A stretch of 64,000 nt of DNA. It comes from an uncultured Gammaproteobacteria bacterium. GTDB lineage: Bacteria; Patescibacteriota; Microgenomatia; Levybacterales; GWA1-39-11. The DNA is taken from positions 374,572 to 438,571 of the forward strand of contig CAYVFE010000001.1 of assembly GCA_964450885.1 (NCBI GenBank). Direction: 5' to 3'. The notes under the pieces were generated by a model. It was not told where the DNA came from, made no database searches, and worked only from the letters and a program-made list of their open reading frames with translations. The position numbers and the translations under genes were made by a program. Shown one piece after another: positions 1 through 64,000 of the stretch; the stretch's first letter is position 1; each line of letters opens with the position of its first letter.

Positions 1-894
1 TTATTTTTAGTAATTTCTGGAGCACTTACGCTGGCAAGCATAATTGTACTTTTAGTCTTTGGATTAAAATTCTCTATCGATTTTACGGGTGGATCAAGGT
101 TAGAGGTCGTGCTTTCTGGAGATAGCGAAGATGTAAGAGCGAAAATAGAAGAAGTCTATGAAGAAAATGGCGTGAAATTAAATTCTATTCAGCAAACAGA
201 AAACGGTTATAGGGTAAGTTCTTCTGTTATAGATGAGCCCACCAGGGATAGAATAGTAGAAGAATTAGGAGCCCAAAGGCAAAGCTTCGAAGTTTTAGGA
301 CCAACAATTGGTGGAGAAACAAGGAATAGGGCTATTATAGCAGTGTTGATTGCAATCGCAGCCATTACTACTTATATAGCAATAGCTTTCTGGAAAAGTG
401 GTGGTATGATTTCTTCATGGAAATTTGGAATTTCTGCGATTACCGCACTCGCGCATGATGTCATAATAACACTAGGAGCGTTTTCATTATTTGGTTTATT
501 CTTTGGTGTAGAAGTTGATGCTTTATTTGTTACAGCGATACTTACGATTATTGGATTCTCTGTCCATGACACAATAGTTGTATTTGATAGAATCAGGGAA
601 AATATTAAGAATAATGTAAAAAAGACGCCCTTTGAAGAGATAGTTGGCAATTCCATAACAGAAACTCTTGGCAGATCTTTAAGTACTTCAATTTTGGTGC
701 TCTTAGTGCTTGTTGCGATGGTATTATTTGGTGGAGATAGTATCAGGTGGTTTGTGATGGCATTTATTATTGGAGTTATAGTTGGTGCTTATTCTTCTAT
801 CTTTATTGCATCACCGATATTAGTTGAATGGCACAATTTTGATAAAAATGGAGGCGTTTCTTCTTTGAAGAAAAAGTTGAGGAGTAAAAAATAG
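1..894 (+). CDS. secF: Protein-export membrane protein SecF (5'-partial; the frame is open from base 1, upstream of the tracked Met)
   Basis: Frame-1 translation from nt 1 gives LFLVISGALTLASIIVLLVFGLKFSIDFTGGSRLEVV..., the typical SecF N-terminal region, followed by multi-TM SecD/F-type helices. Confidence 0.8.
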   Translation, partial: LFLVISGALTLASIIVLLVFGLKFSIDFTGGSRLEVVLSGDSEDVRAKIEEVYEENGVKLNSIQQTENGYRVSSSVIDEPTRDRIVEELGAQRQSFEVLGPTIGGETRNRAIIAVLIAIAAITTYIAIAFWKSGGMISSWKFGISAITALAHDVIITLGAFSLFGLFFGVEVDALFVTAILTIIGFSVHDTIVVFDRIRENIKNNVKKTPFEEIVGNSITETLGRSLSTSILVLLVLVAMVLFGGDSIRWFVMAFIIGVIVGAYSSIFIASPILVEWHNFDKNGGVSSLKKKLRSKK

Positions 895-895
895 T

Positions 896-1342
896 CTATC
901 CTAAATTTTCTTTTACGATTCTGTTCACTAAATTTCCATCTGCTTTGCCTTTGACTTGAGGCATGATGACTCCCATAAGTTTACCCATATCCTGCATTGA
1001 TGTTGCTCCAGTATCTTCTATCGCTTGGGATACGATTTTTACGATTTCTTCTTCACTCATTTGTTCTGGTTGATATTCATCCAATATGTCTAATTCTTTT
1101 TGCTCCTTCTCGGCCGATTCAGATCGCCCTGCATTTTTATATGCCTCGACCGCCTCTTTCCTTTTTTTGATCTCCCGACCGACTATTGTCAGAACATCCT
1201 CATCAGTTGCTTCATAGTTGAGCCCCTTTTCGATCTCGAAATTTTTTAAAGAAGCAAGTAGCAGGCGGAGCGTAGATGTCTTTAATTCATCCCTTGCAAA
1301 CATTGCTGTTTTTACATCCTGTTGGATTTTATCTTTTAACAT
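896..1342 (-). CDS. GatB/YqeY domain protein
   Basis: 148 aa with a YqeY-like helical domain (…LLASLKNFEIEKG…EATDEDVLTIV…), the usual size for the family. Its stop lies 1 nt from the secF stop (convergent). Confidence 0.7.
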   Translation of the reverse strand: MLKDKIQQDVKTAMFARDELKTSTLRLLLASLKNFEIEKGLNYEATDEDVLTIVGREIKKRKEAVEAYKNAGRSESAEKEQKELDILDEYQPEQMSEEEIVKIVSQAIEDTGATSMQDMGKLMGVIMPQVKGKADGNLVNRIVKENLG

Positions 1343-1349
1343 AACGGTA

Positions 1350-2717
1350 TTATACTTTATTTTTATATATTTCAGAAATTCGTTTCATAAGGTACTCTTT
1401 GTTATTTAGCTCAAGGTTTTCGTCGACTTCCTCAAAAAGCTTTTGAAGAATTATTCCGATATCTTTTCCAGGGGGTATATTAAGCTCTCGCATTATGTCG
1501 TTTCCATTTATGGCTAGGTCGTTAATAGAGAAAGGTGGGTTGAGCTGCTCAATTAGGCGTTCTTTGAATTTTTTAAGTCTCCAGCTTTCCGCAAACTGTG
1601 TTCCTCCTCCAAGCCTGTCACCAATCCGAAGATCCATCATGTCCTGCACATTTTCTACCCCTACGCGTCTGATGAAACGTCTTATTGCGCTATCGGTTAT
1701 ATGTTCATCGATTGTAAACATATGCCAGCGGATAAGTGTGTAAATTTTTTCACGCTGTTTTTTCGAGAAATGTAGCCTGTCTGCAATTTCTTTCGCAATT
1801 CTGGCACCGACTACTTCATGGTTATAAAAAATTACAAACCCATTCTCATCGGTTGCCGCGACTTCCGGCTTGCCTACGTCGTGTAAAAGTGTCGCAAATC
1901 TTACCAGAGGGTCTTGCGAGGTGCAAAATTTTAGCGACAGAACATTGTGAGTAAAGACATCATCTTTATGGTGCCTTCCTGGCCTTTGTTGAGAGACTCC
2001 TTTTCCTTTGGTTAGTTCCGGAAGAATTATCTCCAGTATTTTGACTTCATCCAGCATCATAACTCCCTCAAATGGGTGTTCGCTTGCCAGCATTTTCATA
2101 AGCTCCAGTCTTATTCGCTCACCAGAGATATGTGATATGAGTGAATTATGGTTTGTTATAGCTTTTTGGGTTTTGTCTTCGATGGTAAATGAAAATTGCG
2201 TTGCGAATCGAATTGCCCGAAGCATTCTTAGGGCATCTTCTTTAAATCTCTCCTCAGGATTTCCTACGGCTCTTATTATTTTGCTCTCCAAATCCTTGAG
2301 CCCGTTTTCATAGTCTATTAGGGTTTGATTTCCATTTTCGATTTTTATCGCAAGGGTGTTTATTGTAAAATCACGTCTTTTGACGTCTTCTTCCAGACTC
2401 TTACCCCATTCTACATTAGTTGGATGTCTGAAATTTTCAAAGCCTTGCTCGGTTCTGAAAGTAGTGATTTCGACAATTTTTTCCTCCCCGTCTTTTCCAA
2501 TAGGAACACCCACCGTCCCAAAAGAGTTGTCGTAAAAACTATCTGTAAAAACCTCTTGAACTTGTTCTGGGGTAGCATTTGTAGTTAGGTCCCAGTCTTT
2601 AACCGGGATTTTAAGTATAAGGTCTCTGACACATCCACCTATAAAATAGACTTCATATTTTGCATTAGCAAGTTTTTCATAGATGGAAATAATATCGTCA
2701 GGAATAAAGTATTTCAT
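1350..2717 (-). CDS. cca: CCA-adding tRNA nucleotidyltransferase / poly(A) polymerase family with HD domain
   Basis: Has the FIGGCVRDLIL motif and DWDL of the PolyA_pol head domain, plus an HD-domain signature (LLHDVGKP). The start is trimmed to the internal Met (MKYFIPDD) because the first 72 tracked codons look like non-coding read-through. Confidence 0.8.
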   Translation of the reverse strand: MKYFIPDDIISIYEKLANAKYEVYFIGGCVRDLILKIPVKDWDLTTNATPEQVQEVFTDSFYDNSFGTVGVPIGKDGEEKIVEITTFRTEQGFENFRHPTNVEWGKSLEEDVKRRDFTINTLAIKIENGNQTLIDYENGLKDLESKIIRAVGNPEERFKEDALRMLRAIRFATQFSFTIEDKTQKAITNHNSLISHISGERIRLELMKMLASEHPFEGVMMLDEVKILEIILPELTKGKGVSQQRPGRHHKDDVFTHNVLSLKFCTSQDPLVRFATLLHDVGKPEVAATDENGFVIFYNHEVVGARIAKEIADRLHFSKKQREKIYTLIRWHMFTIDEHITDSAIRRFIRRVGVENVQDMMDLRIGDRLGGGTQFAESWRLKKFKERLIEQLNPPFSINDLAINGNDIMRELNIPPGKDIGIILQKLFEEVDENLELNNKEYLMKRISEIYKNKV

Positions 2718-2754
2718 GTGATAATATAAAGCGTCTCTTATTTCAAAGTATATC

Positions 2755-4386
2755 ATGAAAAAATGGAAGGTACTTAGCTCTCTTCGTAATATAACTTCAG
2801 AAAAAAGTGTTATCGACGAGCTTTTCAATCTGCGTAAAATTTCTGACAGGAAGAAATATTTAGAACCTAGAATAGAGGACATACGGTTAGAAGGCTCTGG
2901 GATTGATACGAAGGAGGTAAAGAAAGCAGTCAAGAGAGTAAATGAAGCAATCCAGAAGGGCGAGAAAATTATTATTTTGGGAGATTATGATGTTGATGGG
3001 ATTTGTGCATCTGCAATTCTATGGGAAACTATTTATAGCAAATACAAGAATATTTTTCCTTATATTCCTGATAGATTTACGCAAGGATATGGGATCTCAA
3101 AAAAAAGCATAGATAGTATATTTGAGAAATATCCTGACGTAAAGTTAATAATTACCGTAGACAATGGAATCGTAGCTGCAGATTCTGCTGATTATGTTGC
3201 CGAGAAAGGCGTAGATTTGATAATAACTGATCATCACCTAGGAGGAGAAGTTTTACCAAAAGCATCAGCGATAGTTCATACGACTGATCTTTGTGGAGCG
3301 GGAGTTTCCTGGATACTCGCCCGGGAGTTAAATTTTATTTCGGAGGATGAAATAAATAAAAAGCTGGAACTTGCATGTCTTGCGACTATAGCTGACCTGG
3401 TGCCGCTAACCGGACTCAATCGTTTAGTTGTCAAATTCGGATTGAATTACTTACGCAACACTAAAAGGGTAGGGCTAAGTGAACTGATTCAAATTTCAGG
3501 AATAGATAAGAAGAATATAGGTACGTATCAAATAGGTCATATGATAGGTCCGCGTTTGAATGCTAGCGGAAGGGTTGGTCATGCTATAGAAAGTCTTCGT
3601 TTGATTTGTACAAATGATAAGAATTATGCTCAAAATGCTGCTCTACTTTTGGAGAACACGAATAAAATTCGGCAAAAAATGGTTTTGGATTCTATGCAGC
3701 ATGCCGATCTTTCTATGATTACAGATGACAACTCCACAAAGATAGTAGCTGTGTATCACGAGAGCTACTCGGAGGGAATCGTAGGGCTTTTAGCATCCAG
3801 ACTGGTTGAAAAAAATTACAAACCCTCCTTTGCTATTTCTGTAAAGAGTGAGATTTCGAAAGGATCGGCGCGTAGCATAAGTGGCGTAAATATAGTAGAG
3901 ATGTTGAGATCTGTCTCAACAAAGCTTTTGGAGGTTGGTGGGCATCCGATGGCTGCGGGCTTCTCCGTAAAGACCGAAAAGATTGAAGAGCTCATAGAAG
4001 CTTTAAGCAATGAGTCAGAAAAAATCCCAGACCATGCATTCGAAAGGGAAATAAAGATAGATATGGAAATTCCTTTAAGTATAGTAACAGAATCTTTGTT
4101 TGAAAAGATTCAAGGGCTGTCACCATTCGGGATGGGAAATCCCGAACCAGTTTTTCTCGCGAGGAATGTAAAAATAATTTCAACCAACAGGATAGGCAAA
4201 GATAGTAGTCATCTAAAACTTATTCTCGACTCGGGGGGAAAGAAAATAGAGGCGATAGGATTTGGTATGGGAGACCTGGAGGTCGAGAAAAACGATAAAG
4301 GAGATGTGGTCTTTACAATAGATGTAAATATTTGGCGCGAAAGGAAAACTTTACAGCTTAAGATAAAAGATTTGAAGAAGATTTAG
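2755..4386 (+). CDS. recJ: Single-stranded-DNA-specific exonuclease RecJ (DHH/DHHA1)
   Basis: DHH motifs are present (ILGDYDVDGICAS, ITDHH). It has a DHHA1 region (GGHPMAAGFS) and a RecJ OB-fold C-terminus. Confidence 0.85.
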   Translation: MKKWKVLSSLRNITSEKSVIDELFNLRKISDRKKYLEPRIEDIRLEGSGIDTKEVKKAVKRVNEAIQKGEKIIILGDYDVDGICASAILWETIYSKYKNIFPYIPDRFTQGYGISKKSIDSIFEKYPDVKLIITVDNGIVAADSADYVAEKGVDLIITDHHLGGEVLPKASAIVHTTDLCGAGVSWILARELNFISEDEINKKLELACLATIADLVPLTGLNRLVVKFGLNYLRNTKRVGLSELIQISGIDKKNIGTYQIGHMIGPRLNASGRVGHAIESLRLICTNDKNYAQNAALLLENTNKIRQKMVLDSMQHADLSMITDDNSTKIVAVYHESYSEGIVGLLASRLVEKNYKPSFAISVKSEISKGSARSISGVNIVEMLRSVSTKLLEVGGHPMAAGFSVKTEKIEELIEALSNESEKIPDHAFEREIKIDMEIPLSIVTESLFEKIQGLSPFGMGNPEPVFLARNVKIISTNRIGKDSSHLKLILDSGGKKIEAIGFGMGDLEVEKNDKGDVVFTIDVNIWRERKTLQLKIKDLKKI

Positions 4387-4772
4387 AGATTATAATCTAT
4401 CCCGCTATTCATTGACTGTTCTATTGATGGACGCTCTGTGCTTATATCCATCATGACAGATTCTGTCTGTTTTCTGCTTGCGATCATCCTCGTTGCGATT
4501 CGCAAGATTTCTGGTGGAGCTTCCTCCGGCGTTATGCCACGTCTGCCAAATAGATTGTCCAGGAGCTCACGTGCTCTGCCTTCTTGGGGAATAATAACTT
4601 CTTCAGGGGTAGCACTCGAGACTCTATCAGGCTCAATTATACATGGATTCTCCCTTAGTTCCCTTTCAGTTGCCAAAAGAGTTTCTTTGTCAATCTCCCT
4701 TGGGTCAACACCATTATTGATAAAATATGCTGTTGCTTCATCTATTTGGTATCTTTGGTGCTCTGTGTTCAT
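4383..4772 (-). CDS. Hypothetical protein (129 aa, acidic, no recognisable family)
   Basis: The ORF is preceded by a GGGAG SD-like element. No family was recognised by eye. Confidence 0.4.
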   Translation of the reverse strand: MNTEHQRYQIDEATAYFINNGVDPREIDKETLLATERELRENPCIIEPDRVSSATPEEVIIPQEGRARELLDNLFGRRGITPEEAPPEILRIATRMIASRKQTESVMMDISTERPSIEQSMNSGIDYNL

Positions 4773-4780
4773 AAATAAAA

Positions 4781-4807
4781 AAACTCCCTTTGTTAAATTG
4801 GGAGTTT
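4781..4807 (-). promoter_or_regulatory. Stem-loop with an 8-bp stem and 11-nt loop plus U-run, immediately 5' of the 4772 start codon; the SD lies in the 3' arm
   Basis: Minus-strand RNA reads AAACUCCC-AAUUUAACAAA-GGGAGUUU-UUUUAUUU-AUG. The inverted repeat is perfect. Confidence 0.45.
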
Positions 4808-4966
4808 CTGTAATATTCTTTTCTACTACAGAATCCCTAGGCCGTAAAGGCTTTAGAGAGTCTTATAATATTGTGTAGATTAGAATTCATAGTAACAAAT
4901 TCGAGTATACGACTAGGGTAATATATTGTCAATACTAATGATGAGTGGGGAAATTTAGGTTCATTT

Positions 4967-6337
4967 ATGATATTATACATAAATATGAATGAGCAAAGAA
5001 TTCTTGCAGTTGAAGCAAATAATAAAATAGACGAGGAAGTTTTGATAAAAGGATTTCTCCAAAGAATAAGACTCCATGGAAAGGTTGCCTTTTTTGACCT
5101 CAGAGATAGGTCGGGTATTATTCAAGTAGTTACAACAGATGAAAAGGTTATAGCAGAGTTGGGAAGCCTTCAAGTGCAGTCAGTTGTGGAATTCAAAGGG
5201 AGAGTAAAGGAAAGAGGAGAGAGATATAAAAACGCGAATTTGCCTACAGGGAACATCGAGATAGAAATCACATCTGATTTTGAAGTTCTTTCTAAAGCTG
5301 CCGAAATGCCTTTTGATATGGGTGTGGAAGAATTAAACCTACAACTACCTACTCTCCTTGACTATAGAACTCTGGTGTTAAGAAACAAAAAAATAGCTGA
5401 TATATTTCGTGTGCAGGCATCAATCCTAAAGGGTTTTAGGCAAGCGGCAGAAAGCAAGAATGCTATCGAGATAGTTGTTCCTACAATATCTGCATCTGCG
5501 ACTGAGGGTGGAGCAGAGGTTTTCCCAGTCAAATATTATGATTACGATGCATATTTGACTCAAAGTCCGCAACTCTATAAGCAGATGATGGTGCCGATAT
5601 TCGAAAGAGTGTATACAATCGCTCACGCATACCGTGCAGAGCCATCAGTGACCACGCGTCATCTATCAGAGAATACTCAGATGGATATGGAGATTGGTTT
5701 CGTGCAGTTTTCAGAACTATTGGATATATTAGAGCAGGTAATAGTTGATACGCTCAAATTTGCGGAAGAGGAAAATAAAGAAATACTTTCTGACTTTCGA
5801 ATAAAAGAGATAGCATTTGGGAGCATTCCCAGATTGAAATTATCTGAGGCGCAGGAAATTATCTACAAAGAATTTGGAAGAGACGTTAGGGGGGAGAAGG
5901 ATCTGGGTTCTCAAGATGAAGTTGACATTTGTGAATGGGCATTAAAGAACCATAATTCAGATCTTGTAACGATTACTCACTTCCCGACATTCAAAAGAGC
6001 TTTTTATACGATGCCTGATCCTGACGATCAGGAACTGAGCTTATCATTTGATATATTATTTAGAGGGGTAGAGATCTCTAGTGGAAGTCAGAGAATTAGT
6101 GACTATAACCAGCTGATTGAGGCGATTAAGAGTAGGGGGATGAATCCCGATAATTTTGCATTGTACCTTCAGGCTTTTTTGTATGGGATGCCTGCGGAGG
6201 GTGGGTTTTCATTTGGACTCGAGAGGATCACGATGCATATGTTAAATCTTGCGAATGTTAGGGAAGCTTCGCTTTTCCCTAGAGACATGGAAAGAGTGGA
6301 TGTCCGCCTCAAAAAAAACCAGCAAAAAGAAAGTTAG
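4967..6337 (+). CDS. aspS: Aspartyl/asparaginyl-tRNA synthetase, archaeal/eukaryal-type class IIb (likely non-discriminating AspRS)
   Basis: N-terminal OB fold, class II motif 2 (FRAEPS) and motif 3 (GGFSFGLERITMHML). At ~450 aa it fits type-2 AspRS/AsnRS. An alternative ATG at 4985 (MNEQRIL) sits 8 nt after a TGATATTAT -10-like element. Confidence 0.8.
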   Translation: MILYINMNEQRILAVEANNKIDEEVLIKGFLQRIRLHGKVAFFDLRDRSGIIQVVTTDEKVIAELGSLQVQSVVEFKGRVKERGERYKNANLPTGNIEIEITSDFEVLSKAAEMPFDMGVEELNLQLPTLLDYRTLVLRNKKIADIFRVQASILKGFRQAAESKNAIEIVVPTISASATEGGAEVFPVKYYDYDAYLTQSPQLYKQMMVPIFERVYTIAHAYRAEPSVTTRHLSENTQMDMEIGFVQFSELLDILEQVIVDTLKFAEEENKEILSDFRIKEIAFGSIPRLKLSEAQEIIYKEFGRDVRGEKDLGSQDEVDICEWALKNHNSDLVTITHFPTFKRAFYTMPDPDDQELSLSFDILFRGVEISSGSQRISDYNQLIEAIKSRGMNPDNFALYLQAFLYGMPAEGGFSFGLERITMHMLNLANVREASLFPRDMERVDVRLKKNQQKES

Positions 6338-7262
6338 TCTAAATTCTAAAATTAGTGGGAGCAAGATTTACTACTCGTTTTTTTTACTTTTCTTTGCAAA
6401 TGTCATAGTTTTTTCTTTCTTTGCATATTTCATTCATAGGCTTTACGCGAGCAAAATTGATGTATTTGGTAGACAGCAAATGCAAGTTGTTTCTATTCCG
6501 AAGCTAGATGTTTCTAGCGAGATTGAAGTCACTGCAGCCTCATATATAGTTTATGATCCTCTGACCAGAACTGTTGTTCTTTCAAAAAATCCCAACATGC
6601 GTCTTTCGCCTGCCTCATCTATAAAAATACTAACGGCACTTGTTGCGCTTGATCAGTACGATTTGAATTCTTACTTAAGCGGCATCAGCGCGTCATACGA
6701 TGAATCCAAGATGGGCCTTTATATAGGTGAAGAAATAAGTGTGGAAAATCTTTTGTACGGCTTACTTCTTATTTCTGGAAATGATGCAGCAAAAACCCTG
6801 GCGCAAAACTATCCGGGTGGATCAGATGCCTTCGTAAAAGCAATGAACAACAAAGCGTTTGATCTAAAACTTACGGAGTCGATGTTTTTTGATCCCAGTG
6901 GATATTTGGACAATAATTATTCTACAGCTTTCGATATGGCAAGGCTTGGTTCATATGCTATGAAGAATGGAAAAATAAGAGAAATAGTTGGAACAAAAAA
7001 TAAAGTAGTTTTTGATAGGTATGGGCTTACTGTACATCCGTTAATCAATCTAAATGAGCTTTTGAATGATAGGAACGTAACAGGGATAAAAACAGGATTT
7101 ACAAACGAAGCGGGAGGAGTTTTATTAACTAGCTATGTGCATTCAGGACGCGAAATTATAATTGTTGTAATGAAAAGTGAAGACCGTTTTTCAGACACAA
7201 GAAAGATAATAAGTGAAGTAGAAGATAAAATTTATTATTCTGAGGTGCCTTCAGGCGTTTGA
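6300..7262 (+). CDS. D-alanyl-D-alanine carboxypeptidase (serine peptidase S11, PBP5-like)
   Basis: SxxK (SSIK), SGN (LISGNDAAK) and KTG (GIKTGFT) motifs are present, with an N-terminal signal-anchor. The start is uncertain: the tracked ORF begins at 6249, overlapping aspS, and the start used here is the internal Met at 6300. Confidence 0.75.
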   Translation: MSASKKTSKKKVSLNSKISGSKIYYSFFLLFFANVIVFSFFAYFIHRLYASKIDVFGRQQMQVVSIPKLDVSSEIEVTAASYIVYDPLTRTVVLSKNPNMRLSPASSIKILTALVALDQYDLNSYLSGISASYDESKMGLYIGEEISVENLLYGLLLISGNDAAKTLAQNYPGGSDAFVKAMNNKAFDLKLTESMFFDPSGYLDNNYSTAFDMARLGSYAMKNGKIREIVGTKNKVVFDRYGLTVHPLINLNELLNDRNVTGIKTGFTNEAGGVLLTSYVHSGREIIIVVMKSEDRFSDTRKIISEVEDKIYYSEVPSGV

Positions 7263-8302
7263 GAGATTTTTTCAACTGCAGGAACAATTCCTCTAGCGTT
7301 TATCCCTTCGAAAACATATACAGGCTGTGCGAACTCGGTGGTGTTTTTATCAAGATAATAAGCAAGGTAGGCATTGGTTATCTGTATGGACGTCAAGTTT
7401 TCAGGGTTATATAAGTATCCGTTACCAGCTTTTAAATCTTCAAATGCTTTTCCTACACCCTTTACTGGATAGTCTGATGATTCTTCAGTTAGTCTGTGAT
7501 TATAAGAGTGTCCATCGAGTACGATCATTCTTGATGAGGAAGGATAGGAAACAAGAAGTGACACATTCGGAAATTCTGGATTCGGATAAATAAACGGATA
7601 GTTGCCCAACTCGTTCTCAATATTATTATTATAAAGGCTGACGCGGATAGCCTTTGCATTAAAGACATTATCAACTTGAGTGAGTGTATTTCCTGAAAGA
7701 GTATAGTATTTTAGGCTGTCATCGGTATAAGCTAGACCATCAAGATTCACCTGCAGGGAGCGCAATATGTCATTTACGTTCTTTTGAATCCTTTCTTCAT
7801 CAGGAAAGATTGGGTTTGCAAACAGATCTTGATTCGAGAGAAAATTTGATCTTATTTCAAAAGTTTTATAATTTATGTCGAATTGAATTGTGGCGTTCGT
7901 AGAGGGATTTGACCATTGATAGACCGTGTCTGAAACCTTTATTTCTTGCTGATTGAATCCGGCTATCGAGGTCGATGATCTGACATTTTGTAGTGCCAGC
8001 AAGTCAGGTTTTGGCTGGTCTATTTTATAGACAAACATTTTACTAGGTAGATTTGTAGGTAGTTCTCCAGAAACTGTATTAATTTGATAATCTATCGTAG
8101 ACGAAGCATTTTGATCGAATATTATTTGCGGTAGGTCTCCAAAGGCTTGCTTTGGTGCATCAGGAGCAGCTGGGAAAAGCATGTTTTTGACGAATACCCC
8201 TCCCATGATCAATAGATAAACTCCAAATAGACCTGCAGCTATTATTGCTGCAATTTTTAGCACAGATCTTAGTTTTTCCGTAGTTCCCGCAAGAGAGCTC
8301 AT
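7235..8302 (-). CDS. Hypothetical membrane-anchored extracytoplasmic protein
   Basis: It has an N-terminal TM helix (IAAIIAAGLFGVYLLIMGGVFV) followed by a ~320-aa Asn/Ser/Tyr-rich domain. No family recognised. Confidence 0.5.
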   Translation of the reverse strand: MSSLAGTTEKLRSVLKIAAIIAAGLFGVYLLIMGGVFVKNMLFPAAPDAPKQAFGDLPQIIFDQNASSTIDYQINTVSGELPTNLPSKMFVYKIDQPKPDLLALQNVRSSTSIAGFNQQEIKVSDTVYQWSNPSTNATIQFDINYKTFEIRSNFLSNQDLFANPIFPDEERIQKNVNDILRSLQVNLDGLAYTDDSLKYYTLSGNTLTQVDNVFNAKAIRVSLYNNNIENELGNYPFIYPNPEFPNVSLLVSYPSSSRMIVLDGHSYNHRLTEESSDYPVKGVGKAFEDLKAGNGYLYNPENLTSIQITNAYLAYYLDKNTTEFAQPVYVFEGINARGIVPAVEKISQTPEGTSE

Positions 8303-8344
8303 TATCTTGAGTATAGGTAAATATTAGGTTAAAATGCAATAGTT

Positions 8345-9574
8345 ATGAGTTCATCTACGCAAAGCACCATCAAAGTTAGGTTTGCCCCAAGTCCCACAGG
8401 CGTGTTGCATGTAGGGAGCATAAGAACTGCGCTTTTCGACTACTTTTTTGCAAGATCAAACAACGGAAAATTTATATTGAGAAACGAGGATACGGATCAA
8501 GTGCGTAAAGTTGAGGGTGCGCTTGAGGCGACACTAGATTCGTTTAGATGGTTAGGAGTTGAGTGGGACGATTTAGTTACTCAATCAGAGCGGCTTGATC
8601 ATTATAAAAAATATGCAGAACAACTCGTAAATGAAGGAAAAGCCAGAGAAGAAGATGGTGCAATTAGATTTATAGTTTCAAAAAATGGAACAACGAAATG
8701 GAATGATCTAATTGGAGATAAGGAAATCAGTTTTGAAAACTCAGCGATTGAGGATTTTATAATCCTAAAAAAAGATGGATTCCCTACATACCATTTGGCA
8801 AATGTAGTTGATGACCATATGATGGAAATATCACATGTCATAAGAGGCGAAGATTGGATTCCTTCAACACCCAAACACATCATGCTTTATGAATCATTTG
8901 GATGGCAGCATCCAGTTTTCGTCCACGTGCCAAATGTAATGGGAATCGATAACAAAAAACTTTCAAAAAGGCGGGGAGCAAAATCTGTACTGGATTTTAG
9001 AAATGAAGGAATCCTATCTGAGGCGCTGCTTAACTACCTAATGCTTTTAGGATGGACTCCAAAAAATGATAAGGAAATTCTGTCAAAAGAGGAAATAGAA
9101 AAGGAGTTTAGGCTGGAGGATGTCCATGTGTCCCCTGCGGTTTTTGATGAAAGAAAGCTTGGGTGGATGAATGGGGAATATATAAGAAGCTTTGATAATG
9201 AAGAGCTTTTAAAAAGACTTACCGATTTCGATAATTCGATTTCAAATTTTGATAGTGACTTAATTAAAAAACTTATTGAGCCTGCTAAAACTCGGATGAA
9301 AAGCTTAGGTGATTTCAAGCAGATGGTAGAGCCATTTTTTGAAAAAAATCAAAAAGGGGAAGAGAAAATAAGAGATTACCTATACAATTCACTTTCTGAT
9401 ATCAAAGATTGGAACAAAGAGACAATAATAGAAAAATTGAAACAAGTGGTTAATTCTAAAGGTGTTAGATTCCAGGATATTTATGAAGCTGTAATAGGAG
9501 CAAGGCAGGGATTACCTCTAGGAGATGTATTCGAAATTTTAGGTAAAGACAGAACACTTTCTTTGTTGAAATAG
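8345..9574 (+). CDS. gltX: Glutamyl-tRNA synthetase (class I), short form
   Basis: Shows the HVGS (HIGH-type) motif in RFAPSPTGVLHVGSIRTALF and the KMSKS-type motif KLSKRRG. At only 409 aa the anticodon-binding region is short. Confidence 0.85.
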   Translation: MSSSTQSTIKVRFAPSPTGVLHVGSIRTALFDYFFARSNNGKFILRNEDTDQVRKVEGALEATLDSFRWLGVEWDDLVTQSERLDHYKKYAEQLVNEGKAREEDGAIRFIVSKNGTTKWNDLIGDKEISFENSAIEDFIILKKDGFPTYHLANVVDDHMMEISHVIRGEDWIPSTPKHIMLYESFGWQHPVFVHVPNVMGIDNKKLSKRRGAKSVLDFRNEGILSEALLNYLMLLGWTPKNDKEILSKEEIEKEFRLEDVHVSPAVFDERKLGWMNGEYIRSFDNEELLKRLTDFDNSISNFDSDLIKKLIEPAKTRMKSLGDFKQMVEPFFEKNQKGEEKIRDYLYNSLSDIKDWNKETIIEKLKQVVNSKGVRFQDIYEAVIGARQGLPLGDVFEILGKDRTLSLLK

Positions 9575-9596
9575 ATTTTTATGCAATAATAATCTA

Positions 9597-10178
9597 ATGA
9601 TTATATTTGCGAGGATTATAACCTTTATTTTTCATCCGATTGTTCTTGTTTCTCCTGCAGTATTTCTCATAATTATAGCAACTGGGTACAGCCTGAACGA
9701 AGCATTGCTGTGGTCAGGAGTGGCTTTGGGATTCGTGATTTTCATTGCTCTATATATAAGAGCAGGTATGATGATTGGCTTTTTCACCAACTTTGACGTA
9801 TCCAAAAGAGAACAGAGGATCTATCTATTTCCCTTAGTAATTCTTGCGGGAATTACTTTTCTATTTAGCTTGATTGTTCTTAATGGTCCTAGATCATTAT
9901 TTATGGCTATTATCTATTTTCTTATATCTGTTGCGGTGCTCACACTCGTAACGCTGAGGATTAAGGCAAGCGTGCATGTTGGGGGTATTACAGCTGCGAT
10001 AATAAGTGCGATCTATTTTTTCGGGGTGGAGTTTAGTTTTTTGCTAATACTTATTCCTATTATGGCATGGGCAAGGATAAAAGAGAAAAGGCATACATAT
10101 AGAGAGACTGTAGTTGGTTTTGCTCTGGGGTTACTGCTTGCATTGGTAGGTATATTTGGTGTTCAATACTTTACATAA
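9597..10178 (+). CDS. Polytopic membrane protein, possible PAP2-like phosphatase (degenerate motifs)
   Basis: Has 5-6 TM helices. Loose PAP2 motifs are present: K-x6-(F)P, SVH (compare PSGH) and R-x5-H-x3-E. It sits directly upstream of dgkA. Confidence 0.35.
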   Translation: MIIFARIITFIFHPIVLVSPAVFLIIIATGYSLNEALLWSGVALGFVIFIALYIRAGMMIGFFTNFDVSKREQRIYLFPLVILAGITFLFSLIVLNGPRSLFMAIIYFLISVAVLTLVTLRIKASVHVGGITAAIISAIYFFGVEFSFLLILIPIMAWARIKEKRHTYRETVVGFALGLLLALVGIFGVQYFT

Positions 10179-10181
10179 CAT

Positions 10182-10550
10182 ATGATAAAACCGAATAGGC
10201 TTATAAAATCATTTAAATATGCTCTGGAAGGAATACGTTTAGCAGTAAGTTTGGATCTAAATGTTAGGATTCATCTGTTAGCGTCAGTTGTTGTTTTGGT
10301 CTTGTCCTTTGTGTTAAAAGTCTCGACAATAGAATTTCTTTTTATAATCTTGGCTATCTTTTTTGTGTTCATTTCTGAAATGATAAATACTGCCATTGAA
10401 GAGATGACAAACCTAATAACCCGCGAACATCATGTTAGCGCAAGGATAGCAAAAGATGTGGCGGCAGGAGCAGTTTTATTGTCTGCAGTTTTTTCCATAA
10501 TAATCGCATCTATAATTTTGTTGCCTAAAATAGTTGAAATATTTATTTAA
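10182..10550 (+). CDS. dgkA: Diacylglycerol kinase / undecaprenol kinase, DgkA family
   Basis: 122 aa and 3 TM helices with the conserved EMINTAIEEMTN…AKDVAAGAVLL core of prokaryotic DgkA. Confidence 0.8.
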   Translation: MIKPNRLIKSFKYALEGIRLAVSLDLNVRIHLLASVVVLVLSFVLKVSTIEFLFIILAIFFVFISEMINTAIEEMTNLITREHHVSARIAKDVAAGAVLLSAVFSIIIASIILLPKIVEIFI

Positions 10551-10810
10551 TTTTTCTCTGTTGAATGGGTATGCTCCATCGTTAGGGTCAATATTTCGTT
10601 AAGCTTTTTTGCAAATTTGTTTGCGTGCTCTCTGCTCATTCCCACCCGCGATACTACCTGGACCTGGCTAGAATTCCCTGCTTTTTGACATACATCAAAA
10701 GTAACTCCATCGTCATTCACATTTATAAATATCGTGTCAGTGTAAAGAATTTGTAATTTTTCAGGATTAAGATTTACATTGAATTGTGTTGCTTTTTCAT
10801 CCTTTTTTAT
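10547..10810 (-). CDS. DUF3467-family small protein (not in the ORF track; apparent non-ATG start)
   Basis: Translates as KKDEKATQFNVNLNPEKLQILYTDTIFINVNDDGVTFDVCQKAGNSSQVQVVSRVGMSREHANKFAKKLNEIL, matching the DUF3467 pattern (…LNIEL…IYSNLAIIxHSxxEFVLDF…AKVxSRIxLTPEHAKRL). An AGGAGGTGA SD sits 6 nt upstream of an ATA codon, and the in-frame TAG just before excludes an upstream ATG. Confidence 0.6.
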   Translation of the reverse strand: MKKDEKATQFNVNLNPEKLQILYTDTIFINVNDDGVTFDVCQKAGNSSQVQVVSRVGMSREHANKFAKKLNEILTLTMEHTHSTEKN

Positions 10811-10826
10811 AACCTATCACCTCCTC

Positions 10827-11168
10827 TTAACCATAAATGTAGATACCTATAATAATAAAAAGGGATAAGAATATCCACCCGGTATTTGAAATAATAATAG
10901 GTTTTGATTTATGGACTGTTCCATAATAAAGCCAAATAAGAGCAATCAAAAAATAGCTTATCCAAGAGATTAAAGAGACACCGCTAGCTGTTTTATTCTG
11001 ATAAATAATAAGTACCTGAGGAATAGTCATGATCGGGCTGAGTATCGCAGCAAAATACACAATATCGTCTAGAATGAATTTTTTCAAGCTAAAGTGGGGC
11101 TCGTTATCTTCTGCGATTCTTTTTCTTTCTCTAATTCTTTTATGTAGGTGATGGAATCCAAATAACAT
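10827..11168 (-). CDS. SemiSWEET / PQ-loop family small sugar transporter-like membrane protein
   Basis: 113 aa and 3 TM helices, with the PQ-loop signature (SPIMTIPQVLIIYQNKTASGVSL) typical of MtN3/SemiSWEET. Confidence 0.55.
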   Translation of the reverse strand: MLFGFHHLHKRIRERKRIAEDNEPHFSLKKFILDDIVYFAAILSPIMTIPQVLIIYQNKTASGVSLISWISYFLIALIWLYYGTVHKSKPIIISNTGWIFLSLFIIIGIYIYG

Positions 11169-11235
11169 CTACTATGTTTAACTTATGCAAATTAGAGGTA
11201 TGTGTCAAGTTTTATGGCAAGTGTTGCTAAAGTAA

Positions 11236-11243
11236 TGTATAAT
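11236..11243 (+). promoter_or_regulatory. Extended -10 promoter element (TGTATAAT) for the RRM gene, flanked by an 11-nt inverted repeat (11212-11222 and 11280-11290)
   Basis: TGnTATAAT is read directly. TTATGGCAAGT and ACTTGCCATAA are perfect reverse complements. Confidence 0.4.
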
Positions 11244-11364
11244 ACCCATTATAAGCTAGTTCTTCTTAGATAAGTGATAACTTGCCATAATAATTTCCAC
11301 AAAAAAATTTATTCATGGTTCGCCAATTTTCTAAGCGATAGCGACAAAGAAGGAGGTGAATTAA

Positions 11365-11724
11365 ATGGACAATAATAACAAACTATTCGTTGGAGGTCTT
11401 GCATGGGGTACTACTGATGATACGTTAAGAGAGTTTTTCTCAGCAGTGGGAAATGTAACTTCTGCAAACGTAATTTCTGATAGATACACTGGAAAGTCAA
11501 AAGGATTCGGATTTGTTGAATTTTCTACTCCAGAAGAGGCTAAAAAAGCAGCTGAGGAGTTAAACGGTAAAGAGTTAGACGGACGCGCAATTAATGTTTC
11601 AGAAGCAAGACCACAACAGCCAAGAGAGAATAATTTCTCAGGAGGCGGAAATTTTAGACGTGATAACAATAGAGGTGGAGACAGACGCGGAGGTCGTGAT
11701 GACCGAGGCCGAGGTGGATACTAA
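11365..11724 (+). CDS. RRM-domain RNA-binding protein with Gly/Arg-rich C-terminal tail
   Basis: Carries RNP2 (LFVGGL) and RNP1 (KGFGFVEF), followed by an RGG/RDD-rich tail. It has a strong SD (AAGGAGGTGA) 7 nt before ATG. Confidence 0.9.
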   Translation: MDNNNKLFVGGLAWGTTDDTLREFFSAVGNVTSANVISDRYTGKSKGFGFVEFSTPEEAKKAAEELNGKELDGRAINVSEARPQQPRENNFSGGGNFRRDNNRGGDRRGGRDDRGRGGY

Positions 11725-11744
11725 TATTTCACTCTAGATAAATA

Positions 11745-11781
11745 AAAAACCTCTTTGGAGAAATCTAGAGAGGTTTTTTGG
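11745..11781. terminator. Putative bidirectional rho-independent terminator between convergent genes
   Basis: AAAAAACCTCTTTGGAGAAATCTAGAGAGGTTTTTTGG reads as an A-tract, an imperfect CCTCT…AGAGG stem and a T-tract. It lies between the RRM gene and the convergent CsaA-like gene. Confidence 0.5.
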
Positions 11782-11788
11782 TGGCAAA

Positions 11789-12112
11789 CTATCTCAACTT
11801 GCTGCCGTTAGGTACTTTTTCTCCCGGGTGAAGGAGTACTGCTTTTTCGTCTGTTCCTGCCGCGACCATCATTCCCTGGCTTTCATATCCTCTAAGCATA
11901 CGTGGTTCTAGGTTTACGATTATAGGGATTTGTCTTCCTATAATTTCGTTAGGATCTGGATAATATTCAGCTATTCCTGCCATAATTTGTCTCTCCTCGT
12001 CTCCCATATCAACTTGGAGCTTTAGGAGCTTATCTGCTTCTGGAATTTTTTCAGCTGAGATAATCGTTCCTATTCTGATATCCAGTTTTGAAAAATCTTC
12101 AATAGTTATCAT
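11789..12112 (-). CDS. tRNA-binding domain protein (CsaA / Trbp111 / Myf-domain)
   Basis: 107 aa resembling the OB-fold tRNA-binding domain of the MetRS C-terminus and CsaA (DIRIGTIISAEKIPEADKLLKLQVDMGDE…IVNLEPRMLRGYESQGMM). Confidence 0.75.
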   Translation of the reverse strand: MITIEDFSKLDIRIGTIISAEKIPEADKLLKLQVDMGDEERQIMAGIAEYYPDPNEIIGRQIPIIVNLEPRMLRGYESQGMMVAAGTDEKAVLLHPGEKVPNGSKLR

Positions 12113-12179
12113 GGGTACATTATATCAGATGCCTTCGTAAAACTTGCAAAAATATTTGGTATTCTGATAGCATAAATAT

Positions 12180-12776
12180 ATGGCAAAAAAGAAAAAGAAA
12201 TTATCCAAAAAACACCATTTCGAGAGTAATAAATTACTTATCATATTGCTTCTTTTCTTAACCTTTGTCCTCCTGATAGTGTATGCGAGCGCAAAATCCA
12301 AGCCGCGTTCAATCTCAGAAAAAGAGATAGTGGGTGCGGTTAATTCTTCTATGGTAAAGGTTCCGGACACATCATTTGTCGTGAGCCTAACTGATGGAAA
12401 GGCAGAGTTTTCAGATAGTGAGACTCAGGGAAATGTGAGTGTATCAGAGCCTTATTACTGGGTAAAGACACAGGATGGATATGATGTATTTTCTGTTATG
12501 TCTTATAGCACTGGGGGCTTAGAAGAATTCGTAAATGTAGCACTTTTTCAAGAAACAAAAGGAAAAATCACATACAAAGGCTCTTTCCCAATAGGTGACA
12601 GAGTTATAGTATCTGGTATCGAGAAAGAAAGTGAAGGAGACGGCGAATATATGATAAAGGTAAATTATTTGGATAGAGCAGAGGAGGATCTTATGTCAGA
12701 TGCGCCAAGTCTTGAGAAGTCTACTTCATTTGAGGTAATAAGTCACCAAATAGTGATTCCAGCTCCTAGTCAATAA
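12180..12776 (+). CDS. Hypothetical exported or membrane-anchored protein
   Basis: Has a Lys-rich N-terminus, then a single TM helix (LLIILLLFLTFVLLIVYASA), then a ~150-aa domain of unknown function. Confidence 0.45.
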   Translation: MAKKKKKLSKKHHFESNKLLIILLLFLTFVLLIVYASAKSKPRSISEKEIVGAVNSSMVKVPDTSFVVSLTDGKAEFSDSETQGNVSVSEPYYWVKTQDGYDVFSVMSYSTGGLEEFVNVALFQETKGKITYKGSFPIGDRVIVSGIEKESEGDGEYMIKVNYLDRAEEDLMSDAPSLEKSTSFEVISHQIVIPAPSQ

Positions 12777-13989
12777 AAGTTAACGCAACACCTTTTTTAC
12801 CGGCACGACCAGTTCTGCCAATTCTATGAACATAATCCTCATAAGTGCTTGGTGCATCATAATTTATAACATGAGTTATGTTGTCTACATCTATTCCGCG
12901 TGAAGCTACATCTGTTGCGATGAGAATATTTGCTCTGTCACTTTTGAAGTCATCCAGAGCTCTTTGACGCTGATTTTGTGATTTATTCCCATGTATCGCC
13001 ATGGCTCTAAATCCTCGTTCCAAAAGAGCCTTGGATAGTTTTTCCGATCCCCATTTTGTCCTACCGAAAATTATTACCTTGTCAAATCCAGGTTGTATCA
13101 AAAGGTCGTGTAGTACATCTATTTTTGCTCTGCCTCCGGAAAGTCGTATGATATCTTGGTCTATATTTTCAGCTGTATTTTGGGTTTTGGCACTAACAGT
13201 TACAGGATCTTTTACAAAGCTTGCCAGAATCTCTTGGGTTTTGTTATCAACTGTTGCTGAGAAAAACAGCGATTGTCTGACTTTCGGGAGAAGTGCGATC
13301 ATATATTTAATGTCATGAATAAAGCCTATATCTACCATTCTATCCACCTCATCCAGGACTACGTTTTGAAAGAGACTTAAATTTAGCTCGCGGCGCTGAA
13401 TCAGGTCTTTAATCCTTCCAGGGGTTCCTATAACAAAATGTGGACTTTTGCGCAGCGCATAAGTTTGGCGCATGATATTTGCCCCTCCAACTGCTGCGAC
13501 AGCGTTTAGATTTGTTCCTTTGGCAAATATCACGAATTCGTCCCAAATCTGGATTGCAAGTTCACGTGTCGGAACTACAATGAGTACTCTCTGTCTGCGG
13601 TCGAGATAAGACTTATTTATAAGCGATATCAGAAAAGCCGCAGTCTTACCTGTTCCTGTGTTTGCGATACCTATCACATCTCGTCCCTTTAATATCTCTG
13701 GAATCGACTTTTCTTGAATAGCTGTGGGAGCAGTATATCCGTGGTCTGCGATATTCCTTTTTAACTTATCGTCTATCGCGTAGTCATTAAATTTAGTAGT
13801 TGCAATGTATTCCTCAGGTTTGTTTGCAACAACTGCCTTTTTAATGAAAAGATTTGGATCGAGCTTTGATTCGTTCCTTTTTCCGCCACCGATTCTATTA
13901 TTCCTATTTCCAAAGCCTCTTTGAGGTCCATAGGAATTATTTGCGAATTTACGCTGGTTTGAATTGTTTCTTTGTCTATTTCTGTACAT
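12766..13989 (-). CDS. DEAD-box ATP-dependent RNA helicase with RG-rich N-terminus
   Basis: Has a Q-motif region, Walker A (ANTGTGKT), DEVD (DEAD variant), SAT and HRIGRTGRAG. The N-terminal ~60 aa are RGG/RN-rich. Confidence 0.85.
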   Translation of the reverse strand: MYRNRQRNNSNQRKFANNSYGPQRGFGNRNNRIGGGKRNESKLDPNLFIKKAVVANKPEEYIATTKFNDYAIDDKLKRNIADHGYTAPTAIQEKSIPEILKGRDVIGIANTGTGKTAAFLISLINKSYLDRRQRVLIVVPTRELAIQIWDEFVIFAKGTNLNAVAAVGGANIMRQTYALRKSPHFVIGTPGRIKDLIQRRELNLSLFQNVVLDEVDRMVDIGFIHDIKYMIALLPKVRQSLFFSATVDNKTQEILASFVKDPVTVSAKTQNTAENIDQDIIRLSGGRAKIDVLHDLLIQPGFDKVIIFGRTKWGSEKLSKALLERGFRAMAIHGNKSQNQRQRALDDFKSDRANILIATDVASRGIDVDNITHVINYDAPSTYEDYVHRIGRTGRAGKKGVALTFID

Positions 13990-14196
13990 ATATTTAGTGT
14001 AACAAATGATAAATAAATAGTTCTGCTTAAAGTTAGAGGTCGTTTATGAAAATAAGATACGGAGTATTATTTAATTATTTTTATCTATTTAAAAACTATA
14101 TCAATTATAAGCAGAGGTATTTTTTTACCATCTGCAACTACCTGGGTATTGTATCATAATTTGCGTGGATAATCAAACTATAGGGTGGTATGGGAT

Positions 14197-14574
14197 CTAT
14201 CTGGTATTTTTTCTGGTTTTTCCTTTATTTTTGATCCTTTTATATTCGGTACGCAGCTTTTTGAGCTTGTCTTCATCAATGTCTTCTAGATCTATAAAGT
14301 CATTTCTGGCAGTTTTTATTGCATGTAATAGTTCGTCGAGCTTGAGCTGAGTAGCACGGTCATTGCGGTTTTGCGTATTCTGAATGAGAAATACGGTGAG
14401 AAAAGTGATGATGGTGGTTGTAGTATTGATGACTAGTTGCCAAGTCTCGGAAAAGCCTAGAAATGGGCCTGATATAGCCCATATTACTATCGATGCAAGA
14501 GCTATAACGAAAGCAAAGGGTGTACCCAAAAGCTCAGAAGTTGTGGTGGAAAATTTTAGAAATAATTTCTTCAT
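14197..14574 (-). CDS. Low-affinity iron permease (Fet4-like, PF04120)-family small membrane protein
   Basis: Carries FSTTTSELLGTPFAFVIALASIVIWAISGPFLGFSETWQLVINTTTTIITFLTVFLIQNTQNRNDRATQLKLDELLHAI, the characteristic conserved core of the bacterial family. Confidence 0.65.
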   Translation of the reverse strand: MKKLFLKFSTTTSELLGTPFAFVIALASIVIWAISGPFLGFSETWQLVINTTTTIITFLTVFLIQNTQNRNDRATQLKLDELLHAIKTARNDFIDLEDIDEDKLKKLRTEYKRIKNKGKTRKNTR

Positions 14575-14641
14575 CTGCCATATTGTAGATGATGATAATA
14601 AGGACTATGTAAGAAAACTATTTTTGAAGATATGTCAAAAG

Positions 14642-14944
14642 TTAACTACCAAGATTCGTGAAGATCCCGACAGCGAGCTCAGCCCAAATATAAAGCGTTA
14701 TAAGCGTAATTGCGATTCCTATAAGTGTTCTATATTTTCTAGGAGCAACTCTAGCTATATGAACGAATAAAAAACCCATGCCAAATAAGACAATTCCCAT
14801 AATGACAAAATCCGATAAATCCCAGTTAACCTCACTTGTGAACTGCATGGCAATCAATGGGATTGATAATATCGCTGCTGTTCCGAGAGCAATCCAAGTA
14901 AAGACCTTGTTTTGCATGAAGAGATCATTCTTTTTAGTTTTCAT
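14642..14944 (-). CDS. Hypothetical small membrane protein (3 TM)
   Basis: 100 aa and hydrophobic. It sits between the Fet4-like gene and the HxlR regulator on the same strand. Confidence 0.4.
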   Translation of the reverse strand: MKTKKNDLFMQNKVFTWIALGTAAILSIPLIAMQFTSEVNWDLSDFVIMGIVLFGMGFLFVHIARVAPRKYRTLIGIAITLITLYIWAELAVGIFTNLGS

Positions 14945-15042
14945 AGATTTAATAATACAGAAAATAATGGTCTTGATGCAATCATAGGCCTACAGTCGCT
15001 ATTGATACTATTGGTTACGTAGAGGCATACTGTCTGGATACT

Positions 15043-15357
15043 TTATAGGAATTTCTCAGCAAACTTTCCTATCTCGGCAATTATTGGCAGAATTCCTTGT
15101 CCTTTTGCAGTTAACTCATAGACTACTGACATTCGGTCAAGAGTCTCTTTTTTCTTGAGTACGATGCCATCATTTTCTAGTTTGTTTAATCTATCTGTGA
15201 GAGTAGTCGGATTAACGTTAAGGGCTCTTTGAAGTTCATTGAATCTCATTCCGCCCTCTCGAAGATTTCCGATAATACAAAGTACATGATCATCTCCTAT
15301 CATTTTGATAGCGCTATTTAGGTCCTCTGACAATAAGCTTTTGCCGTGTGTTGACAT
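15043..15357 (-). CDS. HxlR-family (MarR-like winged-helix) transcriptional regulator
   Basis: 104 aa with the HTH hxlR-type pattern (…GGMRFNELQRALNVNPTTLTDRLNKLENDGIV…). Confidence 0.75.
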   Translation of the reverse strand: MSTHGKSLLSEDLNSAIKMIGDDHVLCIIGNLREGGMRFNELQRALNVNPTTLTDRLNKLENDGIVLKKKETLDRMSVVYELTAKGQGILPIIAEIGKFAEKFL

Positions 15358-15417
15358 ACTATAAATTATATAGTACTATAATTATTGTAGCACTATAAAT
15401 TATATAGTGATTATATC
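15356..15417. promoter_or_regulatory. Putative operator: two copies of ACTATAAATTATATAGT, one containing the perfect 12-bp palindrome TATAGTACTATA, in the divergent intergenic region
   Basis: Read directly from the sequence between the hxlR-type gene and the LUD-domain gene. Confidence 0.5.
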
Positions 15418-15423
15418 AAAAAC

Positions 15424-16092
15424 ATGAACAACTCACAATCAATATATGAGCCAAATTCCCAGATTAGGAAATCACGTGACTATAATGAAGTTGCATCAGA
15501 TGAATCGATTGATAGAGCTATAGAGTCATTTAAGGAAAATAATTTTATCCCATACCATGTAAAGTCAAAAGAAGAAGCTCTTACAAAAGTAAAAGAGCTT
15601 ATTCCCGAAGGTGCCTCTGTTATGAACGGAGCATCTGTAACGCTTCAGGAAATAGGCTATGTGGATTTTCTAAAAAGCGGCAATCATAAATGGGACAACC
15701 TCCACGAAGCAATCCTAGCAGAGAAAGATCCAGAAAAGCAGGGACTGCTTAGACGCCAATCGGTTGTTTCCGATTTTTATGTAGGAAGTGTGCATGCAGC
15801 TAGCGAAGAAGGAGAGTTGGTTATTGCTTCAAATACTGGAAGTCAGCTTCCTCATGTAGTATTTACTTCCCCCAATGTAATTTTGGTCGTAGGAGCACAG
15901 AAAATCATGCCGACGCTTTCGGAGGCCATTTCCCGTTTGGAAGAGTATGTAATAAAACTTGAAGATAAGCGCATGAAAGATGTATATGGAATAGGTACGA
16001 CTCACACTAAAACCGTTATTTTCCATAAGGAGAATCCTATGTCTGGACGTAAAATTAATATAATAATTGTTGACGAAAAATTAGGGTTTTAA
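15424..16092 (+). CDS. LUD-domain protein (LutC/YkgG-like lactate-utilisation family)
   Basis: 222 aa with conserved LUD blocks (ASVMNGASVT…, FYVGSVHAASEEGELVIASNTGSQL…, ILVVGAQKI). Confidence 0.55.
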   Translation: MNNSQSIYEPNSQIRKSRDYNEVASDESIDRAIESFKENNFIPYHVKSKEEALTKVKELIPEGASVMNGASVTLQEIGYVDFLKSGNHKWDNLHEAILAEKDPEKQGLLRRQSVVSDFYVGSVHAASEEGELVIASNTGSQLPHVVFTSPNVILVVGAQKIMPTLSEAISRLEEYVIKLEDKRMKDVYGIGTTHTKTVIFHKENPMSGRKINIIIVDEKLGF

Positions 16093-16144
16093 CTTTAGTC
16101 TTGATTGTAGGATTTTGATAACGCGTGCTGCCTGGGATCTTTTT

Positions 16145-16483
16145 CTATAACATCTCCAGTAGGATAACTGCCTCATTATGTTCAGTGTCGCGTGCTCCGT
16201 AAAGCAAGGTGATTTGTTTATGTTTCTCCTTTAATTCTTTTAGCTGAGCTACCAGGTCTTTCTTATCATCTAGTTCTTTATTATATTTTTTCTTAAAATC
16301 TTGCCACTTTTCAGCATCGTGACCAAACCATTTTCTAAGTTCTGTGCTTGGGGCAATCTCCTTCAACCATAGATCGAGATGTGCTTTCTCTTTCGATATT
16401 CCTCTTGGCCAAAGTCTATCGACGAGTACCCTATAGCCGTCTTCTTTATCGTACCGATCATATATTCGTTTTAATTTGATCAC
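16145..16483 (-). CDS. DUF488-family protein
   Basis: Carries MIKLKRIYDRYDKEDGYRVLVDRLWPRGISKEKAHLDLWLKEIAPSTELRKWFGHD, the near-canonical DUF488 N-terminus. Confidence 0.8.
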   Translation of the reverse strand: MIKLKRIYDRYDKEDGYRVLVDRLWPRGISKEKAHLDLWLKEIAPSTELRKWFGHDAEKWQDFKKKYNKELDDKKDLVAQLKELKEKHKQITLLYGARDTEHNEAVILLEML

Positions 16484-16689
16484 CTACCGTTATTATATAC
16501 TCGTCAGAGAGGAATTTGCAGTAAGATAAGCCATATATTTGAACTGAAGGTAAAGATTGTTGAGGTGCTGAGCGTATGAGACTAGAACCTTATAGTCGTT
16601 ATAACTTCTGTCTAAAATTTAAGGTTAAGTGAAATATTATCATTGTTATAGAAAGAATAGAGAGTTTTAATAACTGTTTATGATTTTGG

Positions 16690-18921
16690 TTAAGCTGTTT
16701 TTTTACTTTTATCTTTTTTTCTTCTTTTCAAAAAAAAGAAAAGCCAAACAAATAGCAGACTAATGATAATTCCCAAGAGTAATGAGGTAATAATAGGAGC
16801 CCATGAGGATTGTTTCATTTCCACGGTGATCTTTATTGAATATTCGTCTTCACCTTCATCTAGCGTTATTTTTTGTGCAGTTTTATAGTTGTCATATGCA
16901 AGATATAGAGTGTGTTCTCCTGGTTCTACATCTGTAAATGTTACTTTGCCGTTTTCATCTGTTTTGCCATATTTTGGGTCAGAATGGAGTTCAACGTCAG
17001 CGTTGGCGAGTGGTTGACCTTCATTTTCGACGTATATAGTAACCGCATTCGTGAATTCTTTTATGCTGTTGCCTTCATCATCATGTGAATGGGGAAGGTC
17101 TTCATTATAGCTTTCACACGGAAATTCAAGTTTTGAGCCAACATTTAGAACTTCACCAATATTTGGATAATTTTCTATATTTAGGTCAATTATTTCTTGA
17201 AATTGCGATCCATCTCCAAAGGCTTCTGCTGCAAGTTTCCATAATGAATCACCAGATTCTACAACATATGAGCATTCTGAACTCAAGGGTGTTTCTATTG
17301 TGATGTTTGTAACTTCTAGTTGTTGTTCAGGAAGTAGGGGGATGTTTGAATTTATTTGCACTGTTGAGGTCGATTTAATATTTGACCAATCACCTGGCAT
17401 GCATCCGTTATCTACTCGAACTTTGAAGTAGTAGGTAGAATTGGATTCTAAGTGCGCTATTGTTACTGTCTGGACTCCTGAAGAGTCTCCGGAGTGATTA
17501 ATGCTGTGTTCTTCCGCGCTTTGATTGGTAGAGTAGCTAATGAAATAATTATTAAATCCTGGAACCGGAGCAAAGTGAATTGTAGCTTGATTCGACTTTG
17601 AATCTATTTGAAATAATTCCGGAGCTATTCCCTTTTCAGCGTTACAGTTAGCAGAGGCTTGTGGGATTGGAGTGCTGGGAGTAGATGTAGGTTGTTCTGT
17701 GTTAGTTGGGGCTGGTGTATTTGTTGGTGAAGGGGTAGGTGTCGGTGTGTTAATATTTAGAGTAATATTTTTTGTAGTAGCATTTCCTCCGTCATCAGCT
17801 GCTTGAAATACTATAACATATTGATTTCCTTGCATGGCTAGGGTTGGTGTAAAAGTCACCTCCATAGTTGACGTTGCATCTTCAGACGAGGCTGTGGTGC
17901 TCCATACGCTATCAGATGCTGAGGGGGGATTAATAACGCTAATTTCAGGAGAGTCCAATCCTATTTCCCAGTCAGGATCCTCAGCTGATAATTCAAATAC
18001 AAGTGTATTTTCTGGACCTATACTATAAGAGTTCTGTTCTGTAGTAATTGTGGGTGGTGCATCGCTTGAGTCTGAGATTCGAAGAACAAAATCTAGTGGA
18101 ACATATGACTTTACCTCCCCTTCACCATCAATATCCTCAACCATTACGGTTAGCTGCCATCTGTCTCCAATATTTGTAGCTAACGTTTCATCTCTAACAT
18201 CCCAACTAATATTTCCATCACTATCCATCGTAAGCCCCGTAGGCTTTGTGGCCTCACCCGACCCTGTATTGAAGAACTCAGGAATTGTTCCATATCGAAA
18301 CTGGACATCATCTCCATCTTTATCTACAGCGACAAGCTGGTATGAAAAAATTGCATCATCAGGGACCTGGACGACTGAAGCAACCGCACTGGCTGGTGAA
18401 TTATTTCCCGAATATTCACCACCTATATTTATTCTGGTCTCATTTCTCCAGGCAGAACCATCTAGATTTATTGCTGATTCTCGGGCACTACTTTCCCAAT
18501 AAGCGACATAAGTGCCATCGGTGGCATAAGTTTTTTCGAGACCTTCTGTATATTCTTCTTCGCCGGATTTTATACTTACAAGCTCTGTTTGGACATCATT
18601 GGTTGTGGTGTTTCGTGAGGTTACTCTAACTGCTGCATTAACAGAAGTTCCATCACCGAAGAATATTTGTACTTTGTTCGTTACAACTCCGCCTATGGGA
18701 GTTGCAGATGGGATATGACCATGAGTATTCGTCCATCCTATTTGTCCTTTAAGCAGGATCGTTCTATCTTCGCCTTCAACGCTTTCCCAGGATAAAGTTC
18801 CTGCTCTAAAATGATTTGCGGATGCAGGGCTTGCAATAAGAAAAGATACTAATCCCAGGAATAGAACAATTGAAAAAATACGAAAAATTTTCCATGACGT
18901 ATGGAATATAAAATCTTGCAT
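16690..18921 (-). CDS. Large cell-surface protein with signal peptide, Pro/Thr-rich linker, LysM domain, CarboxypepD_reg-like domain and C-terminal TM anchor
   Basis: Domains in order: N-terminal signal (…LIASPASA), a PT linker (TPTPTPSPTNTPAPTNTEQPTSTPSTP) and a LysM-like block (YVVESGDSLWKLAAEAFGD…VGSKLEFP). Then a CarboxypepD_reg-like β-sandwich (VTIYVEN…KTDENGKVTFTDVEPGEHTLYLAY) and a terminal TM helix with a KRRKKDK tail. Confidence 0.65.
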   Translation of the reverse strand: MQDFIFHTSWKIFRIFSIVLFLGLVSFLIASPASANHFRAGTLSWESVEGEDRTILLKGQIGWTNTHGHIPSATPIGGVVTNKVQIFFGDGTSVNAAVRVTSRNTTTNDVQTELVSIKSGEEEYTEGLEKTYATDGTYVAYWESSARESAINLDGSAWRNETRINIGGEYSGNNSPASAVASVVQVPDDAIFSYQLVAVDKDGDDVQFRYGTIPEFFNTGSGEATKPTGLTMDSDGNISWDVRDETLATNIGDRWQLTVMVEDIDGEGEVKSYVPLDFVLRISDSSDAPPTITTEQNSYSIGPENTLVFELSAEDPDWEIGLDSPEISVINPPSASDSVWSTTASSEDATSTMEVTFTPTLAMQGNQYVIVFQAADDGGNATTKNITLNINTPTPTPSPTNTPAPTNTEQPTSTPSTPIPQASANCNAEKGIAPELFQIDSKSNQATIHFAPVPGFNNYFISYSTNQSAEEHSINHSGDSSGVQTVTIAHLESNSTYYFKVRVDNGCMPGDWSNIKSTSTVQINSNIPLLPEQQLEVTNITIETPLSSECSYVVESGDSLWKLAAEAFGDGSQFQEIIDLNIENYPNIGEVLNVGSKLEFPCESYNEDLPHSHDDEGNSIKEFTNAVTIYVENEGQPLANADVELHSDPKYGKTDENGKVTFTDVEPGEHTLYLAYDNYKTAQKITLDEGEDEYSIKITVEMKQSSWAPIITSLLLGIIISLLFVWLFFFLKRRKKDKSKKTA

Positions 18922-19037
18922 TTTATATTTATATGCAATAAGTCAAATGAATGTCAACTTAAAACAACAAATCATGTGGAGCATGAGGTGATCCAGAATT
19001 CCTCAAAGCTGGAAATGTTTGTAGGTATAATTATGTG

Positions 19038-19108
19038 CTGCCGAGCAGGGATTTGAACCCCAATAAACGGATCCAGAATCCGTTGTCCTACCATTAGACG
19101 ACTCGGCA
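19038..19108 (-). tRNA. tRNA-Gln (anticodon CTG)
   Basis: Hand-folded. The 7-bp acceptor stem is TGCCGAG/CTCGGCA, the anticodon loop is TTCTGGA and the T-loop is TTCAAAT. The discriminator is G and no CCA is encoded. Confidence 0.8.
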
Positions 19109-19216
19109 ATGATAATCGATGTGTATATTCTACATGAAACAAGCTCAAATTGAAAGAATTATTGAGTGTTGACACATACCCTTAATTCCTATACACTAGC
19201 CTCAAACAGAGAGAAC

Positions 19217-19245
19217 TTGACACTTAGCAACTCATCTGATACACT
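19217..19245 (+). promoter_or_regulatory. Sigma70-like promoter TTGACA-17-TACACT, 8 nt upstream of the lon ATG (leaderless-type). A second TTGACA-15-TATACA lies upstream at 19168-19194
   Basis: Hexamers were read directly. The extended -10 reads TGaTACACT. Confidence 0.5.
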
Positions 19246-19253
19246 GCTAATCC

Positions 19254-21650
19254 ATGACACCGAAAAGAACAGATTCTAACCCTCTTCGAGTCCCAGTAAT
19301 CCCTATTCGAGACGGTATAGTCTTCCCACATACCGAGTCAATTCTTACTTTTGGCAGAGAAAAAAGCCTGGCTGCTCTAGAGAATGCATTTACTGGAGAA
19401 AGACTTGTATGTTTCGTCCTTCAGAAAAATCCTAGACAGAACAATCCTGAGCTATCTGATTTATATCAGGTGGGAACGGTCGCCCATATCGAACGGATGA
19501 TAAGGTCCGATGGAGAGGTGAATGCGCTTGTAAAGGGTATCTCGAGAGCTAGAATTGTCAGTTATAACGAATCATCAGACTATCTCGAAGCACTCATTGA
19601 TGAGGTAGATGAAATGTCTCTTGCGGGCGAGGAGATGACAGCGCTCATAAATCACGTAACATCCCTATTTAAAAAATCACTAAGTCTGGGTAAACAGGCT
19701 GATTTTCTGGTATTTATGAATATCATGTCAGATATAAATCCAGCAGAACTGGCTGACCAGGTGGCTTCTACTTTGGACATAAAAGGAAGCGAGAGGCAAG
19801 AGATTCTCGAGATCTTTGATGTCAAAAAGCGACTCGAAAAGGTGTCTGAGTATTTGTCACGAGAAGTAAAGGTTCTCGAGCTTGAAAGACGGATCGCGAA
19901 TAGAACACAGGAAAAGCTGGAGAAGTCCACAAAAGATGCTATTTTGCGGGAAAGAATGAAAAGCATCGAGAAGGAACTGGGGGAAAGTGATGAGGCTGGA
20001 GAGATAAAGGAGCTTTTGGGAAAGATAAAGAAAGCTAAAATGCCCGAGGATGTCGAAGAAAAGGCCAGAAAAGAGTTGAAAAAGCTACAACAGCTGACTC
20101 CCTACAACCCGGAAACAGGATATATAAGAAATTACCTTGAGACGCTAGTGGCGCTTCCATGGAGTGAGAAAAGCAAAAATGAAGTAAAGCTAAAAGATGC
20201 CGAGAAGATACTTGATGAAGGACATTATGGTCTTAATAAGGTCAAAGAAAGAGTCATCGAATATCTGGCAGTCCACAAATTGTCAGGCAAGATGAAAGGC
20301 CCAATCCTTTGTTTTAATGGTCCTCCTGGAGTAGGAAAGACATCTATCGGAAAAAGTATCGCAAAATCATTGGGCCGAGAATTCGTAAAGATGTCGCTAG
20401 GTGGTATCCGTGATGAGGCAGAAATACGAGGACATAGGAGAACTTATGTTGGTGCCATGCCAGGCAGGATTATTCAGGGTATAAAAGACGCGAAGACGAA
20501 TAATCCTGTATTTATGTTAGACGAGATAGATAAAGTAGGAGCGGACTATAGGGGTGATCCGTCTTCTGCACTTCTTGAAGCGCTAGATCCAGAGCAGAAC
20601 AATGAATTTTCAGATCATTATCTGGAAGTGCCTTTTGATCTGTCAGATGTAATGTTTATAACTACTTCAAATCTTTTGCATACGATTCCGCCAGCGCTTC
20701 GCGATAGACTCGAGATAATCAACTTCGCTGGATATACGAGCGATGAGAAGTTCCATATTGCCAGAAAATATCTGGTTAAAAAACAACTCGCAGCAAATGG
20801 TCTAAAACCTGGGAATGTCGAGATAAGTGATAAAGGTCTGCAGTATATAGTCCAGCGCTACACCAGGGAATCAGGGGTCAGAAGTCTGGAGCGTGAGATA
20901 GCAAAAGTATTTCGAAAGATCGCACGAAATGTAGCGGAAGGAAAGAAGAAAAAGATACTGGTTACCGAGAAAAATGTACGAAAGTTTTTGGGTCCGGAAA
21001 AGTTTAGTTCGACACTCGCTGAAAAGAAAAACGAAATCGGTATGAGTACGGGGCTTGCATGGACCGAGGTAGGCGGAGAGATACTCTTTATCGAAGTAGC
21101 TCTTATGAAAGGAAAAGGACAGCTGGTTCTTACTGGTCAGCTGGGGGATGTCATGAAGGAATCTTGTCAGGCCGCGATGACGTATATCAGGTCACGAGCG
21201 AATAAATTCGGGCTAGATGAAGATTTTTATAAAGACCTGGATGTGCATGTTCATGTGCCGGAGGGAGCCGTGCCCAAAGACGGTCCGTCAGCAGGGGGAG
21301 CTATAACTACAGCTATAGTGTCGGCCTTGACGAAAATTCCGGTCAATAGAATGGTAGGCATGACAGGTGAAGTTACCCTGCGAGGGAGAATCCTTGAGAT
21401 AGGCGGAGTAAAAGAAAAAGTTATCGCAGCTCACCGTGCAGGGATTAGAACACTGATATTACCTAAGGAAAACAGAAAGGATCTTGAAGAGATTCCAAAA
21501 GAAGTCGCAAAGGATCTCAGATTCGTATTTGCATCTCACATGGATGAAGTCTTGAAAGAGGCCCTTATAAAACCTATCGAAGGACTCAAGCAGATCCGTG
21601 GCGAGAAAGAGACTAAATTAAAGACCCCGCAGCCGATCGCCGCTGATTAG
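19254..21650 (+). CDS. lon: ATP-dependent Lon protease
   Basis: Has the Lon N-terminal domain, AAA+ Walker A (GPPGVGKTS) and Walker B (FMLDEIDK). The C-terminal protease domain carries the catalytic Ser context (DGPSAGGAITTA) and Lys (KEKV). Confidence 0.95.
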   Translation: MTPKRTDSNPLRVPVIPIRDGIVFPHTESILTFGREKSLAALENAFTGERLVCFVLQKNPRQNNPELSDLYQVGTVAHIERMIRSDGEVNALVKGISRARIVSYNESSDYLEALIDEVDEMSLAGEEMTALINHVTSLFKKSLSLGKQADFLVFMNIMSDINPAELADQVASTLDIKGSERQEILEIFDVKKRLEKVSEYLSREVKVLELERRIANRTQEKLEKSTKDAILRERMKSIEKELGESDEAGEIKELLGKIKKAKMPEDVEEKARKELKKLQQLTPYNPETGYIRNYLETLVALPWSEKSKNEVKLKDAEKILDEGHYGLNKVKERVIEYLAVHKLSGKMKGPILCFNGPPGVGKTSIGKSIAKSLGREFVKMSLGGIRDEAEIRGHRRTYVGAMPGRIIQGIKDAKTNNPVFMLDEIDKVGADYRGDPSSALLEALDPEQNNEFSDHYLEVPFDLSDVMFITTSNLLHTIPPALRDRLEIINFAGYTSDEKFHIARKYLVKKQLAANGLKPGNVEISDKGLQYIVQRYTRESGVRSLEREIAKVFRKIARNVAEGKKKKILVTEKNVRKFLGPEKFSSTLAEKKNEIGMSTGLAWTEVGGEILFIEVALMKGKGQLVLTGQLGDVMKESCQAAMTYIRSRANKFGLDEDFYKDLDVHVHVPEGAVPKDGPSAGGAITTAIVSALTKIPVNRMVGMTGEVTLRGRILEIGGVKEKVIAAHRAGIRTLILPKENRKDLEEIPKEVAKDLRFVFASHMDEVLKEALIKPIEGLKQIRGEKETKLKTPQPIAAD

Positions 21651-21671
21651 CCAGATTCTTACGTTATTCTG

Positions 21672-22817
21672 TTAGGGAGTAGCAGGATATATGGGTGCAG
21701 CATTGAAATTCGGGGATAAGATTAAATTATCCAACTTATATTTTCCTCTATCAATCTTTCTCCTGCATTCTTTTACTATAATTCCTGTAAGCTGTTTAGT
21801 CATCGCTTCATCTTCTTTTTGACCTTCTCCCCAGTATATTCCCGGATTTATATTTCCTTCTAGAAGGTAAGCGTTACCATTGTTTGACACGATAAAATCC
21901 AGCGTGTAAAGCGCGTTTTTGCGATCCAGCTTTTTGACAATTTTATCTCCTGTTCTAATAACCAACTCGGGAATATCTTTTTCAGTTAGATACTTAACAG
22001 TCCCGCCCTGATGTTCATTGCATCTGAAATCATTTTTTTTCGCCGTTCGGACATAAGCTTGTACTATTTTCCCCTGACTATATATAATCCGAATATCAGT
22101 TGCAGTAGAGGATTTTTTATAACTATATCCTTTGTCAAACTCTATGAATGGCTGTAGTAAAAAGCTCTTATTTTTGTGTTTATTTAGGATCGAGAAAATC
22201 TTTTTAGCGTGATTTGAATCGACCTTAAAAATATTTCTACCTCCTGCACCTAATCTGTCTTTTATGATCAGTGACTTTTTGAAATCGTTTGAATTTGGAT
22301 GAATCTTTATGAGTTCTTCTAATTTATCTAAAGCGCTAAACACTGCAGGAAGAGAAGAGTCGACTATCTCTGCAGTTGGAATAGTAAATTGAGTAAGTTT
22401 TTCATACGTTTTGAATTTGTCGTCAAAAAGCTTATGCAGTATAGAGTCGTTGAACGGACTAACTCCTGTATGACGTTTAAAAAGTGACTTTGCATCACGG
22501 GAGAATAGTCCATATGGAGAGAATTTATCAAAAACGAGTTTAGCGTAACAATTTCCTATAGTTTTTGACCATTTGTTATTGGAAAATTCCCAGTAGCTTT
22601 TGCATATCCCATTTTCCATAATATCGGATGTCGTGGTAAATGCGGCCGAGATTTTATTTTTGTTACAGCTCTCCAGAAAGAATGAATATGCTCTATTGTA
22701 CTGGTTCATGCCTTTTAAACGAGAAAAGGGCACAGCGGCATTTGTATTTAAAGAAGCACTCGTTGCTATATTTTGATTATAGACAACAAGTACATCAAAT
22801 TGATGTGTACTTTTCAT
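21672..22817 (-). CDS. ATP-grasp fold protein (YheC/YheD-like)
   Basis: The C-terminal half shows ATP-grasp blocks (IIKDRLGAGGRNIFKV…LLQPFIEF…IRIIYSQGKIVQAYVRTA…CNEHQGG…YLLEGNINPG). Confidence 0.55.
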   Translation of the reverse strand: MKSTHQFDVLVVYNQNIATSASLNTNAAVPFSRLKGMNQYNRAYSFFLESCNKNKISAAFTTTSDIMENGICKSYWEFSNNKWSKTIGNCYAKLVFDKFSPYGLFSRDAKSLFKRHTGVSPFNDSILHKLFDDKFKTYEKLTQFTIPTAEIVDSSLPAVFSALDKLEELIKIHPNSNDFKKSLIIKDRLGAGGRNIFKVDSNHAKKIFSILNKHKNKSFLLQPFIEFDKGYSYKKSSTATDIRIIYSQGKIVQAYVRTAKKNDFRCNEHQGGTVKYLTEKDIPELVIRTGDKIVKKLDRKNALYTLDFIVSNNGNAYLLEGNINPGIYWGEGQKEDEAMTKQLTGIIVKECRRKIDRGKYKLDNLILSPNFNAAPIYPATP

Positions 22818-22982
22818 AGATAGGGGCGTGCGATATAGGAGTTAATTCTAGTAGAAGAAAAGAACTAAATATTACATAACACTATAACCAGTATAGCACC
22901 TTATAGGATAAATAGCGAATAAGCCCTTATTTATTTAAATATTTATAATTTAGCCTATCCTAAATAAGAGTATAATATCGAT

Positions 22983-23498
22983 ATGTTTAACGACGAGGAA
23001 TCTTTGCTTAAATCAGGAGAGAGTGTAAGCCTTTATGATGAATCTTATGGACAAAAAAAAGCTCAGGAGGAGAACAAAAAGAGTGAATCTAGTGGCTTAG
23101 GCGAGCTAACTAAAGCCTCTGATAAAATTCTTTTCAGAACAAAAACCGTATTCCCCTTTACTTTTTTCCCAGATACTTTGATAGTGGACTACCAAAAAAT
23201 AAGCATAATAAAGAAAAAATTTTTCATGTCCCAGAAAATTGATAGCATAAATCATAATGATGTGCTGCATGTCGAGGTAGACACTGGGCCTCTGTTTGCG
23301 ACACTTCGCATAACGACTAAATACTTTTCAGAAAAGCCTATCCGGATACAATACCTTCCGAAAAGCCCTGCAATTAAGGTAAGGGATCTGCTTCATGGTC
23401 TGATATCTGCCCGCCAGGAGGATATTTCATTTAGTGAGGTGGATGGCAAAAAACTTTCTAAAAAACTCCAAAGGATAGGGAAAGTCGAGGTAGAATAG
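22983..23498 (+). CDS. Bacterial PH-domain (bPH_2/DUF304-like) protein
   Basis: The C-terminal ~90 aa (…IDSINHNDVLHVEVDTGPLFATLRITTKYFSEKPIRIQYLP…) fit the bPH_2 pattern (I..v.v.q…GtL.i.t.g…). It has an acidic, low-complexity N-terminus. Confidence 0.45.
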   Translation: MFNDEESLLKSGESVSLYDESYGQKKAQEENKKSESSGLGELTKASDKILFRTKTVFPFTFFPDTLIVDYQKISIIKKKFFMSQKIDSINHNDVLHVEVDTGPLFATLRITTKYFSEKPIRIQYLPKSPAIKVRDLLHGLISARQEDISFSEVDGKKLSKKLQRIGKVEVE

Positions 23499-23509
23499 CA
23501 GGGAATTAT

Positions 23510-24202
23510 ATGCAAATAGAAAGGGAAACTGAGCTTTATAGGCTTTCTTCAAATATTGATGAGTTAGTAGACTCGCGTGAGACGCATTTTGCAGAATTAG
23601 ATGAATCTACCCGTTACCTTGATGGACTCAAAGGATACTGCAATCGAGTTATTGATATCGAATATATAATGGCACTTGAGCCTGATGTGACATTTGGAGA
23701 TTTTATGGAGGGAGTAGATTTTGTGAGTACCGAGACCGATTATGCGGGTCTTCATGTAACTGATCCTAATTGGTATGAGGAGGGGGGTTATAGGACAGGT
23801 GCGATAGAGCCGAAATTTTTTAAAAAACTTGAGGGTTATTTTAGAAGGCAGGGGGTACTTCAAGATGACCAAGCTCTAGGCCCCATAGTTCATTATACAA
23901 TTTCGTCTACGGGTAATGATTATGGAAGCGAAAGGCCTTGCATGATGATAAATGTGTCAGGCGGTGAAAGAGAGGATTGGGGACAATTTATCACCTGTTG
24001 GCTAGAAAGTGGCTATAGGCCCTTTAATCTAGATAAGGATCTTAGAGCAATTTCTGAGTTAAAGAAAATGGCAAGAGACGTGGGCAAGCAAGAGATCACG
24101 CCTGAAGAGAGTTGGGCAGCATATAGGGAAAGAGAGAGGGTAAGAAAAGAGAAAAAAAAATTTGTGACCCCACCGGAAGTCGAATCCGGGTCTCTTGGAT
24201 GA
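23510..24202 (+). CDS. Hypothetical protein; 3' end overlaps tRNA-Glu on the opposite strand
   Basis: 230 aa with no recognisable family. The last ~12 codons run through the tRNA-Glu gene, so the true C-terminus is uncertain. Confidence 0.4.
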   Translation: MQIERETELYRLSSNIDELVDSRETHFAELDESTRYLDGLKGYCNRVIDIEYIMALEPDVTFGDFMEGVDFVSTETDYAGLHVTDPNWYEEGGYRTGAIEPKFFKKLEGYFRRQGVLQDDQALGPIVHYTISSTGNDYGSERPCMMINVSGGEREDWGQFITCWLESGYRPFNLDKDLRAISELKKMARDVGKQEITPEESWAAYRERERVRKEKKKFVTPPEVESGSLG

Positions 24203-24237
24203 GAACCAAGTGTCCTAGGCCACTAGACTATGGGGCC
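24165..24237 (-). tRNA. tRNA-Glu (anticodon CTC)
   Basis: Hand-folded. The acceptor stem is GGCCCCA/TGGGGTC, the anticodon stem-loop is CTTGG-TTCTCAT-CCAAG and the T-arm is CCGGA-TTCGACT-TCCGG. No CCA is encoded. Confidence 0.8.
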
Positions 24238-24329
24238 GAAAGCATTTCAGCCTAGATATTATAGGAAATTATAGTGTACTAAGCAAATAATAATTTCAAA
24301 TAAGACTATTATTTCTGTATAATAATCAC

Positions 24330-25085
24330 ATGAATAAATTTCTCCTGTCGGTTGTTATCCCTTCATATAACGAAATGGCAAATCTTCAGAAAGGGACTTT
24401 AGATAAGGTCATGGGTTACCTTTCTCGTCAAAAGTATGACTTTGAGGTCATAGTGGTCGATGATGGGAGTAACGATGGAAGCCGCGAGTTCGTAGCAAAT
24501 TTCGTAAAGCAGAACAAAAGGGTAAAGTTGATAGAGGGCAGACATAGTGGTAAGGCTGGGGCTGTTACGCAAGGTGTTTTAGCGGCGAAAGGAGATTTTG
24601 TTCTTTTTACAGATATGGATCAGGCAACGCCGATAGAGGAGGTAGAAAAACTTCTCCCGCAGATAGAAAAAGGATACGATGTTGTCATAGGGTCCCGCGA
24701 AGGACAAAGAAAAGGAGCGCCACTAACACGAAAGATAATGGCAAGAAGCATGGTTTTTTTGAGGTCTGTTATAGTAGGAATCCCTAATATAAAAGATACT
24801 CAGTGTGGATTTAAGTTATTCAAAAAAGAAGCTGCAAGAGAAATCTTCAGTAAAGTAAAAAAAGTCCATAACGGATTTAAATCTATTAAAGGATCATCTG
24901 TTACAGCTGGCTTTGATATAGAAGTTTTATACATAGCAGAGCAAATGAATTACAAGATTAAAGAAATTCCCGTTACCTGGTTATATGTCGAGACCCGCCG
25001 GGTAAGCCCCGTAAAAGATTCTATCGAGGGAGTTTTCGATCTTCTGCATATAAAACGCAATATTATTTCGGGAGTCTATAAATAA
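24330..25085 (+). CDS. GT2 polyprenol-phosphate glycosyltransferase (DPM1/GtrB-like)
   Basis: Carries LSVVIPSYNE…VIVVDDGSNDGS…FTDMDQATP and a Dpm1/GtrB-type C-terminus. The TGTATAAT-N6-ATG arrangement is leaderless-type. Confidence 0.8.
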   Translation: MNKFLLSVVIPSYNEMANLQKGTLDKVMGYLSRQKYDFEVIVVDDGSNDGSREFVANFVKQNKRVKLIEGRHSGKAGAVTQGVLAAKGDFVLFTDMDQATPIEEVEKLLPQIEKGYDVVIGSREGQRKGAPLTRKIMARSMVFLRSVIVGIPNIKDTQCGFKLFKKEAAREIFSKVKKVHNGFKSIKGSSVTAGFDIEVLYIAEQMNYKIKEIPVTWLYVETRRVSPVKDSIEGVFDLLHIKRNIISGVYK

Positions 25086-25086
25086 T

Positions 25087-26253
25087 ATGCTAAAAAAAAT
25101 AATTCTTCCACTTTGGATTATAGGAGGAATTTTCTTACTTTTGTATTCGTTCACTCAGGTCGATCTTTCTCTCACGCTTTCTCAAGCATCATTTATTCAG
25201 GATGTGCAGAAGGGATTTCAACATATAGGCTGGTTTAGCCGTCCACTCTCTACATATTTATATATAGGAACTATCATTTACTTATTTTCTTTGTTTGTTA
25301 TTACTATATACAACATATCTAAAAAGAGACTAACTAGTAAAACATTATGGATGATGATTATTATAGTCACGATAATACTTATCCCTTCATATAACGCGTT
25401 CTCTTATGATCTTTTTAACTATATTTTCGACGCTAGGATAGTGAGTCATTACAACCTAAGTCCATACGAATTCAAGCCCTTGGATTTTCCAGGAGATGCT
25501 ATGTTGTCTTTTATGAGATCTACTCATAGGGTATATCCATATGGTCCTACATGGCTTGGTTTTACTGTTCCATTAACTTATGTCGCGAGCGAAGTATTTG
25601 TCATAAGCCTTGCTCTTTTTAAAATCATGAGTGCTGCCGCATATCTTGGCACATGCTACTTCATAAAGAGAATCGCAGAAAATTTAAAAATAAAAAACCC
25701 GAACATGGCACTCGCGTTATTTGCGCTAAATCCACTTGTCATTATTGAAGGAATAGTCTCTGCACATAACGAAATAGTTATGATGTTTTTTGCAGTCTTG
25801 GCTTTTTATCTGTTATTCAAAAAGAGGAGGACATATTCACTGATAAGTCTAGCTATTTCTATAGGTATAAAATATGCGACAGCTATTTTTCTGCCCGTTA
25901 TCTTGGCTAAAATATTCTATAGAAAGTTAAACAACGAGCGAGTAATCCTATTTTCGGTTATACTTTCTGCTGTCGCTATAGCTGCGACTTCTCTTGCGTC
26001 AGGTCCTAATAAAAATCCAGAATTTCAGCCATGGTACCTGCTGATCGCAGCGCCGATTGTTCCATTATATGAAAATAAAATGGTAAGGATTATGTTTGTA
26101 GGTCTTTCATTTACGGTGCTTTTTTCTTATATTCCATTTCTATTCAACGGAATGTGGCCTGAGAATATTGTAAATCTTAAAAATATTCTAGTTCTGTTAG
26201 GAATATCGGGAGGAGTTGTAGGTTATTACATAATAAAGTTGTGCAGGCCATAA
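25087..26253 (+). CDS. Polytopic membrane protein, GT-C-like (DUF2029/GT87-like) putative glycosyltransferase
   Basis: Has ~10 TM helices and sits between a DPM1-like GT2 and GT-C genes. The family assignment is tentative. Confidence 0.45.
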   Translation: MLKKIILPLWIIGGIFLLLYSFTQVDLSLTLSQASFIQDVQKGFQHIGWFSRPLSTYLYIGTIIYLFSLFVITIYNISKKRLTSKTLWMMIIIVTIILIPSYNAFSYDLFNYIFDARIVSHYNLSPYEFKPLDFPGDAMLSFMRSTHRVYPYGPTWLGFTVPLTYVASEVFVISLALFKIMSAAAYLGTCYFIKRIAENLKIKNPNMALALFALNPLVIIEGIVSAHNEIVMMFFAVLAFYLLFKKRRTYSLISLAISIGIKYATAIFLPVILAKIFYRKLNNERVILFSVILSAVAIAATSLASGPNKNPEFQPWYLLIAAPIVPLYENKMVRIMFVGLSFTVLFSYIPFLFNGMWPENIVNLKNILVLLGISGGVVGYYIIKLCRP

Positions 26254-26289
26254 TTGCATGACCATTTGATGCAAATGTATAATTAAACG

Positions 26290-27819
26290 ATGAAAACAAT
26301 ACGAAAGCATATTCCAGAACTTGGGTCACTTGTAGTCATTTCATTCATCTATTTTTTCACAAGGATTATCAACATAATGCACTTGCCTATATTTACAGAT
26401 GAGGCAATTTATACCAGGTGGGCTCAGATTGCATACAACGACGCGTCATGGAGATTTATATCATTAACGGATGGAAAGCAGCCGTCTTTTGTTTGGCTTC
26501 ATATGGTATTTCTGAGATTCTTCGAAGACCCACTTCTGGCAGGTAGGATGGCCTCAGTGTTTACGGGGTTTTTGACACTTCTGGGTATATTTTTCCTTAC
26601 TCAAATCGTATTTAAAAACTTGAAAATATCGGTTATAGCTGCTGCAATTTATTTGATCTATCCATTCGCTATGGTTTATGACAGACTTGCTCTATATGAG
26701 TCTATACTTGCGATGTTTTTTGTATGGGCGCTTTACTTCCAGATGCTTCTGGTAAAAAAACTCAGACTTGATGTAGCGATGATATTGGGATTTGTACTCG
26801 GCGGAGGTGTGCTCACGAAATCTTCAGGATTTCTGGCTATATATCTTTTACCATTTCTGTATTTTATTTTGGATTTTAATAGGAAAACATTAAAAAGAAA
26901 TGCAATAAGACTTACTTTACTTATAGTAGTTTCGGTTATTATCGCAAACATAATGTACTCAATTCTTAGGCTTTCTCCATTCTTTCATATAATTGAACAA
27001 AAAAATTCTATATTCGTCTATCCTATATCTGAATGGTTGAGTTTTTCGTTGCAGATTAAGATCGAAAATATTATCAGCAATTTTAGAGGACTATTTGACT
27101 GGTTTGTGACTTATTTTAGTATCCCTTTTGCTGTAGTCGTTATTTATTCTTTTCTATTCAAGAAATTCTATAAGGAAAAGATTCTTTTGACTCTCTGGTT
27201 CTTGCTGCCATTTTTAGCACTTTTGGTTTTTGGGAAAACTCTCTATCCGAGATACGTATTTTTTATGTCGTTGCCGCTTCTTCCGATACTGGCATTTGGT
27301 TTGTTTAAGATAGCCAGCATTGTAAAGAATAAAATAATTATTGTGCTCCTTAGTATAGGATTTTTTGCTTACCCGATTTTCTCATCGTATACGATACTGA
27401 CAGACTTTTCTAATGCGCCTATTCCAAAATCAGATCTTGAGCAATTTGTTAGAGGGTGGCCAGCAGGAGGCGGAGTAAGAGAGTCGATAGAGTTTTTCGA
27501 AGAAAAAGCACTCAGTGGGGAGATATTAGTAGCGACGCAGGGAACATTTGGTCTGATGCCATACGCTTACGAGATATATTTGGGTGAAAATCCAAATATA
27601 GAGATAAAAGGGTATTGGCCGATTGAGGACCAACCTCCCACAGAAGTTTTTGAGATTGCGAAAAATAAAGAAGTATATTTTGTCTACTATCAACCATGCC
27701 CACAGTGCGCATATCCAGGTGCAGCGCCAACTAGCTGGCCGCTTGAAAAAATTGAGGAATACGAAAAAGATGATGATAATACAAGTCTTAGTATTTATAG
27801 GTTGATTGATAATAATTAG
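26290..27819 (+). CDS. GT-C family glycosyltransferase (PMT_2 / ArnT-like)
   Basis: N-terminal loop PIFTDEAIYTRWAQ with the acidic DE motif. About 12 TM helices and a soluble C-terminal domain. Confidence 0.7.
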   Translation: MKTIRKHIPELGSLVVISFIYFFTRIINIMHLPIFTDEAIYTRWAQIAYNDASWRFISLTDGKQPSFVWLHMVFLRFFEDPLLAGRMASVFTGFLTLLGIFFLTQIVFKNLKISVIAAAIYLIYPFAMVYDRLALYESILAMFFVWALYFQMLLVKKLRLDVAMILGFVLGGGVLTKSSGFLAIYLLPFLYFILDFNRKTLKRNAIRLTLLIVVSVIIANIMYSILRLSPFFHIIEQKNSIFVYPISEWLSFSLQIKIENIISNFRGLFDWFVTYFSIPFAVVVIYSFLFKKFYKEKILLTLWFLLPFLALLVFGKTLYPRYVFFMSLPLLPILAFGLFKIASIVKNKIIIVLLSIGFFAYPIFSSYTILTDFSNAPIPKSDLEQFVRGWPAGGGVRESIEFFEEKALSGEILVATQGTFGLMPYAYEIYLGENPNIEIKGYWPIEDQPPTEVFEIAKNKEVYFVYYQPCPQCAYPGAAPTSWPLEKIEEYEKDDDNTSLSIYRLIDNN

Positions 27820-27820
27820 T

Positions 27821-30247
27821 ATGTTGAGGAGTAATGCTTTTCTAGCATTTATTATTTTTTTATTTATTGGAGTTATTTTTTTTAACAAATCAGTATTTCA
27901 AGGGCAGGTTCCATTTCCTGGTGATTTGTTGATAGGACATTATAACCCCTATAATTCATATTCCTTTATGGGATATGCTCCTGGTAGCTTCCCCCATAAA
28001 GCCCAAAATATTGATGTTATAGAGCAACTATATCCATGGAAACATTTTTCTATAGAATCTTTAAAGGAATTAGAATTTCCTTTATGGAATCCGTATAACT
28101 TTTCTGGGACCCCCCATCTGGCAGCTATTCAGTCAGGAACATTCTACCCATTTAATCTGCTTTTTTTACTTTTGCCATTTAATCTTGGATGGACGATATA
28201 CATAATTTCACAGCCAGTTCTTGCTGGAATATTTACTTATTTCTTCCTAAGAGAACTAAGGCTTTCTTTCAAAAGCTCTATTCTGGGAGGGTTGGCATTT
28301 TCATTCTCTTCTTTTTTAGTAGTCTGGATGCAGTATGGGAATATAATTCATGCGGTGCTCTGGCTGCCGCTTATTTTATGGTTAGGAATTAAAAATCTAA
28401 AGAAACCAAGTCTGGTCAAATCCGTCCTGATCTCGTTATTTTTGGCATTCTCTGTGCTTGCAGGACATTTTCAAGTATCGATCTACTTATACGGATTTAG
28501 TTTTATATTTCTTGTTTTCATGACAGCTAAATTCTATAGGGAAAGATTTTTTATGAATATGCTGACTCTTGCAGGAATATATATATTTTCATTATTGATT
28601 TCATCAGTTCAGCTCATTCCATCTATCGAGATTTTCTTGAATTCATCGAGAACAGACTATACATACGAGAGATTAGTGGAATTTTTAATACCGACATATC
28701 ATTCCATAAGTATGCTTTTTCCTGATTTTTTCGGAAATCCAGTGAGCCGAAATTATTGGCCGGCCGGGACATATATAGAAAGGGCCACTTACTTTGGTAT
28801 AGTGCCGCTATTTTTTGCACTTTATGCAATTATCTCAAGAAAAAGTTCAGTCGTATGGTTTTTTGTCTTATCGATACTTGCGGTATTTATTATAGCCTTC
28901 GATTCTTTCATAACTAGATTTATTTACTCGATATATATACCTCCGATTATTGCGACTTCAGTCCCTACGAGGATAGTCTTCGTGCTGATTTTTTCTGGCA
29001 GCGTACTTGCAGCATTTGGATATAACGAAATCGAAAAAGCAAAGAAGTTCAAGCACCTGTTGCTGACGATAATAGTCTTTAGTGCCATTGTCATTTCAAC
29101 ATGGTTTTTTGTGATTGTGGCTCCGCAATTATTTCAAGGGGCCCAATGGACCATATATATGCCCACTGCACTTCGTAATTTATTTATTCCTACGCTCGCA
29201 TTCTCGCTTGTTATTTTTTTATTAATGCTTTTTATCCTCAAGGAGAAGAGACCTTTGAAAAAATATGCAAATTTTATAAAAAGATATTTGTTCGCGGTTA
29301 TACTTCTTGCAACAATTTTTGAATTATATTTTTTCTTCAGTAAATTTTCGCCCTTTTCTCCAGGAGAGTTCATTTATCCGCAGACTTCGGTGTTTAATTT
29401 TATAAAGCAAAATCAGGATATCTATAGATCATGGGGATATGGTGCCTCCAGTATTCCTGTAAACATCCAGACATATGAAAAGATCTACTCGACAGATGGT
29501 TATGACCCTTTTTATATAAGGCGCTACGGGGAGTTGTTATCGACTACAGAAAATGGAGTTGTCTCAGAATCTATAAAAAGGGCAAACGCTAATTTAGCTC
29601 CGGGATATGGGGAAGAGAATTTACGAGATAATCTATATCGACAAAAGATGATGAATATTTTGGGCGTGAAATACATTATTCATAAAAAGCCTCAGGATAC
29701 TTTTGCACATGATCAGACGTTTGATGACTCTATATATAATTTGGTTTGGAACGACAAAGATCTCCAGATTTACGAAAATACACAAGTATTACCGAGAGCA
29801 TTCATGGTTACAGACTATATAGTTTTGAAAGATGAAAAGGAAATTATAAAAAAGCTTTATGACGATTCATTCGATCCTTCTTCGCAAATAATTCTTGAAA
29901 AAGATCCGGGGTTTGAGAGCTCGGGAATGCCATTAGAATACGACTTGAAAATCAGCGACTATAGAGCCAACAAAATTGAGATATCAGTAGAATCCAGTAC
30001 TGATGCATTACTATTCTTGTCGGATTCATATTTTTCCGGATGGAAAGCGCGTGTAGATGGCTCAGAGACAAATATTTTCAGAGCAAACTACGCGCTCCGC
30101 GCTATAAAAGTCCCTAAGGGTGAGCACGCGGTGGTTTTTTCTTACGAACCAGATTCATTCAAGTTAGGATCGACAGTATCTTCGATAGCCATAGGTTCTG
30201 CTGTAATATTACTCATATTTAGTTATTATAGGAAAAGATCAAAATGA
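27821..30247 (+). CDS. YfhO-family membrane protein (GT-C-like), paralog 1
   Basis: Canonical YfhO N-terminus (QLYPWKHFSIESLKELEFPLWNPYNFSGTPHLAAIQSGTFYPFN) and a C-terminal YFSGWKARVDG motif. The ATG at 27821 directly follows the upstream stop; the tracked start at 27806 is TTG. Confidence 0.85.
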   Translation: MLRSNAFLAFIIFLFIGVIFFNKSVFQGQVPFPGDLLIGHYNPYNSYSFMGYAPGSFPHKAQNIDVIEQLYPWKHFSIESLKELEFPLWNPYNFSGTPHLAAIQSGTFYPFNLLFLLLPFNLGWTIYIISQPVLAGIFTYFFLRELRLSFKSSILGGLAFSFSSFLVVWMQYGNIIHAVLWLPLILWLGIKNLKKPSLVKSVLISLFLAFSVLAGHFQVSIYLYGFSFIFLVFMTAKFYRERFFMNMLTLAGIYIFSLLISSVQLIPSIEIFLNSSRTDYTYERLVEFLIPTYHSISMLFPDFFGNPVSRNYWPAGTYIERATYFGIVPLFFALYAIISRKSSVVWFFVLSILAVFIIAFDSFITRFIYSIYIPPIIATSVPTRIVFVLIFSGSVLAAFGYNEIEKAKKFKHLLLTIIVFSAIVISTWFFVIVAPQLFQGAQWTIYMPTALRNLFIPTLAFSLVIFLLMLFILKEKRPLKKYANFIKRYLFAVILLATIFELYFFFSKFSPFSPGEFIYPQTSVFNFIKQNQDIYRSWGYGASSIPVNIQTYEKIYSTDGYDPFYIRRYGELLSTTENGVVSESIKRANANLAPGYGEENLRDNLYRQKMMNILGVKYIIHKKPQDTFAHDQTFDDSIYNLVWNDKDLQIYENTQVLPRAFMVTDYIVLKDEKEIIKKLYDDSFDPSSQIILEKDPGFESSGMPLEYDLKISDYRANKIEISVESSTDALLFLSDSYFSGWKARVDGSETNIFRANYALRAIKVPKGEHAVVFSYEPDSFKLGSTVSSIAIGSAVILLIFSYYRKRSK

Positions 30248-31788
30248 TGAAAAATATTTTGAAGAATGCATCGTTTGTATTGCTGGTAGCTATTGTTACG
30301 CTCCCGGCGATTATCCCGCTTTTTAATTCGGGATTCATGGTGACAGATGATGGGGGATGGATGATAATTCGTCTTTCAGCATTTTACGATACTTTAAGAG
30401 ACGGACAGATTCCGGTCAGGTTTTTAGAAAGGATTAACTTCGGATACGGATACCCGGTTTCAAATTTTTTGTATCCTGGCTATCTTTATCTAGGATCTGT
30501 GGTTCACATGGTTGGGTTTGGTTTTATAGATAGCATAAAGATCCTATTTGGCTTATCTATTATTTTTTCGGGCATATTTTCGTTTATTTGGTTAAGAAGG
30601 CTATTTGGTAATGTAGACTCACTTATAGGCTCTCTTGTTTTCGTCTATTCTCCCTATCATCTATTTGATATCTACAAGCGAGGCTCACTGGGTGAGGCAT
30701 TATCGATTTCCGTAATGCCACTTGCTTTTTACGGTATCGAAAAAGGAAGTACGATATTGATAAGCCTATCAGTTTTCTTGATTTTGATATTGCACAATTC
30801 TCTAGCAGTATTCTTCCTTCCGTTGATACCTATCTATGCGCTTATCAGGAAGTCTTTTGTTAGATCCATCCCTGGTATGGGTCTGGGGATTTTCATGTCT
30901 GCATTTTTTACAGTCCCCGCATTGGTTGAATTGAAATATACAAAATTTTTTGAGACACAGATATCAAACCCTTTAGAGTATTTTGCTGATATAAATCTAA
31001 TTGGCATCGTATCTATAGTCATACTTTTTTCTACAATATTTTTAATTTTTGCGATATATAAAAATGAGATAAAAAAAGTTCCATATTTGGGATTCGTCAT
31101 ATTTTTTGGTGCAATATTCATTGCTTCAATATTTTTAAGTACTAGTCTCAGTTCTATATTCTGGCAAAACGTGAATGCGTCTTTTGTTCAATTTCCATAT
31201 AGAATATTGTCTGTTCTTATCGTGTGCTCATCTTTTTTTGCAGCATTTATCTCATATATATTGTTCAAGCAGATAAAAATAGTTGCGATTGTTATAATTT
31301 CCGGACTTGTAATATATTCCGGCTATAGCTATTTGTCAGATATTAAGTATGATAATAATCCTGATGGGTACTATTCGACAAATGAAGCGACCACTACAAT
31401 TCACGATGAGTATATGCCTGTATGGGTCAAGAATCATCCTAGTAGCCGTCCGGAAAACAAGGTAGAGGTGCTATCTGGAGATGCACAAATAACTAACTTG
31501 AGAGTTAATTCATCAAAAATAGAATTTGATACCGTTGTTAATTCTAATTCAAAAATCCGCGTGAACACTATTTATTGGCCAGGGTGGAGGCTTTTTGTCG
31601 AAGGAGAAGAAAGAGAGATTTCATATGACAATGATTATGGTGTTATGGAATTCGAATTGAGTCAATATGATGATAGAGTATACCTTTCGTTTCAGGAGGA
31701 CCTTATTAGGACACTTAGTAACATGGTATCGATCGTCGCGGCGCTGACTCTCATATATTTTATTTCCCGACCGCTGGTTAAATTTTAA
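30244..31788 (+). CDS. '6-pyruvoyl-tetrahydropterin synthase-related' polytopic membrane protein (GT-C-like), paralog 1
   Basis: Family N-terminal signature (IPLFNSGFMVTDDGGWMIIRLSAFYDTLRDGQIPVRFLERINFGYGYP) and a C-terminal YWPGWRLFVEG. Confidence 0.7.
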   Translation: MMKNILKNASFVLLVAIVTLPAIIPLFNSGFMVTDDGGWMIIRLSAFYDTLRDGQIPVRFLERINFGYGYPVSNFLYPGYLYLGSVVHMVGFGFIDSIKILFGLSIIFSGIFSFIWLRRLFGNVDSLIGSLVFVYSPYHLFDIYKRGSLGEALSISVMPLAFYGIEKGSTILISLSVFLILILHNSLAVFFLPLIPIYALIRKSFVRSIPGMGLGIFMSAFFTVPALVELKYTKFFETQISNPLEYFADINLIGIVSIVILFSTIFLIFAIYKNEIKKVPYLGFVIFFGAIFIASIFLSTSLSSIFWQNVNASFVQFPYRILSVLIVCSSFFAAFISYILFKQIKIVAIVIISGLVIYSGYSYLSDIKYDNNPDGYYSTNEATTTIHDEYMPVWVKNHPSSRPENKVEVLSGDAQITNLRVNSSKIEFDTVVNSNSKIRVNTIYWPGWRLFVEGEEREISYDNDYGVMEFELSQYDDRVYLSFQEDLIRTLSNMVSIVAALTLIYFISRPLVKF

Positions 31789-33461
31789 TGAAAAAATTAT
31801 TACTATTCATATTATCAATAATAATACTCATTCCTGCTCTTCTGCCTCTTTTTAGAAATGGATTTTTTGTCATACATGACAATACTCAGGTAGAGAGAGT
31901 ATCTCAGATGTCAAAAGCTCTTAGTGAGGGAAATTTTCCCGTTAGGTGGGTCGAGGATCTAGGGTATGGTTATGGGTATCCAATCTTTAATTTTTATGCA
32001 CCCTTGCCATATTATATAGGAGGATTTTTTGAGCTGGTCGTAAATGATGCAATTGTAGCTACAAAATTAATGTTTGCTATTGGTACGATTATCTCATTTT
32101 TTTCAATGTATCTTCTTGCATCAGCGCTTACAAACAAGTATGCAGGTTTTTTAGCGGGAGTGATTTATCTATATTTTCCATATCATGCATTAAATATTTA
32201 TGTCAGAGGAGCGGTGGGCGAATTTTTTGCGTACGCATTTATTCCGCTAGTTTTTTGGGGAATATATTATATTTTTAAGAAAATTAAGATCCAAAAAAGA
32301 TCAAGAGTATTATTAACAGAATCGATTTTTCTTTCTATACCTTTAGCTCTGGTGACGATTTCTCACAATTTAAGCGCATTTATGTTGGGACTTTTTATGG
32401 CTCCTTATATTCTGTTTTTTCTCATTAAAGTAAAAAATAAGAAGCCTTATATATATTCCATTGCTATACTTTGCGCAACTGCATTTATGCTTTCCGCATT
32501 TTATGTACTTCCTGCTATTTTCGAATCACAATTTACAAATGTGAGATCCCAGATCGGTGGGGGCGCCGACTATCCAGATCATTTTGTATGTATAGTACAA
32601 CTATGGAGCAGTAATTGGGGGTTTGGCGGTTCTGCGCCGGGGTGTATAGATGGAATTAGTTTCGCTTTGGGAAAGATCAACATTTTGATCCTGGTCTTTG
32701 CCTTTGCTTTTTTTGCTAAGGATCTTGTTCTGCATAGAAAAAAGACACATGAGAGTATTTTTTGGATACTTTTAGGAATGTCTATATTCCTACTATTGCC
32801 TATTTCTCAAATATTTTGGGACACCTTTCCTTTCATGGAATATCTTCAATTCCCATGGAGATTCTTGAATTTTGTAGGACTTTTTATTGGTTTGATTGGT
32901 GCTTTTGTGATGTATAAGCTTAAAAAGAATTATCTTGCCCTGATAAGTATTCTGATAATAATTGTAGTTACTATTTACTCGAACGTAAACCTGTTTTCTC
33001 CCGTCGTGTTTACCGATTACGATAGTAATTATTATGAAAATAGAGATCATATAAGGTGGGAGACTTCAAAGATATCAGATGAGTATATGCCTCGGGATTT
33101 TGATAAGCCGTTAGCTCAGGACAATTTACCAGAAGAACTGGTGGCAGCATCCGTCGGTGTATCTATTGACAATGTGACTTCTAGAACAGGCTTTATCGAA
33201 ATCAAAAAAAGTGGTAACAGTGGAGTAATCCATATAAATAAAGCTTATTTTCCTGCTTGGGAGGGTAGTATAGATGGTAAAAATATAGATATAACAAAAT
33301 CAAATACGGGAATGTATATACAAGTTCCCGAGGGGGAAAAGGAGATAACTCTAAGAATCGGATCCACACCAATTCAGGTTATAGGAAATACACTTACGAT
33401 AATTGGAATAGTTGCCGTTATTGTTGCTATAATTGCAAAAAAGAAAAAGTTATATGAATAA
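31788..33461 (+). CDS. PTPS-related polytopic membrane protein (GT-C-like), paralog 2
   Basis: Same family signature (LPLFRNGFFVIHDNTQVERVSQMSKALSEGNFPVRWVEDLGYGYGYP) and a C-terminal YFPAWEGSIDG. Confidence 0.7.
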   Translation: MKKLLLFILSIIILIPALLPLFRNGFFVIHDNTQVERVSQMSKALSEGNFPVRWVEDLGYGYGYPIFNFYAPLPYYIGGFFELVVNDAIVATKLMFAIGTIISFFSMYLLASALTNKYAGFLAGVIYLYFPYHALNIYVRGAVGEFFAYAFIPLVFWGIYYIFKKIKIQKRSRVLLTESIFLSIPLALVTISHNLSAFMLGLFMAPYILFFLIKVKNKKPYIYSIAILCATAFMLSAFYVLPAIFESQFTNVRSQIGGGADYPDHFVCIVQLWSSNWGFGGSAPGCIDGISFALGKINILILVFAFAFFAKDLVLHRKKTHESIFWILLGMSIFLLLPISQIFWDTFPFMEYLQFPWRFLNFVGLFIGLIGAFVMYKLKKNYLALISILIIIVVTIYSNVNLFSPVVFTDYDSNYYENRDHIRWETSKISDEYMPRDFDKPLAQDNLPEELVAASVGVSIDNVTSRTGFIEIKKSGNSGVIHINKAYFPAWEGSIDGKNIDITKSNTGMYIQVPEGEKEITLRIGSTPIQVIGNTLTIIGIVAVIVAIIAKKKKLYE

Positions 33462-34164
33462 GATATCCGAATTATCCATATTTTTTCCGTTCTGGAATGA
33501 AGGAAAGAATGTAAAAAAAGTAATGGAAGATGCAATTTCGGTTGCGAAGGAGGTCTCCGTAAATTGGGAGATAATCATGGTTGATGATGGATCTTCAGAT
33601 GATACAAAAGAGGAATGCAGAAAATTCTCTAAAAGATTCAAGAATATAAAGCTTGTGTCACATACTCCAAACAGGGGGTATGGTGCAGCCTTGCGTTCAG
33701 GCCTTGAAAACTCAAAGTACAAATATATAGTATTTACAGACGGTGACAGGCAATTTGATTTCTCGCAAGTTACTAAATTTATTGATGAAATAAAAAATGC
33801 AGATATAGTGATTGGATATCGCAAGCAAAGGCAAGACAGTTTTATAAGACATATCCTCATGAATTTGCTTAAAGTATGGGATTACGTCTTTTTCAGGTTT
33901 TACTTTAGGGACATAGACTGTGGATTCAAGATGTTTAGAAAATCCGCTGTAGAAAAAATTTCGCCTCTCAGGTCAGAGGGAGCTATGGTAACTACAGAAA
34001 TATTAGCAAAAGCGAGGAGAAAGGGGTTAAGGATTTCAGAAGTTGAGGTAAATCATTATCCCAGAAAATTTGGTTCGCAAAGTGGAGCGAACTTTCCCGT
34101 AGTGATTAGGGCAGTTTTGGAGAGTTTTATTCTATGGCTTGATATCCACAACAAAAGGATCTAG
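33454..34164 (+). CDS. GT2 polyprenol-phosphate glycosyltransferase (DPM1-like), copy 2
   Basis: Carries LSIFFPFWNEGKNV…IIMVDDGSSDDT…FTDGDRQFD. The ATG at 33454 overlaps the upstream stop. Confidence 0.8.
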   Translation: MNKISELSIFFPFWNEGKNVKKVMEDAISVAKEVSVNWEIIMVDDGSSDDTKEECRKFSKRFKNIKLVSHTPNRGYGAALRSGLENSKYKYIVFTDGDRQFDFSQVTKFIDEIKNADIVIGYRKQRQDSFIRHILMNLLKVWDYVFFRFYFRDIDCGFKMFRKSAVEKISPLRSEGAMVTTEILAKARRKGLRISEVEVNHYPRKFGSQSGANFPVVIRAVLESFILWLDIHNKRI

Positions 34165-34184
34165 GAAATGGTTATACTTTATAT

Positions 34185-35642
34185 ATGGAGAATTTCACGT
34201 TCGAAGCAATCGCAAAAAAATCTGTTCACGGAGTATTAGCGCTTACTACAAGAACTTTCTTTATTCAAATTCTAGGTATTTTTGCCAGTTTTATTCTGAC
34301 TCTCTATCTAGACGAATTTAGCTTCGGGGTTTTTGCTATAGTTTCGTCTCTTATTATCTTTTTTGGTTATTTTCAAGATATTGGTCTTGCTGCATCTCTT
34401 ATTCAAAAAAAAGACAAACCGACGATTATTGATTTCAGGACAGTCTTTACGGTCCAGCAAATCTTTGTTTTGGTGCTCGTTGTTCCAGCCATGATATTCT
34501 CCGACCAAATAGTTTCATTGTATGGGCTGGGCTTTGATGGCCAGCTGTTGTTTATAGCGTTGCTTGTGTCTTTCTTTATTAATTCTGTAAGAACAATCCC
34601 GACTGTAATGATGGAGAGAGACCTTCAATACAGCAAGCTCGTCATTCCAGAAATAGTTGAAGGGATTCTTTATAACGTTACTCTTATAATAGGTGCCGTC
34701 ATGGGATTTGGAGTGACAAGCTTTACTTTAGCGGTCTTGATACGTGCGATCGGAGGACTCATCGCCACATATATAATTCGCCCCTGGAGTATTGGTTTTG
34801 CATTTGACAGAGACTCATTGAAACAGCTTTTGTCATTTGGAATTCCATATCAGCTCAATAACATATTGGCTTTATTTAAAGATCATTTTTTGACTTTGTA
34901 TTTAGGATTGATCCTTCCACTTTCTCAGCTCGGAATCATTGCTTTTGCTCAAAAGCTTGCATTTTTGCCTCTACGACTCATTATGGACAATATAATAAAG
35001 ATCACATTTCCGTCGTACAGCAGGCTTCAAGATGATAAGAAGTCTTTAAGAATAGCGATAGAGAAATCACTTTTCGTCATATCCTTTTTCATATTTCCTG
35101 TTGCTGTCATGATAATTATGTTCACGCCATTTCTTATCGAATTTATTCCGCGATACGGAAAGTGGCAGCCTGCGATTTTATCCGTCATGTTTTTTGCACT
35201 AAGTACTGTTCTTTCATCGATCTCGACTCCACTAACAAATTTTCTCAATGCAATCGGTAAAGTAAAGATAACGTTTTACTTTATGATTTTCTGGACGATT
35301 GCAACTTGGATAACAACGGTTATTGCGGTTTCGCGTATGGGATTTAATGGAGTAGCCTTTGCTGCATTTCTTGTCAGTCTTAGCTCATTTGGAGTTTTTA
35401 TAGTTACGAAAAGGTATTTAGATTTTTCAGTTCTCAAACCTACGTATAAATCTTTTATAGCCGCCCTCATCATTGCCATATTTATCTTCTTTACAGATTT
35501 TCTTATTACGTCGTTTATTGTTCTTATTGTATGGAGCATTATTTCTGGATTTATATATATGGGAATAATGCTTTTGATTTCAAGGAAAGAATTAATTTCG
35601 ACTATAAAGTTTGCTAAAAGCTCTTTTTCGAAAGAAAAATAA
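34185..35642 (+). CDS. Polysaccharide/oligosaccharide flippase, MOP superfamily (Wzx-like)
   Basis: 485 aa with ~12-14 TM helices. The N-terminal region is typical of PF01943/PF13440. Confidence 0.7.
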   Translation: MENFTFEAIAKKSVHGVLALTTRTFFIQILGIFASFILTLYLDEFSFGVFAIVSSLIIFFGYFQDIGLAASLIQKKDKPTIIDFRTVFTVQQIFVLVLVVPAMIFSDQIVSLYGLGFDGQLLFIALLVSFFINSVRTIPTVMMERDLQYSKLVIPEIVEGILYNVTLIIGAVMGFGVTSFTLAVLIRAIGGLIATYIIRPWSIGFAFDRDSLKQLLSFGIPYQLNNILALFKDHFLTLYLGLILPLSQLGIIAFAQKLAFLPLRLIMDNIIKITFPSYSRLQDDKKSLRIAIEKSLFVISFFIFPVAVMIIMFTPFLIEFIPRYGKWQPAILSVMFFALSTVLSSISTPLTNFLNAIGKVKITFYFMIFWTIATWITTVIAVSRMGFNGVAFAAFLVSLSSFGVFIVTKRYLDFSVLKPTYKSFIAALIIAIFIFFTDFLITSFIVLIVWSIISGFIYMGIMLLISRKELISTIKFAKSSFSKEK

Positions 35643-35647
35643 TATCT

Positions 35648-36568
35648 TTGAGCTATAATAAAAGTATGAATAAACTATCTGTCGTCATATCAGCCTTTAA
35701 TGAGGAAAAAAATATTGAAGATTGTCTTAGGTCCGTTAAGGATATAGCAACAGAGATTATAGTTATAGATAACACCTCTTCAGATAAAACTGCCGACATA
35801 GCAAGAAAGTACACAGACAAGGTTTTTGTTCGGGAAAATAATTTGATGCTTAATATCAATAAAAACTTCGGTATTGGCAAGGCTGCTGGTGAATGGGTGC
35901 TGGTCTTGGATGCGGATGAAAGACTGACTGAAGAATTGGCAGTGGAGATAAAAGAGCTAATAAGTTCTGACAGTAAAGATTCTGGGTATACCATGCCTAG
36001 GAAAAATATCATATTTGGAAAGTGGATAGAGAATACTGGCTGGTATCCAGATAGACAGTTGAGATTATTTAAGAAAAATAGTGGGAGGTTTGCTGAAAAA
36101 CATGTTCATGAAATGATTACGATCGATGGAAGTATCGGCGAATTAAAAAATTCTTTGTCTCACATTAACTATACTAGCGTGAGCCAGTTTTTAGATAAGA
36201 TGATTCGTGTATATACGATATCTGAGGCAGAAAATCTCCTAAAATCTGGGTATGTGCCTAAAATGGCAGACGCCATATTAATGCCCAGTGGAGAATTTTT
36301 AAAAAGATTTTTTGCGGAAAAGGGATACAAGGATGGTGCACATGGTCTATATCTATCACTGCTTATGGCGTTTTATCATTTCATTGTTTTCTTGCGTGTT
36401 TGGGAGGCAAAGTCTTACCCTGATAACAAAAATACGCTAGAAGAATTTACATCCGCAAGCAAAGAGTCATACCGTCAACTACGGTATTGGATTACTATTT
36501 CAAAAAATGAAAATGAAAAAAATCCGATAAAAAAAATATCGAGGAAAATACTCCATAAAATATCTTGA
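35648..36568 (+). CDS. GT2 glycosyltransferase
   Basis: Carries LSVVISAFNEEKNI…IIVIDNTSSDKT…LDADERLT (DXD). The C-terminal amphipathic region is shared with the GT2s at 41497 and 52501. Confidence 0.8.
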   Translation: MSYNKSMNKLSVVISAFNEEKNIEDCLRSVKDIATEIIVIDNTSSDKTADIARKYTDKVFVRENNLMLNINKNFGIGKAAGEWVLVLDADERLTEELAVEIKELISSDSKDSGYTMPRKNIIFGKWIENTGWYPDRQLRLFKKNSGRFAEKHVHEMITIDGSIGELKNSLSHINYTSVSQFLDKMIRVYTISEAENLLKSGYVPKMADAILMPSGEFLKRFFAEKGYKDGAHGLYLSLLMAFYHFIVFLRVWEAKSYPDNKNTLEEFTSASKESYRQLRYWITISKNENEKNPIKKISRKILHKIS

Positions 36569-36569
36569 T

Positions 36570-37484
36570 ATGACAAGAATTTCCATAGCTATTCTTCACT
36601 TTGGGAAAATCGAGACTACAAATAAGTGTCTCGATTCTATTTCTAAGCTTAATACAGATAAAATTGACTTGAGTGTTTTTGTTGTTAACAATGATCCTGG
36701 TGTCGTTTTCCCGGAAATTAAATCTTTAGGAAAGACCAGCATTGTTGTTGTAAACAATAAAGTAAATAACGGATTCTCAGGAGGACATAATCAGGGATTT
36801 GAGTTCTCACTTAAAAATAATTCTGACTATCATGTCGTTTTGAATAACGATGTTACTTTGGATAAGGATATTATAATTGAGATGGTTAATTGTTTTAAGA
36901 ATAATGAAAATGTTGGTATTGTCTCTCCAAAGATATATTTTTCCAAAGGAGATGAATATCATAAGAATAGATATAAGAAAAGCGATTTGGGAAAAGTAAT
37001 TTGGTATGCAGGGGGATTGACTGATTGGGATAATCTTATTAATAAACATAGAGGTGTAGATGAAGTAGACGAGGGGCAATATGAAGATGATATAGAGACA
37101 GGATTTGCGACTGGTGCGTGTGCTATGCTTCCTGCAAAAATAATCAAAAAAATAAAGGGTTTTGATGAGAGATATTTCCTGTATTATGAAGATGGAGATC
37201 TTAATATGAGAATAAAAGATGCTGGATACAGGTCATATTATTGTGCCAAAGCAAAAATGTGGCATAAAAATGCTGCATCCTCGAGCTCCGGGTCTACTCT
37301 TCAGGATTATTATATAAGTAGAAATAGAATGCTTTTCGGATTTTCCTATGCTCCACTTAGAACAAAGATCGCTTTATCAAGAGAAAGTTTTAAAATGCTT
37401 ACTTCGGGAAGGAAGTGGCAAAAAATTGGAATAAGAGATTTCTACATGAGAAGATTTGGTAAGGGTAGCTATCCGATTCAGTAA
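36570..37484 (+). CDS. GT2 glycosyltransferase (rhamnosyltransferase/WbbL-like)
   Basis: Carries ISIAILHFGK…VVNNDPG…FSGGHNQGFE…LNNDV…ATGACAML. Confidence 0.75.
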   Translation: MTRISIAILHFGKIETTNKCLDSISKLNTDKIDLSVFVVNNDPGVVFPEIKSLGKTSIVVVNNKVNNGFSGGHNQGFEFSLKNNSDYHVVLNNDVTLDKDIIIEMVNCFKNNENVGIVSPKIYFSKGDEYHKNRYKKSDLGKVIWYAGGLTDWDNLINKHRGVDEVDEGQYEDDIETGFATGACAMLPAKIIKKIKGFDERYFLYYEDGDLNMRIKDAGYRSYYCAKAKMWHKNAASSSSGSTLQDYYISRNRMLFGFSYAPLRTKIALSRESFKMLTSGRKWQKIGIRDFYMRRFGKGSYPIQ

Positions 37485-37485
37485 G

Positions 37486-39180
37486 ATGTTGAAAAAAAAA
37501 GGATTTATTTTTTTAATTTTTATAATTCTGGTTGGACTTGTTCCGCTTCTGGATTTATTTAATAGTGGATTGCCTCTAACTCATGATGGTAAAGACCATG
37601 TAGCAAGAATCGCAAATTTCTACCAGTCTTTAGTAGAGGGTAATATAATTCCCCGTTGGGGCGCTAATTTGAATTGGGGATTCGGGCATCCAGTAATGAT
37701 GTTTCTGTATCCATTTTCTTCTTACGCAGCCTCACTATTCCATTTTCTTGGCTTTACTCTAATCGATTCTCTTAAGATCGTTTTTGGGGTATCATTTGTG
37801 GTTTCAGGTATTGGGATGTATTTGTGGGTCAATAAGCTTTTTGGGAATTATTCCGGTGTGCTTGCAGCAGTTCTTTATATGTTCGCTCCATATAGATTCG
37901 TGAACTTATATGTGAGAGGAGCCATAGGTGAGCATGTGTCATTTACATTTATTCCATTCATACTCTTTTTCATAACTAGAATATTTTTCAACAAGAAAAA
38001 ATCACTGCGGTCAATTCTTCCTGATTTAATATGTGTGTCAGTATTTACAGCTTTCTTGATTCTTTCCCATAACGCACTAAGCATTTTGTTTTTAGTCTTT
38101 GCGGCTTTTTATACACTAGTGCTTTTCTATAGTATTCGTGAGGTAAGAAAATTAATTTTTATATTCATTAGTGTTATTTACGGCTTTTTACTGTCGGCAT
38201 TTTTTTGGCTTCCCGCATATATAGAGGGAAAGTACACTCTTCGTGACATAGTGACTGGAGGTTTTGAGTATGCCGATAGATTTGTTATTAGTCCAGTTGA
38301 ATTCATCATGCCTTCTTGGAGCTATGGCATTACAGGTCAGTTGTCTGTACAGATCGGTATATTACATATATCACTAATTATCATTTCCTTATTTGTGGTT
38401 TTTAAACTATCAAAAAAAGAAAAACTTACGAAAAGCCTTTTCATCTTAACCTTTGCATTCTTTCTTCTTTCTTTATTTATGATGTTGAAACAGTCCGATT
38501 TCATATGGAGTTCCATAAGTACTATTCAGAAATTTCAATTTCCATGGAGATTCCTGTCTTTGACAGTTTTGACTAGCGCTTTTTTGGGCGCGTTTTGCTT
38601 TGCCGTAATTAAAAAAGAAAATAAGAAAATAGTAGGAATAGCTATTGTTTTGCTTCTAACGGCTTTCTTTTATGCTTCTTACTGGAGGGCAAACGATTAT
38701 TTACTAAAGTCAGATGGATTCTTTAAGTCGGTTTATCACGGTACTACAGACACCGGAGAGAGTTCTCCTATCTGGTCAATAAGATTTATGGAAAAAGAGG
38801 CGAGTGGTCCTATTGAGGTAATTTCAGGGAGTGCATTAATTCAAGAAAAATATAGATCGACGACAAGTCATGTGTACACTGTGGACGTACAACAAAGAGC
38901 TAGGATAAAAGAGAACACGCTTTATTTTCCAGGCTGGAATATATATGTTAATGACAAGAAGCTTGATGTGAACTCAGAAATAGAATTTCAAGATCCACAA
39001 AATAGGGGTGTAATGACTTTCTGGTTGGACCCGGGTAAATATAACGTCAGGGTTGAGTTTGAAGAAACACGATTGAGGACAGTTTCTGCTGCAGCGTCTA
39101 TACTATCACTTATTTCTCTTGCATTGCTTACTATATATATGGTTGTGGTTAAGAAAACCAATGAAAAAAATAATTCTTAA
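37486..39180 (+). CDS. PTPS-related polytopic membrane protein (GT-C-like), paralog 3
   Basis: Carries LDLFNSGLPLTHDGKDHVARIANFYQSLVEGNIIPRWGANLNWGFGHP and a C-terminal YFPGWNIYVND. The ATG at 37486 directly follows the upstream stop. Confidence 0.7.
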   Translation: MLKKKGFIFLIFIILVGLVPLLDLFNSGLPLTHDGKDHVARIANFYQSLVEGNIIPRWGANLNWGFGHPVMMFLYPFSSYAASLFHFLGFTLIDSLKIVFGVSFVVSGIGMYLWVNKLFGNYSGVLAAVLYMFAPYRFVNLYVRGAIGEHVSFTFIPFILFFITRIFFNKKKSLRSILPDLICVSVFTAFLILSHNALSILFLVFAAFYTLVLFYSIREVRKLIFIFISVIYGFLLSAFFWLPAYIEGKYTLRDIVTGGFEYADRFVISPVEFIMPSWSYGITGQLSVQIGILHISLIIISLFVVFKLSKKEKLTKSLFILTFAFFLLSLFMMLKQSDFIWSSISTIQKFQFPWRFLSLTVLTSAFLGAFCFAVIKKENKKIVGIAIVLLLTAFFYASYWRANDYLLKSDGFFKSVYHGTTDTGESSPIWSIRFMEKEASGPIEVISGSALIQEKYRSTTSHVYTVDVQQRARIKENTLYFPGWNIYVNDKKLDVNSEIEFQDPQNRGVMTFWLDPGKYNVRVEFEETRLRTVSAAASILSLISLALLTIYMVVVKKTNEKNNS

Positions 39181-41500
39181 ATACTGGCCCACTATCTTTA
39201 TAATGTTATTCTGGGGTCTTTTTTCAGCCCCTTATTTACTGGAAGGTCTTGTTCCTTATCCATCTTTCTTCCAGTCAAATTTCTTTGCGCCATGGAGCGC
39301 TTATTCCACATATGTAGGACCTGTAAAGAACAATGCAATGCCGGACATCATTACACAGATATATCCATGGAGGGACTTTACTATAGACTCATTAAAAAAT
39401 CTACAGATACCATTCTGGAATCCTTATAGCTTTGCAGGAACACCGCATCTGGCAAACTATCAGTCCGCTGTTTTTTTTCCACTAAATATACTTTTCTTTC
39501 TACCGATAGGATTTGTAAATTCTTGGAGTCTTTTGGTTCTACTCCAGCCCCTGCTGGCAGGTCTTGGCATGCTAGTTCTTCTTAGAAATTATAAATTGTC
39601 ACAAATACCTAGCGTTATGGGGGCGGTTTCATTTATGTTCTGTGGATTTATCGTTACATGGATGGGATACGCGACATTGGGGTATGCAATTGTTTTCTTG
39701 CCGTTAGCATTTTTCTTTATAGACAAATTCATGGAGCAGGAAAAAAGTCGGTATGGGGTCATGCTCTCGATTACTTTGGCGCTTTCATTTTTTGCAGGAC
39801 ATTTCCAGACGAGTATTTATCTTCTCATCGCAGTTTTTTCATACGTATTGTTTATTGGAATAAGAAAAAAAGAAAAAAGAAGATTTGTTTATTTAATTAT
39901 ATATTTGGCATCAGGGATATTTATTTCAATGCCTCAGATCCTTCCCTCAATAGAGTTTTATCTTCATTCAGTAAGACAAACGATTGTGACACAGCTCGAG
40001 GTAATACCTATGCAGTATATTCCAACACTATTTGCGCCTGATGTATTTGGAAATCCAGTAACCCGCAATGATTGGTTGGGGCATTATGCTGAGTGGAATG
40101 GTTTTACAGGTACATCAACTCTCATTCTTGCTTTTTTTGCTGCAATTTCTTTGCTAAGGAAGAATAAGAAAGTCTTGTACTTTTCTATCCTTGCGATTTT
40201 CTCTCTACTTGTGGCGTTTGATACTCCAGTTAATGCTCTAATTTTCAAACTAAACCTTCCTCTATTTTCCACAAGTGCATCCAGCAGAATTATAGTGTTG
40301 TTGTCGTTTTCTTTATCTGTTTTAGCAGCATTCGGAGTAGATTATTTGAAAAAGAATATTAAGGAGATATCCTTTAGAAGAGTTTTGCTATTTTTGGGGA
40401 TTGGGTTATTTTTTACGGTTTTATCATGGACAGTGTCTCTTGTAGTTACCGCGGGAGATGTGGAAAAATTTATAATAGCGAGAAACAATCTAATAGTCCC
40501 TACAGGCATATCTTTGGTCGTGTCCGCACTTATACTAGCGCTATATTTTTTCAAAAAAAGAAGAAATCTGATAAGTATAATTTTGCTATTTATGCTTATC
40601 ATAACAGCCTTTGATCTATATAGATTTGCGAATAAATGGATGCCTTTTTCTCCAAAAGAATTTATTTTTAAAGAAACAGGTGTATCAAATTTTTATGAAA
40701 ATAATTTGACTCAAAGCAGATATCTTGGGAATCTATCAGCGGAAAATTCAGTTTATTATAGACTGCAGTCTCTTGGTGGATATGATCCACTATACCCATC
40801 GCGGTATGGGGAATTCGTCAAGTATATAGAGAAAGGAATTAAAGAAGATGGAGACAGGTCTGTGGTTAATTTTCCGTTGCGCGGTGAGCGAGTTGGCAAG
40901 GCTATGGATTTTATTGGTACAGAATTTATACCACAAAAAAGATCAGATGATAGTAAGCCCTGGGCATTTAATTTTGACGCTTTTCCTGTTGAAAAATTTG
41001 AAGTGGTATATGAGGATGATGCGTATAGAATATTTAGGAATAAAGATGCATTTCCGAGAGCATTTGTTGTGGGTTCTTATATTGTTGAGGATAACGACCT
41101 AAAGACGCTTCAGTTGATGTTCGCTGATGACACAAATCTACGCGACAAAGTGTTTCTTGAAAAAAGTCCACAAATCGAAAGCCATGAGCTCAATGTATCT
41201 TCTGCTGAGGTTGTAGCTTATTCACCAAATAGTGTTGAGATAAATGTTAATTCTGAAAATAGAGCAATACTTGTATTGACTGATAATTTTTACCCTGGTT
41301 GGAAAGCTTATATTAATAACGAAAATACAGAAATATTAAGAGCAGATTATACATTTAGAGCTGTTGTTGTGCCAGAAGGAAACTCTATTGTTAGATTTGA
41401 ATATTTGCCTCAATCTTTTATCTATGGGTTATATACTGCTATCTTAGGAAGTACGGTCCTGGTTGTAATGTCATTGGTTTATAATAAAAAAAGAAAATGA
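39161..41500 (+). CDS. YfhO-family membrane protein, paralog 2
   Basis: Carries QIYPWRDFTIDSLKNLQIPFWNPYSFAGTPHLANYQSAVFFPLN and a C-terminal FYPGWKAYINN. Confidence 0.85.
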   Translation: MKKIILKYWPTIFIMLFWGLFSAPYLLEGLVPYPSFFQSNFFAPWSAYSTYVGPVKNNAMPDIITQIYPWRDFTIDSLKNLQIPFWNPYSFAGTPHLANYQSAVFFPLNILFFLPIGFVNSWSLLVLLQPLLAGLGMLVLLRNYKLSQIPSVMGAVSFMFCGFIVTWMGYATLGYAIVFLPLAFFFIDKFMEQEKSRYGVMLSITLALSFFAGHFQTSIYLLIAVFSYVLFIGIRKKEKRRFVYLIIYLASGIFISMPQILPSIEFYLHSVRQTIVTQLEVIPMQYIPTLFAPDVFGNPVTRNDWLGHYAEWNGFTGTSTLILAFFAAISLLRKNKKVLYFSILAIFSLLVAFDTPVNALIFKLNLPLFSTSASSRIIVLLSFSLSVLAAFGVDYLKKNIKEISFRRVLLFLGIGLFFTVLSWTVSLVVTAGDVEKFIIARNNLIVPTGISLVVSALILALYFFKKRRNLISIILLFMLIITAFDLYRFANKWMPFSPKEFIFKETGVSNFYENNLTQSRYLGNLSAENSVYYRLQSLGGYDPLYPSRYGEFVKYIEKGIKEDGDRSVVNFPLRGERVGKAMDFIGTEFIPQKRSDDSKPWAFNFDAFPVEKFEVVYEDDAYRIFRNKDAFPRAFVVGSYIVEDNDLKTLQLMFADDTNLRDKVFLEKSPQIESHELNVSSAEVVAYSPNSVEINVNSENRAILVLTDNFYPGWKAYINNENTEILRADYTFRAVVVPEGNSIVRFEYLPQSFIYGLYTAILGSTVLVVMSLVYNKKRK

Positions 41501-42240
41501 AAAAAATAGATGTGCTTATTTTGACTAACAACGAAGAAGACGTAATTGAAAATGCTATAAAAAGCGTAAAAGGTTGGGCGGAGAATATCATAGTAGTTGA
41601 TGCTGGATCCACAGATAACACAAAAAAAATTTGCGAAAAGAATAAAGTGAGATTTATTACCCATAGCTTTACCGACTTTTCGGCTCAAAGAAATTTTGCG
41701 ATTGATCAAGCTAAATCTGAATGGGTGTTTTATCTAGACGCTGATGAAAGAGCTACTCAAGCATTTATAGAAGAAGTGAAGATGCGGATAGAGGATACTG
41801 ATAAGTCTGCATTTATCATAAAAAGGAAGACTTATTATTTCGGTAAAGACTGGGGGATGGAGGACAAAGTCACGAGAATATTTAAAAAAGATAAATTTGA
41901 TAAATGGACAGGTGTAGTTCATGAGACAGCACACGTAAATGGCGATTCTGGGCGAATAGATTCACCCATATTGCACTATACGCATCGCAATATCGAACAA
42001 ATGGTTACAAAGACAAATAACTGGTCGGAATATGAGGCGAAACTCAGATTTGATGCAGATCATCCAAAAATGCGTGAGTGGAGATTTATGCGGGTGATGG
42101 TATCTGAGTTTATGCGAAGCTACTTTAAAGATAAAGGATACAAAAATGGTACCTACGGAGTTGTAGAAGCTTTATATCAGGCATATTCGATTTTTATAAC
42201 CTACGCAAAGTTGTGGGAGTTGCAGACCAGAAAAGACTAG
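41497..42240 (+). CDS. GT2 glycosyltransferase
   Basis: Carries IDVLILTNNEED…IIVVDAGSTDNT…LDADERAT. The start overlaps the upstream stop in an ATGA arrangement. Confidence 0.8.
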   Translation: MKKIDVLILTNNEEDVIENAIKSVKGWAENIIVVDAGSTDNTKKICEKNKVRFITHSFTDFSAQRNFAIDQAKSEWVFYLDADERATQAFIEEVKMRIEDTDKSAFIIKRKTYYFGKDWGMEDKVTRIFKKDKFDKWTGVVHETAHVNGDSGRIDSPILHYTHRNIEQMVTKTNNWSEYEAKLRFDADHPKMREWRFMRVMVSEFMRSYFKDKGYKNGTYGVVEALYQAYSIFITYAKLWELQTRKD

Positions 42241-42482
42241 CCCTTTCTAAATATCTTTTTCCAGGATTTAATTTCTTTGAGTGTAAGTCTTTTTTTAGAA
42301 AATCTGAATAAATAGACCAATTCGAGTATTCCGACAGTATTTATTATAAGCATCACAATGAACCAATTTTGCTGCTTTTGATTTGCAGACTTCCACAACG
42401 CTATGCCTTTGATCAATGTTGACCAGATAGTTATTACCGTAATTATTATAAAATCTATGTTTTGATCTCCCGTAAGGCCCAT
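42237..42482 (-). CDS. Hypothetical small membrane protein (2 TM); the only minus-strand gene inside the cluster
   Basis: 81 aa and hydrophobic. Its stop overlaps the GT2 stop. Confidence 0.35.
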   Translation of the reverse strand: MGLTGDQNIDFIIITVITIWSTLIKGIALWKSANQKQQNWFIVMLIINTVGILELVYLFRFSKKRLTLKEIKSWKKIFRKG

Positions 42483-42545
42483 TAAATCAATTTAACATAG
42501 CTTTCTATAATTATCAATTGTTGGTACAATTAGCTTATAACTAGA

Positions 42546-43604
42546 ATGAAAATTGGGATATATTCACCATACTTAGATACTCTGACGGGGGGAGAGCTCT
42601 ATATTTTTACGATAGCAGAAGTCTTGTCGAAGAATCATGATGTGTTCTTGTTTTGGGACAAAAAAGAGATAGTAGATAAGGCAGAAAAAAGATTTAATCT
42701 AGATCTATCAAAAGTGAACATTCTAGAAAATATATTTTCTAGAAGATATGGTTTTTTTGATCGGATAAAATCATCAAGTAGTTTTGATCGTATTATTTAC
42801 CTTTCAGACGGGAGTTTGCCTTTTGTTGGTTTAAATAAGTTAATAGTGCATTTCCAATTCCCAATACTTAAAAAAAATGTTTCTCTTTCCGAAAGAAAAA
42901 AGATACTTTTCGTAAAAAGTGTTATTTGTAACTCTGAATTTACAAAAAAATATATAGATAAAGCATATGGTGTTAAAAGCCAGATACTCTATCCACCTGC
43001 ACAGAAAATTGGGCCGAGTAGGGATGCGAAAGAAAATATTATCTTAACTGTGGGCAGGTACCAGCCGTATGGTGATGGATCGGACTATAAAAAATTAAGC
43101 TTTATGATAGAAGCATTTAAAAAAATACATAAGAAAAATCCAAAGTGGAAGATGCTCATTATAACTAGCGTTAAAGACGCGGATGGTAAAGCATTCAAGA
43201 AAGAAATAGAAAATAAAGTTGATAAATCAATAGAAATAGTAAAGAATGCTGGATTTGATATTATTCAAAATGCATACAAAAAATCCAAGATCTATTGGCA
43301 TGCATCGGGATTTGGAGAGGACTTGGGAACTCATCCAGAAAGAGCAGAGCATTTTGGTATGTCTACCGTTGAGGCGATGTCTGCAGGTTGTATACCTGTT
43401 GTAATTAACGCAGGAGGCCAGAGCGAGATAGTTAGTGACGGTGAAAGCGGATTCTTGTGGGATAAGGAGGATGAGTTGTTGAACCTTACCCAGCAAATGA
43501 TTGACAGTAAGGATTTTAAAGTATTGTCAGAAAGGGTAAGGAAAGCGTCTGAGAGATTCGGTAAAGATAGATTTGCAGACGAGCTAGATAAGCTGATCAG
43601 ATGA
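42546..43604 (+). CDS. GT4 glycosyltransferase (GT-B fold)
   Basis: The C-terminal domain carries HFGMSTVEAMSAGCIPVVINAGGQSEIV…GFLWD, the GT4 signature with an EX7E-type motif. Confidence 0.8.
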   Translation: MKIGIYSPYLDTLTGGELYIFTIAEVLSKNHDVFLFWDKKEIVDKAEKRFNLDLSKVNILENIFSRRYGFFDRIKSSSSFDRIIYLSDGSLPFVGLNKLIVHFQFPILKKNVSLSERKKILFVKSVICNSEFTKKYIDKAYGVKSQILYPPAQKIGPSRDAKENIILTVGRYQPYGDGSDYKKLSFMIEAFKKIHKKNPKWKMLIITSVKDADGKAFKKEIENKVDKSIEIVKNAGFDIIQNAYKKSKIYWHASGFGEDLGTHPERAEHFGMSTVEAMSAGCIPVVINAGGQSEIVSDGESGFLWDKEDELLNLTQQMIDSKDFKVLSERVRKASERFGKDRFADELDKLIR

Positions 43605-45892
43605 TGGAATTTATAAGAAAAAATATACACATATTGTTTGGAGTGTTCTTTGTATCTATTTTTTTTCATAAGTTTTTTATTCAGGGATTACTTCCGATAC
43701 CAACAGATACGATAGTTGGTCTATATCATCCATACCGAGATTTTTACAGCTCGGAATATCCCAGAGGCATTCCCTTTAAGAACATGCAGATCAGCGATCC
43801 TGTAAGGCAGCAATACTTATGGAAAGAGCTTGCAGTCTCCCAAATGAAACAAGGGGAATTGCCTTTATGGAATCCATATAACTTTTCTGGATATCCTCTT
43901 ATGGCAAATTTCCAGACCGCAGCTTTTTACCCCCTAAATTTTTTAATGTTTATTACTTCGTTTGAATATGGTTGGTCGCTTCTTATATTCTCTCAAATCT
44001 TGCTCGCGTTTCTTTTTATGTACTTATACCTAACAAATCTAAAAGTTAGCAGAATAGGGTCACTTATAGGATCATTGTCATTCGCGTTTTGCGGATTCTT
44101 TGTGTCATGGCTTGAGTGGGGAAATATAGTAAGTACAGGTTTATGGCTACCTTTAATTTTGCTTTCTATAGATAAATTTTCATCAAAAAACGCTAATTTC
44201 ACATTAAAGAAAAAACTTATTTGGCCGACTGTTTTGTTTTTTGCATTTATCTGTTCATTTTTTGCCGGGCATCTGCAAACATTTTTGTATCTTTCGCTGA
44301 TATCTTTTGGTTACGCAGCAATGCAATTTGTAAGCGTCAGGCTTAAAATCAAACAGATCCTTTTGCTAATACTTTATGGTTTAATTTTTCTTATAGTAAC
44401 AGCTATTCAATGGGTGCCTACACTGCAGTTGATTAGTCTATCCGCAAGAGAAGTGGATCAGGTTGCAACGAACATTCCAGGGTGGTTTATCCCATGGCAG
44501 AACTTAACACAATTTATCGCGCCGGATTTTTTTGGGAATCCGGCGACTCTCAACTATTGGGGCGTTTGGAATTATGGTGAATTTGTAGGCTACATAGGTC
44601 TTTTACCATTGATTTTGGCCCTAGGCGTAATGGTCTTCAAACGCGATAAATTTACAAATTTCTTTGGTAGTGTACTCATTGTAGCTATGATCTGTGCATA
44701 TCCATCTATTATCTCCAAAATACCATTTATTCTCGAGATCCCTTTTATCTCTACATCTCAGCCTACCAGGCTCTTGTATGTGGTAGACTTGTCGCTTGCT
44801 GTGCTTGCTGCTTTTGGATTCGATTACTTTATGAAACATAGAAAGAGAATAGTTTTTCCTGTGATTGTGATTGGAGGTATTCTGAGTGCGCTTTGGGCAT
44901 ACGTCTACTTTAATGACTTGTTGCCCACAAGGCTTTTGACAGAATCTGGAAATATAGCTGTTACAAAGAGTAACCTGAGACTTCCTACGCTAATCTTTGG
45001 GATGACAGCAGTCTTATTGGTGGGAAAAGCTTTACTGCCAAAGAAATTTATTAAAGGTCGTTCTGGTAGCATTGTCATGGTTTTGGTTTTATCATTATTT
45101 TTAATAGATATTTTTAGGTTTGCAGATAAATATACGGTATTCTCTAGAAAAGAGTATTTATATCCGGAAACTAAATCATTGGAATATCTTTCAAATCAGG
45201 AAGGACATTTTCGCATAATGGAAACTGATTCTAGGCTTTTGCCACCTAATTTTTCGATAAAATATGGCATTCAAAGCGTAGATGGATATGATCCATTATA
45301 TCTTCTAAGGTATGGAGAGCTCGCAGCCGCGGTTGGACGCAGCGATCCTGATATCAATCCACCATTCGGATTTAATCGCATAATAACCCCACAAAATTAT
45401 CACGATAAAATAATCAATATTTTCAATGTGGAATACATCCTTTCTCTTACGGAACTGGATAATACAGACTATGAAAAAGTATTTGAGGAAAATGAGACCA
45501 GAGTTTACAGAAATAACGGACTTATAGAAAGGGCATTCTTTGCAGGTGCAACTTATGGAGCAAAAGATAAGTATGATGCTATTGGGAAGTTATTTGAGCA
45601 CGAAGATAACCTAGATCTTGACGTTATAGTTGAGGGTGCCAATTACCAAAGATTTGATAAAATGTGGTCAACGGGTAGTGTTGAGATTACTAAGTATTCT
45701 GCTAATGAAGTTAGACTGAGCGTAGATAATGACGAAGAAGGATTTTTGGTTCTCACAGACACGTACTATCCCACATGGAAAGCCGAGGTCGATGGTGTTC
45801 CCACAGAGATATTTATAGCAAACTATAATTTTCGAGGAGTAATTGTGCCAGCAGGATCTAAAGAAGTAATATTTACAAATCATATATTCTAA
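43601..45892 (+). CDS. YfhO-family membrane protein, paralog 3
   Basis: Carries QQYLWKELAVSQMKQGELPLWNPYNFSGYPLMANFQTAAFYPLN and a C-terminal YYPTWKAEVDG. Confidence 0.85.
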   Translation: MMEFIRKNIHILFGVFFVSIFFHKFFIQGLLPIPTDTIVGLYHPYRDFYSSEYPRGIPFKNMQISDPVRQQYLWKELAVSQMKQGELPLWNPYNFSGYPLMANFQTAAFYPLNFLMFITSFEYGWSLLIFSQILLAFLFMYLYLTNLKVSRIGSLIGSLSFAFCGFFVSWLEWGNIVSTGLWLPLILLSIDKFSSKNANFTLKKKLIWPTVLFFAFICSFFAGHLQTFLYLSLISFGYAAMQFVSVRLKIKQILLLILYGLIFLIVTAIQWVPTLQLISLSAREVDQVATNIPGWFIPWQNLTQFIAPDFFGNPATLNYWGVWNYGEFVGYIGLLPLILALGVMVFKRDKFTNFFGSVLIVAMICAYPSIISKIPFILEIPFISTSQPTRLLYVVDLSLAVLAAFGFDYFMKHRKRIVFPVIVIGGILSALWAYVYFNDLLPTRLLTESGNIAVTKSNLRLPTLIFGMTAVLLVGKALLPKKFIKGRSGSIVMVLVLSLFLIDIFRFADKYTVFSRKEYLYPETKSLEYLSNQEGHFRIMETDSRLLPPNFSIKYGIQSVDGYDPLYLLRYGELAAAVGRSDPDINPPFGFNRIITPQNYHDKIINIFNVEYILSLTELDNTDYEKVFEENETRVYRNNGLIERAFFAGATYGAKDKYDAIGKLFEHEDNLDLDVIVEGANYQRFDKMWSTGSVEITKYSANEVRLSVDNDEEGFLVLTDTYYPTWKAEVDGVPTEIFIANYNFRGVIVPAGSKEVIFTNHIF

Positions 45893-46827
45893 TGAAAATA
45901 GATGTAGTAATACCTAACTATAATGGGGCAAAACTGATAAAGAAGAATCTGCCTGACGTTATTAAGTCATTTGGAGAAGGTTTGAAAGTATCTATAATCA
46001 TTGTCGACGATGGATCAAGAGAAGATGATGTATTAGAACTCCGAAAAACTCTCGATGCGATTAACATGAGCTCTAAGATTCCAGTTGTTCTAATAGAAAA
46101 AGAAAAGAATTCAGGATTTTCTTCGGCAGTCAATATGGGGGTTAAGAACTGTAAATCTGATCTGGTTGTGCTACTTAATTCCGATGCGGTTCCCTATAAA
46201 AATTTTATGGATCCTGTGCTTGATGATTTTGAAAGAGATCATCTGCTTTTTGGTGTAGGATGCATGGATGTAAGTATAGAAGGCAGCAAATCTGTTAAAA
46301 GAGGTAGAGGCATTGCCTATTGGAAGAAGGGACTACTGAGACATAAAAGAGGAGAAATTGATAAAAAAGATACTTTTTGGATATCTGGCGGGAGCAGCGT
46401 TGTTAGGCGAGATATATTCAACAAACTTGGCGGCTTTGACGAATTATACAACCCTTTTTATTGGGAGGATATAGATCTTTCTTATAGAGCACAAAAGGGG
46501 GGATATAAAATTATCTTTGAGGGCCGAAGCCTAGTTGAGCATAGACATGATGAAGGTGCAATCAAATCAAACTTCAAAAAGAACAAGATAATTACGACAG
46601 TATATAGAAATCAATTTATTTTTCATTGGAAAAATATAACTGATAAAAAACTGCTTTTCTCTCATTTTTTTTGGTTGCCCTTTCATTTGGCAAACGCATT
46701 TGTGCATACGGATAATAATTTGACTGGTGGTTTTTTTCTTGCTTTAAAAAGACTCCCTGATATAATTAAAAGTCGCAATATTGCCAAGAAAATGTTTGTT
46801 CTGAGCGACAGGGAAATTATAAAATAA
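45892..46827 (+). CDS. GT2 glycosyltransferase
   Basis: Carries IDVVIPNYNGAKLI…IIVDDGS…LNSDAVP. Confidence 0.75.
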   Translation: MKIDVVIPNYNGAKLIKKNLPDVIKSFGEGLKVSIIIVDDGSREDDVLELRKTLDAINMSSKIPVVLIEKEKNSGFSSAVNMGVKNCKSDLVVLLNSDAVPYKNFMDPVLDDFERDHLLFGVGCMDVSIEGSKSVKRGRGIAYWKKGLLRHKRGEIDKKDTFWISGGSSVVRRDIFNKLGGFDELYNPFYWEDIDLSYRAQKGGYKIIFEGRSLVEHRHDEGAIKSNFKKNKIITTVYRNQFIFHWKNITDKKLLFSHFFWLPFHLANAFVHTDNNLTGGFFLALKRLPDIIKSRNIAKKMFVLSDREIIK

Positions 46828-47534
46828 TGAAGCTATCAATACTGATCCCTGCCTACAATGAGCAGAATACTATTGAATCAGTACTTAACTCCTTAAATAA
46901 GCTCAAATTAGAGAAGGTAACAAAAGAAATAATAGTAATTGATGACGGTTCAACCGATGATACGCCCGGTATTTTATCTAGGCAAAGCAAAAGATTCGTT
47001 AAGGTTTTCACCCATAAGAAAAATAAAGGGAAAGGAGCTGCTATTCAGACCGGTATAAAGAAGGCAAGCGGCGATATTATTCTGATTCAGGATGCTGATT
47101 TGGAGTATAGTCCAAGAGATATTCCACGTTTGATTCGTCCGATTATCGATAGGCAGTTTGAGGTAGTGTATGGAACGCGGCTCAACATGAGGCCTGTTAT
47201 ATTCGGTAAAAAAAGAACACCATTTTTATTTCACTTTTTTGGCAATAAGCTATTGAGTTTGATTACTACTTTTCTTTATGGAGCCACTATTACAGATATG
47301 GAAACAGGGTACAAGGTATTTACAAGAAAGGCTCTAAGCGGAATTAGGCTCAATGCTAAATCGTTTGACTTCGAGCCAGAAATAACAGCAAAAATTCTAA
47401 AAAAGAGGATAAAAATACTAGAGATAGATATAAAGACTAATCCCAGAGGATATGATGAAGGAAAAAAAATCAGACCTATACAGGATGGGTTAATGGCACT
47501 TTGGACCTTGATAAAATACAGATTTGTGGACTAA
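46827..47534 (+). CDS. GT2 polyprenol-phosphate glycosyltransferase (DPM1-like), copy 3
   Basis: Carries LSILIPAYNEQNTIE…IIVIDDGSTDDT…IQDADLEYSP. Confidence 0.8.
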   Translation: MKLSILIPAYNEQNTIESVLNSLNKLKLEKVTKEIIVIDDGSTDDTPGILSRQSKRFVKVFTHKKNKGKGAAIQTGIKKASGDIILIQDADLEYSPRDIPRLIRPIIDRQFEVVYGTRLNMRPVIFGKKRTPFLFHFFGNKLLSLITTFLYGATITDMETGYKVFTRKALSGIRLNAKSFDFEPEITAKILKKRIKILEIDIKTNPRGYDEGKKIRPIQDGLMALWTLIKYRFVD

Positions 47535-47563
47535 TAAGAATATTCTGGATAGAATAATAATTA

Positions 47564-49087
47564 ATGAAGTATAAAGAAAAAAGCATTATCGGTAAGCTTT
47601 ATTATAGGTTAAGCCTTACAGCGAACGAATTTTTGCTGCTACTACTGATCGCGCTTTTTTCTTTTTTTCTTAGATTTGTAAATTATTCAAATAGATGGGG
47701 GCTTGCCTATGATCAGGCAAGAGACGGGATCGTTTCTCATCAAATTTTAGTTAACATGGAGATTCCCATCTCCGGTCCGTTTTCAGCATCAGGGCCTTTC
47801 GTATTTGGACCTTTTTGGTACTGGTTTCATGCTTTAGTTACCGCCCTCAATCCTCATAGCGTAATGTGGCTTTGGTTCGTACAGACATCTATATCGGCCT
47901 TGATGCCGATAGTAATGTTTTTTATAGGACGCAAAATAATAGATAGTAGATTCGGATTCATCGTAGCTTTTTTTACTGCGATCTCCACAGCCCAAATCGC
48001 ACAGTCGACAAATCTAACATATTCTACGTTTGTAGGTTTTATTAGCGTTTTTATACTCCTTTTTCTTGGCCTTTTTATAAAGACAAAAAAGACCATTTAT
48101 ATATTTCTAATGTCGTTACTTATGGGGCTTGCGGTAAATGTGCATTTTCAGGCTGTCGGATATTTCCTTTTTCTCCCTATTATATTGGCGTTAAATATAA
48201 AATCCATAAAAAACATTGCTTTTATTAGCTTAGGTTTTTCTATACCGTTTATTCCGCTTTTGTTGTTCGACTTTGCAAGTAATCATTATCAAAGCAACAA
48301 TATTATTGAGTATTTATTTAACGGTGGTAATACCAACTCATTGCCAAAAAGATGGCTTACATATATTGGAGTTTTTTGGCCAACCTCTTATGCCCACATC
48401 ATAGGAGGCTACATGCCATTCGGAGCGCTTACAGCAATAATATCTATATCTGTATTGCTATTTTTTATTTGGAAGAAAAGAATTGAAAAAACTATTTTCA
48501 TAATATTAGTTTTTCTCTCGCTAAATTTTATAGTACTGCGTTATTTTAAAGGGCATATTTATGATGCATTTCTCGTTTTTTTGCACCCCGCAATTCTTCT
48601 AATAACAGCTTGGGTAGTATATAAGCTGATAAAATTCAATAAATATCTAGGAATAGTATTTTTTCTAGTGATCGCTATCGCTACATTGACGAAAAACTAT
48701 GAAGAGATTGTTAATGCCACAAATCACACAGCGACTTATTCTATGAAGATGATGCAGATGCTAGAAGAGAAATACCCCGATAAAAAATTTGCAGTTTATG
48801 ATTTTCAATTCAAGAATTCGAGCAAGAGCAACTCTCTTGTGTTGTATCTTTTAAAAAATGATCTAATTTCTGATAATGGTCAAAAGATAGGTTTTTTGCA
48901 AGCAACCATAAGTGCCGAACTCGATATGCATAATGCCACTGTTATACATGGGGCCATTAGAGAGAACCCTATTTTAGTAGACTTGGGTAATTATGATAGG
49001 AAACAGCTCGAAAGCAGGGATTGGGAATTTGTAAATCCAAGTGCAGTTTATGAATCAGTCATACATTGGTATGAAAAAGAGAACTGA
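47564..49087 (+). CDS. Polytopic membrane protein, GT-C-like (PMT_2/ArnT superfamily-like)
   Basis: Has ~12 TM helices and an N-terminal loop RWGLAYDQARDG (acidic motif). It has a soluble C-terminal domain. Confidence 0.5.
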   Translation: MKYKEKSIIGKLYYRLSLTANEFLLLLLIALFSFFLRFVNYSNRWGLAYDQARDGIVSHQILVNMEIPISGPFSASGPFVFGPFWYWFHALVTALNPHSVMWLWFVQTSISALMPIVMFFIGRKIIDSRFGFIVAFFTAISTAQIAQSTNLTYSTFVGFISVFILLFLGLFIKTKKTIYIFLMSLLMGLAVNVHFQAVGYFLFLPIILALNIKSIKNIAFISLGFSIPFIPLLLFDFASNHYQSNNIIEYLFNGGNTNSLPKRWLTYIGVFWPTSYAHIIGGYMPFGALTAIISISVLLFFIWKKRIEKTIFIILVFLSLNFIVLRYFKGHIYDAFLVFLHPAILLITAWVVYKLIKFNKYLGIVFFLVIAIATLTKNYEEIVNATNHTATYSMKMMQMLEEKYPDKKFAVYDFQFKNSSKSNSLVLYLLKNDLISDNGQKIGFLQATISAELDMHNATVIHGAIRENPILVDLGNYDRKQLESRDWEFVNPSAVYESVIHWYEKEN

Positions 49088-49188
49088 TAAGCGAAAAAAA
49101 ATGCAGTTATTTTCTGGTCTTTATATAATTATGATTATTGTTTCAACATTTTGTAGTATTGAGACAGGTATTTATTTATAATTGAAGA

Positions 49189-50832
49189 ATGAAAAAATTA
49201 CTAAATCCGAAGATATTGATAGTCGCTATAGTTTTCGTTGCAGCTTTTTTGCGACTGTACCAAATTCAAAGTATTCCGCCTTCTCTTACCTGGGATGAGG
49301 TTGCTTGGGGATATAATTCGTATTCTCTGGGATTGGATGGCAGGGATGAATTTGGGGTATTTCTTCCTTATAAATACTTAGAGTCTTTCGGAGATTTTAA
49401 GCCACCCCTTTATGCATACGTGGGAATTATTCCTGTAAAGATCTGGGGCCTTACGGAATTTGCAACGCGTTTTCCTTCGGCGTTTTTTGGAATACTTACA
49501 GTCCTTACTACATATTTTTTGGTAAAAGAAATATTTTTTAGATCAAAAAGTAAGGAATATTATGCTCTTTTTTCTGCATTTCTTCTGGCGATTTCTCCAT
49601 GGCATATAAATTTATCTCGTGCGGCTTTCGAAGCTAATGTATCACAGTTTTTTATTGTCATGGGAATTTATTTATTTTTACTGGCAGTCAGGAAAAACAT
49701 GCTGATTCTTGTGCTCTCTGCGATTTCATTCGTGCTTTCTTTTTATACTTTCAACACCGCAAGAGTATTTGTTCCTATAATAGTTTTGGTCCTCGCATTG
49801 GTGTTCATAAAAAAGCTCTGGCAACACAAAAAACAGACAATTATCGCGGGTATGGTGGGATTTGTTTTATTACTCCCTATAATTACTTTCATGTTTTCGC
49901 CTCAAGCGAGCCTAAGATTTAGAGAAGTGAATATCTTTTCGGACCCACAGATTGTTGAGGTTGCAAACCAAGAGATAGAAAACGATAATAACTCACTTGT
50001 CAGTAAAGGACTTCATAATAGACGGTTAAAATATGCAGTCTCATTTATTTCTCATTATTTTGATCATTTCAACTCCTCGTTCTTATTCATAAAGGGTGAT
50101 GGAAATCCTAAATTCTCCAGTCAGGATGTGGGGCAATTATATATCTGGAGTATACCTTTTCTTACTATCGGTGCCCTTTTATTGTTCAGAAAAAAAGAGG
50201 ATAGGTGGTGGCTTATCCCTACGTGGTTACTTTTGGGGATTATTCCAGCTGCTACTGCAAGAGAGACTCCGCATGCATTAAGAATCGAGACTGTGGTCCC
50301 GACATTTCAAATTATTGTGGCGTATGGATTTGTAAACTCCATGATTTTTTTGAGAAGTAGAATTGGCAAGCGCTGGATATATAGGAGCGTGCTTTATGGT
50401 GCGATTTTGATACTAGTAGGGAATTTTGCATACTACATATATGGTTATTATGTCCATTATGCCCGTGAGTATTCGAAGCAATGGCAATATGCGTACAGAG
50501 AAGCATTTGAATATACTGAGGACAATAAAGATAAGTATGATGAAATTTACTTTACTGATAAGCTTGGTAGGCCATACATATATTATCTGTTCTATGCAAA
50601 AATTTCTCCAGAAGAATTCAGAAAAGATCATGATGCCACCCGGGATCAATTTGGATTTGTAAATGTGGATAGGGTTGGAAAATATAACTTTAGGGATTAT
50701 CTCGAGGTAGATATTGTAGATAAAAATATTTTATATGTTAATGACTCATTAAATGTTCCGGAGGATGCAGCAATCCTAAAGACAGTTAACGAAATAAATG
50801 GGGATGCATCACTGGTTATATATACGAAGTAA
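49189..50832 (+). CDS. GT-C glycosyltransferase, PMT_2 / ArnT-like (polyprenol-P-sugar dependent)
   Basis: Carries LTWDEVAWGYNSYSL…GDFKPPLYAYVG. The TATAAT-N6-ATG arrangement is leaderless-type. Confidence 0.7.
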   Translation: MKKLLNPKILIVAIVFVAAFLRLYQIQSIPPSLTWDEVAWGYNSYSLGLDGRDEFGVFLPYKYLESFGDFKPPLYAYVGIIPVKIWGLTEFATRFPSAFFGILTVLTTYFLVKEIFFRSKSKEYYALFSAFLLAISPWHINLSRAAFEANVSQFFIVMGIYLFLLAVRKNMLILVLSAISFVLSFYTFNTARVFVPIIVLVLALVFIKKLWQHKKQTIIAGMVGFVLLLPIITFMFSPQASLRFREVNIFSDPQIVEVANQEIENDNNSLVSKGLHNRRLKYAVSFISHYFDHFNSSFLFIKGDGNPKFSSQDVGQLYIWSIPFLTIGALLLFRKKEDRWWLIPTWLLLGIIPAATARETPHALRIETVVPTFQIIVAYGFVNSMIFLRSRIGKRWIYRSVLYGAILILVGNFAYYIYGYYVHYAREYSKQWQYAYREAFEYTEDNKDKYDEIYFTDKLGRPYIYYLFYAKISPEEFRKDHDATRDQFGFVNVDRVGKYNFRDYLEVDIVDKNILYVNDSLNVPEDAAILKTVNEINGDASLVIYTK

Positions 50833-50833
50833 A

Positions 50834-52495
50834 ATGAAAAAAATTATTATTAAACGGAAGATATTAATACTTTTTTCTTTAATATTATTCATTGGATCTA
50901 TTTTGAGGCTTTATCAGTTGGGCTCCGTACCCTTGTCACTTACTTGGGATGAAGTTGCGCTGGGCTACAATGCATATTCTATATTTGAGACTGGGAAAGA
51001 TGAATTCGGAGCAACGCTGCCTGTAGTTATGAGATCATATGATGACTACAAGCCCGCATTTTATACATATTTGATAATTCCTTCCTATAAAGTATTTGGA
51101 CTTAATGAGTTTAGTGTAAGATTGCCATCTGCTCTGATGGGAATTGCTACATTGGTCAGTGTTTATTTTTTACTAAAAAAACTCTTTAAAAGAGAAGACA
51201 TTGCGCTTCTTACGATGTTTATATTGGCGATTTCTCCCTGGCATATTCAGATGAGTAGGGTCGCCTTCGAATCCAACGTGGGACTTGCTTTGAATGTTTT
51301 TGCAGCAACATTTTTGCTTTATGGTCTTAAAAGATATTGGATGATAGTTCTTGCAGCTTTATTTGCAGGTCTGAGTGTGCATACATACCAAAGTGATAGG
51401 GTATTTACACCCCTTTTTATATTAGGAATGGGAATTATATTCTTCAAGCCTCTTATGAAGGTTCCTAAAAAATATCTAGTAAGCGCAGTTGTTTTAGGGT
51501 TGTTGGTAGTTTTTCCACTGATAATTTATATATTAAACGATAGTAATGCGCTATTGAGAGCTAAAGGTACAAGTGTATTTAGTAACAACTTTACGCTCCT
51601 TAAAGAAAATGCTAGAAGAAATGAAGTTAATATCGCCGAAGGTAATGACTTAGGAAGAATCATAGATAATAGAAGGGTCATTTATGCAAAGGCCACTTTA
51701 GATGGATACCTATCACACTTTAATCCTAATTGGCTTCTAAAAGGAGACATAGCGCGACATCATGCTCCTGAAATGGGGCTTATCTATATCTGGGAGTTCC
51801 CCTTTATTTTGATCGGTATATATGTTTTGCTTTTCTCAAAATTCGAGAGAAGAACAAAGTATTTTATTTTTTTCTGGTTTCTGCTTGCTCCAATTCCAGC
51901 GTCGATCACAACAGGAGTTCCTCATGCTCTAAGAACTCTAAACTTCCTGCCTACATGGCAGTTATTTACTGCGCTTGGCCTCATAAGTGCATTTAGCGTG
52001 ATGTCTAGTATTAAATATCGATTAGTCGGTATAAAAATCAAATATATATTGTTTGTATTATTCATAATTTTTGCCGTTTTTAATTTTGTGTATTATCTCA
52101 ATCAATACTTTGTGCAGCAGAATTACTTTCATGCAAAAGAATGGCTTTTTGGTCACAAAGAAATAATGCAAGAAGTGGTAAAAAGACAAGATCAATATGC
52201 AAATGTTGTTATTACGAATAAAGAGCCCTTTGACAGATCGAATATGTACTATCTCTTTTATAGTATGTACTCACCCAGTGATTACCAAAACAGTAATCCT
52301 TCCTCTGGAGGATTTGCAGTACTTCCAAAATTTGATAAATTTACATTCCGACCAATTAATTGGGTGGAGGATAGTCAAATGGAGAACACTTTATTTGTAG
52401 GGTTGCCAGGCGAAATACCAGAATCCGCATCTATTTATACAGTGTATTATCCCGACGGGACTCCTGCTGCTATCATGTCCGGAAAAAGAAAATAA
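50834..52495 (+). CDS. GT-C glycosyltransferase, PMT_2 / ArnT-like (tandem paralog)
   Basis: Carries LTWDEVALGYNAYSI…YDDYKPAFYTYL. The ATG at 50834 follows the upstream stop immediately. Confidence 0.7.
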   Translation: MKKIIIKRKILILFSLILFIGSILRLYQLGSVPLSLTWDEVALGYNAYSIFETGKDEFGATLPVVMRSYDDYKPAFYTYLIIPSYKVFGLNEFSVRLPSALMGIATLVSVYFLLKKLFKREDIALLTMFILAISPWHIQMSRVAFESNVGLALNVFAATFLLYGLKRYWMIVLAALFAGLSVHTYQSDRVFTPLFILGMGIIFFKPLMKVPKKYLVSAVVLGLLVVFPLIIYILNDSNALLRAKGTSVFSNNFTLLKENARRNEVNIAEGNDLGRIIDNRRVIYAKATLDGYLSHFNPNWLLKGDIARHHAPEMGLIYIWEFPFILIGIYVLLFSKFERRTKYFIFFWFLLAPIPASITTGVPHALRTLNFLPTWQLFTALGLISAFSVMSSIKYRLVGIKIKYILFVLFIIFAVFNFVYYLNQYFVQQNYFHAKEWLFGHKEIMQEVVKRQDQYANVVITNKEPFDRSNMYYLFYSMYSPSDYQNSNPSSGGFAVLPKFDKFTFRPINWVEDSQMENTLFVGLPGEIPESASIYTVYYPDGTPAAIMSGKRK

Positions 52496-52500
52496 TTAAT

Positions 52501-53271
52501 ATGAATAAAATATCAGTCGTTCTCGCAACTTACAACGAAGAAGAAAACATAGAAGGATGCTTGCTGTCAGTAAAAAATCTAGCTGATGAAGTTGTAATAG
52601 TTGATGGAACATCACAGGACAAGACAGTAGATATCGCTAAATCTTTGGGAGCGAGGGTTATTTCGACAACCAACAAGAAAAACTTTCATATAAACAAACA
52701 AAAGGCCATAGATGCCGCAAAATATGAGTGGATATTGCAGCTCGATGCTGATGAAGTCGTAGATCTGGAGCTCGAGAATGAAATAAAAAAAATTATAGGA
52801 AAAAATCCTGAAGAAAACGGCTTTTGGATCCCCAGAAAGAATTATTTTTTGGGAAGATTTTTGATGAAAGGTGGACAGTATCCAGACTATACAATCCGGC
52901 TATACAGAAATGGAAAAGGTAGATTGCCTCAGAAAGACGTCCATGAACAGGCAGAGGTTGACGGAAAGATCGGATACCTGGAAAAGGCATTGCTACATTA
53001 TCCATACAAGGATTTCTCATTCTATCTAAATAAGTGGAAAAGGTATAATTCTTTTTTTGCAGATCAGATAAAAGATGAGATGAAAGATAAAGACATTATT
53101 TATAGGATTATTGCGGGATTTGGCTATCTTATCCTAAGGCCTGCTCACTGGCTTTTGACTACTTATATAAGACACAAAGGATTTTACGATTCATGGCAGG
53201 GTTTTGTATTCTCGCTAATGTCAGCTCTTAGATTTCCGGCATCATATATAATCTATCTTAAGAAAAAATGA
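52501..53271 (+). CDS. GT2 glycosyltransferase
   Basis: Carries ISVVLATYNEEENI…VVIVDGTSQDKT…LDADEVV. Confidence 0.8.
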   Translation: MNKISVVLATYNEEENIEGCLLSVKNLADEVVIVDGTSQDKTVDIAKSLGARVISTTNKKNFHINKQKAIDAAKYEWILQLDADEVVDLELENEIKKIIGKNPEENGFWIPRKNYFLGRFLMKGGQYPDYTIRLYRNGKGRLPQKDVHEQAEVDGKIGYLEKALLHYPYKDFSFYLNKWKRYNSFFADQIKDEMKDKDIIYRIIAGFGYLILRPAHWLLTTYIRHKGFYDSWQGFVFSLMSALRFPASYIIYLKKK

Positions 53272-54239
53272 GAAATATTTTAGTTACAGGAGGCGCAGGT
53301 TATATCGGAAGCTTTATGGTCAAGGCTCTTTTGGATAGGGGGGACAAGGTTGTCGTTTTTGATAATCTAAAAAGAGGGCACATAGAGGCTATAGATAAAA
53401 GGGCACAATTCGTGCAGGGTGACATTTTGAACAAGAGTGATCTGGAAAGTCTTTTGAATAGCTACTCCTTCGATGCCATTTTACATTTTGCAGGACTCAT
53501 TTCAGTAGAGGAATCGTCCAGAAATCCTGAGCTTTATAGGGAGAATAATATAGTAGGGTCAGCTAACCTTTTTGATGCGGTCGTTTCTTCTGGCACTAAG
53601 AACCTAATTTTCTCCTCTACAGCCGCTGTGTATGGGAATCCACAGAAGGTTCCGATACCAGAGGATCACTCAAAAAATCCCGCAAGCCCATATGGTGAAA
53701 CCAAACTTGCGACTGAGGAAAAGCTTAAATCACTTAGGGGGACAGATGAATCTATCAATTATGCGATACTACGATATTTTAACGCATGCGGAGCAGCTTT
53801 AGATGGCTCGCTTGGAGAAAATCATGATCCTGAGACTCACATCATACCTCTTGCGATAAGAGCTGCAAAGGACAATGGAGAATTTAAGCTTTATGGTACT
53901 GATTACGATACTAAAGACGGGACCTGTATTAGGGATTATATTCATGTGCTAGATTTGGTTGAAGCGCATATTCTAGCGTTGGAGAAGATAATCAATGATG
54001 GAGGTGGGCATTATTATAATGTAGGAACAGGGAAAGGATTTACGAACAGAGAAATAGTCGAAATGGTAAGAAAAGTCAGCAATAAGGACTTTCAAATCGT
54101 GGAGGTAGAAAGAAGAGCGGGGGATTCCAGCGAGTTAGTAGCAGATGTCACTAAGATAAAGAAAGAATTAGGATTTAATCCAAAATTCTCTGATTTAAAA
54201 ACCATCATTGAGTCCGCATGGAAATGGCACAATAAATAA
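53268..54239 (+). CDS. galE: UDP-glucose 4-epimerase (NAD-dependent SDR)
   Basis: Has GGAGYIGS (Rossmann), SSTAAVYG and YGETK (YxxxK). It is full length at 323 aa. Confidence 0.85.
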   Translation: MRNILVTGGAGYIGSFMVKALLDRGDKVVVFDNLKRGHIEAIDKRAQFVQGDILNKSDLESLLNSYSFDAILHFAGLISVEESSRNPELYRENNIVGSANLFDAVVSSGTKNLIFSSTAAVYGNPQKVPIPEDHSKNPASPYGETKLATEEKLKSLRGTDESINYAILRYFNACGAALDGSLGENHDPETHIIPLAIRAAKDNGEFKLYGTDYDTKDGTCIRDYIHVLDLVEAHILALEKIINDGGGHYYNVGTGKGFTNREIVEMVRKVSNKDFQIVEVERRAGDSSELVADVTKIKKELGFNPKFSDLKTIIESAWKWHNK

Positions 54240-54241
54240 AT

Positions 54242-55306
54242 ATGAAAAAGTGGACTGGCTTTATCGGAATAGGCAGTCTTTTTTTGGGATTGGGGTTTTT
54301 ATCAGTGCTATTTATCCTTCTCGTATATTCGTCTAGATATTCTGGATTTACAGAAAATTATTTGTTAATTGATCCAAGATATATACTTCTTGTCTATATT
54401 GCCATTAATCTATTTTTAAGAATAAAAAGCCCAGTCCGTTTTCCTAGGGTGTTATATAAAATTAATTTGTTTTTTATCCTTCCATTAAGCATTATTACCG
54501 TTGCATCGTTGACATTGCTAGAATTAGTCAATTATCCTAATTTTGTTTATAGCTTGCTGTTGACTCACTATGACAAATTATCCTATGTCCTTTTCGCATC
54601 CGGGATAGTTGCTTTCATTAATGCTCCAGATAAATGGTTAAAGTCGAACTTAAAGAAAATAATTTTTCTTAGTGCTCCAGTGCTCTTCTTGATCTTTTTT
54701 TTAATACAAACGTGGCCAATGAGCGCATTCGAAATAATGGTACGTGAAGATGGGTTTGTAGAATATTTACAATTCTTCTCTCTAATTATTTCTGGGATTT
54801 TATCATTACTGGTATTTAAATTTTTATACAAAAAAAAAGAATATTTTCTTTCTTTATTATTTTTTTTAATAACATGTACGTTTTTCTTTATTGCTGGTGA
54901 TGAAATATCATGGGGGCAGAGGATAATGGGGATTAATTCCCCTGATTATTTTTTGCAGTCGAATGTGCAGAGGGAGATCACTATTCACAACCTTGCGCCA
55001 TTTTCGGGCAAACTCGTTACAATAATATACATTGTTGTTGGACTATATGGTTCTTTATGTTGGACGTTAACCGATAAGGTTAAAAGGATATTTTCGAAAA
55101 AAGCAAGTTTATTTATTCCACCATGGTACACCTCCACCTTTTTTTTCTTTGGATTTATCTATAATTTCTATACAATATTAGGAGACCATAATATTGGTAA
55201 TTGGTCAGAGCCTGCAGAGCTATCGCTCTATTTTGGAGCAATGCTTTTCGTTATGAGTATATATCTTAGATTGCATGGACATATGTTGAATAAATTTAAT
55301 CTATGA
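54242..55306 (+). CDS. Hypothetical polytopic membrane protein
   Basis: 354 aa with ~9 TM helices. No family recognised. Confidence 0.4.
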   Translation: MKKWTGFIGIGSLFLGLGFLSVLFILLVYSSRYSGFTENYLLIDPRYILLVYIAINLFLRIKSPVRFPRVLYKINLFFILPLSIITVASLTLLELVNYPNFVYSLLLTHYDKLSYVLFASGIVAFINAPDKWLKSNLKKIIFLSAPVLFLIFFLIQTWPMSAFEIMVREDGFVEYLQFFSLIISGILSLLVFKFLYKKKEYFLSLLFFLITCTFFFIAGDEISWGQRIMGINSPDYFLQSNVQREITIHNLAPFSGKLVTIIYIVVGLYGSLCWTLTDKVKRIFSKKASLFIPPWYTSTFFFFGFIYNFYTILGDHNIGNWSEPAELSLYFGAMLFVMSIYLRLHGHMLNKFNL

Positions 55307-56343
55307 AGATCGGAATTGATATTTCTCCCTTGTCTTCAGGACACAAAGTAAGAGGCGTTGGGGCCTACGTATCTTTATTGAAAAATAACATCGAGAAGTT
55401 TGATGGTGAAAATAAGTACGTTTTTTTTGAAGGTAAACCGCCTTCAGGATTAGATTTGGTGCACTATCCGTATTTTGATCCTTTTTTTCCAGTTCTTCCG
55501 TTTTCGAAAAAGACAAAAACCATAGTTACTGTACACGATTTAACACCAATAAAGTTTCGGGAGCATTTCCCCAGCGGGGTAAAAGGGAATTTAAGATGGC
55601 AGTACAATAGATTTCTTCTAAAAAAATCAGACGGGATAATTGTGGATTCCAATGCATCAAAAAAGGATGTAGTCAAAATAATCGGCTTTAATGAAGATAG
55701 AGTTAAATCTGTATATTTAGGGTCTGATCCGATCTATAAAAAAATAAGATTGAGTGATGGTGTTAGAGACGAAGTCAAAAAAAGGTATTCTATCGGGGAT
55801 AATTTTATGATTTATGTTGGGGATGTTACCTGGAACAAAAATTTACCTAGAATTGTTTCTGCTGTAAAAAAAGTCGGAATTGAGTTTTTACTGATCGGGA
55901 AATCTATAGCTGATGACAATTTCGATGCGTCAAATCCATGGAGTAAAGATAGAGTAGAACTACGGAGAATGATAAAGGGTGATGAGAAAATTAAAGTCTT
56001 GGGCTTTGTTCCAGATGAAGATCTGTCAAAAATCTATAATATGGCGCAAGGGCTTTTGATGCCATCTTTGTATGAAGGATTTGGATTACCCGTACTTGAA
56101 GCGATGAGCTGCGGGTGTCCTGTTATAACAAGCCGGGAGGGGAGTCTACCAGAAGTTGGTGGTGATGCGGTGCTTTATGCCGATGCTTTGTCTGTAGAGT
56201 CCATCGAAGAAAAAATAAAGGAGCTGATGACGAATAAGAAGCTTAGAGACGAATTATCGGAAAAAGGGCTATTGCAGGCAAAAAAATTTAGTATCGAAAA
56301 GATGATCAAAGACACTTTAGACGTTTATAAAACATTTGGATGA
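55303..56343 (+). CDS. GT4 glycosyltransferase
   Basis: Carries MPSLYEGFGLPVLEAMSCGCPVITSREGSLPEVGGDAV. Confidence 0.8.
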   Translation: MKIGIDISPLSSGHKVRGVGAYVSLLKNNIEKFDGENKYVFFEGKPPSGLDLVHYPYFDPFFPVLPFSKKTKTIVTVHDLTPIKFREHFPSGVKGNLRWQYNRFLLKKSDGIIVDSNASKKDVVKIIGFNEDRVKSVYLGSDPIYKKIRLSDGVRDEVKKRYSIGDNFMIYVGDVTWNKNLPRIVSAVKKVGIEFLLIGKSIADDNFDASNPWSKDRVELRRMIKGDEKIKVLGFVPDEDLSKIYNMAQGLLMPSLYEGFGLPVLEAMSCGCPVITSREGSLPEVGGDAVLYADALSVESIEEKIKELMTNKKLRDELSEKGLLQAKKFSIEKMIKDTLDVYKTFG

Positions 56344-57599
56344 GAGAAAAGGCAAAATCTATAATAAAACATCCGCTAATTTCAGGAAGTATTCTTGTGT
56401 CCGGTGGGTCACTTTTTGCTAATTTTTTGAGCTTTTTGTTCAACATATTTATAAGTAGGAATCTATCCGTAAATGATTATGGGACAGTTGCTAGTCTTAT
56501 TGCGATAATCAACCTGTTTGGAATTTCGGCTGGAGCAATAAATCCTACCATTATAAGTTTTACAGGGCCCAGTTTTCTTGAAAAGAAATATTCATATATC
56601 CGAGGCGTCTATCTAAGGATTGCTAAGCCATTTCTCGCTATTGGTGCTATTATTTTATTGGTCTTTCTAGTGTTCAACGAACAGATTGCCCTTTTTTTGA
56701 ACATATCAGAAGGGAAGAGTTTGATAATAGTCGCTGCTTTCATAATTTTTATAAGTTTTGCTAGCGTTTTAAACCTTGCATTGATTCAATCCAAATTATC
56801 ATTCACTCTTTTTTCATTCCTAAATATTTTGGCAGCGGGTTTGAAGCTGATTTTGGGAGCTGTTTTTGTTCTGATGGGTTTTAGTTCATTTGGTGTCATG
56901 ATAGGAATACTGATATCTTACATGCTCCCATACCTGTTTGGATTTAACTATCTGAGGTTTTTGTTTAATGGAGGCGTTTCTGATGTGAAGGTAGACTTTG
57001 GTGATATCGTTAGATATGCTGCCCCTTCAGGAGTAGCGCTTCTCTCGCTTACAGCGATAACCTCGACCGATCTACTTCTTGTAAAACACCTTTTTGATCC
57101 TCAAACAGCTGGAGTATATGCAGGCCTGTCTCTTATCGGAAAAGTGATTTTCTTTTTTACAGCACCTATTGGGATAGTTATGTTTCCCCTTATGGCAAGA
57201 AAGCACGATAATAATGAACACCACGGCAAGATCATGCCAGCATCGCTTTTTCTGGTTGGTATGGCATCGTTCGGGATAACATTATTCTACTTTCTTTTCC
57301 CGGAATTTATCATTAATATGTTCTTAAAGAACACTTTATATCTCTCCGCAACACCATACTTAGGATTATTTGGGATCTTTATTTCTATATATTCGTTGTG
57401 TTCTATAATGATGTACTATTTTCTTTCAATTAAAAAAACCTGGATTTATAAGCCTATACTCTTGGCAGCACTTTTTCAGGGGGTCGCTATATATTTGTTC
57501 CACAGCACTTTTTATGATGTAATTTTTATATCAATTTTTTCTGTAACGTTACTATTTATTTTCTTAATCTCATATTACCGTTTTGGTAAAAGAGATTAA
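56340..57599 (+). CDS. Oligosaccharide flippase, MOP superfamily (Wzx-like), copy 2
   Basis: 419 aa with ~12 TM helices. The N-terminus is typical of polysaccharide biosynthesis proteins. Confidence 0.65.
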   Translation: MREKAKSIIKHPLISGSILVSGGSLFANFLSFLFNIFISRNLSVNDYGTVASLIAIINLFGISAGAINPTIISFTGPSFLEKKYSYIRGVYLRIAKPFLAIGAIILLVFLVFNEQIALFLNISEGKSLIIVAAFIIFISFASVLNLALIQSKLSFTLFSFLNILAAGLKLILGAVFVLMGFSSFGVMIGILISYMLPYLFGFNYLRFLFNGGVSDVKVDFGDIVRYAAPSGVALLSLTAITSTDLLLVKHLFDPQTAGVYAGLSLIGKVIFFFTAPIGIVMFPLMARKHDNNEHHGKIMPASLFLVGMASFGITLFYFLFPEFIINMFLKNTLYLSATPYLGLFGIFISIYSLCSIMMYYFLSIKKTWIYKPILLAALFQGVAIYLFHSTFYDVIFISIFSVTLLFIFLISYYRFGKRD

Positions 57600-57647
57600 T
57601 ATATGTAAGTTTACTTTTTCCTTTGCTATACTATCCACATACAAAAA

Positions 57648-58418
57648 ATGAAAAATAGCCATGCGAGTATTTCACTAGTAATACCTGCTTACAAGCAGGA
57701 GAAAACTATCCAAAAAGATCTCACAAATATAGAGAATGTTCTGGATACATTAAAAATACAATACGAAATTATCGTAATAATAGATGGCAAATTCGATAAA
57801 ACATTTCAGAAAATTAAATCTTTGAGTCGCGATAAATTAAGCGTAGTACAGCTCGATAAAAATTATGGGAAGGGATATGCTGTCCGAAAAGGAGTAGAGA
57901 AAGCGAGTGGAGATATTATCGGATTTTTGGATGCAGGAATGGATATCGATCCAAATGGAATACAGATGCTTTTAAATCATATGGTGTGGTACGATGCGGA
58001 TATTATAGTTGGAAGCAAGCTTCATCCCGTTTCTCAAGTAGAATACCCCTTTTTTAGAAAAGTTTTATCGTGGGGTTATAGAACTTTTACCCACATACTT
58101 TTTGGTTTTAAGATTCGCGATACGCAGGTGGGTATGAAACTGTTTAAGAAAAAAACCGCAAAGGACGTTTTTAGCAGATCTTTGGTTAAGGATTTTGCCT
58201 TCGATGTAGAAGTATTAGCTCTTGCCTACACTCTGGGTTATAAGAAAATATACGAAGCTCCTATAAAGCTGGAGTTAAATAAAAAATCTTCAATATCTAC
58301 ATTAAATTTCTGGAAGATTGTATTAAAAATGTTTTGGGACACATTGGCGATTTATTACAGATTAAAGATCAGGCAATATTACAAAAATAGTAATAAGAAA
58401 AACTGGATTTCGGAATGA
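57648..58418 (+). CDS. GT2 polyprenol-phosphate glycosyltransferase (DPM1-like), copy 4
   Basis: Carries ISLVIPAYKQEKTI…IIVIIDG…LDAGMDIDP. Confidence 0.75.
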   Translation: MKNSHASISLVIPAYKQEKTIQKDLTNIENVLDTLKIQYEIIVIIDGKFDKTFQKIKSLSRDKLSVVQLDKNYGKGYAVRKGVEKASGDIIGFLDAGMDIDPNGIQMLLNHMVWYDADIIVGSKLHPVSQVEYPFFRKVLSWGYRTFTHILFGFKIRDTQVGMKLFKKKTAKDVFSRSLVKDFAFDVEVLALAYTLGYKKIYEAPIKLELNKKSSISTLNFWKIVLKMFWDTLAIYYRLKIRQYYKNSNKKNWISE

Positions 58419-59524
58419 ATATATTAATTCTAAACTGGAGGGATATTAAAAACCCTAAAGGTGGTGGTGCAGAGGTCCTCACGCATGAGATTGCAAAAGG
58501 GCTTGTAAAAAAGGGCAATAATGTAACTCAGTTCAGCTCTCTATTTAAAGGTGGAAAGAAAAAAGAAACTATAGACGGGGTAGAGGTTGTGCGTCGTGGT
58601 AGACCAGATGTAAGACATATTTTCTCATCAGTTCATTTTGAGGCATACAAATTCTATAAGAAAAATAAAGGAAAGTACGACCTGGTAATTGATGAAGTGC
58701 ATGGGGTGCCCTTCTTTACACCACTTTATGTAAAAGAGAAAAAGGTGGCTCTTATCTGTGAAGTTGCAGGGGGCATATGGGATATTACATTTAGTTTTCC
58801 TTTCAATCATCTGGGAAAGGCTATCGAGAAGATTTATCCACGATTTTATAGTGGCATTCAGGTTGTTACGATTTCTAATTCCTCAAAAGAAGCACTGGTA
58901 GATTTGGGCTTTGTTAAAGCGCTTGTAAGTGTAATCCCTTTAGGATGTAGCGTGCCGATAATTGAGAAAAAACCTAGTAAGAATAACAATAAAACTCTAA
59001 TTTTTGTTAGTAGGCTTACAAAGTCAAAAGGAATAGAGGATGCATTGAGGGCTGTACATATTCTAAAAGATAAGTATTCCGACATAAAGCTACTTATAAT
59101 TGGGCGAGGAGATGATGAATATGTCTCTACGCTTCGTGACTTGATAGAAAAATTAGGAATAAAGAATAATATTGAGTTTAAAGGGTTTGTTTCGGAAAAA
59201 AATAAATGGAAATTTTTGGAAGAGGCGCACATTCTGCTTGCTCCATCATCCAAAGAAGGGTGGGGGCTTACTATCCACGAAGCAGGTAGCAGAGGTACGC
59301 CCGCAATTGGATACAATGTAGAGGGGTTGCGTGATGTAATAGTGGATAATAAAAATGGTATTCTTTGTAGAAAGAATAACTTTAAGGAGCTCGCGGCAAA
59401 TGTCGATAAATTATTATCAGATAGCAAACTATACAAGAGGCTTCAAGATGGGTCGATTGAAGAGCGACGAAAGTTTTCATGGGATAGGACGAGAAGAGAA
59501 TTTATTGATATTATTAGTAGATAG
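58415..59524 (+). CDS. GT4 glycosyltransferase
   Basis: The N-terminus reads ILILNWRDIKNPKGGGAEV. The C-terminus reads PSSKEGWGLTIHEAGSRGTPAIGYNVEGLRDVI. Confidence 0.8.
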   Translation: MNILILNWRDIKNPKGGGAEVLTHEIAKGLVKKGNNVTQFSSLFKGGKKKETIDGVEVVRRGRPDVRHIFSSVHFEAYKFYKKNKGKYDLVIDEVHGVPFFTPLYVKEKKVALICEVAGGIWDITFSFPFNHLGKAIEKIYPRFYSGIQVVTISNSSKEALVDLGFVKALVSVIPLGCSVPIIEKKPSKNNNKTLIFVSRLTKSKGIEDALRAVHILKDKYSDIKLLIIGRGDDEYVSTLRDLIEKLGIKNNIEFKGFVSEKNKWKFLEEAHILLAPSSKEGWGLTIHEAGSRGTPAIGYNVEGLRDVIVDNKNGILCRKNNFKELAANVDKLLSDSKLYKRLQDGSIEERRKFSWDRTRREFIDIISR

Positions 59525-60841
59525 ATGCTGTTAATAAGAAAGAATTTTATCTGGATATTATTGGTTCTGGTTTTTTGTGTTGGTTTTTTTCTTCGGGATG
59601 ACAACATCAATACATGGCCGAGATTGGGCGCTACATTTGATGAATATGCGTGGACATGGCAGGGAATGAACTTAATTCAGACTGGTGTTCCCCAGTCCTG
59701 GTCTCCTCACCCACAGTATGAGGAATTTTATATTACTAAATATCACGATGCTTACTTTAGGGTAGTTACTCCATTTCTCGAGCATCCTCCTGTCTTTGGT
59801 TTGGTTGCTGGGTCTTTTGCGATACTAAGCGGAGTAGAGGATATGTATAGTCTTAGTATTTCGGATATAAGACCATTGGCGCTTGCCTTAGGTCTAGTCA
59901 GTATCGGGCTGGTTTTTCTGTTAACGAAAGAACTATATGACAAAAAAACGGCATTGATTGCCTCTGGTCTCTACGCAGTAATTCCTACTATTGTTGTTGG
60001 ATCAAGGATAGTTCAGAATGAAAACTTTTTTATTCCTGCATGGTTACTCTCTTTATATTTGATCGCAAGGTACATAAAGACCAAAAAAACTAAATATAGA
60101 AATATTGCCGCTATTATCTGTGGAATATTAGTTCTAGCAAAAATTCCCTGGATTGCTGCTGCAGGCTCTATATTTTTGATTCTTCTGTACCTCAAAAAAT
60201 ACAAAGATGCTACTCTCTTTGTTGTAGCACCTATTGTAGGACTTCTAGTTTTTGTCGCTTATGGTATTTATTATGATGCAGAGCTGTTTTTAAATTTGTG
60301 GGGACTTCAGATTGCCCGATATGACCTAGCATTTACCAGCTTTTTTGCCCTTTTTCAAAAACCATATCTGGTCGACAGATTTTTTCTAGATGGGTGGATC
60401 TATTTTGGGTGGTTTGCTTTCGTTCTATTATTAGTTGATTTCAAAAAACATTATTTGATTGTGCTAGCATTACTGTCTTATTTCGTGATTTTTGTAGCTG
60501 GTATCCCGGATGAGCCAGGACATGGGTGGTATAGATATCCATTTTATCCATTTCTGACTATTTCTTTAGCACTCTTTATAAAGGAATATTTTAATAAGAA
60601 TTACATTCTTACTTTTTTGTTTTTACTATTTGTAGGCTTATCTATGTTAGAGACTTCATGGACACATATATTCGGATTTTCATTTCTTTTATTTAGAGGA
60701 TTTATCGTATTGTGCGGATTATCGCTTTTGCCATTATTTTTCCCTAAAACAAGAAAAATATCCGGGTATATAAGCTATGCTACTTTAGCTATGATAATTG
60801 CTCTGAGTATGGTGTCGGTGTTGTTATATAATGAGCAATAA
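59525..60841 (+). CDS. GT-C-like polytopic membrane glycosyltransferase (PMT_2/ArnT superfamily-like)
   Basis: Carries GATFDEYAWTWQG (DE motif) and ~11 TM helices. Confidence 0.5.
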   Translation: MLLIRKNFIWILLVLVFCVGFFLRDDNINTWPRLGATFDEYAWTWQGMNLIQTGVPQSWSPHPQYEEFYITKYHDAYFRVVTPFLEHPPVFGLVAGSFAILSGVEDMYSLSISDIRPLALALGLVSIGLVFLLTKELYDKKTALIASGLYAVIPTIVVGSRIVQNENFFIPAWLLSLYLIARYIKTKKTKYRNIAAIICGILVLAKIPWIAAAGSIFLILLYLKKYKDATLFVVAPIVGLLVFVAYGIYYDAELFLNLWGLQIARYDLAFTSFFALFQKPYLVDRFFLDGWIYFGWFAFVLLLVDFKKHYLIVLALLSYFVIFVAGIPDEPGHGWYRYPFYPFLTISLALFIKEYFNKNYILTFLFLLFVGLSMLETSWTHIFGFSFLLFRGFIVLCGLSLLPLFFPKTRKISGYISYATLAMIIALSMVSVLLYNEQ

Positions 60842-60861
60842 ATGATTTACTGTAAAATTAA

Positions 60862-61902
60862 ATGAATAAAGAAAACTCATCGAAATTATTGCCCACGGTT
60901 ACAATAATCATTATTACTTGGAATGTTGAAAGGACTATCGAGGGAGTACTGAAGACGATTGAGATGCAGGACTACCCTAAGAAATTAGTTGACATCCTAG
61001 TTGTTGATGGTAATTCAACTGATGATACTTTAAAGATACTGAGTAAAAAAAGGACAATTCCGCTGAGGGTTGTGCAAAGCGAATATCCAAAAGATCCAGA
61101 GGCTTGTAGAGGAGTAGGGTTAAGACATGCAAAGGGAGAGATAATCTGTTTTATAGATGCTGATAATTATCTACCAAATAAGGGTTGGTTAAGAAAAATG
61201 ATAAAACCTTTTATAAATCACGCTGAAATCGTTGGAACTGAAACGATAAGGTTTGGTTATAGAAGGAGTGATAACTATTTAAATAGATACTTTGCATTGA
61301 TTGGTTCTGCAGATCCCGTTGGTCTATATTTGGGCAAAGCAGACAAGTTATCTTATATTTCGGACAAATGGTCGATATATGGTAATGTCATATACAGCGA
61401 GAAGGATTATTTTCTGGTAACATTTAGCACTCACCAATTTCCCACCTTAGGATCCAATGGATTCTGTGCGAGGAGAAAATTGCTATTAAAGGCAAAATCG
61501 GACCCGACGAACTACTTCCATATAGATGTGCCGTTGGACTTAGCAGTCCTAGGATACTCTACATATGGCGTTGTGCGGGAAACGATAATACATGATACTG
61601 CCACAACCCTTTGGAGTTTCATAACGAAGAGAGCTAACTACATGAAGCTGCATTATCAGAGCAGAGCAGCTGACAGAAGGTATAGAGTCTTTGATCCATC
61701 AAGAACTGAAGATCTGGTAAGAATAGTTTTGTTTATATTCTTTTCACTTACTTTTATCCAGCCGTTGTATGTATCACTAAAGGGTTATATAAAAAAGCCA
61801 GATCCTGCTTGGTTCATACATCCCATATTTTGCTTTTCAATTATGTCAGTCTATTCGTATGCAGTATTAAAAAAGCTTACTTTCTCATATTTAAACAAAT
61901 GA
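60862..61902 (+). CDS. GT2 glycosyltransferase
   Basis: Carries VTIIIITWNVERTIE…ILVVDGNSTDDT…IDADN. Confidence 0.75.
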   Translation: MNKENSSKLLPTVTIIIITWNVERTIEGVLKTIEMQDYPKKLVDILVVDGNSTDDTLKILSKKRTIPLRVVQSEYPKDPEACRGVGLRHAKGEIICFIDADNYLPNKGWLRKMIKPFINHAEIVGTETIRFGYRRSDNYLNRYFALIGSADPVGLYLGKADKLSYISDKWSIYGNVIYSEKDYFLVTFSTHQFPTLGSNGFCARRKLLLKAKSDPTNYFHIDVPLDLAVLGYSTYGVVRETIIHDTATTLWSFITKRANYMKLHYQSRAADRRYRVFDPSRTEDLVRIVLFIFFSLTFIQPLYVSLKGYIKKPDPAWFIHPIFCFSIMSVYSYAVLKKLTFSYLNK

Positions 61903-63065
61903 TAAATCTGGTCAAATCAACATTCTTTAATGAAAGAGATACTAAAGAAAAGCTTAGTAAATTTATACTCAAATCAGAAAAGTTGAGTTTTGGAGAAGAA
62001 TGTGAAAAATTTGAAGTTAATTTTGCTAAATATCAGGGAAGGAAAAACTGTGTTTTCGTCAATAGTGGAAGTTCAGCAAACCTAGCATTAGTTCAGTCTT
62101 TGCTCAATTTGGGAAGGATTAAGAGAGGTGATAATATAGGTTTTTCTGCATTGACCTGGAGCACAAATGTAATGCCATTAATTCAGCTAAATCTTAATGC
62201 AATTCCTGTAGATGTGGAATTAGATACTCTAAATGTATCGAGCAAAAAATTACTGGATGTTCTTAAGACAACAAAGCTAAAGGTTATATTTTTAACAAAC
62301 GCTTTGGGTTTTTGTGATGATATAGATTTGATACGCGAGGTGTGTGATAAGCGAAAAATAATCCTACTTGAAGATAATTGTGAGTCTTTAGGAACTGTTT
62401 ATAAAGGTAAGAAGCTCGGAAATTTTGGTCTCGCTAGCACTTTCTCATTTTACGTGGGTCATCATATGTCCACCATAGAAGGAGGAGCTATATGTACCGA
62501 TGATGATGAGTTGGCTACGATGCTTAGGCTAGTTAGGGCCCATGGGTGGGACAGGAATCTTACATTTGCAAAGCAAGATGAGATTAGAAAAAAATATAAG
62601 ATTAACTCAACATTTTACTCCAGGTATACATTTTATGACTTGGGGTATAATTTTAGACCTACAGAGATAAATGGTTTCATCGGGAATATACAGCTGAGAT
62701 ATATAGAAAAGGTAAATAAAAGAAGGAACAAAAATTTCCTGGATATAGCAAAAAAAATTATTACTAATGATAACTATTACCTATTAAGACATTCACATAT
62801 AGACTTCGTATCTAATTTCTCGTTTCCTATTATCTGTAAGAATAAAGAAGTTCGAGATAAATTAGTAAAAAAATGTGATCAAGTGGTAGAAATTCGTCCT
62901 ATTATAGGAGGCGATATAACAAGTCAGCCCTTTTTTAAGAAATACATGAATGGGAAGTATCCAATTAAGAATGCTAATTTAGTTCATGAGCAGGGATTAT
63001 ATTTTGGAAATAATCCGGAATTAACGAAAGTAGAGATAGATATTATTACAAGCATCTTTGCATAG
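61899..63065 (+). CDS. DegT/DnrJ/EryC1/StrS-family PLP-dependent sugar aminotransferase
   Basis: Carries VNSGSSANLALV…LLEDNCESLG…FSFYVGHHMSTIEGG (PLP-Lys region). The ATG at 61899 overlaps the upstream TGA (ATGA); the tracked start at 61809 is an upstream extension. Confidence 0.8.
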   Translation: MINLVKSTFFNERDTKEKLSKFILKSEKLSFGEECEKFEVNFAKYQGRKNCVFVNSGSSANLALVQSLLNLGRIKRGDNIGFSALTWSTNVMPLIQLNLNAIPVDVELDTLNVSSKKLLDVLKTTKLKVIFLTNALGFCDDIDLIREVCDKRKIILLEDNCESLGTVYKGKKLGNFGLASTFSFYVGHHMSTIEGGAICTDDDELATMLRLVRAHGWDRNLTFAKQDEIRKKYKINSTFYSRYTFYDLGYNFRPTEINGFIGNIQLRYIEKVNKRRNKNFLDIAKKIITNDNYYLLRHSHIDFVSNFSFPIICKNKEVRDKLVKKCDQVVEIRPIIGGDITSQPFFKKYMNGKYPIKNANLVHEQGLYFGNNPELTKVEIDIITSIFA

Positions 63066-63769
63066 TGAAAAGAATTCTCGAAATCGGATGTGGTCAAGGG
63101 TTCAATACCTACATTCTCTCAAAGAAAGAAAATGGCAAAGTTATAGGCATAGATCTTTCTAGCGATGACATAAACATTGCTAAAAAGAGATATCCAAAGG
63201 TGAGTTTTAAAGTAATGAGTGCGCAAGATTTGAAATTTAAAAGTAAAAGCTTTGACATGGTTTACGCGATGGAAGTGCTTGAGCATGTTGACGATATCGG
63301 GAAAACGCTAGACGAAGTATCTAGAGTTCTGGATTCGTCTGGCAAATTTGTTGTGAGCATTCCCTTCTATAAGTCAGAAAAATGGCTTGCAAAGTTAAGA
63401 CCTACTTATTTTAAAGAAATACATCATGTAAGAGTTTTTAAGGAAGAAGAATTGGAGAATCTTTGCAAGAAACGGAAGCTGACATTAAAAAAGAAAAAAA
63501 GGGTCGGATTCCTCCAGCATATTGAATTGTTCTTTCTATTCAAAAGAAAGATTAAGTCTAAAACGCAATTAAGCATAGGGAGTTGGAGAGATAATATATA
63601 TACAAAAATGCTGCACGCTTGCATGTTATATTTTAGTCCTATTTCTTTGCAGACACCTTTAAGGCTTTTTCCTATATGGATAATTACCATACCTGCAGGA
63701 TACATTTTGGACAAGCTGGGGAGCAGAGTATTCCCTAAGTCTTTATATTATGAATTTGAGAAGAAATAA
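63065..63769 (+). CDS. Class I SAM-dependent methyltransferase
   Basis: Motif I (ILEIGCGQG), motif II (VIGIDLS) and motif III (FDMVYAMEVLEHV) are present. Confidence 0.75.
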   Translation: MKRILEIGCGQGFNTYILSKKENGKVIGIDLSSDDINIAKKRYPKVSFKVMSAQDLKFKSKSFDMVYAMEVLEHVDDIGKTLDEVSRVLDSSGKFVVSIPFYKSEKWLAKLRPTYFKEIHHVRVFKEEELENLCKKRKLTLKKKKRVGFLQHIELFFLFKRKIKSKTQLSIGSWRDNIYTKMLHACMLYFSPISLQTPLRLFPIWIITIPAGYILDKLGSRVFPKSLYYEFEKK

Positions 63770-64000
63770 CGATTTAGTTTCAGCAATTATTGTTAACTGG
63801 AATGGTAAACAGTGGTTAAGTAAATGCCTAAAATCTTTAGAGGAACAAACATATAAAAATATAGAAATTATAGTTGTTGATAATGCTTCAGTTGATGATT
63901 CAGAAGGATACATAAATAAGGAATTCCCTAAGGTGAAAGTAATTAGATCTAAGACAAACTTGGGGTTTCCAACAGCAAACAATGTTGGTGTAAGTTCAGC
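63750..64000 (+). CDS. GT2 glycosyltransferase (3'-partial; continues past the window end)
   Basis: Carries SAIIVNWNGKQWL…IEIIVVDNASVDDS… The frame is still open at nt 64000. Confidence 0.7.
   Translation, partial: MNLRRNNDLVSAIIVNWNGKQWLSKCLKSLEEQTYKNIEIIVVDNASVDDSEGYINKEFPKVKVIRSKTNLGFPTANNVGVSS

Follow-up and report, generated by a model that had tools for sequence, protein, structure and literature searches.

A conserved, tightly packed locus with twelve GT-C transferases and a probable role in cell-envelope glycosylation in a Levybacteria bacterium

The window analysed here is a stretch of 64,000 nucleotides from a 588-kb contig, and its host is a Levybacteria (Microgenomates, CPR/Patescibacteria) bacterium with a tiny genome. 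A single conserved and densely packed locus, probably for cell-envelope glycosylation, extends from 24330 to at least 63769 and takes up ~40 kb or ~7% of the contig (Table 1). Its 3' limit may lie beyond the window end. The locus encodes 25 glycosyltransferases, comprising 12 GT-Cs (five PMT-like, three YfhO, three PTPS_related and one MptB/GT87-like), ten GT2s and three GT4s; its other genes include those for two MOP flippases and GalE. Neighbouring genes mostly share 1-29 bp or are separated by <50 bp, and nearly all genes lie on the plus strand, where every gene named in a preliminary description of this DNA was found at or near its reported position. The sole minus-strand gene inside the locus, encoding the DUF5652 protein, has identical position and strand in two related loci (L001 and L002).

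Table 1. Genes of the glycosylation locus and a candidate acceptor upstream, with window coordinates
Feature	Coordinates	Strand	Evidence
Surface protein, candidate acceptor	16690..18921	-	Signal peptide; fn3, LysM, CarboxypepD_reg domains (Pfam); C-terminal TM anchor
Short GT2 #1, DPMS/GtrB/ArnC-class, putative polyprenol-P-sugar synthase, 251 aa; first locus gene	24330..25085	+	PF00535 8.9e-31; top PDB 5mlz 2.5e-16
GT-C, MptB/MptA (GT87)-like, ~11 TM helices	25087..26253	+	PF09594 1.8e-7, 31.6 bits (cut-off 25)
GT-C, PMT_2/ArnT-like, loop-1 FTDEA (IFTDEAIY)	26290..27819	+	PMT_2 1.9e-12
GT-C, YfhO family #1	27806..30247	+	PF09586 1.5e-23
GT-C, PTPS_related-type by paralogy, 12 TM helices	30244..31788	+	BLAST 3e-67 to 37456, 5e-36 to 31788
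GT-C, PTPS_related family	31788..33461	+	PF10131 2.6e-13; weak GT-C_AftD match
Short GT2 #2, DPMS-class	33454..34164	+	PF00535 4e-25; ArnC 9bhc 2e-14 over residues 11-217
MOP/Wzx-type flippase #1	34185..35642	+	Polysacc_synt_3 1e-44; NCBIfam MOP flippase 2.9e-37
GT2, non-DPMS, SunS/Glyco_tranf_2_4 group	35648-36568	+	
GT2, non-DPMS, rhamnosyltransferase-like	36570-37484	+	
GT-C, PTPS_related family	37456..39180	+	PF10131 7.7e-11
GT-C, YfhO family #2	39119..41500	+	PF09586 2.5e-24
GT2, Glyco_tranf_2_4 group; paralogue of 35648 and 52501	41497..42240	+	PF00535 1.4e-21
DUF5652 small 2-TM protein	42237..42482	-	PF18893 1.1e-22
GT4; start of most conserved core	42546..43604	+	PF00534 5.2e-20; synteny
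GT-C, YfhO family #3, conserved core	43601..45892	+	PF09586 6.6e-28
GT2, EpsD/MftF-like, conserved core	45892..46827	+	PF00535 7.4e-23
Short GT2 #3, DPMS/AglJ-class, 235 aa, conserved core	46827..47534	+	PF00535 2.2e-34; 5mlz 5.3e-20 over residues 1-231; AglJ TIGR04182 2.9e-37
GT-C, divergent PMT-like, loop-1 LAYDQ	47564..49087	+	PMT_2 E 0.0079, below cut-off; hhalign to 49189 family 92.7%, E 4e-7
GT-C, PMT/ArnT-like, tandem member A, SLTWDEVAWGY	49189..50832	+	PMT_2 1.1e-9; PMT 2.4e-8
GT-C, PMT/ArnT-like, tandem member B, SLTWDEVALGY	50834..52495	+	PMT_2 6.5e-13; PMT 6.1e-9
GT2, Glyco_tranf_2_4 group, conserved core	52501..53271	+	PF00535 5.4e-21
UDP-glucose 4-epimerase GalE, conserved core	53268..54239	+	TIGR01179 400 bits (cut-off 262)
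Polytopic membrane protein, no family assigned	54242..55306	+	AF2 pLDDT 92.2
GT4	55303..56343	+	PF00534 9.3e-29
MOP/Wzx-type flippase #2	56340..57599	+	Polysacc_synt_3 2e-15
Short GT2 #4, DPMS-class, 256 aa, variant DAG instead of DXD	57648..58418	+	PF00535 1.5e-20; 5mlz 2.3e-16 over residues 7-208
GT4	58415..59524	+	PF00534 5.6e-43
GT-C, PMT_2 family, loop-1 ATFDEYAW	59525..60841	+	PMT_2 1.3e-15, 58.4 bits
Tail GT2 with two C-terminal TM helices	60862-61902	+	
Tail RfbH/DegT-like PLP enzyme	61809-63065	+	
Tail SAM methyltransferase	63065-63769	+	

The four short GT2s form a paralogue group of their own, with 25-34% identity over 180-250 aa by BLAST, and all match PF00535 (E 1e-20 to 2e-34 in a Pfam search). 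When combined into a four-sequence profile, they matched Pyrococcus DPMS (5mlz, 1.5e-32), GtrB (5ekp, 1.9e-29) and ArnC (9bhc, 8.8e-27) across the whole catalytic domain, the ArnC match running to residue 225. The other GT2s tested, 52501 and 60862, aligned to this profile over their N-terminal 88-112 aa only (88 aa for 52501). The longest NCBIfam matches of the short GT2s were to ArnC, PgfS, AglJ, PpgS and Dol-P-hexose transferase, with all four proteins far below every equivalog cut-off (e.g. 128.6 against 325 for AglJ). The DPM1/GtrB-like class proposed for these enzymes was borne out, their closest solved relatives being polyprenyl-phosphate sugar synthases; neither of the outcomes named beforehand as refuting the earlier reading (GT-Cs in unrelated families, or GT2s lacking the DPM1-type C-terminal region) emerged. 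Whereas GtrB, ArnC and PfDPMS have TM helices, none was predicted in any of the four short GT2s, and we identified no GacJ/DPM3-like partner for them; like the low equivalog scores, this counts against the reading proposed below. The QDADLEY motif is conserved for 46827. In contrast to a DXD, 57648 and 8/8 of its orthologues carry DAG(M/R)(D/E), so this enzyme may differ mechanistically. The frame of short GT2 #2 opens with TTG at 33433 (243 aa), and an ATG lies at 33454 (236 aa).

Acidic loop-1 residues were found in every GT-C family of the locus. We verified the LTWDE/FTDEA motif of PMT/ArnT-type enzymes, previously noted in 26290, 49189 and 50834, in all three proteins, along with PMT_2/PMT Pfam matches. 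Two further GT-Cs had been regarded as weakly assigned. This holds for 47564 in Pfam, although a profile built from its family aligns with that of the 49189 family, but not for 59525, which is the strongest PMT_2 match in the window and for which no orthologue was found at the corresponding position in related loci.

The tandem members 49189 and 50834, the latter in a reading frame that opens at 50798, share 35% identity over 531 aa, and an orthologue of 50834 follows that of 49189 in 44 of 45 loci. Residues W35, D36 and E37 in loop 1 of the LTWDE GT-C are invariant in a 51-sequence orthologue alignment; a separate count of LTWDE-type orthologues returned LTWDE in 45/49, LSWDE in 1/49 and no regex match in 3/49. 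All 46 of the 46 orthologues of 50834 have WDE or FDE. Elsewhere, GT-C orthologues carry THDG (18/20) or P-x-P-x-D (28/33) in loop 1. The tandem proteins may form a heterodimer, a reading of the sequences with which the universal tandem conservation and the invariant loop-1 WDE in both are compatible. Homologues of 49189 number >3755; the 120 that were listed show 55-75% identity, and those with a named source are from Patescibacteria. Its AF2 model (pLDDT 83.7) has a GT-C_A fold, with ArnT (5ezm) at TM 0.55 and STT3/AglB/PglB (OSTs), ALG9 and Pmt4 as the other top folds; ArnT and the OST catalytic subunits rank above Pmt4.

The GT-C inventory of the preliminary description was incomplete, as it missed seven genes: those of the YfhO family (27806, 39119 and 43601), the PTPS_related genes (30244, 31788 and 37456) and the MptB/GT87-like 25087. 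YfhO #1 is 32-35% identical to the other two over its full length, and orthologues of 43601 are present in most of 51 loci. For 30244 there was no Pfam match. By hhalign, PTPS_related and YfhO are homologous families (98.2%), and shallow profiles gave no connection of YfhO/PTPS_related with the PMT family; the GT-C fold assignment of both families comes from Pfam and the literature. In NCBIfam, 25087 matches MptB (NF038066, 47.4 bits; cut-off 40) and MptA (TIGR03459, 7e-18), and its homologues carry PF26314.

The locus is syntenic across >50 Levybacteria/Patescibacteria relatives, whose GT-C load is 3-8 per 21.6 kb. The suggestion that the short GT2s are paired with GT-Cs stands at chance level within the window, where three of the four touch a GT-C (permutation P=0.50, against a background of 12 GT-Cs among 32 genes), but gains from comparison among genomes. 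Indeed, 30/39 loci have an orthologue of 46827 upstream of the PMT pair, and the order 24330-type GT2, MptB-like, PMT_2 is kept in 3/3 loci (L054-L056), always at the locus 5' edge, with 24330 orthologues of 63-83% identity directly upstream of MptA_B-like genes. Coupling between GT2s and GT-Cs is therefore argued from conserved linkage, not from in-window adjacency.

Each MOP flippase always adjoins a DPMS-like GT2: orthologues of the short GT2 at 33433/33454 sit next to a MOP gene in 3/3 loci and in L054, and the orthologue of MOP 56340 is followed by that of 57648 in 8/8. This strengthens the earlier view that the two flippases are consistent with multiple lipid-linked donors. No GtrA-type flippase occurs in the window. 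MOP flippases usually transport Und-PP-oligosaccharides, so that the same adjacency could instead be the mark of a classical Wzx pathway.

Among sugar-nucleotide enzymes, GalE alone belongs to the conserved core, which points to UDP-hexose rather than GDP-mannose. Its neighbour 54242 gave no Pfam or NCBIfam match and its AF2 model no PDB fold match; the gene is absent from 51 related loci and genome-specific among the loci compared. Upstream of the locus, the surface protein has a Pro/Thr-rich linker, TPTPTPSPTNTPAPTNTEQPTSTPSTPIP; no other tract in the window is genuinely S/T/P-rich. The tie of this protein to the locus is circumstantial.

Given the genes observed, their family placement and paralogy, their synteny and the conservation of catalytic motifs, we think it fairly probable that the locus comprises several modules for multi-component transmembrane glycosylation, built from polyprenol-P-sugar synthase, flippase and GT-C. 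Its transferases most likely charge lipid carriers with sugars on the cytoplasmic side and, on the outer side of the membrane, transfer these sugars to polymers or proteins of the envelope. The four soluble DPMS/GtrB/ArnC-class GT2s would move a monosaccharide from a nucleotide sugar, probably UDP-hexose or UDP-HexNAc with GalE interconverting the epimers, to polyprenyl phosphate at the inner membrane face. The polyprenol-P-sugars would then be flipped, at least two of them by the GT2-adjacent MOP/Wzx-type flippases, and used outside the membrane by the twelve GT-Cs to build or decorate envelope glycoconjugates; since four donors face twelve transferases, one donor is probably shared by several GT-Cs. 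The tandem pair is the putative core extracytoplasmic transferase and may act as a heteromer or in two sequential steps, while the six further GT2s and three GT4s would add sugars on the cytoplasmic side. Entirely by inference, the acceptors would be a secondary cell-wall or membrane-anchored glycopolymer and, for some enzymes (YfhO and/or PMT-like), Ser/Thr/Pro-rich surface-protein regions.

The preliminary description had likened the locus to the actinobacterial Ppm1+Pmt system of protein O-mannosylation. This analogy is not specifically supported: Pfam detected no PMT_4TMC domain in any locus GT-C, the locus carries GalE and not mannose genes, ArnT and OST folds come above Pmt4, and the host belongs to the Levybacteria within the CPR and not to the actinobacteria. 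Moreover, wall polymers are the usual targets of those PMT_2-type GT-Cs that have so far been characterised in monoderm bacteria (PMC8035078, Table 2).

In conclusion, the general logic of DPM1/GtrB-class GT2s supplying polyprenol-P-sugars to extracytoplasmic GT-Cs that act on protein or polymer is supported by homology, conserved synteny and precedent (PMC8035078; 10.1101/180810; PMC12041528). The chemistry is already known; what is new is the scale of the locus and the lineage that carries it. Systems of a GT-A, a GtrA- or Wzx-type flippase and a GT-C with a PMT_2, YfhO or no Pfam domain have been reviewed (PMC8035078). In one, soluble GacI works with Wzx-type GacK and PMT_2-type GacL (10.1101/180810); in others, GtrB or PgfS with YfhO-family PgtC2 or PgfM1 provides O-glycosylation of Ser/Thr-rich regions, with an epimerase in the operon (PMC12041528, PMC5856776). 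The architectures closest to the present locus are streptococcal GacI/K/L, CsbB/YfhO and Pgf.

The first 24 kb of the window hold housekeeping genes (SecF, the CCA-adding enzyme, RecJ, two aminoacyl-tRNA synthetases, a DD-carboxypeptidase, a DEAD helicase and Lon). At 24330 begins a near-unbroken array of 31 plus-strand genes and one small minus-strand gene, which reaches as far as the last complete ORF (63769); its junctions are mostly overlaps of 1-29 bp or gaps of less than 50 bp. When all ORFs of 100 aa or more in this array were scanned with Pfam and NCBIfam, they yielded ten GT2s, three GT4s, two MOP/Wzx-type flippases and twelve polytopic GT-C-type enzymes, that is, 25 glycosyltransferases within 39.4 kb (see the table). 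The array also contains a GalE (TIGR01179, 400 bits against a cut-off of 262), an RfbH/DegT-like PLP enzyme, a methyltransferase and a membrane protein, 54242 (genes are named by their start positions), that matches no family. The locus measures at least 39.4 kb, or 6.7% of the 588-kb source contig, and its 3' end may lie beyond the window, which stops at 64000. A horizontal-transfer island was rejected because GC content (~36%) is uniform along the window and the locus is vertically conserved.

Multi-component transmembrane glycosylation, as reviewed in PMC8035078, relies on a GT-A for synthesis of a C55-P-sugar, on a flippase of the GtrA or Wzx type for its movement, and on a GT-C (PMT_2, YfhO or lacking any Pfam domain) for transfer of the sugar on the outer side of the membrane. 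The anatomy of our locus appears to match such systems: four GtrB-class GT-As and twelve GT-Cs are encoded together in one locus, and their linkage is kept across genomes. We consider it probable that the locus works by this lipid-donor/GT-C mechanism. The four short GT2s would make four polyprenol-P-monosaccharides, and at least those made by 33454 and 57648 would be flipped by the two MOP proteins. The twelve GT-Cs would use lipid-linked donors outside the membrane, the GT4s and the remaining GT2s would work on the cytoplasmic side, and GalE would provide a 4-epimer. Since the twelve transferases would share four donors, one donor would have to serve several GT-Cs. No GtrA-family ORF occurs anywhere in the window. 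A DAGK_prokar family protein is encoded among the upstream genes; undecaprenol kinase of monoderm bacteria belongs to this family and would provide the polyprenyl-phosphate carrier.

Coordinates of the locus genes and associated features
Position	Strand	Feature	Details
10182-10550	+	DAGK_prokar family protein	PF01219 1.6e-30
16690-18921	-	Surface protein	743 aa
21672-22817	-	ATP-grasp protein	RimK-like
24330	+	Short GT2
25087	+	MptB/GT87-like GT-C	388 aa
26290	+	PMT/ArnT-like GT-C
27806	+	YfhO GT-C
30244	+	PTPS_related GT-C
31788	+	PTPS_related GT-C
33454	+	Short GT2	ORF opens at 33433
34185	+	MOP/Wzx flippase
35648-36568	+	GT2	Glyco_tranf_2_4/SunS-like group
37456	+	PTPS_related GT-C
39119	+	YfhO GT-C
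41497-42240	+	GT2	Glyco_tranf_2_4/SunS-like group
42237-42482	-	DUF5652 protein	81 aa, PF18893 1.1e-22
43601	+	YfhO GT-C
46827	+	Short GT2
47564	+	PMT/ArnT-like GT-C
49189	+	PMT/ArnT-like GT-C	PMT-A
50834	+	PMT/ArnT-like GT-C	PMT-B
52501-53271	+	GT2	Glyco_tranf_2_4/SunS-like group
53268	+	GalE
54242-55306	+	Polytopic membrane protein	354 aa
56340	+	MOP/Wzx flippase
57648	+	Short GT2
59525	+	PMT/ArnT-like GT-C
60862-61902	+	GT2	346 aa
L001, 3135-3392		DUF5652 gene in a distant relative
L002, 1765-2004		DUF5652 gene in a distant relative
L002, 2070-4163	+	PMT_2-PF03717 fusion	697 aa; JGI 3300027819
L055, 4213-5340	-	ATP-grasp gene in a relative

The four short GT2s, which the preliminary description had set apart as DPM1/GtrB-like, are indeed a real and distinct group, as judged by paralogy, Pfam and solved relatives. 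All four match PF00535, at 74-119 bits (cut-off 23.3). Identity within the group is 25-34% over 180-250 residues, and the matches of its members to the other six GT2s mostly cover only the N-terminal ~80-155 residues. The top solved relatives of the single proteins are Pyrococcus dolichol-P-mannose synthase (5mlz), Synechocystis GtrB (5ekp) and ArnC. A profile of the four sequences matches these enzymes with E values of 1.5e-32 (5mlz), 1.9e-29 (GtrB) and 8.8e-27 (ArnC), in alignments spanning the acceptor-side half of the catalytic domain (5mlz 23-220, GtrB 23-192, ArnC 8-225); when two other GT2s were compared with this DPMS-like profile, only 88 (52501) and 112 (60862) N-terminal residues aligned. 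The longest NCBIfam matches are to ArnC, PgfS, AglJ, PpgS and a haloarchaeal Dol-P-hexose transferase, and no equivalog cut-off is reached, the best score being 128.6 against 325 (46827, AglJ) and the rest lower. Because the single-sequence and profile matches to solved enzymes are good but all equivalog scores fall far below cut-off, we assign the short GT2s by sequence to the polyprenyl-phosphate glycosyltransferase class (DPMS/GtrB/ArnC/AglJ), a supported placing that does not imply orthology to any characterised enzyme. No TM helix is predicted in any of the four, whereas GtrB, ArnC and PfDPMS are anchored in the membrane through C-terminal TM helices of their own and other members of the class through a small partner (DPM3, GacJ). 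Their DXD motif reads DAD in 46827, DMD in 24330 and DGD in 33454; in 57648 and all eight of its orthologues (in the related loci L003, L016, L023, L024, L030, L035, L048 and L049) it is replaced by D-A-G-(M/R)-(D/E).

Directly after 59525 lies another GT2, 60862, with two predicted C-terminal TM helices (288-306 and 318-336) in the GtrB/ArnC topology; it is possibly a fifth lipid-sugar synthase of a different subtype. Three further GT2s of about 250-300 aa (35648, 41497 and 52501) are paralogues, 30-37% identical. Two of them, 41497 and 52501, come after a GT-C and 35648 comes after a MOP flippase, and a 52501-type GT2 adjoining GalE is kept across relatives. The sole minus-strand gene inside the locus encodes a DUF5652 protein with two TM helices and is found at the same site and in the same orientation in distant relatives. 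A GacJ-like ORF was not found in the window, where the DUF5652 gene is the only small membrane ORF; by analogy with GacJ and DPM3, its product could assist the soluble GT2s as a small partner in the membrane.

The short GT2s had also been presented as paired with GT-Cs. Within the window, three of the four do adjoin a GT-C, yet 12 of the 32 genes are GT-Cs, and random gene orders produce such pairing with P=0.50; the corresponding value for both MOP genes adjoining a short GT2 is P=0.064, so that the link to the flippases is the more specific one. The evidence for GT2/GT-C linkage is conservation across genomes, not adjacency within the window. Our synteny set comprised 51 loci from species-representative genomes and five obtained by exact look-up, and the locus is syntenic across more than 50 Levybacteria/Patescibacteria genomes. 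Its conserved order begins with a GT4, a YfhO, a GT2 and a short GT2 of the 46827 type, followed by variable GT-Cs and then by 49189 (PMT-A) and 50834 (PMT-B). After PMT-B come further variable GT-Cs, often of the 37456 type, and then a GT2, GalE, a GT4, a MOP gene, a short GT2 of the 57648 type and a GT4. By the gap criterion PMT-A is followed by PMT-B in 44 of 45 loci, and the exception, L014, still has both genes. Of 39 loci, 30 have an orthologue of 46827 upstream of the pair. In all eight loci that reach far enough, the 57648 orthologue comes next after MOP 56340, and the orthologue of 33454 is followed by MOP 34185 in three of three, plus L054. The 5' module (short GT2, MptA_B-like, PMT_2) is present in all three relatives compared and always comes first in the locus; its GT2 orthologues are 63-83% identical and at two of its junctions the genes overlap by 4-8 bp. 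Per 21.6 kb, the relatives have 3-8 GT-Cs, with a mean of 6. In GCA_964425075.1, represented by two fetched pieces of one contig (680,158-701,312 and 707,673-729,316), GT-containing genes run from ~689.4 kb to the 729.3-kb edge, or ~40 kb if the intervening, unfetched ~6 kb is continuous.

Many of the MAG records with a Levybacteria-type locus (L003-L053) are titled 'uncultured Gammaproteobacteria bacterium' (binchicken/SRP co-assemblies), and a few Eisenbacteria, Acidiferrales or Sulfotelmatobacter; as taxonomic labels, such titles are almost certainly placeholders or wrong. An ATP-grasp gene situated between Lon and the first gene of the locus encodes a product with a weak 'sugar-transfer associated ATP-grasp' match, and such a gene occupies the equivalent place in one relative.

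The flippases could instead serve a classical Wzx heteropolysaccharide (capsule, EPS or SCWP), for which GT4s and GT2s, the short ones included, would build an Und-PP-linked repeat, MOP proteins would flip it, and the GT-Cs would be polymerase, ligase or decoration accessories. Two MOP flippases are present, one matching a WzxC-type NCBIfam model at 2.9e-37, along with three GT4s and six ordinary GT2s; GalE, the RfbH/DegT-like enzyme and the methyltransferase could make modified sugars, and the flippases flank short GT2s much as they do glycosyltransferase genes in O-antigen clusters. However, the ORFs of at least 100 aa between 24330 and 63769 include no initiating phosphoglycosyltransferase (PF00953 or PF02397), no Wzy or O-antigen-ligase domain (PF04932), no chain-length regulator and no LCP ligase, and the sole unplaced membrane protein, 54242, lacks a fold match in the PDB and does not recur in the related loci. 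Moreover, in the acceptor half of the domain it is specifically polyprenol-P enzymes that the short GT2s resemble most, and the twelve GT-Cs would be left unexplained. A classical Wzx pathway is thus unlikely in our estimation.

Protein 54242 is all-helical, and its gene is flanked by GalE and a GT4. Neither Pfam nor NCBIfam gave a match to this protein, and it is missing from all 51 related loci. It has about 150 homologues, every one annotated 'hypothetical', and its C-terminal half is also found as stand-alone proteins of 220-260 aa in other phyla. Residues E169, E174, E221, W224, G225, N241, Q243, E245, H249, N250, E323 and E326 are invariant. Foldseek found no match to its AF2 model (pLDDT 92.2) in the PDB (best E 1.5); the weak tail of this search, which includes bundles of the ferritin, R2lox and TenA types, hints at a metal-carboxylate site embedded in the membrane.

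Five of the GT-Cs are PMT/ArnT-like. The loop-1 motifs previously reported are present (LTWDE in 49189 and 50834, FTDEA in 26290), and the PMT_2 and PMT Pfam searches are significant for these three proteins; with PF02366 (PMT), 49189 and 50834 score 34.3 and 36.2 bits against a gathering score of 22.7, and 26290 falls just under it at 22.0. Two more had been called weakly assigned. One of them, 59525, is actually the top PMT_2 match in the window (1.3e-15). The other, 47564, does stay under the Pfam threshold, but its family profile matches the 49189 family (hhalign 92.7%, E 4e-7) over the N-terminal TM1-loop1-TM4 region, where LAYDQ stands for LTWDE. The loop-1 catalytic acidic residues are invariant or nearly so within each GT-C family: D36 and E37 of 49189 do not vary in 51 homologues, and WDE or FDE occurs in 46 of 46 orthologues of 50834. 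The tandem proteins 49189 and 50834 share 35% identity along their entire length. More than 3755 homologues of 49189 were found; the best 120 are 55-75% identical (55-60% between distant members), and the few named sources among them are Patescibacteria, Levyibacteriota, Microgenomates and Parcubacteria.

An AlphaFold2 model of 49189 based on 51 homologues (pLDDT 83.7, pTM 0.86) has a GT-C_A fold. Foldseek against the PDB ranked ArnT 5ezm first (2e-7, TM 0.55), with further matches to STT3/AglB/PglB (2e-7 to 1e-5), ALG9 (3e-4) and Chaetomium Pmt4 (4e-4); AftA and the Emb proteins (EmbA-C) ranked below these, and AftD was also retrieved. The modelled fold is a generic GT-C_A one, and the search does not separate ArnT, OST and PMT. 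Using phmmer against PDB sequences, we obtained no match for 49189, 50834 or 59525, and the sole match of 26290, to Lamassu LmuB, was spurious. A 51-sequence profile of the 49189 family retrieved ArnT 5ezm only (E 0.007). PMT_4TMC (PF16192), a domain that bacterial Pmt carries, has no match at E<=0.01 in any GT-C, and the NCBIfam ArnT model gives 23.8 against 567 for 26290 and no match for the other GT-Cs. Because of the fold ranking, the ArnT-only profile match and the missing PMT_4TMC, sequence and model place the 49189/50834 pair at the level of the PMT/ArnT superfamily; it can be filed neither as a GT39 protein O-mannosyltransferase nor as ArnT.

In a related Levybacteria locus (L002), one protein joins an N-terminal PMT_2 GT-C domain (30.4 bits) with a PBP dimerisation ('pedestal') domain at its C terminus (PF03717, 41.5 bits). 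The fusion suggests that some such GT-Cs may act beside the peptidoglycan synthesis machinery.

These results bear on the lead reading of the preliminary description, a Ppm1 + Pmt system for protein O-mannosylation of the actinobacterial or eukaryotic type, in which the short GT2s would be polyprenol-P-mannose synthases of the Ppm1/DPM1 kind and the PMT-like GT-Cs, above all 49189 and 50834 as a PMT1/PMT2-like heterodimer, would mannosylate Ser/Thr of secreted proteins. PF02366 above its gathering score, the DE motif invariant in both proteins and the conservation of the tandem pair all speak for it. So do the resemblance of the short GT2s to a TM-less class that exists among DPM1/Ppm1 and a signal-peptide surface protein (16690-18921) with a Pro/Thr-rich linker encoded ~5 kb upstream. 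On the other hand, PMT_4TMC is missing from every GT-C, neither phmmer nor the family profile finds a solved PMT, and ArnT and OST subunits (about 1e-7) outrank Pmt4 in Foldseek. GDP-mannose genes are absent from the window, in which the conserved sugar-nucleotide enzyme is GalE; the host lineage also argues against this reading, as does the finding that PMT_2 GT-Cs of monoderms mostly act on wall polymers (PMC8035078). On these grounds we regard protein O-mannosylation of this type as quite improbable.

The GT-Cs named in the preliminary description all exist, but its list overlooked those that Pfam and NCBIfam assign to the YfhO (three), PTPS_related (three) and MptB/GT87-like (one) families. 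The YfhO proteins score 83.6, 86.1 and 98.0 bits against 28.5 with PF09586 (E 1e-23 to 7e-28). YfhO and PTPS_related are homologous to each other (hhalign 98.2%, E 2.7e-14); hhalign with shallow alignments gave no link of either to the PMT family, and their GT-C fold rests on Pfam and the literature. The MptB/GT87-like protein, 25087, scores 47.4 with NF038066 (MptB; cut-off 40) and 31.6 with PF09594 (cut-off 25), and matches MptA (TIGR03459) at E 7e-18 with 64.8 bits, below the cut-off of 439.

Such enzymes raise the possibility of extracytoplasmic polymerisation by the logic of LM/LAM and arabinogalactan, with serial GT-Cs elongating and branching a polymer from polyprenol-P-monosaccharides rather than merely decorating one. 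Apart from its MptB and MptA scores, 25087 is translationally coupled to a Ppm1-like GT2 in a conserved arrangement. Twelve GT-Cs of four families against four donor synthases resemble the pattern of mycobacteria, where one donor serves many GT-Cs; the fold search with 49189 retrieved AftA, EmbA-C and AftD, and relatives carry variable numbers of extra GT-Cs between conserved genes. The MptB match, however, covers only residues 76-249 of a 388-aa protein against a model of 553 positions, no PIM-like lipid-anchor or ligation genes were found, and three GT4s, six non-DPMS GT2s and two MOP flippases point to a glycan made partly in the cytoplasm. We hold this alternative to be somewhat unlikely. 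It overlaps the lipid-donor/GT-C mechanism that we prefer, and it underlies a more speculative proposal, which we put forward tentatively and well short of probable: that Levybacteria, perhaps Microgenomates generally, have a lineage-specific major envelope glycopolymer built largely outside the membrane by about a dozen GT-Cs from four MOP-flipped polyprenol-P-monosaccharides, with a conserved PMT-like heteromer (49189/50834) as its core. If true, such a pathway would parallel LAM/arabinogalactan-type biosynthesis independently and outside the actinobacteria, and it would be a candidate factor in how CPR cells shape their surface and attach to hosts.

As for the acceptors of the lipid-donor/GT-C mechanism, teichoic acids and wall polysaccharides are the targets of PMT_2 and YfhO enzymes in monoderm bacteria (PMC8035078). 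In streptococci, the YfhO-family enzymes PgtC2 and PgfM1 act with GtrB or PgfS and an epimerase to O-glycosylate extracytoplasmic proteins in disordered regions rich in Ser/Thr (PMC12041528, PMC5856776). The surface protein 16690-18921 has a signal peptide, fn3, LysM and CarboxypepD_reg domains and a C-terminal TM anchor; its Pro/Thr-rich linker is TPTPTPSPTNTPAPTNTEQPTSTPSTPIP, at about aa 392-420, and no other protein in the window carries a genuine S/T/P-rich tract. This protein is a plausible candidate acceptor for O-glycosylation, and because such an anchored protein is encoded 5 kb upstream, protein glycosylation by some of the locus enzymes is plausible. We favour mixed acceptors, with assembly and decoration of an envelope glycopolymer or lipoglycan plus some protein O-glycosylation, and have much less confidence in any particular acceptor than in the mechanism.

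CPR bacteria have tiny genomes (about 0.6-1.1 Mb among the long contigs compared here), and their envelope chemistry is essentially unknown. The share of sequence devoted to the locus and its conservation imply an important surface glycoconjugate. Systems of the kind that each module represents are already known. The new elements are the scale, with twelve GT-Cs from four families and four donor synthases assembled in a single conserved locus that spans at least 39.4 kb, the CPR Levybacteria lineage, the coupling of MOP flippases to DPMS-like GT2s and the universally conserved PMT-like tandem pair. In the full-text literature we found no description of such a locus, and nothing relevant on CPR, Patescibacteria, Microgenomates or Levybacteria in connection with GT-C, YfhO, mannosyltransferase or glycosylation. 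The locus provides a parts list for heterologous testing (four candidate polyprenol-P-sugar synthases, two flippases and twelve GT-Cs) and two leads for glycobiology, namely MOP/Wzx flippases systematically coupled to DPMS-like GT2s and a conserved PMT-like tandem pair in bacteria.

Among known systems, ArnC/ArnT lipid A modification (GT2 + GT83) shares with the locus the best solved match of the 49189 family, ArnT 5ezm, and ArnC among the top matches of the short GT2s. It differs in that the ArnT score is far below cut-off and the Ara4N pathway genes ArnA, ArnB and ArnD are absent from the window; CPR Levybacteria, moreover, are presumed to be monoderm and without lipid A. The GT39 systems Ppm1/Pmt and eukaryotic PMT1/PMT2 likewise have a PF02366 N-terminal domain, a loop-1 DE motif and a paralogous pair always encoded together, whereas our proteins have no PMT_4TMC or MIR domain, ArnT as the closest fold and no evidence for mannose. 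In mycobacteria, Ppm1 with MptA, MptB, PimE, Emb and Aft enzymes takes part in LM/LAM and arabinogalactan assembly. Points in common are a TM-less Ppm1-like GT2 adjoining an MptB/GT87-like GT-C, the potential use of one lipid-linked donor by many GT-Cs, and assembly that would be extracytoplasmic; the differences are the lineage, the partial MptB match and the lack here of PIM anchor and decaprenyl-phospho-arabinose genes.

Teichoic-acid glycosylation by the three components CsbB/GtcA/YfhO in Bacillus, Listeria and Staphylococcus (PMC5836110, PMC8035078) resembles the locus in having YfhO GT-Cs near GtrB-class GT2s. In contrast, the C-terminal TM helices of CsbB and the GtrA-type flippase are both absent here, and the window contains no teichoic-acid synthesis genes. 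The streptococcal Pgf (PgfS/PgfM1/PgfE/PgfM2) and GtrB/PgtC2 systems combine a GT-A, YfhO GT-Cs and a UDP-sugar 4-epimerase in one operon (PMC5856776, PMC12041528), and a Pgf-like core may be recognised here in YfhO 43601, short GT2 46827 and GalE, with a PT-rich surface protein nearby. The NCBIfam scores are nevertheless low (PgfS 79.5 against 500, PgfM1 27 against 1500, PgfM2 24 against 1400), our locus has many more enzymes, and protein glycosylation is putative here. By analogy, the closest architecture is that of GacI/J/K/L, which adds GlcNAc side chains to the group A carbohydrate of S. pyogenes: GacI, a TM-less GT-A, makes GlcNAc-P-Und, GacK is a Wzx-type flippase and GacL a PMT_2 GT-C (10.1101/180810; PMC8035078 Fig. 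2b). The similarity is at superfamily level only; no GacJ-like small activator, rhamnan backbone pathway or GacO-type initiator was found in the window, and four donor synthases and twelve GT-Cs stand here against one each. Both systems nonetheless have a TM-less GT-A, a nearby flippase of the Wzx rather than the GtrA type and a PMT_2-type GT-C, and comparable sets in our locus are 56340 (MOP), 57648 and 59525 (PMT_2), as well as 31788 (GT-C), 33454 and 34185 (MOP).

Follow-up and report, generated by a model that had tools for sequence, protein, structure and literature searches.

The closest described relatives of the genes analyzed here belong to the YfhO family, which includes YfhO of Bacillus subtilis, Staphylococcus aureus, and Listeria and the streptococcal proteins PgtC2, PgfM1, and PgfM2. 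In the CsbB/GtcA/YfhO and GtrA/B/C systems, GT2s of the DPM1/GtrB/ArnC type are encoded beside GT-Cs, and systems that combine a GT-A enzyme, a flippase, and a GT-C follow one logic, in which the donor is made inside the cell and transfer takes place outside. The PTPS_related family has been listed in the GT-C clan (PMC7801869). YfhO-like subfamilies of differing length are already recognized. Durairaj et al. (Nature 2023, PMC10584680) set apart "Component 27," a group of ~665-aa membrane proteins annotated as YfhO, as a YfhO-like family of its own with a link to STT3/PglB; we liken it to the proteins below by description only. The periplasmic region of the mycobacterial arabinofuranosyltransferase AftD (PDB 6W98) includes three CBMs with beta-sandwich folds and one "structural" beta-sandwich, after which the chain re-enters the membrane via TM12. 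Among the results listed by a literature search on both subjects, no paper mentions YfhO together with CPR/Patescibacteria.

The locus studied here carries, close to one another, six membrane GT-C genes of an uncultured Levybacteria-like bacterium (CPR), all on the plus strand and with ATG starts at the positions in Table 1. They lie in the window, that is, the whole stretch of 64,000 nucleotides that was analyzed. We consider it probable that the six genes are anciently diverged YfhO-like GT-C paralogs, which inherited a C-terminal beta-sandwich and membrane anchor of mainly structural function, and that no cassette was placed on unrelated scaffolds. In this single YfhO-like branch, Y1 to Y3 (~780 aa, Pfam YfhO) would be the long form and P1 to P3 (~515 to 565 aa, borderline PTPS_related/YfhO) the compact one.

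The six genes and their cluster

The earlier note had described three YfhO and three shorter, PTPS-related proteins with related C-terminal motifs, and all six proteins were recovered at its coordinates, each with its motif string verbatim. Y1 to Y3 exceed the Pfam gathering threshold for YfhO (PF09586, 28.5 bits) by a wide margin. The name PTPS-related holds for P2 and P3, which pass the threshold of PTPS_related (PF10131, 26.4 bits); P1 gave no match to PF10131 in the Pfam scan yet is clearly a full-length paralog of P3 (blastp, 29% identity, E 2e-67) and P2 (27%, E 5e-36). The PF10131 matches cover profile positions 1-316 (P2) and 4-298 (P3) out of 621, hence the N-terminal half only, and none of the full-length P proteins matched Pfam YfhO at E <= 1. 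The PgfM1/PgfM2 equivalog models gave weak partial matches to the Y proteins (23.7-27 bits versus cut-offs of 1400-1500). Pairwise identity by blastp is 31-35% among Y1 to Y3 and 27-29% among P1 to P3, so that the 30-40% estimated earlier fits the YfhO paralogs and is slightly high for the short proteins. The paralogs are ancient, as proposed: each has its own syntenic orthologs in other Levybacteria-like genomes, with 43-64% identity versus 26-35% between paralogs.

The genes are part of a glycosylation cluster of ~40 kb with twelve GT-Cs, whose gene order is conserved in related genomes. From their nearest solved relatives, which are DPMS, GtrB, and ArnC, the GT2s at 24330, 33454, and 46827 are probable polyprenyl-phosphate-sugar synthases, and with twelve GT-Cs and three candidate donor synthases the relation is not one-to-one. 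The cluster resembles CsbB/GtcA/YfhO and GtrA/B/C systems in having such GT2s beside GT-Cs, but differs from GtrA/GtcA systems in its flippases. The window encodes two of the MOP/Wzx type, the second at 56340, and no small flippase of the GtrA/GtcA family was present among the window ORFs inspected or Pfam-scanned, small ORFs included. Nor did the window show an initiating phosphoglycosyl transferase. Y1 to Y3 probably share the chemistry of known YfhO proteins, the transfer of a sugar from polyprenyl phosphate to an extracytoplasmic polymer or protein; for the family, the donor is a C55-P-sugar and the acceptor teichoic acid or a Ser/Thr-rich protein region. They differ from known YfhO proteins in the CPR host, in the presence of three paralogs per cluster, in the missing terminal helix of Y3, and in their surroundings, where the candidate synthases are short and DPM1-like (235-251 aa) and no GT2 of the CsbB type, which carries two C-terminal TM helices, stands next to them.

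The genes of Y1-P1-P2 and of P3-Y2 follow directly on one another, their stop and start codons overlap, and related genomes keep the same order. Y1 lies between the PMT_2 gene upstream and P1 downstream, with the nearest GT2 two genes off on either side; Y2 has P3 upstream and a GT2 downstream; and Y3 is flanked by a GT4 upstream and a GT2 downstream, without a PTPS-like neighbor. The proposal that each YfhO gene adjoins both a PTPS-related gene and a GT2 is thus correct for Y2 and only partly right for Y1 (PTPS-like gene only) and Y3 (GT2 only), and modular GT2/GT-C/GT-C units do not hold for all three YfhO genes.

Table 1. Features of the glycosylation cluster, in positions of the window (TM, membrane helix)
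Feature	Positions	Strand	Basis or remarks
DPM1/GtrB/ArnC-like GT2, 251 aa, first cluster gene	24330-25085	+	Pfam GT2; DPMS 5mlz E 2.5e-16, GtrB 5ekp, ArnC
GT87/MptA_B-like GT-C	25087-26253	+	Pfam; without module
PMT_2 GT-C	26290-27819	+	Pfam; without module
Y1, YfhO-family GT-C, 808 aa	27821-30247	+	PF09586 E 2.8e-26, 92.6 bits
Y1 beta-sandwich module, aa 707-775	29939-30145	+	YFSGW at 30029-30043; AF2 and hhalign
Y1 terminal TM, then KR-rich cytoplasmic tail	30152-30241	+	hydropathy, AF2
P1, compact YfhO-like/PTPS-related-like GT-C, 514 aa	30244-31788	+	paralogy; without Pfam match
P1 module	31462-31692	+	YWPGW at 31573-31587; module HMM E 2e-27
P1 terminal TM	31702-31776	+	
P2, compact GT-C, 557 aa	31788-33461	+	PF10131 E 2.6e-13, 49.8 bits
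P2 beta-sandwich module, aa 452-524	33141-33359	+	YFPAW at 33246-33260
P2 terminal TM	33369-33455	+	
DPM1/ArnC-like GT2, 236 aa	33454-34164	+	ArnC 9bhc E 2e-14; DPMS E 1e-11
MOP/Wzx-type flippase, 485 aa	34185-35642	+	Pfam Polysacc_synt_3 E 1e-44
P3, compact GT-C, 564 aa	37486-39180	+	PF10131 E 8.8e-11, 41.4 bits
P3 module	38812-39060	+	YFPGW at 38923-38937; module HMM E 3e-21
P3 terminal TM	39070-39162	+	
Y2, YfhO-family GT-C, 779 aa	39161-41500	+	PF09586 E 1.2e-25, 90.6 bits
Y2 module	41198-41404	+	FYPGW at 41288-41302
Y2 terminal TM	41411-41497	+	
Y3, YfhO-family GT-C, 763 aa	43601-45892	+	PF09586 E 6.6e-28, 98.0 bits
Y3 module	45674-45880	+	YYPTW at 45764-45778
DPM1-like GT2, 235 aa	46827-47534	+	DPMS 5mlz E 5e-20 over full length

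The shared C-terminal module

Six-frame translation of the window gives 222 ORFs with a length of 60 aa or more, and the pattern [YFW][YFW][PS][GAT]W is present in exactly these six. An HMM built from PTPS-like modules from outside the window matched Y1 to Y3 (E 3-5e-9) and no other non-P ORF of the window; in the reverse direction, a module HMM made from YfhO proteins only matched P2 (E 5e-6) and P1 (E 5e-5) and did not match P3. Local hhalign of the P against the Y module gave 98.0% probability and E 1.6e-13 over 67 columns (P2 459-525 with Y1 708-776), whereas mismatched regions scored 0-0.2% and the module against the PMT_2 alignment 0.1%. The claimed similarity of the C-terminal motifs is thus significant, both by the local alignment and by HMMs that leave one family out. 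The GT87/MptA_B-like and PMT_2 GT-Cs of the same cluster lack the module by module HMM and hhalign and provide an internal contrast.

The module is already covered by the Pfam YfhO model (positions ~750-835). The C-terminal fragments of P2 and P3, which pass the threshold of PTPS_related with their N-terminal halves, match the YfhO model instead, at positions 757-821/835 (E 0.019) and 756-826 (E 0.018), with 13.8-13.9 bits. The C terminus of Pfam YfhO was matched by 25 of 29 module fragments, hence also by no fewer than 11 of the 15 PTPS-like fragments. From these profile comparisons, the module is truly homologous in both Pfam families. Searches of PDB sequences with profiles of the module and of the complete Y and P families returned no real relative; a marginal match to chain 8fg6_B, whose molecule name is "C104.1" (E 0.06-0.07), was the only one.

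The AF2 models of P2 (pLDDT 93.4, pTM 0.93) and of the Y1 ectodomain (pLDDT 93.6) agree in a beta-sandwich of eight strands that leads into the terminal membrane helix. The strands, which were predicted independently for P2 (458-466, 469-476, 479-483, 491-495, 498-500, 503-505, 508-513, 518-524) and Y1 (707-715, 718-725, 729-736, 741-745, 748-750, 752-755, 759-764, 767-775), are in register with the sequence alignment, and the common fold expected for the two families is thus seen strand for strand in the predicted structures. P2 has a core of 11 TM helices, an ectodomain (aa 404-527), and the terminal TM; Y1 has a core of ~12, an ectodomain of ~270 aa, and the terminal TM. Hydropathy gave 13 segments each in Y1 and Y2, with loops of 274 aa (Y1) and 266 aa (Y2) before the last one. 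Y3 has the large loop and ends directly after the sandwich, without a terminal TM. In P2, all short loops rich in Lys and Arg face the same side of the membrane, opposite the ectodomain. The orientation of the Y proteins is supported by the positive-inside pattern. The predicted topology, together with that of B. subtilis YfhO (PMC5836110), places the module outside the cytoplasm, where the earlier note had expected it.

For the Y1 ectodomain, Foldseek ranked AftD first among PDB entries (69 columns, rmsd 1.6 A, 19% identity), a weak match (E 5e-3) that is given for AftD as a whole. AftD also gave the highest TM-score among the better superpositions with P2 (0.50, rmsd 5.2). Its layout is like that of the P and Y proteins, with an 11-TM GT-C core, periplasmic domains that include beta-sandwiches, and re-entry via a single TM helix. 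However, AftD is much larger (~1400 aa), has three CBMs as well as an additional four-helix bundle that binds ACP, and shows no similarity to P or Y that is detectable at the sequence level by profile searches.

Membrane cores of the long and compact forms

Does the module then sit on two distinct scaffolds, as the earlier note had proposed? The cores argue against this. Local hhalign aligned a core segment of P (residues 86-244) with Y (118-269) at 97.6% and E 2.7e-12, and the cores align over 268 columns at 92%. The domain order is identical in both families, and a close homolog of P2 (P0028) scores higher with the Pfam YfhO core model (43.6 bits) than with PTPS_related (33.5 bits). Hence, the scaffolds are homologous, and "compact YfhO-like" would be a better label for the P proteins than PTPS_related. 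A forced end-to-end (global-mode) hhalign of the full proteins gave E 1.4e-19; its 535 aligned columns are forced as well, and we take significance from the local mode. Cross-family identity by blastp is about equal in the core (23-32%) and the module (23-29%), which fits inheritance better than acquisition of the module or domain shuffling.

The P core also significantly resembles the PMT_2-type GT-Cs of the window in the GT-C signature region (hhalign, 96.1%, E 3.7e-9, 97 columns), so that core similarity alone is no proof that P and Y are closest relatives within GT-C. That they are sister groups within GT-C appears likely from the sequence comparisons but is unproven. We rejected a continuum between P and Y: the family HMMs split 57 sampled full-length representatives cleanly, with only two weak double matches, and this separation of the cores indicates two subfamilies. 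Among the best 148 of 50,387 matching cluster representatives, a Y- or P-type core precedes each module in all proteins of at least 450 aa. Tandem fusions, in which (core + module) recurs two to four times in one chain and some of which are mixed, are real ORFs of up to 3,329 aa and are consistent with units whose two ends both lie in the cytoplasm.

The P2 model matched AglB, STT3, AftD, AftA, EmbA/B, ArnT, AftB, and Pmt4 with a Foldseek probability of 1.00; the GT-C assignment of the Y cores is based on Pfam and on hhalign to P. Both families have an invariant Asp in the first outside loop, D31 of P2 in the P family (D36 in P1, D34 in P3) and D65 of Y1 in the Y family (D62 in Y2, D66 in Y3). 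Y1 keeps the family-invariant D65, R277, D302, E320, and R384, and P1 keeps D36, R43, R59, E151, and H184. Y2 lacks the near-invariant Asp35 and has Phe36 there instead. Conservation in the module that extends to both families is limited to W, P, F, and G, and the YfhO-invariant charged residues R659, D735, and R760 are not kept in the alignment of the short family; this suggests a structural role more than a common acceptor site.

Role of the sandwich and of the cluster

Each protein would start in the cytoplasm, pass through a GT-C core of 11 to 12 helices that bears the conserved Asp in its first outside loop, and project a C-terminal domain out of the membrane, ending in the eight-strand beta-sandwich with the Y(F/Y)PGW motif. 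The last membrane helix, which Y3 lacks, would bring the chain back to the cytoplasm, and in the long form an extra alpha/beta subdomain of ~180 aa is predicted ahead of the sandwich. Sandwich and anchor probably correspond to the AftD arrangement of beta-sandwich domains followed by TM12. In its most likely role, which we infer from conservation patterns only, the sandwich would brace the catalytic core at the periplasmic face or cap it there. In the pathway that we envisage, the three cytoplasmic DPM1/GtrB/ArnC-like GT2s would load sugars onto polyprenyl phosphate, the lipid-linked sugars would be flipped across the membrane, and each of the twelve GT-Cs, these six included, would then attach its specific sugar, on the outer side of the membrane, to a surface glycan or glycoprotein.

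Could the motif resemblance be a product of chance or composition in hydrophobic proteins encoded by low-GC DNA? A short motif in proteins with AT-rich genes and a repetitive composition would speak for this, but the hhalign E value of the module against its controls, the cross-family HMM matches (E ~4e-9) with other window ORFs unmatched, and the strands in register between P2 and Y1 make this explanation next to negligible. A second reading builds on the common acceptor-binding domain of the earlier note and takes the sandwich for a CBM-like module on two different GT-C scaffolds that recognizes a common acceptor polymer or protein. The module is extracytoplasmic and has the usual CBM fold, there are weak Foldseek matches to accessory sandwiches of GH146 and GH30 glycoside hydrolases and to a xylan-binding domain (E 0.008-0.17), and carbohydrate binding by the S. 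aureus YfhO ectodomain, as in AftD, is a speculation of one published review (PMC8035078). The clean split of the P and Y cores by the family HMMs also speaks for it, as does the lack of the module in those GT-Cs of the cluster that are of the PMT_2 or GT87 type. We nevertheless regard it as unlikely. The cores are homologous too and arranged in the same domain order, and the module is no more similar across the families than the core. Moreover, the residues in common, W, P, F, and G, are those typically found in a fold core, whereas the short family lacks the YfhO-invariant charges; the motif persists across ~50,000 clusters, which presumably differ in acceptor; and a single binding specificity would hardly be common to six specialized paralogs of one cluster.

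A docking function, in which sandwich and terminal helix form the subunit interface of hetero-oligomeric GT-C assembly lines, would explain the shared motif differently. The overlapping and order-conserved Y1-P1-P2 and P3-Y2 genes and the natural single-chain fusions of two to four units, mixed ones included, are in favor of such an interface. However, Y3 has the module without a Y- or P-type neighbor and without the terminal helix, and single-copy Firmicutes YfhO enzymes have the same region, as the Pfam YfhO model covers the module; we rate docking as somewhat less probable still than acceptor binding. The six genes being YfhO-like paralogs with an inherited, mainly structural sandwich and anchor is the reading that we retain. 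More speculatively, the Y(F/Y)PGW sandwich and anchor might mark an undescribed GT-C subclade that unites YfhO, the compact PTPS-related-like form, and AftD, its Y-P-P and P-Y arrays and its fusions acting as physically coupled, extracytoplasmic assembly lines for a lineage-specific CPR surface glycan, a broader idea that we hold only tentatively and consider rather doubtful.

In summary, the shared tail is real yet fairly ordinary and reveals no new mechanism, because the module lies inside the Pfam YfhO model and acceptor handling by the YfhO ectodomain has already been raised in the literature. The annotation is corrected: many CPR proteins named "6-pyruvoyl-tetrahydropterin synthase-related" would be compact YfhO-like glycosyltransferases with the YfhO sandwich and anchor. 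The syntenic ~40-kb cluster with its twelve GT-Cs would represent a large investment in surface glycosylation for the genome-reduced Levybacteria, which are thought to be host-attached.

Six GT-C genes in a conserved glycosylation cluster

The window (GC about 36%) encodes three long YfhO-family GT-C proteins, Y1 to Y3, and three compact GT-C proteins, P1 to P3, which resemble the PTPS_related family. All six ORFs that the earlier note had proposed were found at their ATG starts, and all six of its C-terminal motif strings were found verbatim. In Pfam, Y1 to Y3 score 90-98 bits for YfhO (cut-off 28.5), and P2 and P3 score 49.8 and 41.4 bits for PTPS_related (cut-off 26.4), with alignments confined to positions 1-316 of the 621-position model. 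P1 is paralogous over its full length to P3 (29% identity, E 2e-67) and P2 (27%). Identities are 31-35% among the YfhO paralogs and 27-29% among the P paralogs. Family-invariant residues are retained in all six proteins, except that Y2 lacks the near-invariant Asp35 (PGD motif, right after TM1), which is present in at least 95% of Y1-type homologs; residue 36 of Y2 is Phe, and an invariant Asp (D62) is kept further along its first loop. Judging from this retention, all six proteins are probably active.

The genes belong to one long run of plus-strand glycosylation genes, about 40 kb, from 24330 to the window end at 64000. Besides the genes tabulated, this cluster holds seven other GT2, three GT4 and two MOP flippase genes and one each for an epimerase, an aminotransferase and a methyltransferase; inspection of the window revealed neither an initiating phosphoglycosyl transferase nor a GtrA-type flippase.

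Table. Coordinates of the six genes, other cluster genes and neighboring features
Feature	Coordinates	Strand	Length	Remarks
Y1	27821-30247	+	808 aa	ATG start, PF09586
P1	30244-31788	+	514 aa	ATG start, no Pfam match
P2	31788-33461	+	557 aa	ATG start, PF10131
P3	37486-39180	+	564 aa	ATG start, PF10131
Y2	39161-41500	+	779 aa	ATG start, PF09586
Y3	43601-45892	+	763 aa	ATG start, PF09586
GT87/MptA_B-like GT-C	25087	+		
PMT_2-type GT-C (five)	26290, 47564, 49189, 50798, 59525	+		
Short DPM1/GtrB/ArnC-like GT2 (three)	24330, 33454, 46827	+		
DUF5652 protein	42240-42491	-	84 aa	two-helix membrane protein, E 1e-22
Polytopic membrane protein	54242-55306	+	354 aa	no Pfam match; between epimerase and GT4
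ORF	23510-24202	+	230 aa	no Pfam match; directly upstream of first cluster gene
tRNA-Glu(CUC)	24164-24237	-		overlaps 3' end of 230-aa ORF
tRNA-Gln(CUG)	19037-19108			
DgkA-type lipid kinase	10182-10547	+		small membrane gene, E 2e-30
SemiSWEET/PQ-loop sugar transporter	10830-11168	-		small membrane gene, E 1e-6
Low-affinity iron permease	14200-14604	-		small membrane gene, E 1e-47

Those homologs that carry an organism name belong to Candidatus Levybacteria and other Patescibacteria, and a 588-kb contig contains P2 and Y1 in identical form. The order GT2, GT87-like, PMT_2, YfhO, P1-like, P2-like, GT2, flippase, GT2, GT2, P3-like, YfhO, GT2, GT4 recurs in other genomes. In two related loci (L003 and L004; 15893-19383), a LexA-like repressor and a type I restriction-modification methylase/specificity-subunit pair have been inserted where the GT2 pair of the otherwise conserved cluster adjoins the P3-like gene. 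Each window paralog is 43-64% identical to its own ortholog in relatives, whereas paralogs share 26-35%; the duplications therefore predate these lineages, in agreement with the ancient origin first proposed.

The DUF5652 gene is the sole minus-strand gene within the cluster and lies in the one intergenic gap of notable size there (42241-42545); at the same spot, between a 247-aa GT2 and a GT4, the related locus L002 has a homologous ORF (13449-13706). The position of the 354-aa membrane protein would suit a candidate polymerase- or ligase-like function. The 230-aa ORF may be overcalled or shorter than given. The three small membrane genes between 10182 and 14604 are unlisted ones in seemingly empty stretches, and the DgkA-type gene among them is possibly an undecaprenol kinase, pertinent to lipid-carrier supply.

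A common C-terminal sandwich

The likeness of the six C termini exceeds chance, as five results concur. Of the 222 six-frame ORFs with 60 aa or more, these six and no others contain the pattern [YFW][YFW][PS][GAT]W. Family alignments, each combining 119 database homologs with the paralogs of the window, matched the P and Y C-terminal parts in hhalign local mode over 67 columns (98.0% probability, E 1.6e-13), with P2 459-525 placed onto Y1 708-776; a mismatched control of C-terminal part against core gave 0-0.2% probability, and the module against the PMT_2-type GT-Cs of the window gave 0.1%. A leave-one-family-out HMM, built from P-type modules of nonwindow proteins only, picked out Y1, Y2 and Y3 (E 3-5e-9) and matched none of the window's remaining ORFs. 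The reciprocal YfhO-only HMM detected P2 (E 5e-6) and P1 (E 5e-5); P3 was not detected by it. Finally, the P2 and P3 C-terminal fragments match Pfam YfhO positions 756-826 of 835 (E about 0.02), and 25 of 29 module fragments match this model, which means that 11 or more of the 15 P-type fragments are matched. The module claimed to be common to both families is thus homologous.

The AlphaFold2 models of full-length P2 (pLDDT 93.4, pTM 0.93) and of the Y1 ectodomain (residues 525-808; pLDDT 93.6) have the same predicted C-terminal beta-sandwich, the outcome for which the earlier note had proposed to check. Both finish with eight strands (P2: 458-466, 469-476, 479-483, 491-495, 498-500, 503-505, 508-513 and 518-524; Y1: 707-715, 718-725, 729-736, 741-745, 748-750, 752-755, 759-764 and 767-775), followed by a long helix, the anchor (528-556 and 778-807, respectively). 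The strand offset is constant at 249-251 residues, in register with the independently derived sequence alignment, and the Trp of Y(F/Y)PGW begins strand 4 in both. Y-type proteins differ from P-type proteins by two additions, an alpha/beta subdomain of about 180 residues ahead of the sandwich and a helix of about 26 residues. Y3 terminates directly after the last sandwich strand (…VIFTNHIF, then stop; 3' end 45881-45892) and lacks the anchor that the other five have. A GT2 gene follows from 45892 on, which leaves no space for a lost exon-like piece. At least one of the paralogs thus seems able to do without the anchor.

The P2 model has 12 membrane spans. Its short Lys/Arg-rich loops (KIQKRSR, KNKK, HRKKT and KKN) and tail (KKKKLYE) all lie on one side; the opposite side bears the first loop (with its invariant Asp31), the conserved-Cys loop (C268/C286) and the C-terminal domain. 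Y1 carries 7 Lys/Arg in the loop preceding its last core helix and ends in the tail YYRKRSK. Accordingly, the module is extracytoplasmic, as claimed, and the check for a cytoplasmic placement came out negative. In the P2 lineage, an outside loop carries an insert, WGFGGSxxGCxDGxSF (residues 266-292), whose near-invariant C268 and C286 occur in neither P1 nor P3; it is probably a disulfide-stabilized loop particular to that ortholog group. Our computations establish a homologous module of common predicted fold, located outside and joined to a GT-C core.

One architecture, two subfamilies

Does the module sit on two different scaffolds, as first proposed? The description holds for two subfamilies, since family HMMs cleanly split the P and Y cores in a sample of 57 full-length proteins, but it does not hold for the membrane cores, which are homologous and have the same order of elements. 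The P and Y cores align over 268 columns (hhalign, 92%, E 6.5e-7), the segment P 86-244 aligns with Y 118-269 (97.6%, E 2.7e-12), and a forced end-to-end (global-mode) alignment of full proteins gives E 1.4e-19. The P2 homolog P0028 (43% identity) scores 43.6 bits for the Pfam YfhO core, above threshold, and 33.5 bits for PTPS_related, and about a fifth of the P2 homologs among the matches listed have precomputed hits to both. A recently exchanged module is expected to be more similar than the core; cross-family identities are about equal (core, 23-32%; module, 23-29%). Over 97 columns of the GT-C signature region, the P core also shows significant similarity to PMT_2-type GT-Cs (96.1%, E 3.7e-9). 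P and Y are two ancient subfamilies with one whole architecture in common, and likely each other's nearest relatives within GT-C.

In a search of 1.84 billion proteins, the module profile matched 50,387 cluster representatives at E ≤ 1e-3, of which 10,982 also passed E ≤ 1e-10. Among the best 148 of the 50,387, every module is preceded by a Y- or P-type core in all proteins of 450 aa or more; where no core could be detected, the match is always below 450 aa in length and probably a fragment. Nineteen of the matches listed exceed 900 aa, mostly tandem fusions of two to four core-plus-module units. Public metagenomes contain such polypeptides of 1.5-3.3 kaa, in which each unit comprises GT-C core, sandwich and anchor (homologs P0241-P0245, P0254, P0265, P0268, P0283, P0299, P0304, P0330 and P0384; metagenome locus L005, 5680-10200). 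They include Y-Y fusions (e.g., P0243-P0245), a P-P fusion (P0242) and P-type units after modules whose cores are assigned by neither model (P0241, with 3,329 aa and four modules, and P0283); P0244 is one uninterrupted 4.5-kb ORF on its contig. The fusions are consistent with the topology because every unit begins and finishes in the cytoplasm. We found no description of multi-GT-C fusions of this type.

Nearest structures and the role of the sandwich

A PDB sequence search with both families and the module returned no related entry. Structurally, P2 matches AglB/STT3, AftD, AftA, EmbA/B, ArnT, AftB and Pmt4 (probability 1.00), AftD having the top TM-score (0.50) and the smallest rmsd (5.2 Å, 428 columns) among GT-C matches; AftD is also the best PDB match of the Y1 ectodomain (69 columns, rmsd 1.6 Å, 19% identity, E 5e-3). 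In AftD, an 11-TM GT-C core is followed by an alpha/beta domain, three CBMs of beta-sandwich fold and one "structural beta-sandwich," and the chain re-enters the membrane via the single helix TM12 (bioRxiv 10.1101/2019.12.22.885152). The window proteins have the same layout. The module is probably equivalent to one of the AftD domains.

Conservation across the P and Y modules is limited to W, P, F and G, the YfhO-invariant charged residues R659, D735 and R760 are not kept in the P family, and the motif is retained over tens of thousands of clusters, which presumably differ in acceptor. On these sequence grounds, we favor a structural, core-supporting role for the sandwich. A putative role in acceptor handling, as was suggested earlier for YfhO (PMC8035078), is less probable.

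The conserved first-loop Asp, the DPM1-like GT2 genes alongside and the conserved synteny are likewise established by computation. By analogy with known GT-C enzymes and CsbB/YfhO-type systems (PMC5836110, PMC8035078, PMC12041528), the DPM1/GtrB/ArnC-like GT2 enzymes would produce polyprenyl-phosphate sugars, these would be flipped across the membrane, and the GT-Cs would act on the outside, each attaching a single sugar to a glycan or protein of the surface.

The module falls within the existing Pfam YfhO model; it was already known that YfhO-like subfamilies differ in length (PMC10584680) and that PTPS_related belongs to the GT-C clan (PMC7801869). Our analysis adds, modestly, that compact "PTPS-related" proteins of CPR bacteria have the YfhO C-terminal sandwich and anchor, that multi-unit fusions exist, and that a cluster with twelve GT-Cs, occupying a very large part of a small CPR genome, is conserved in synteny.
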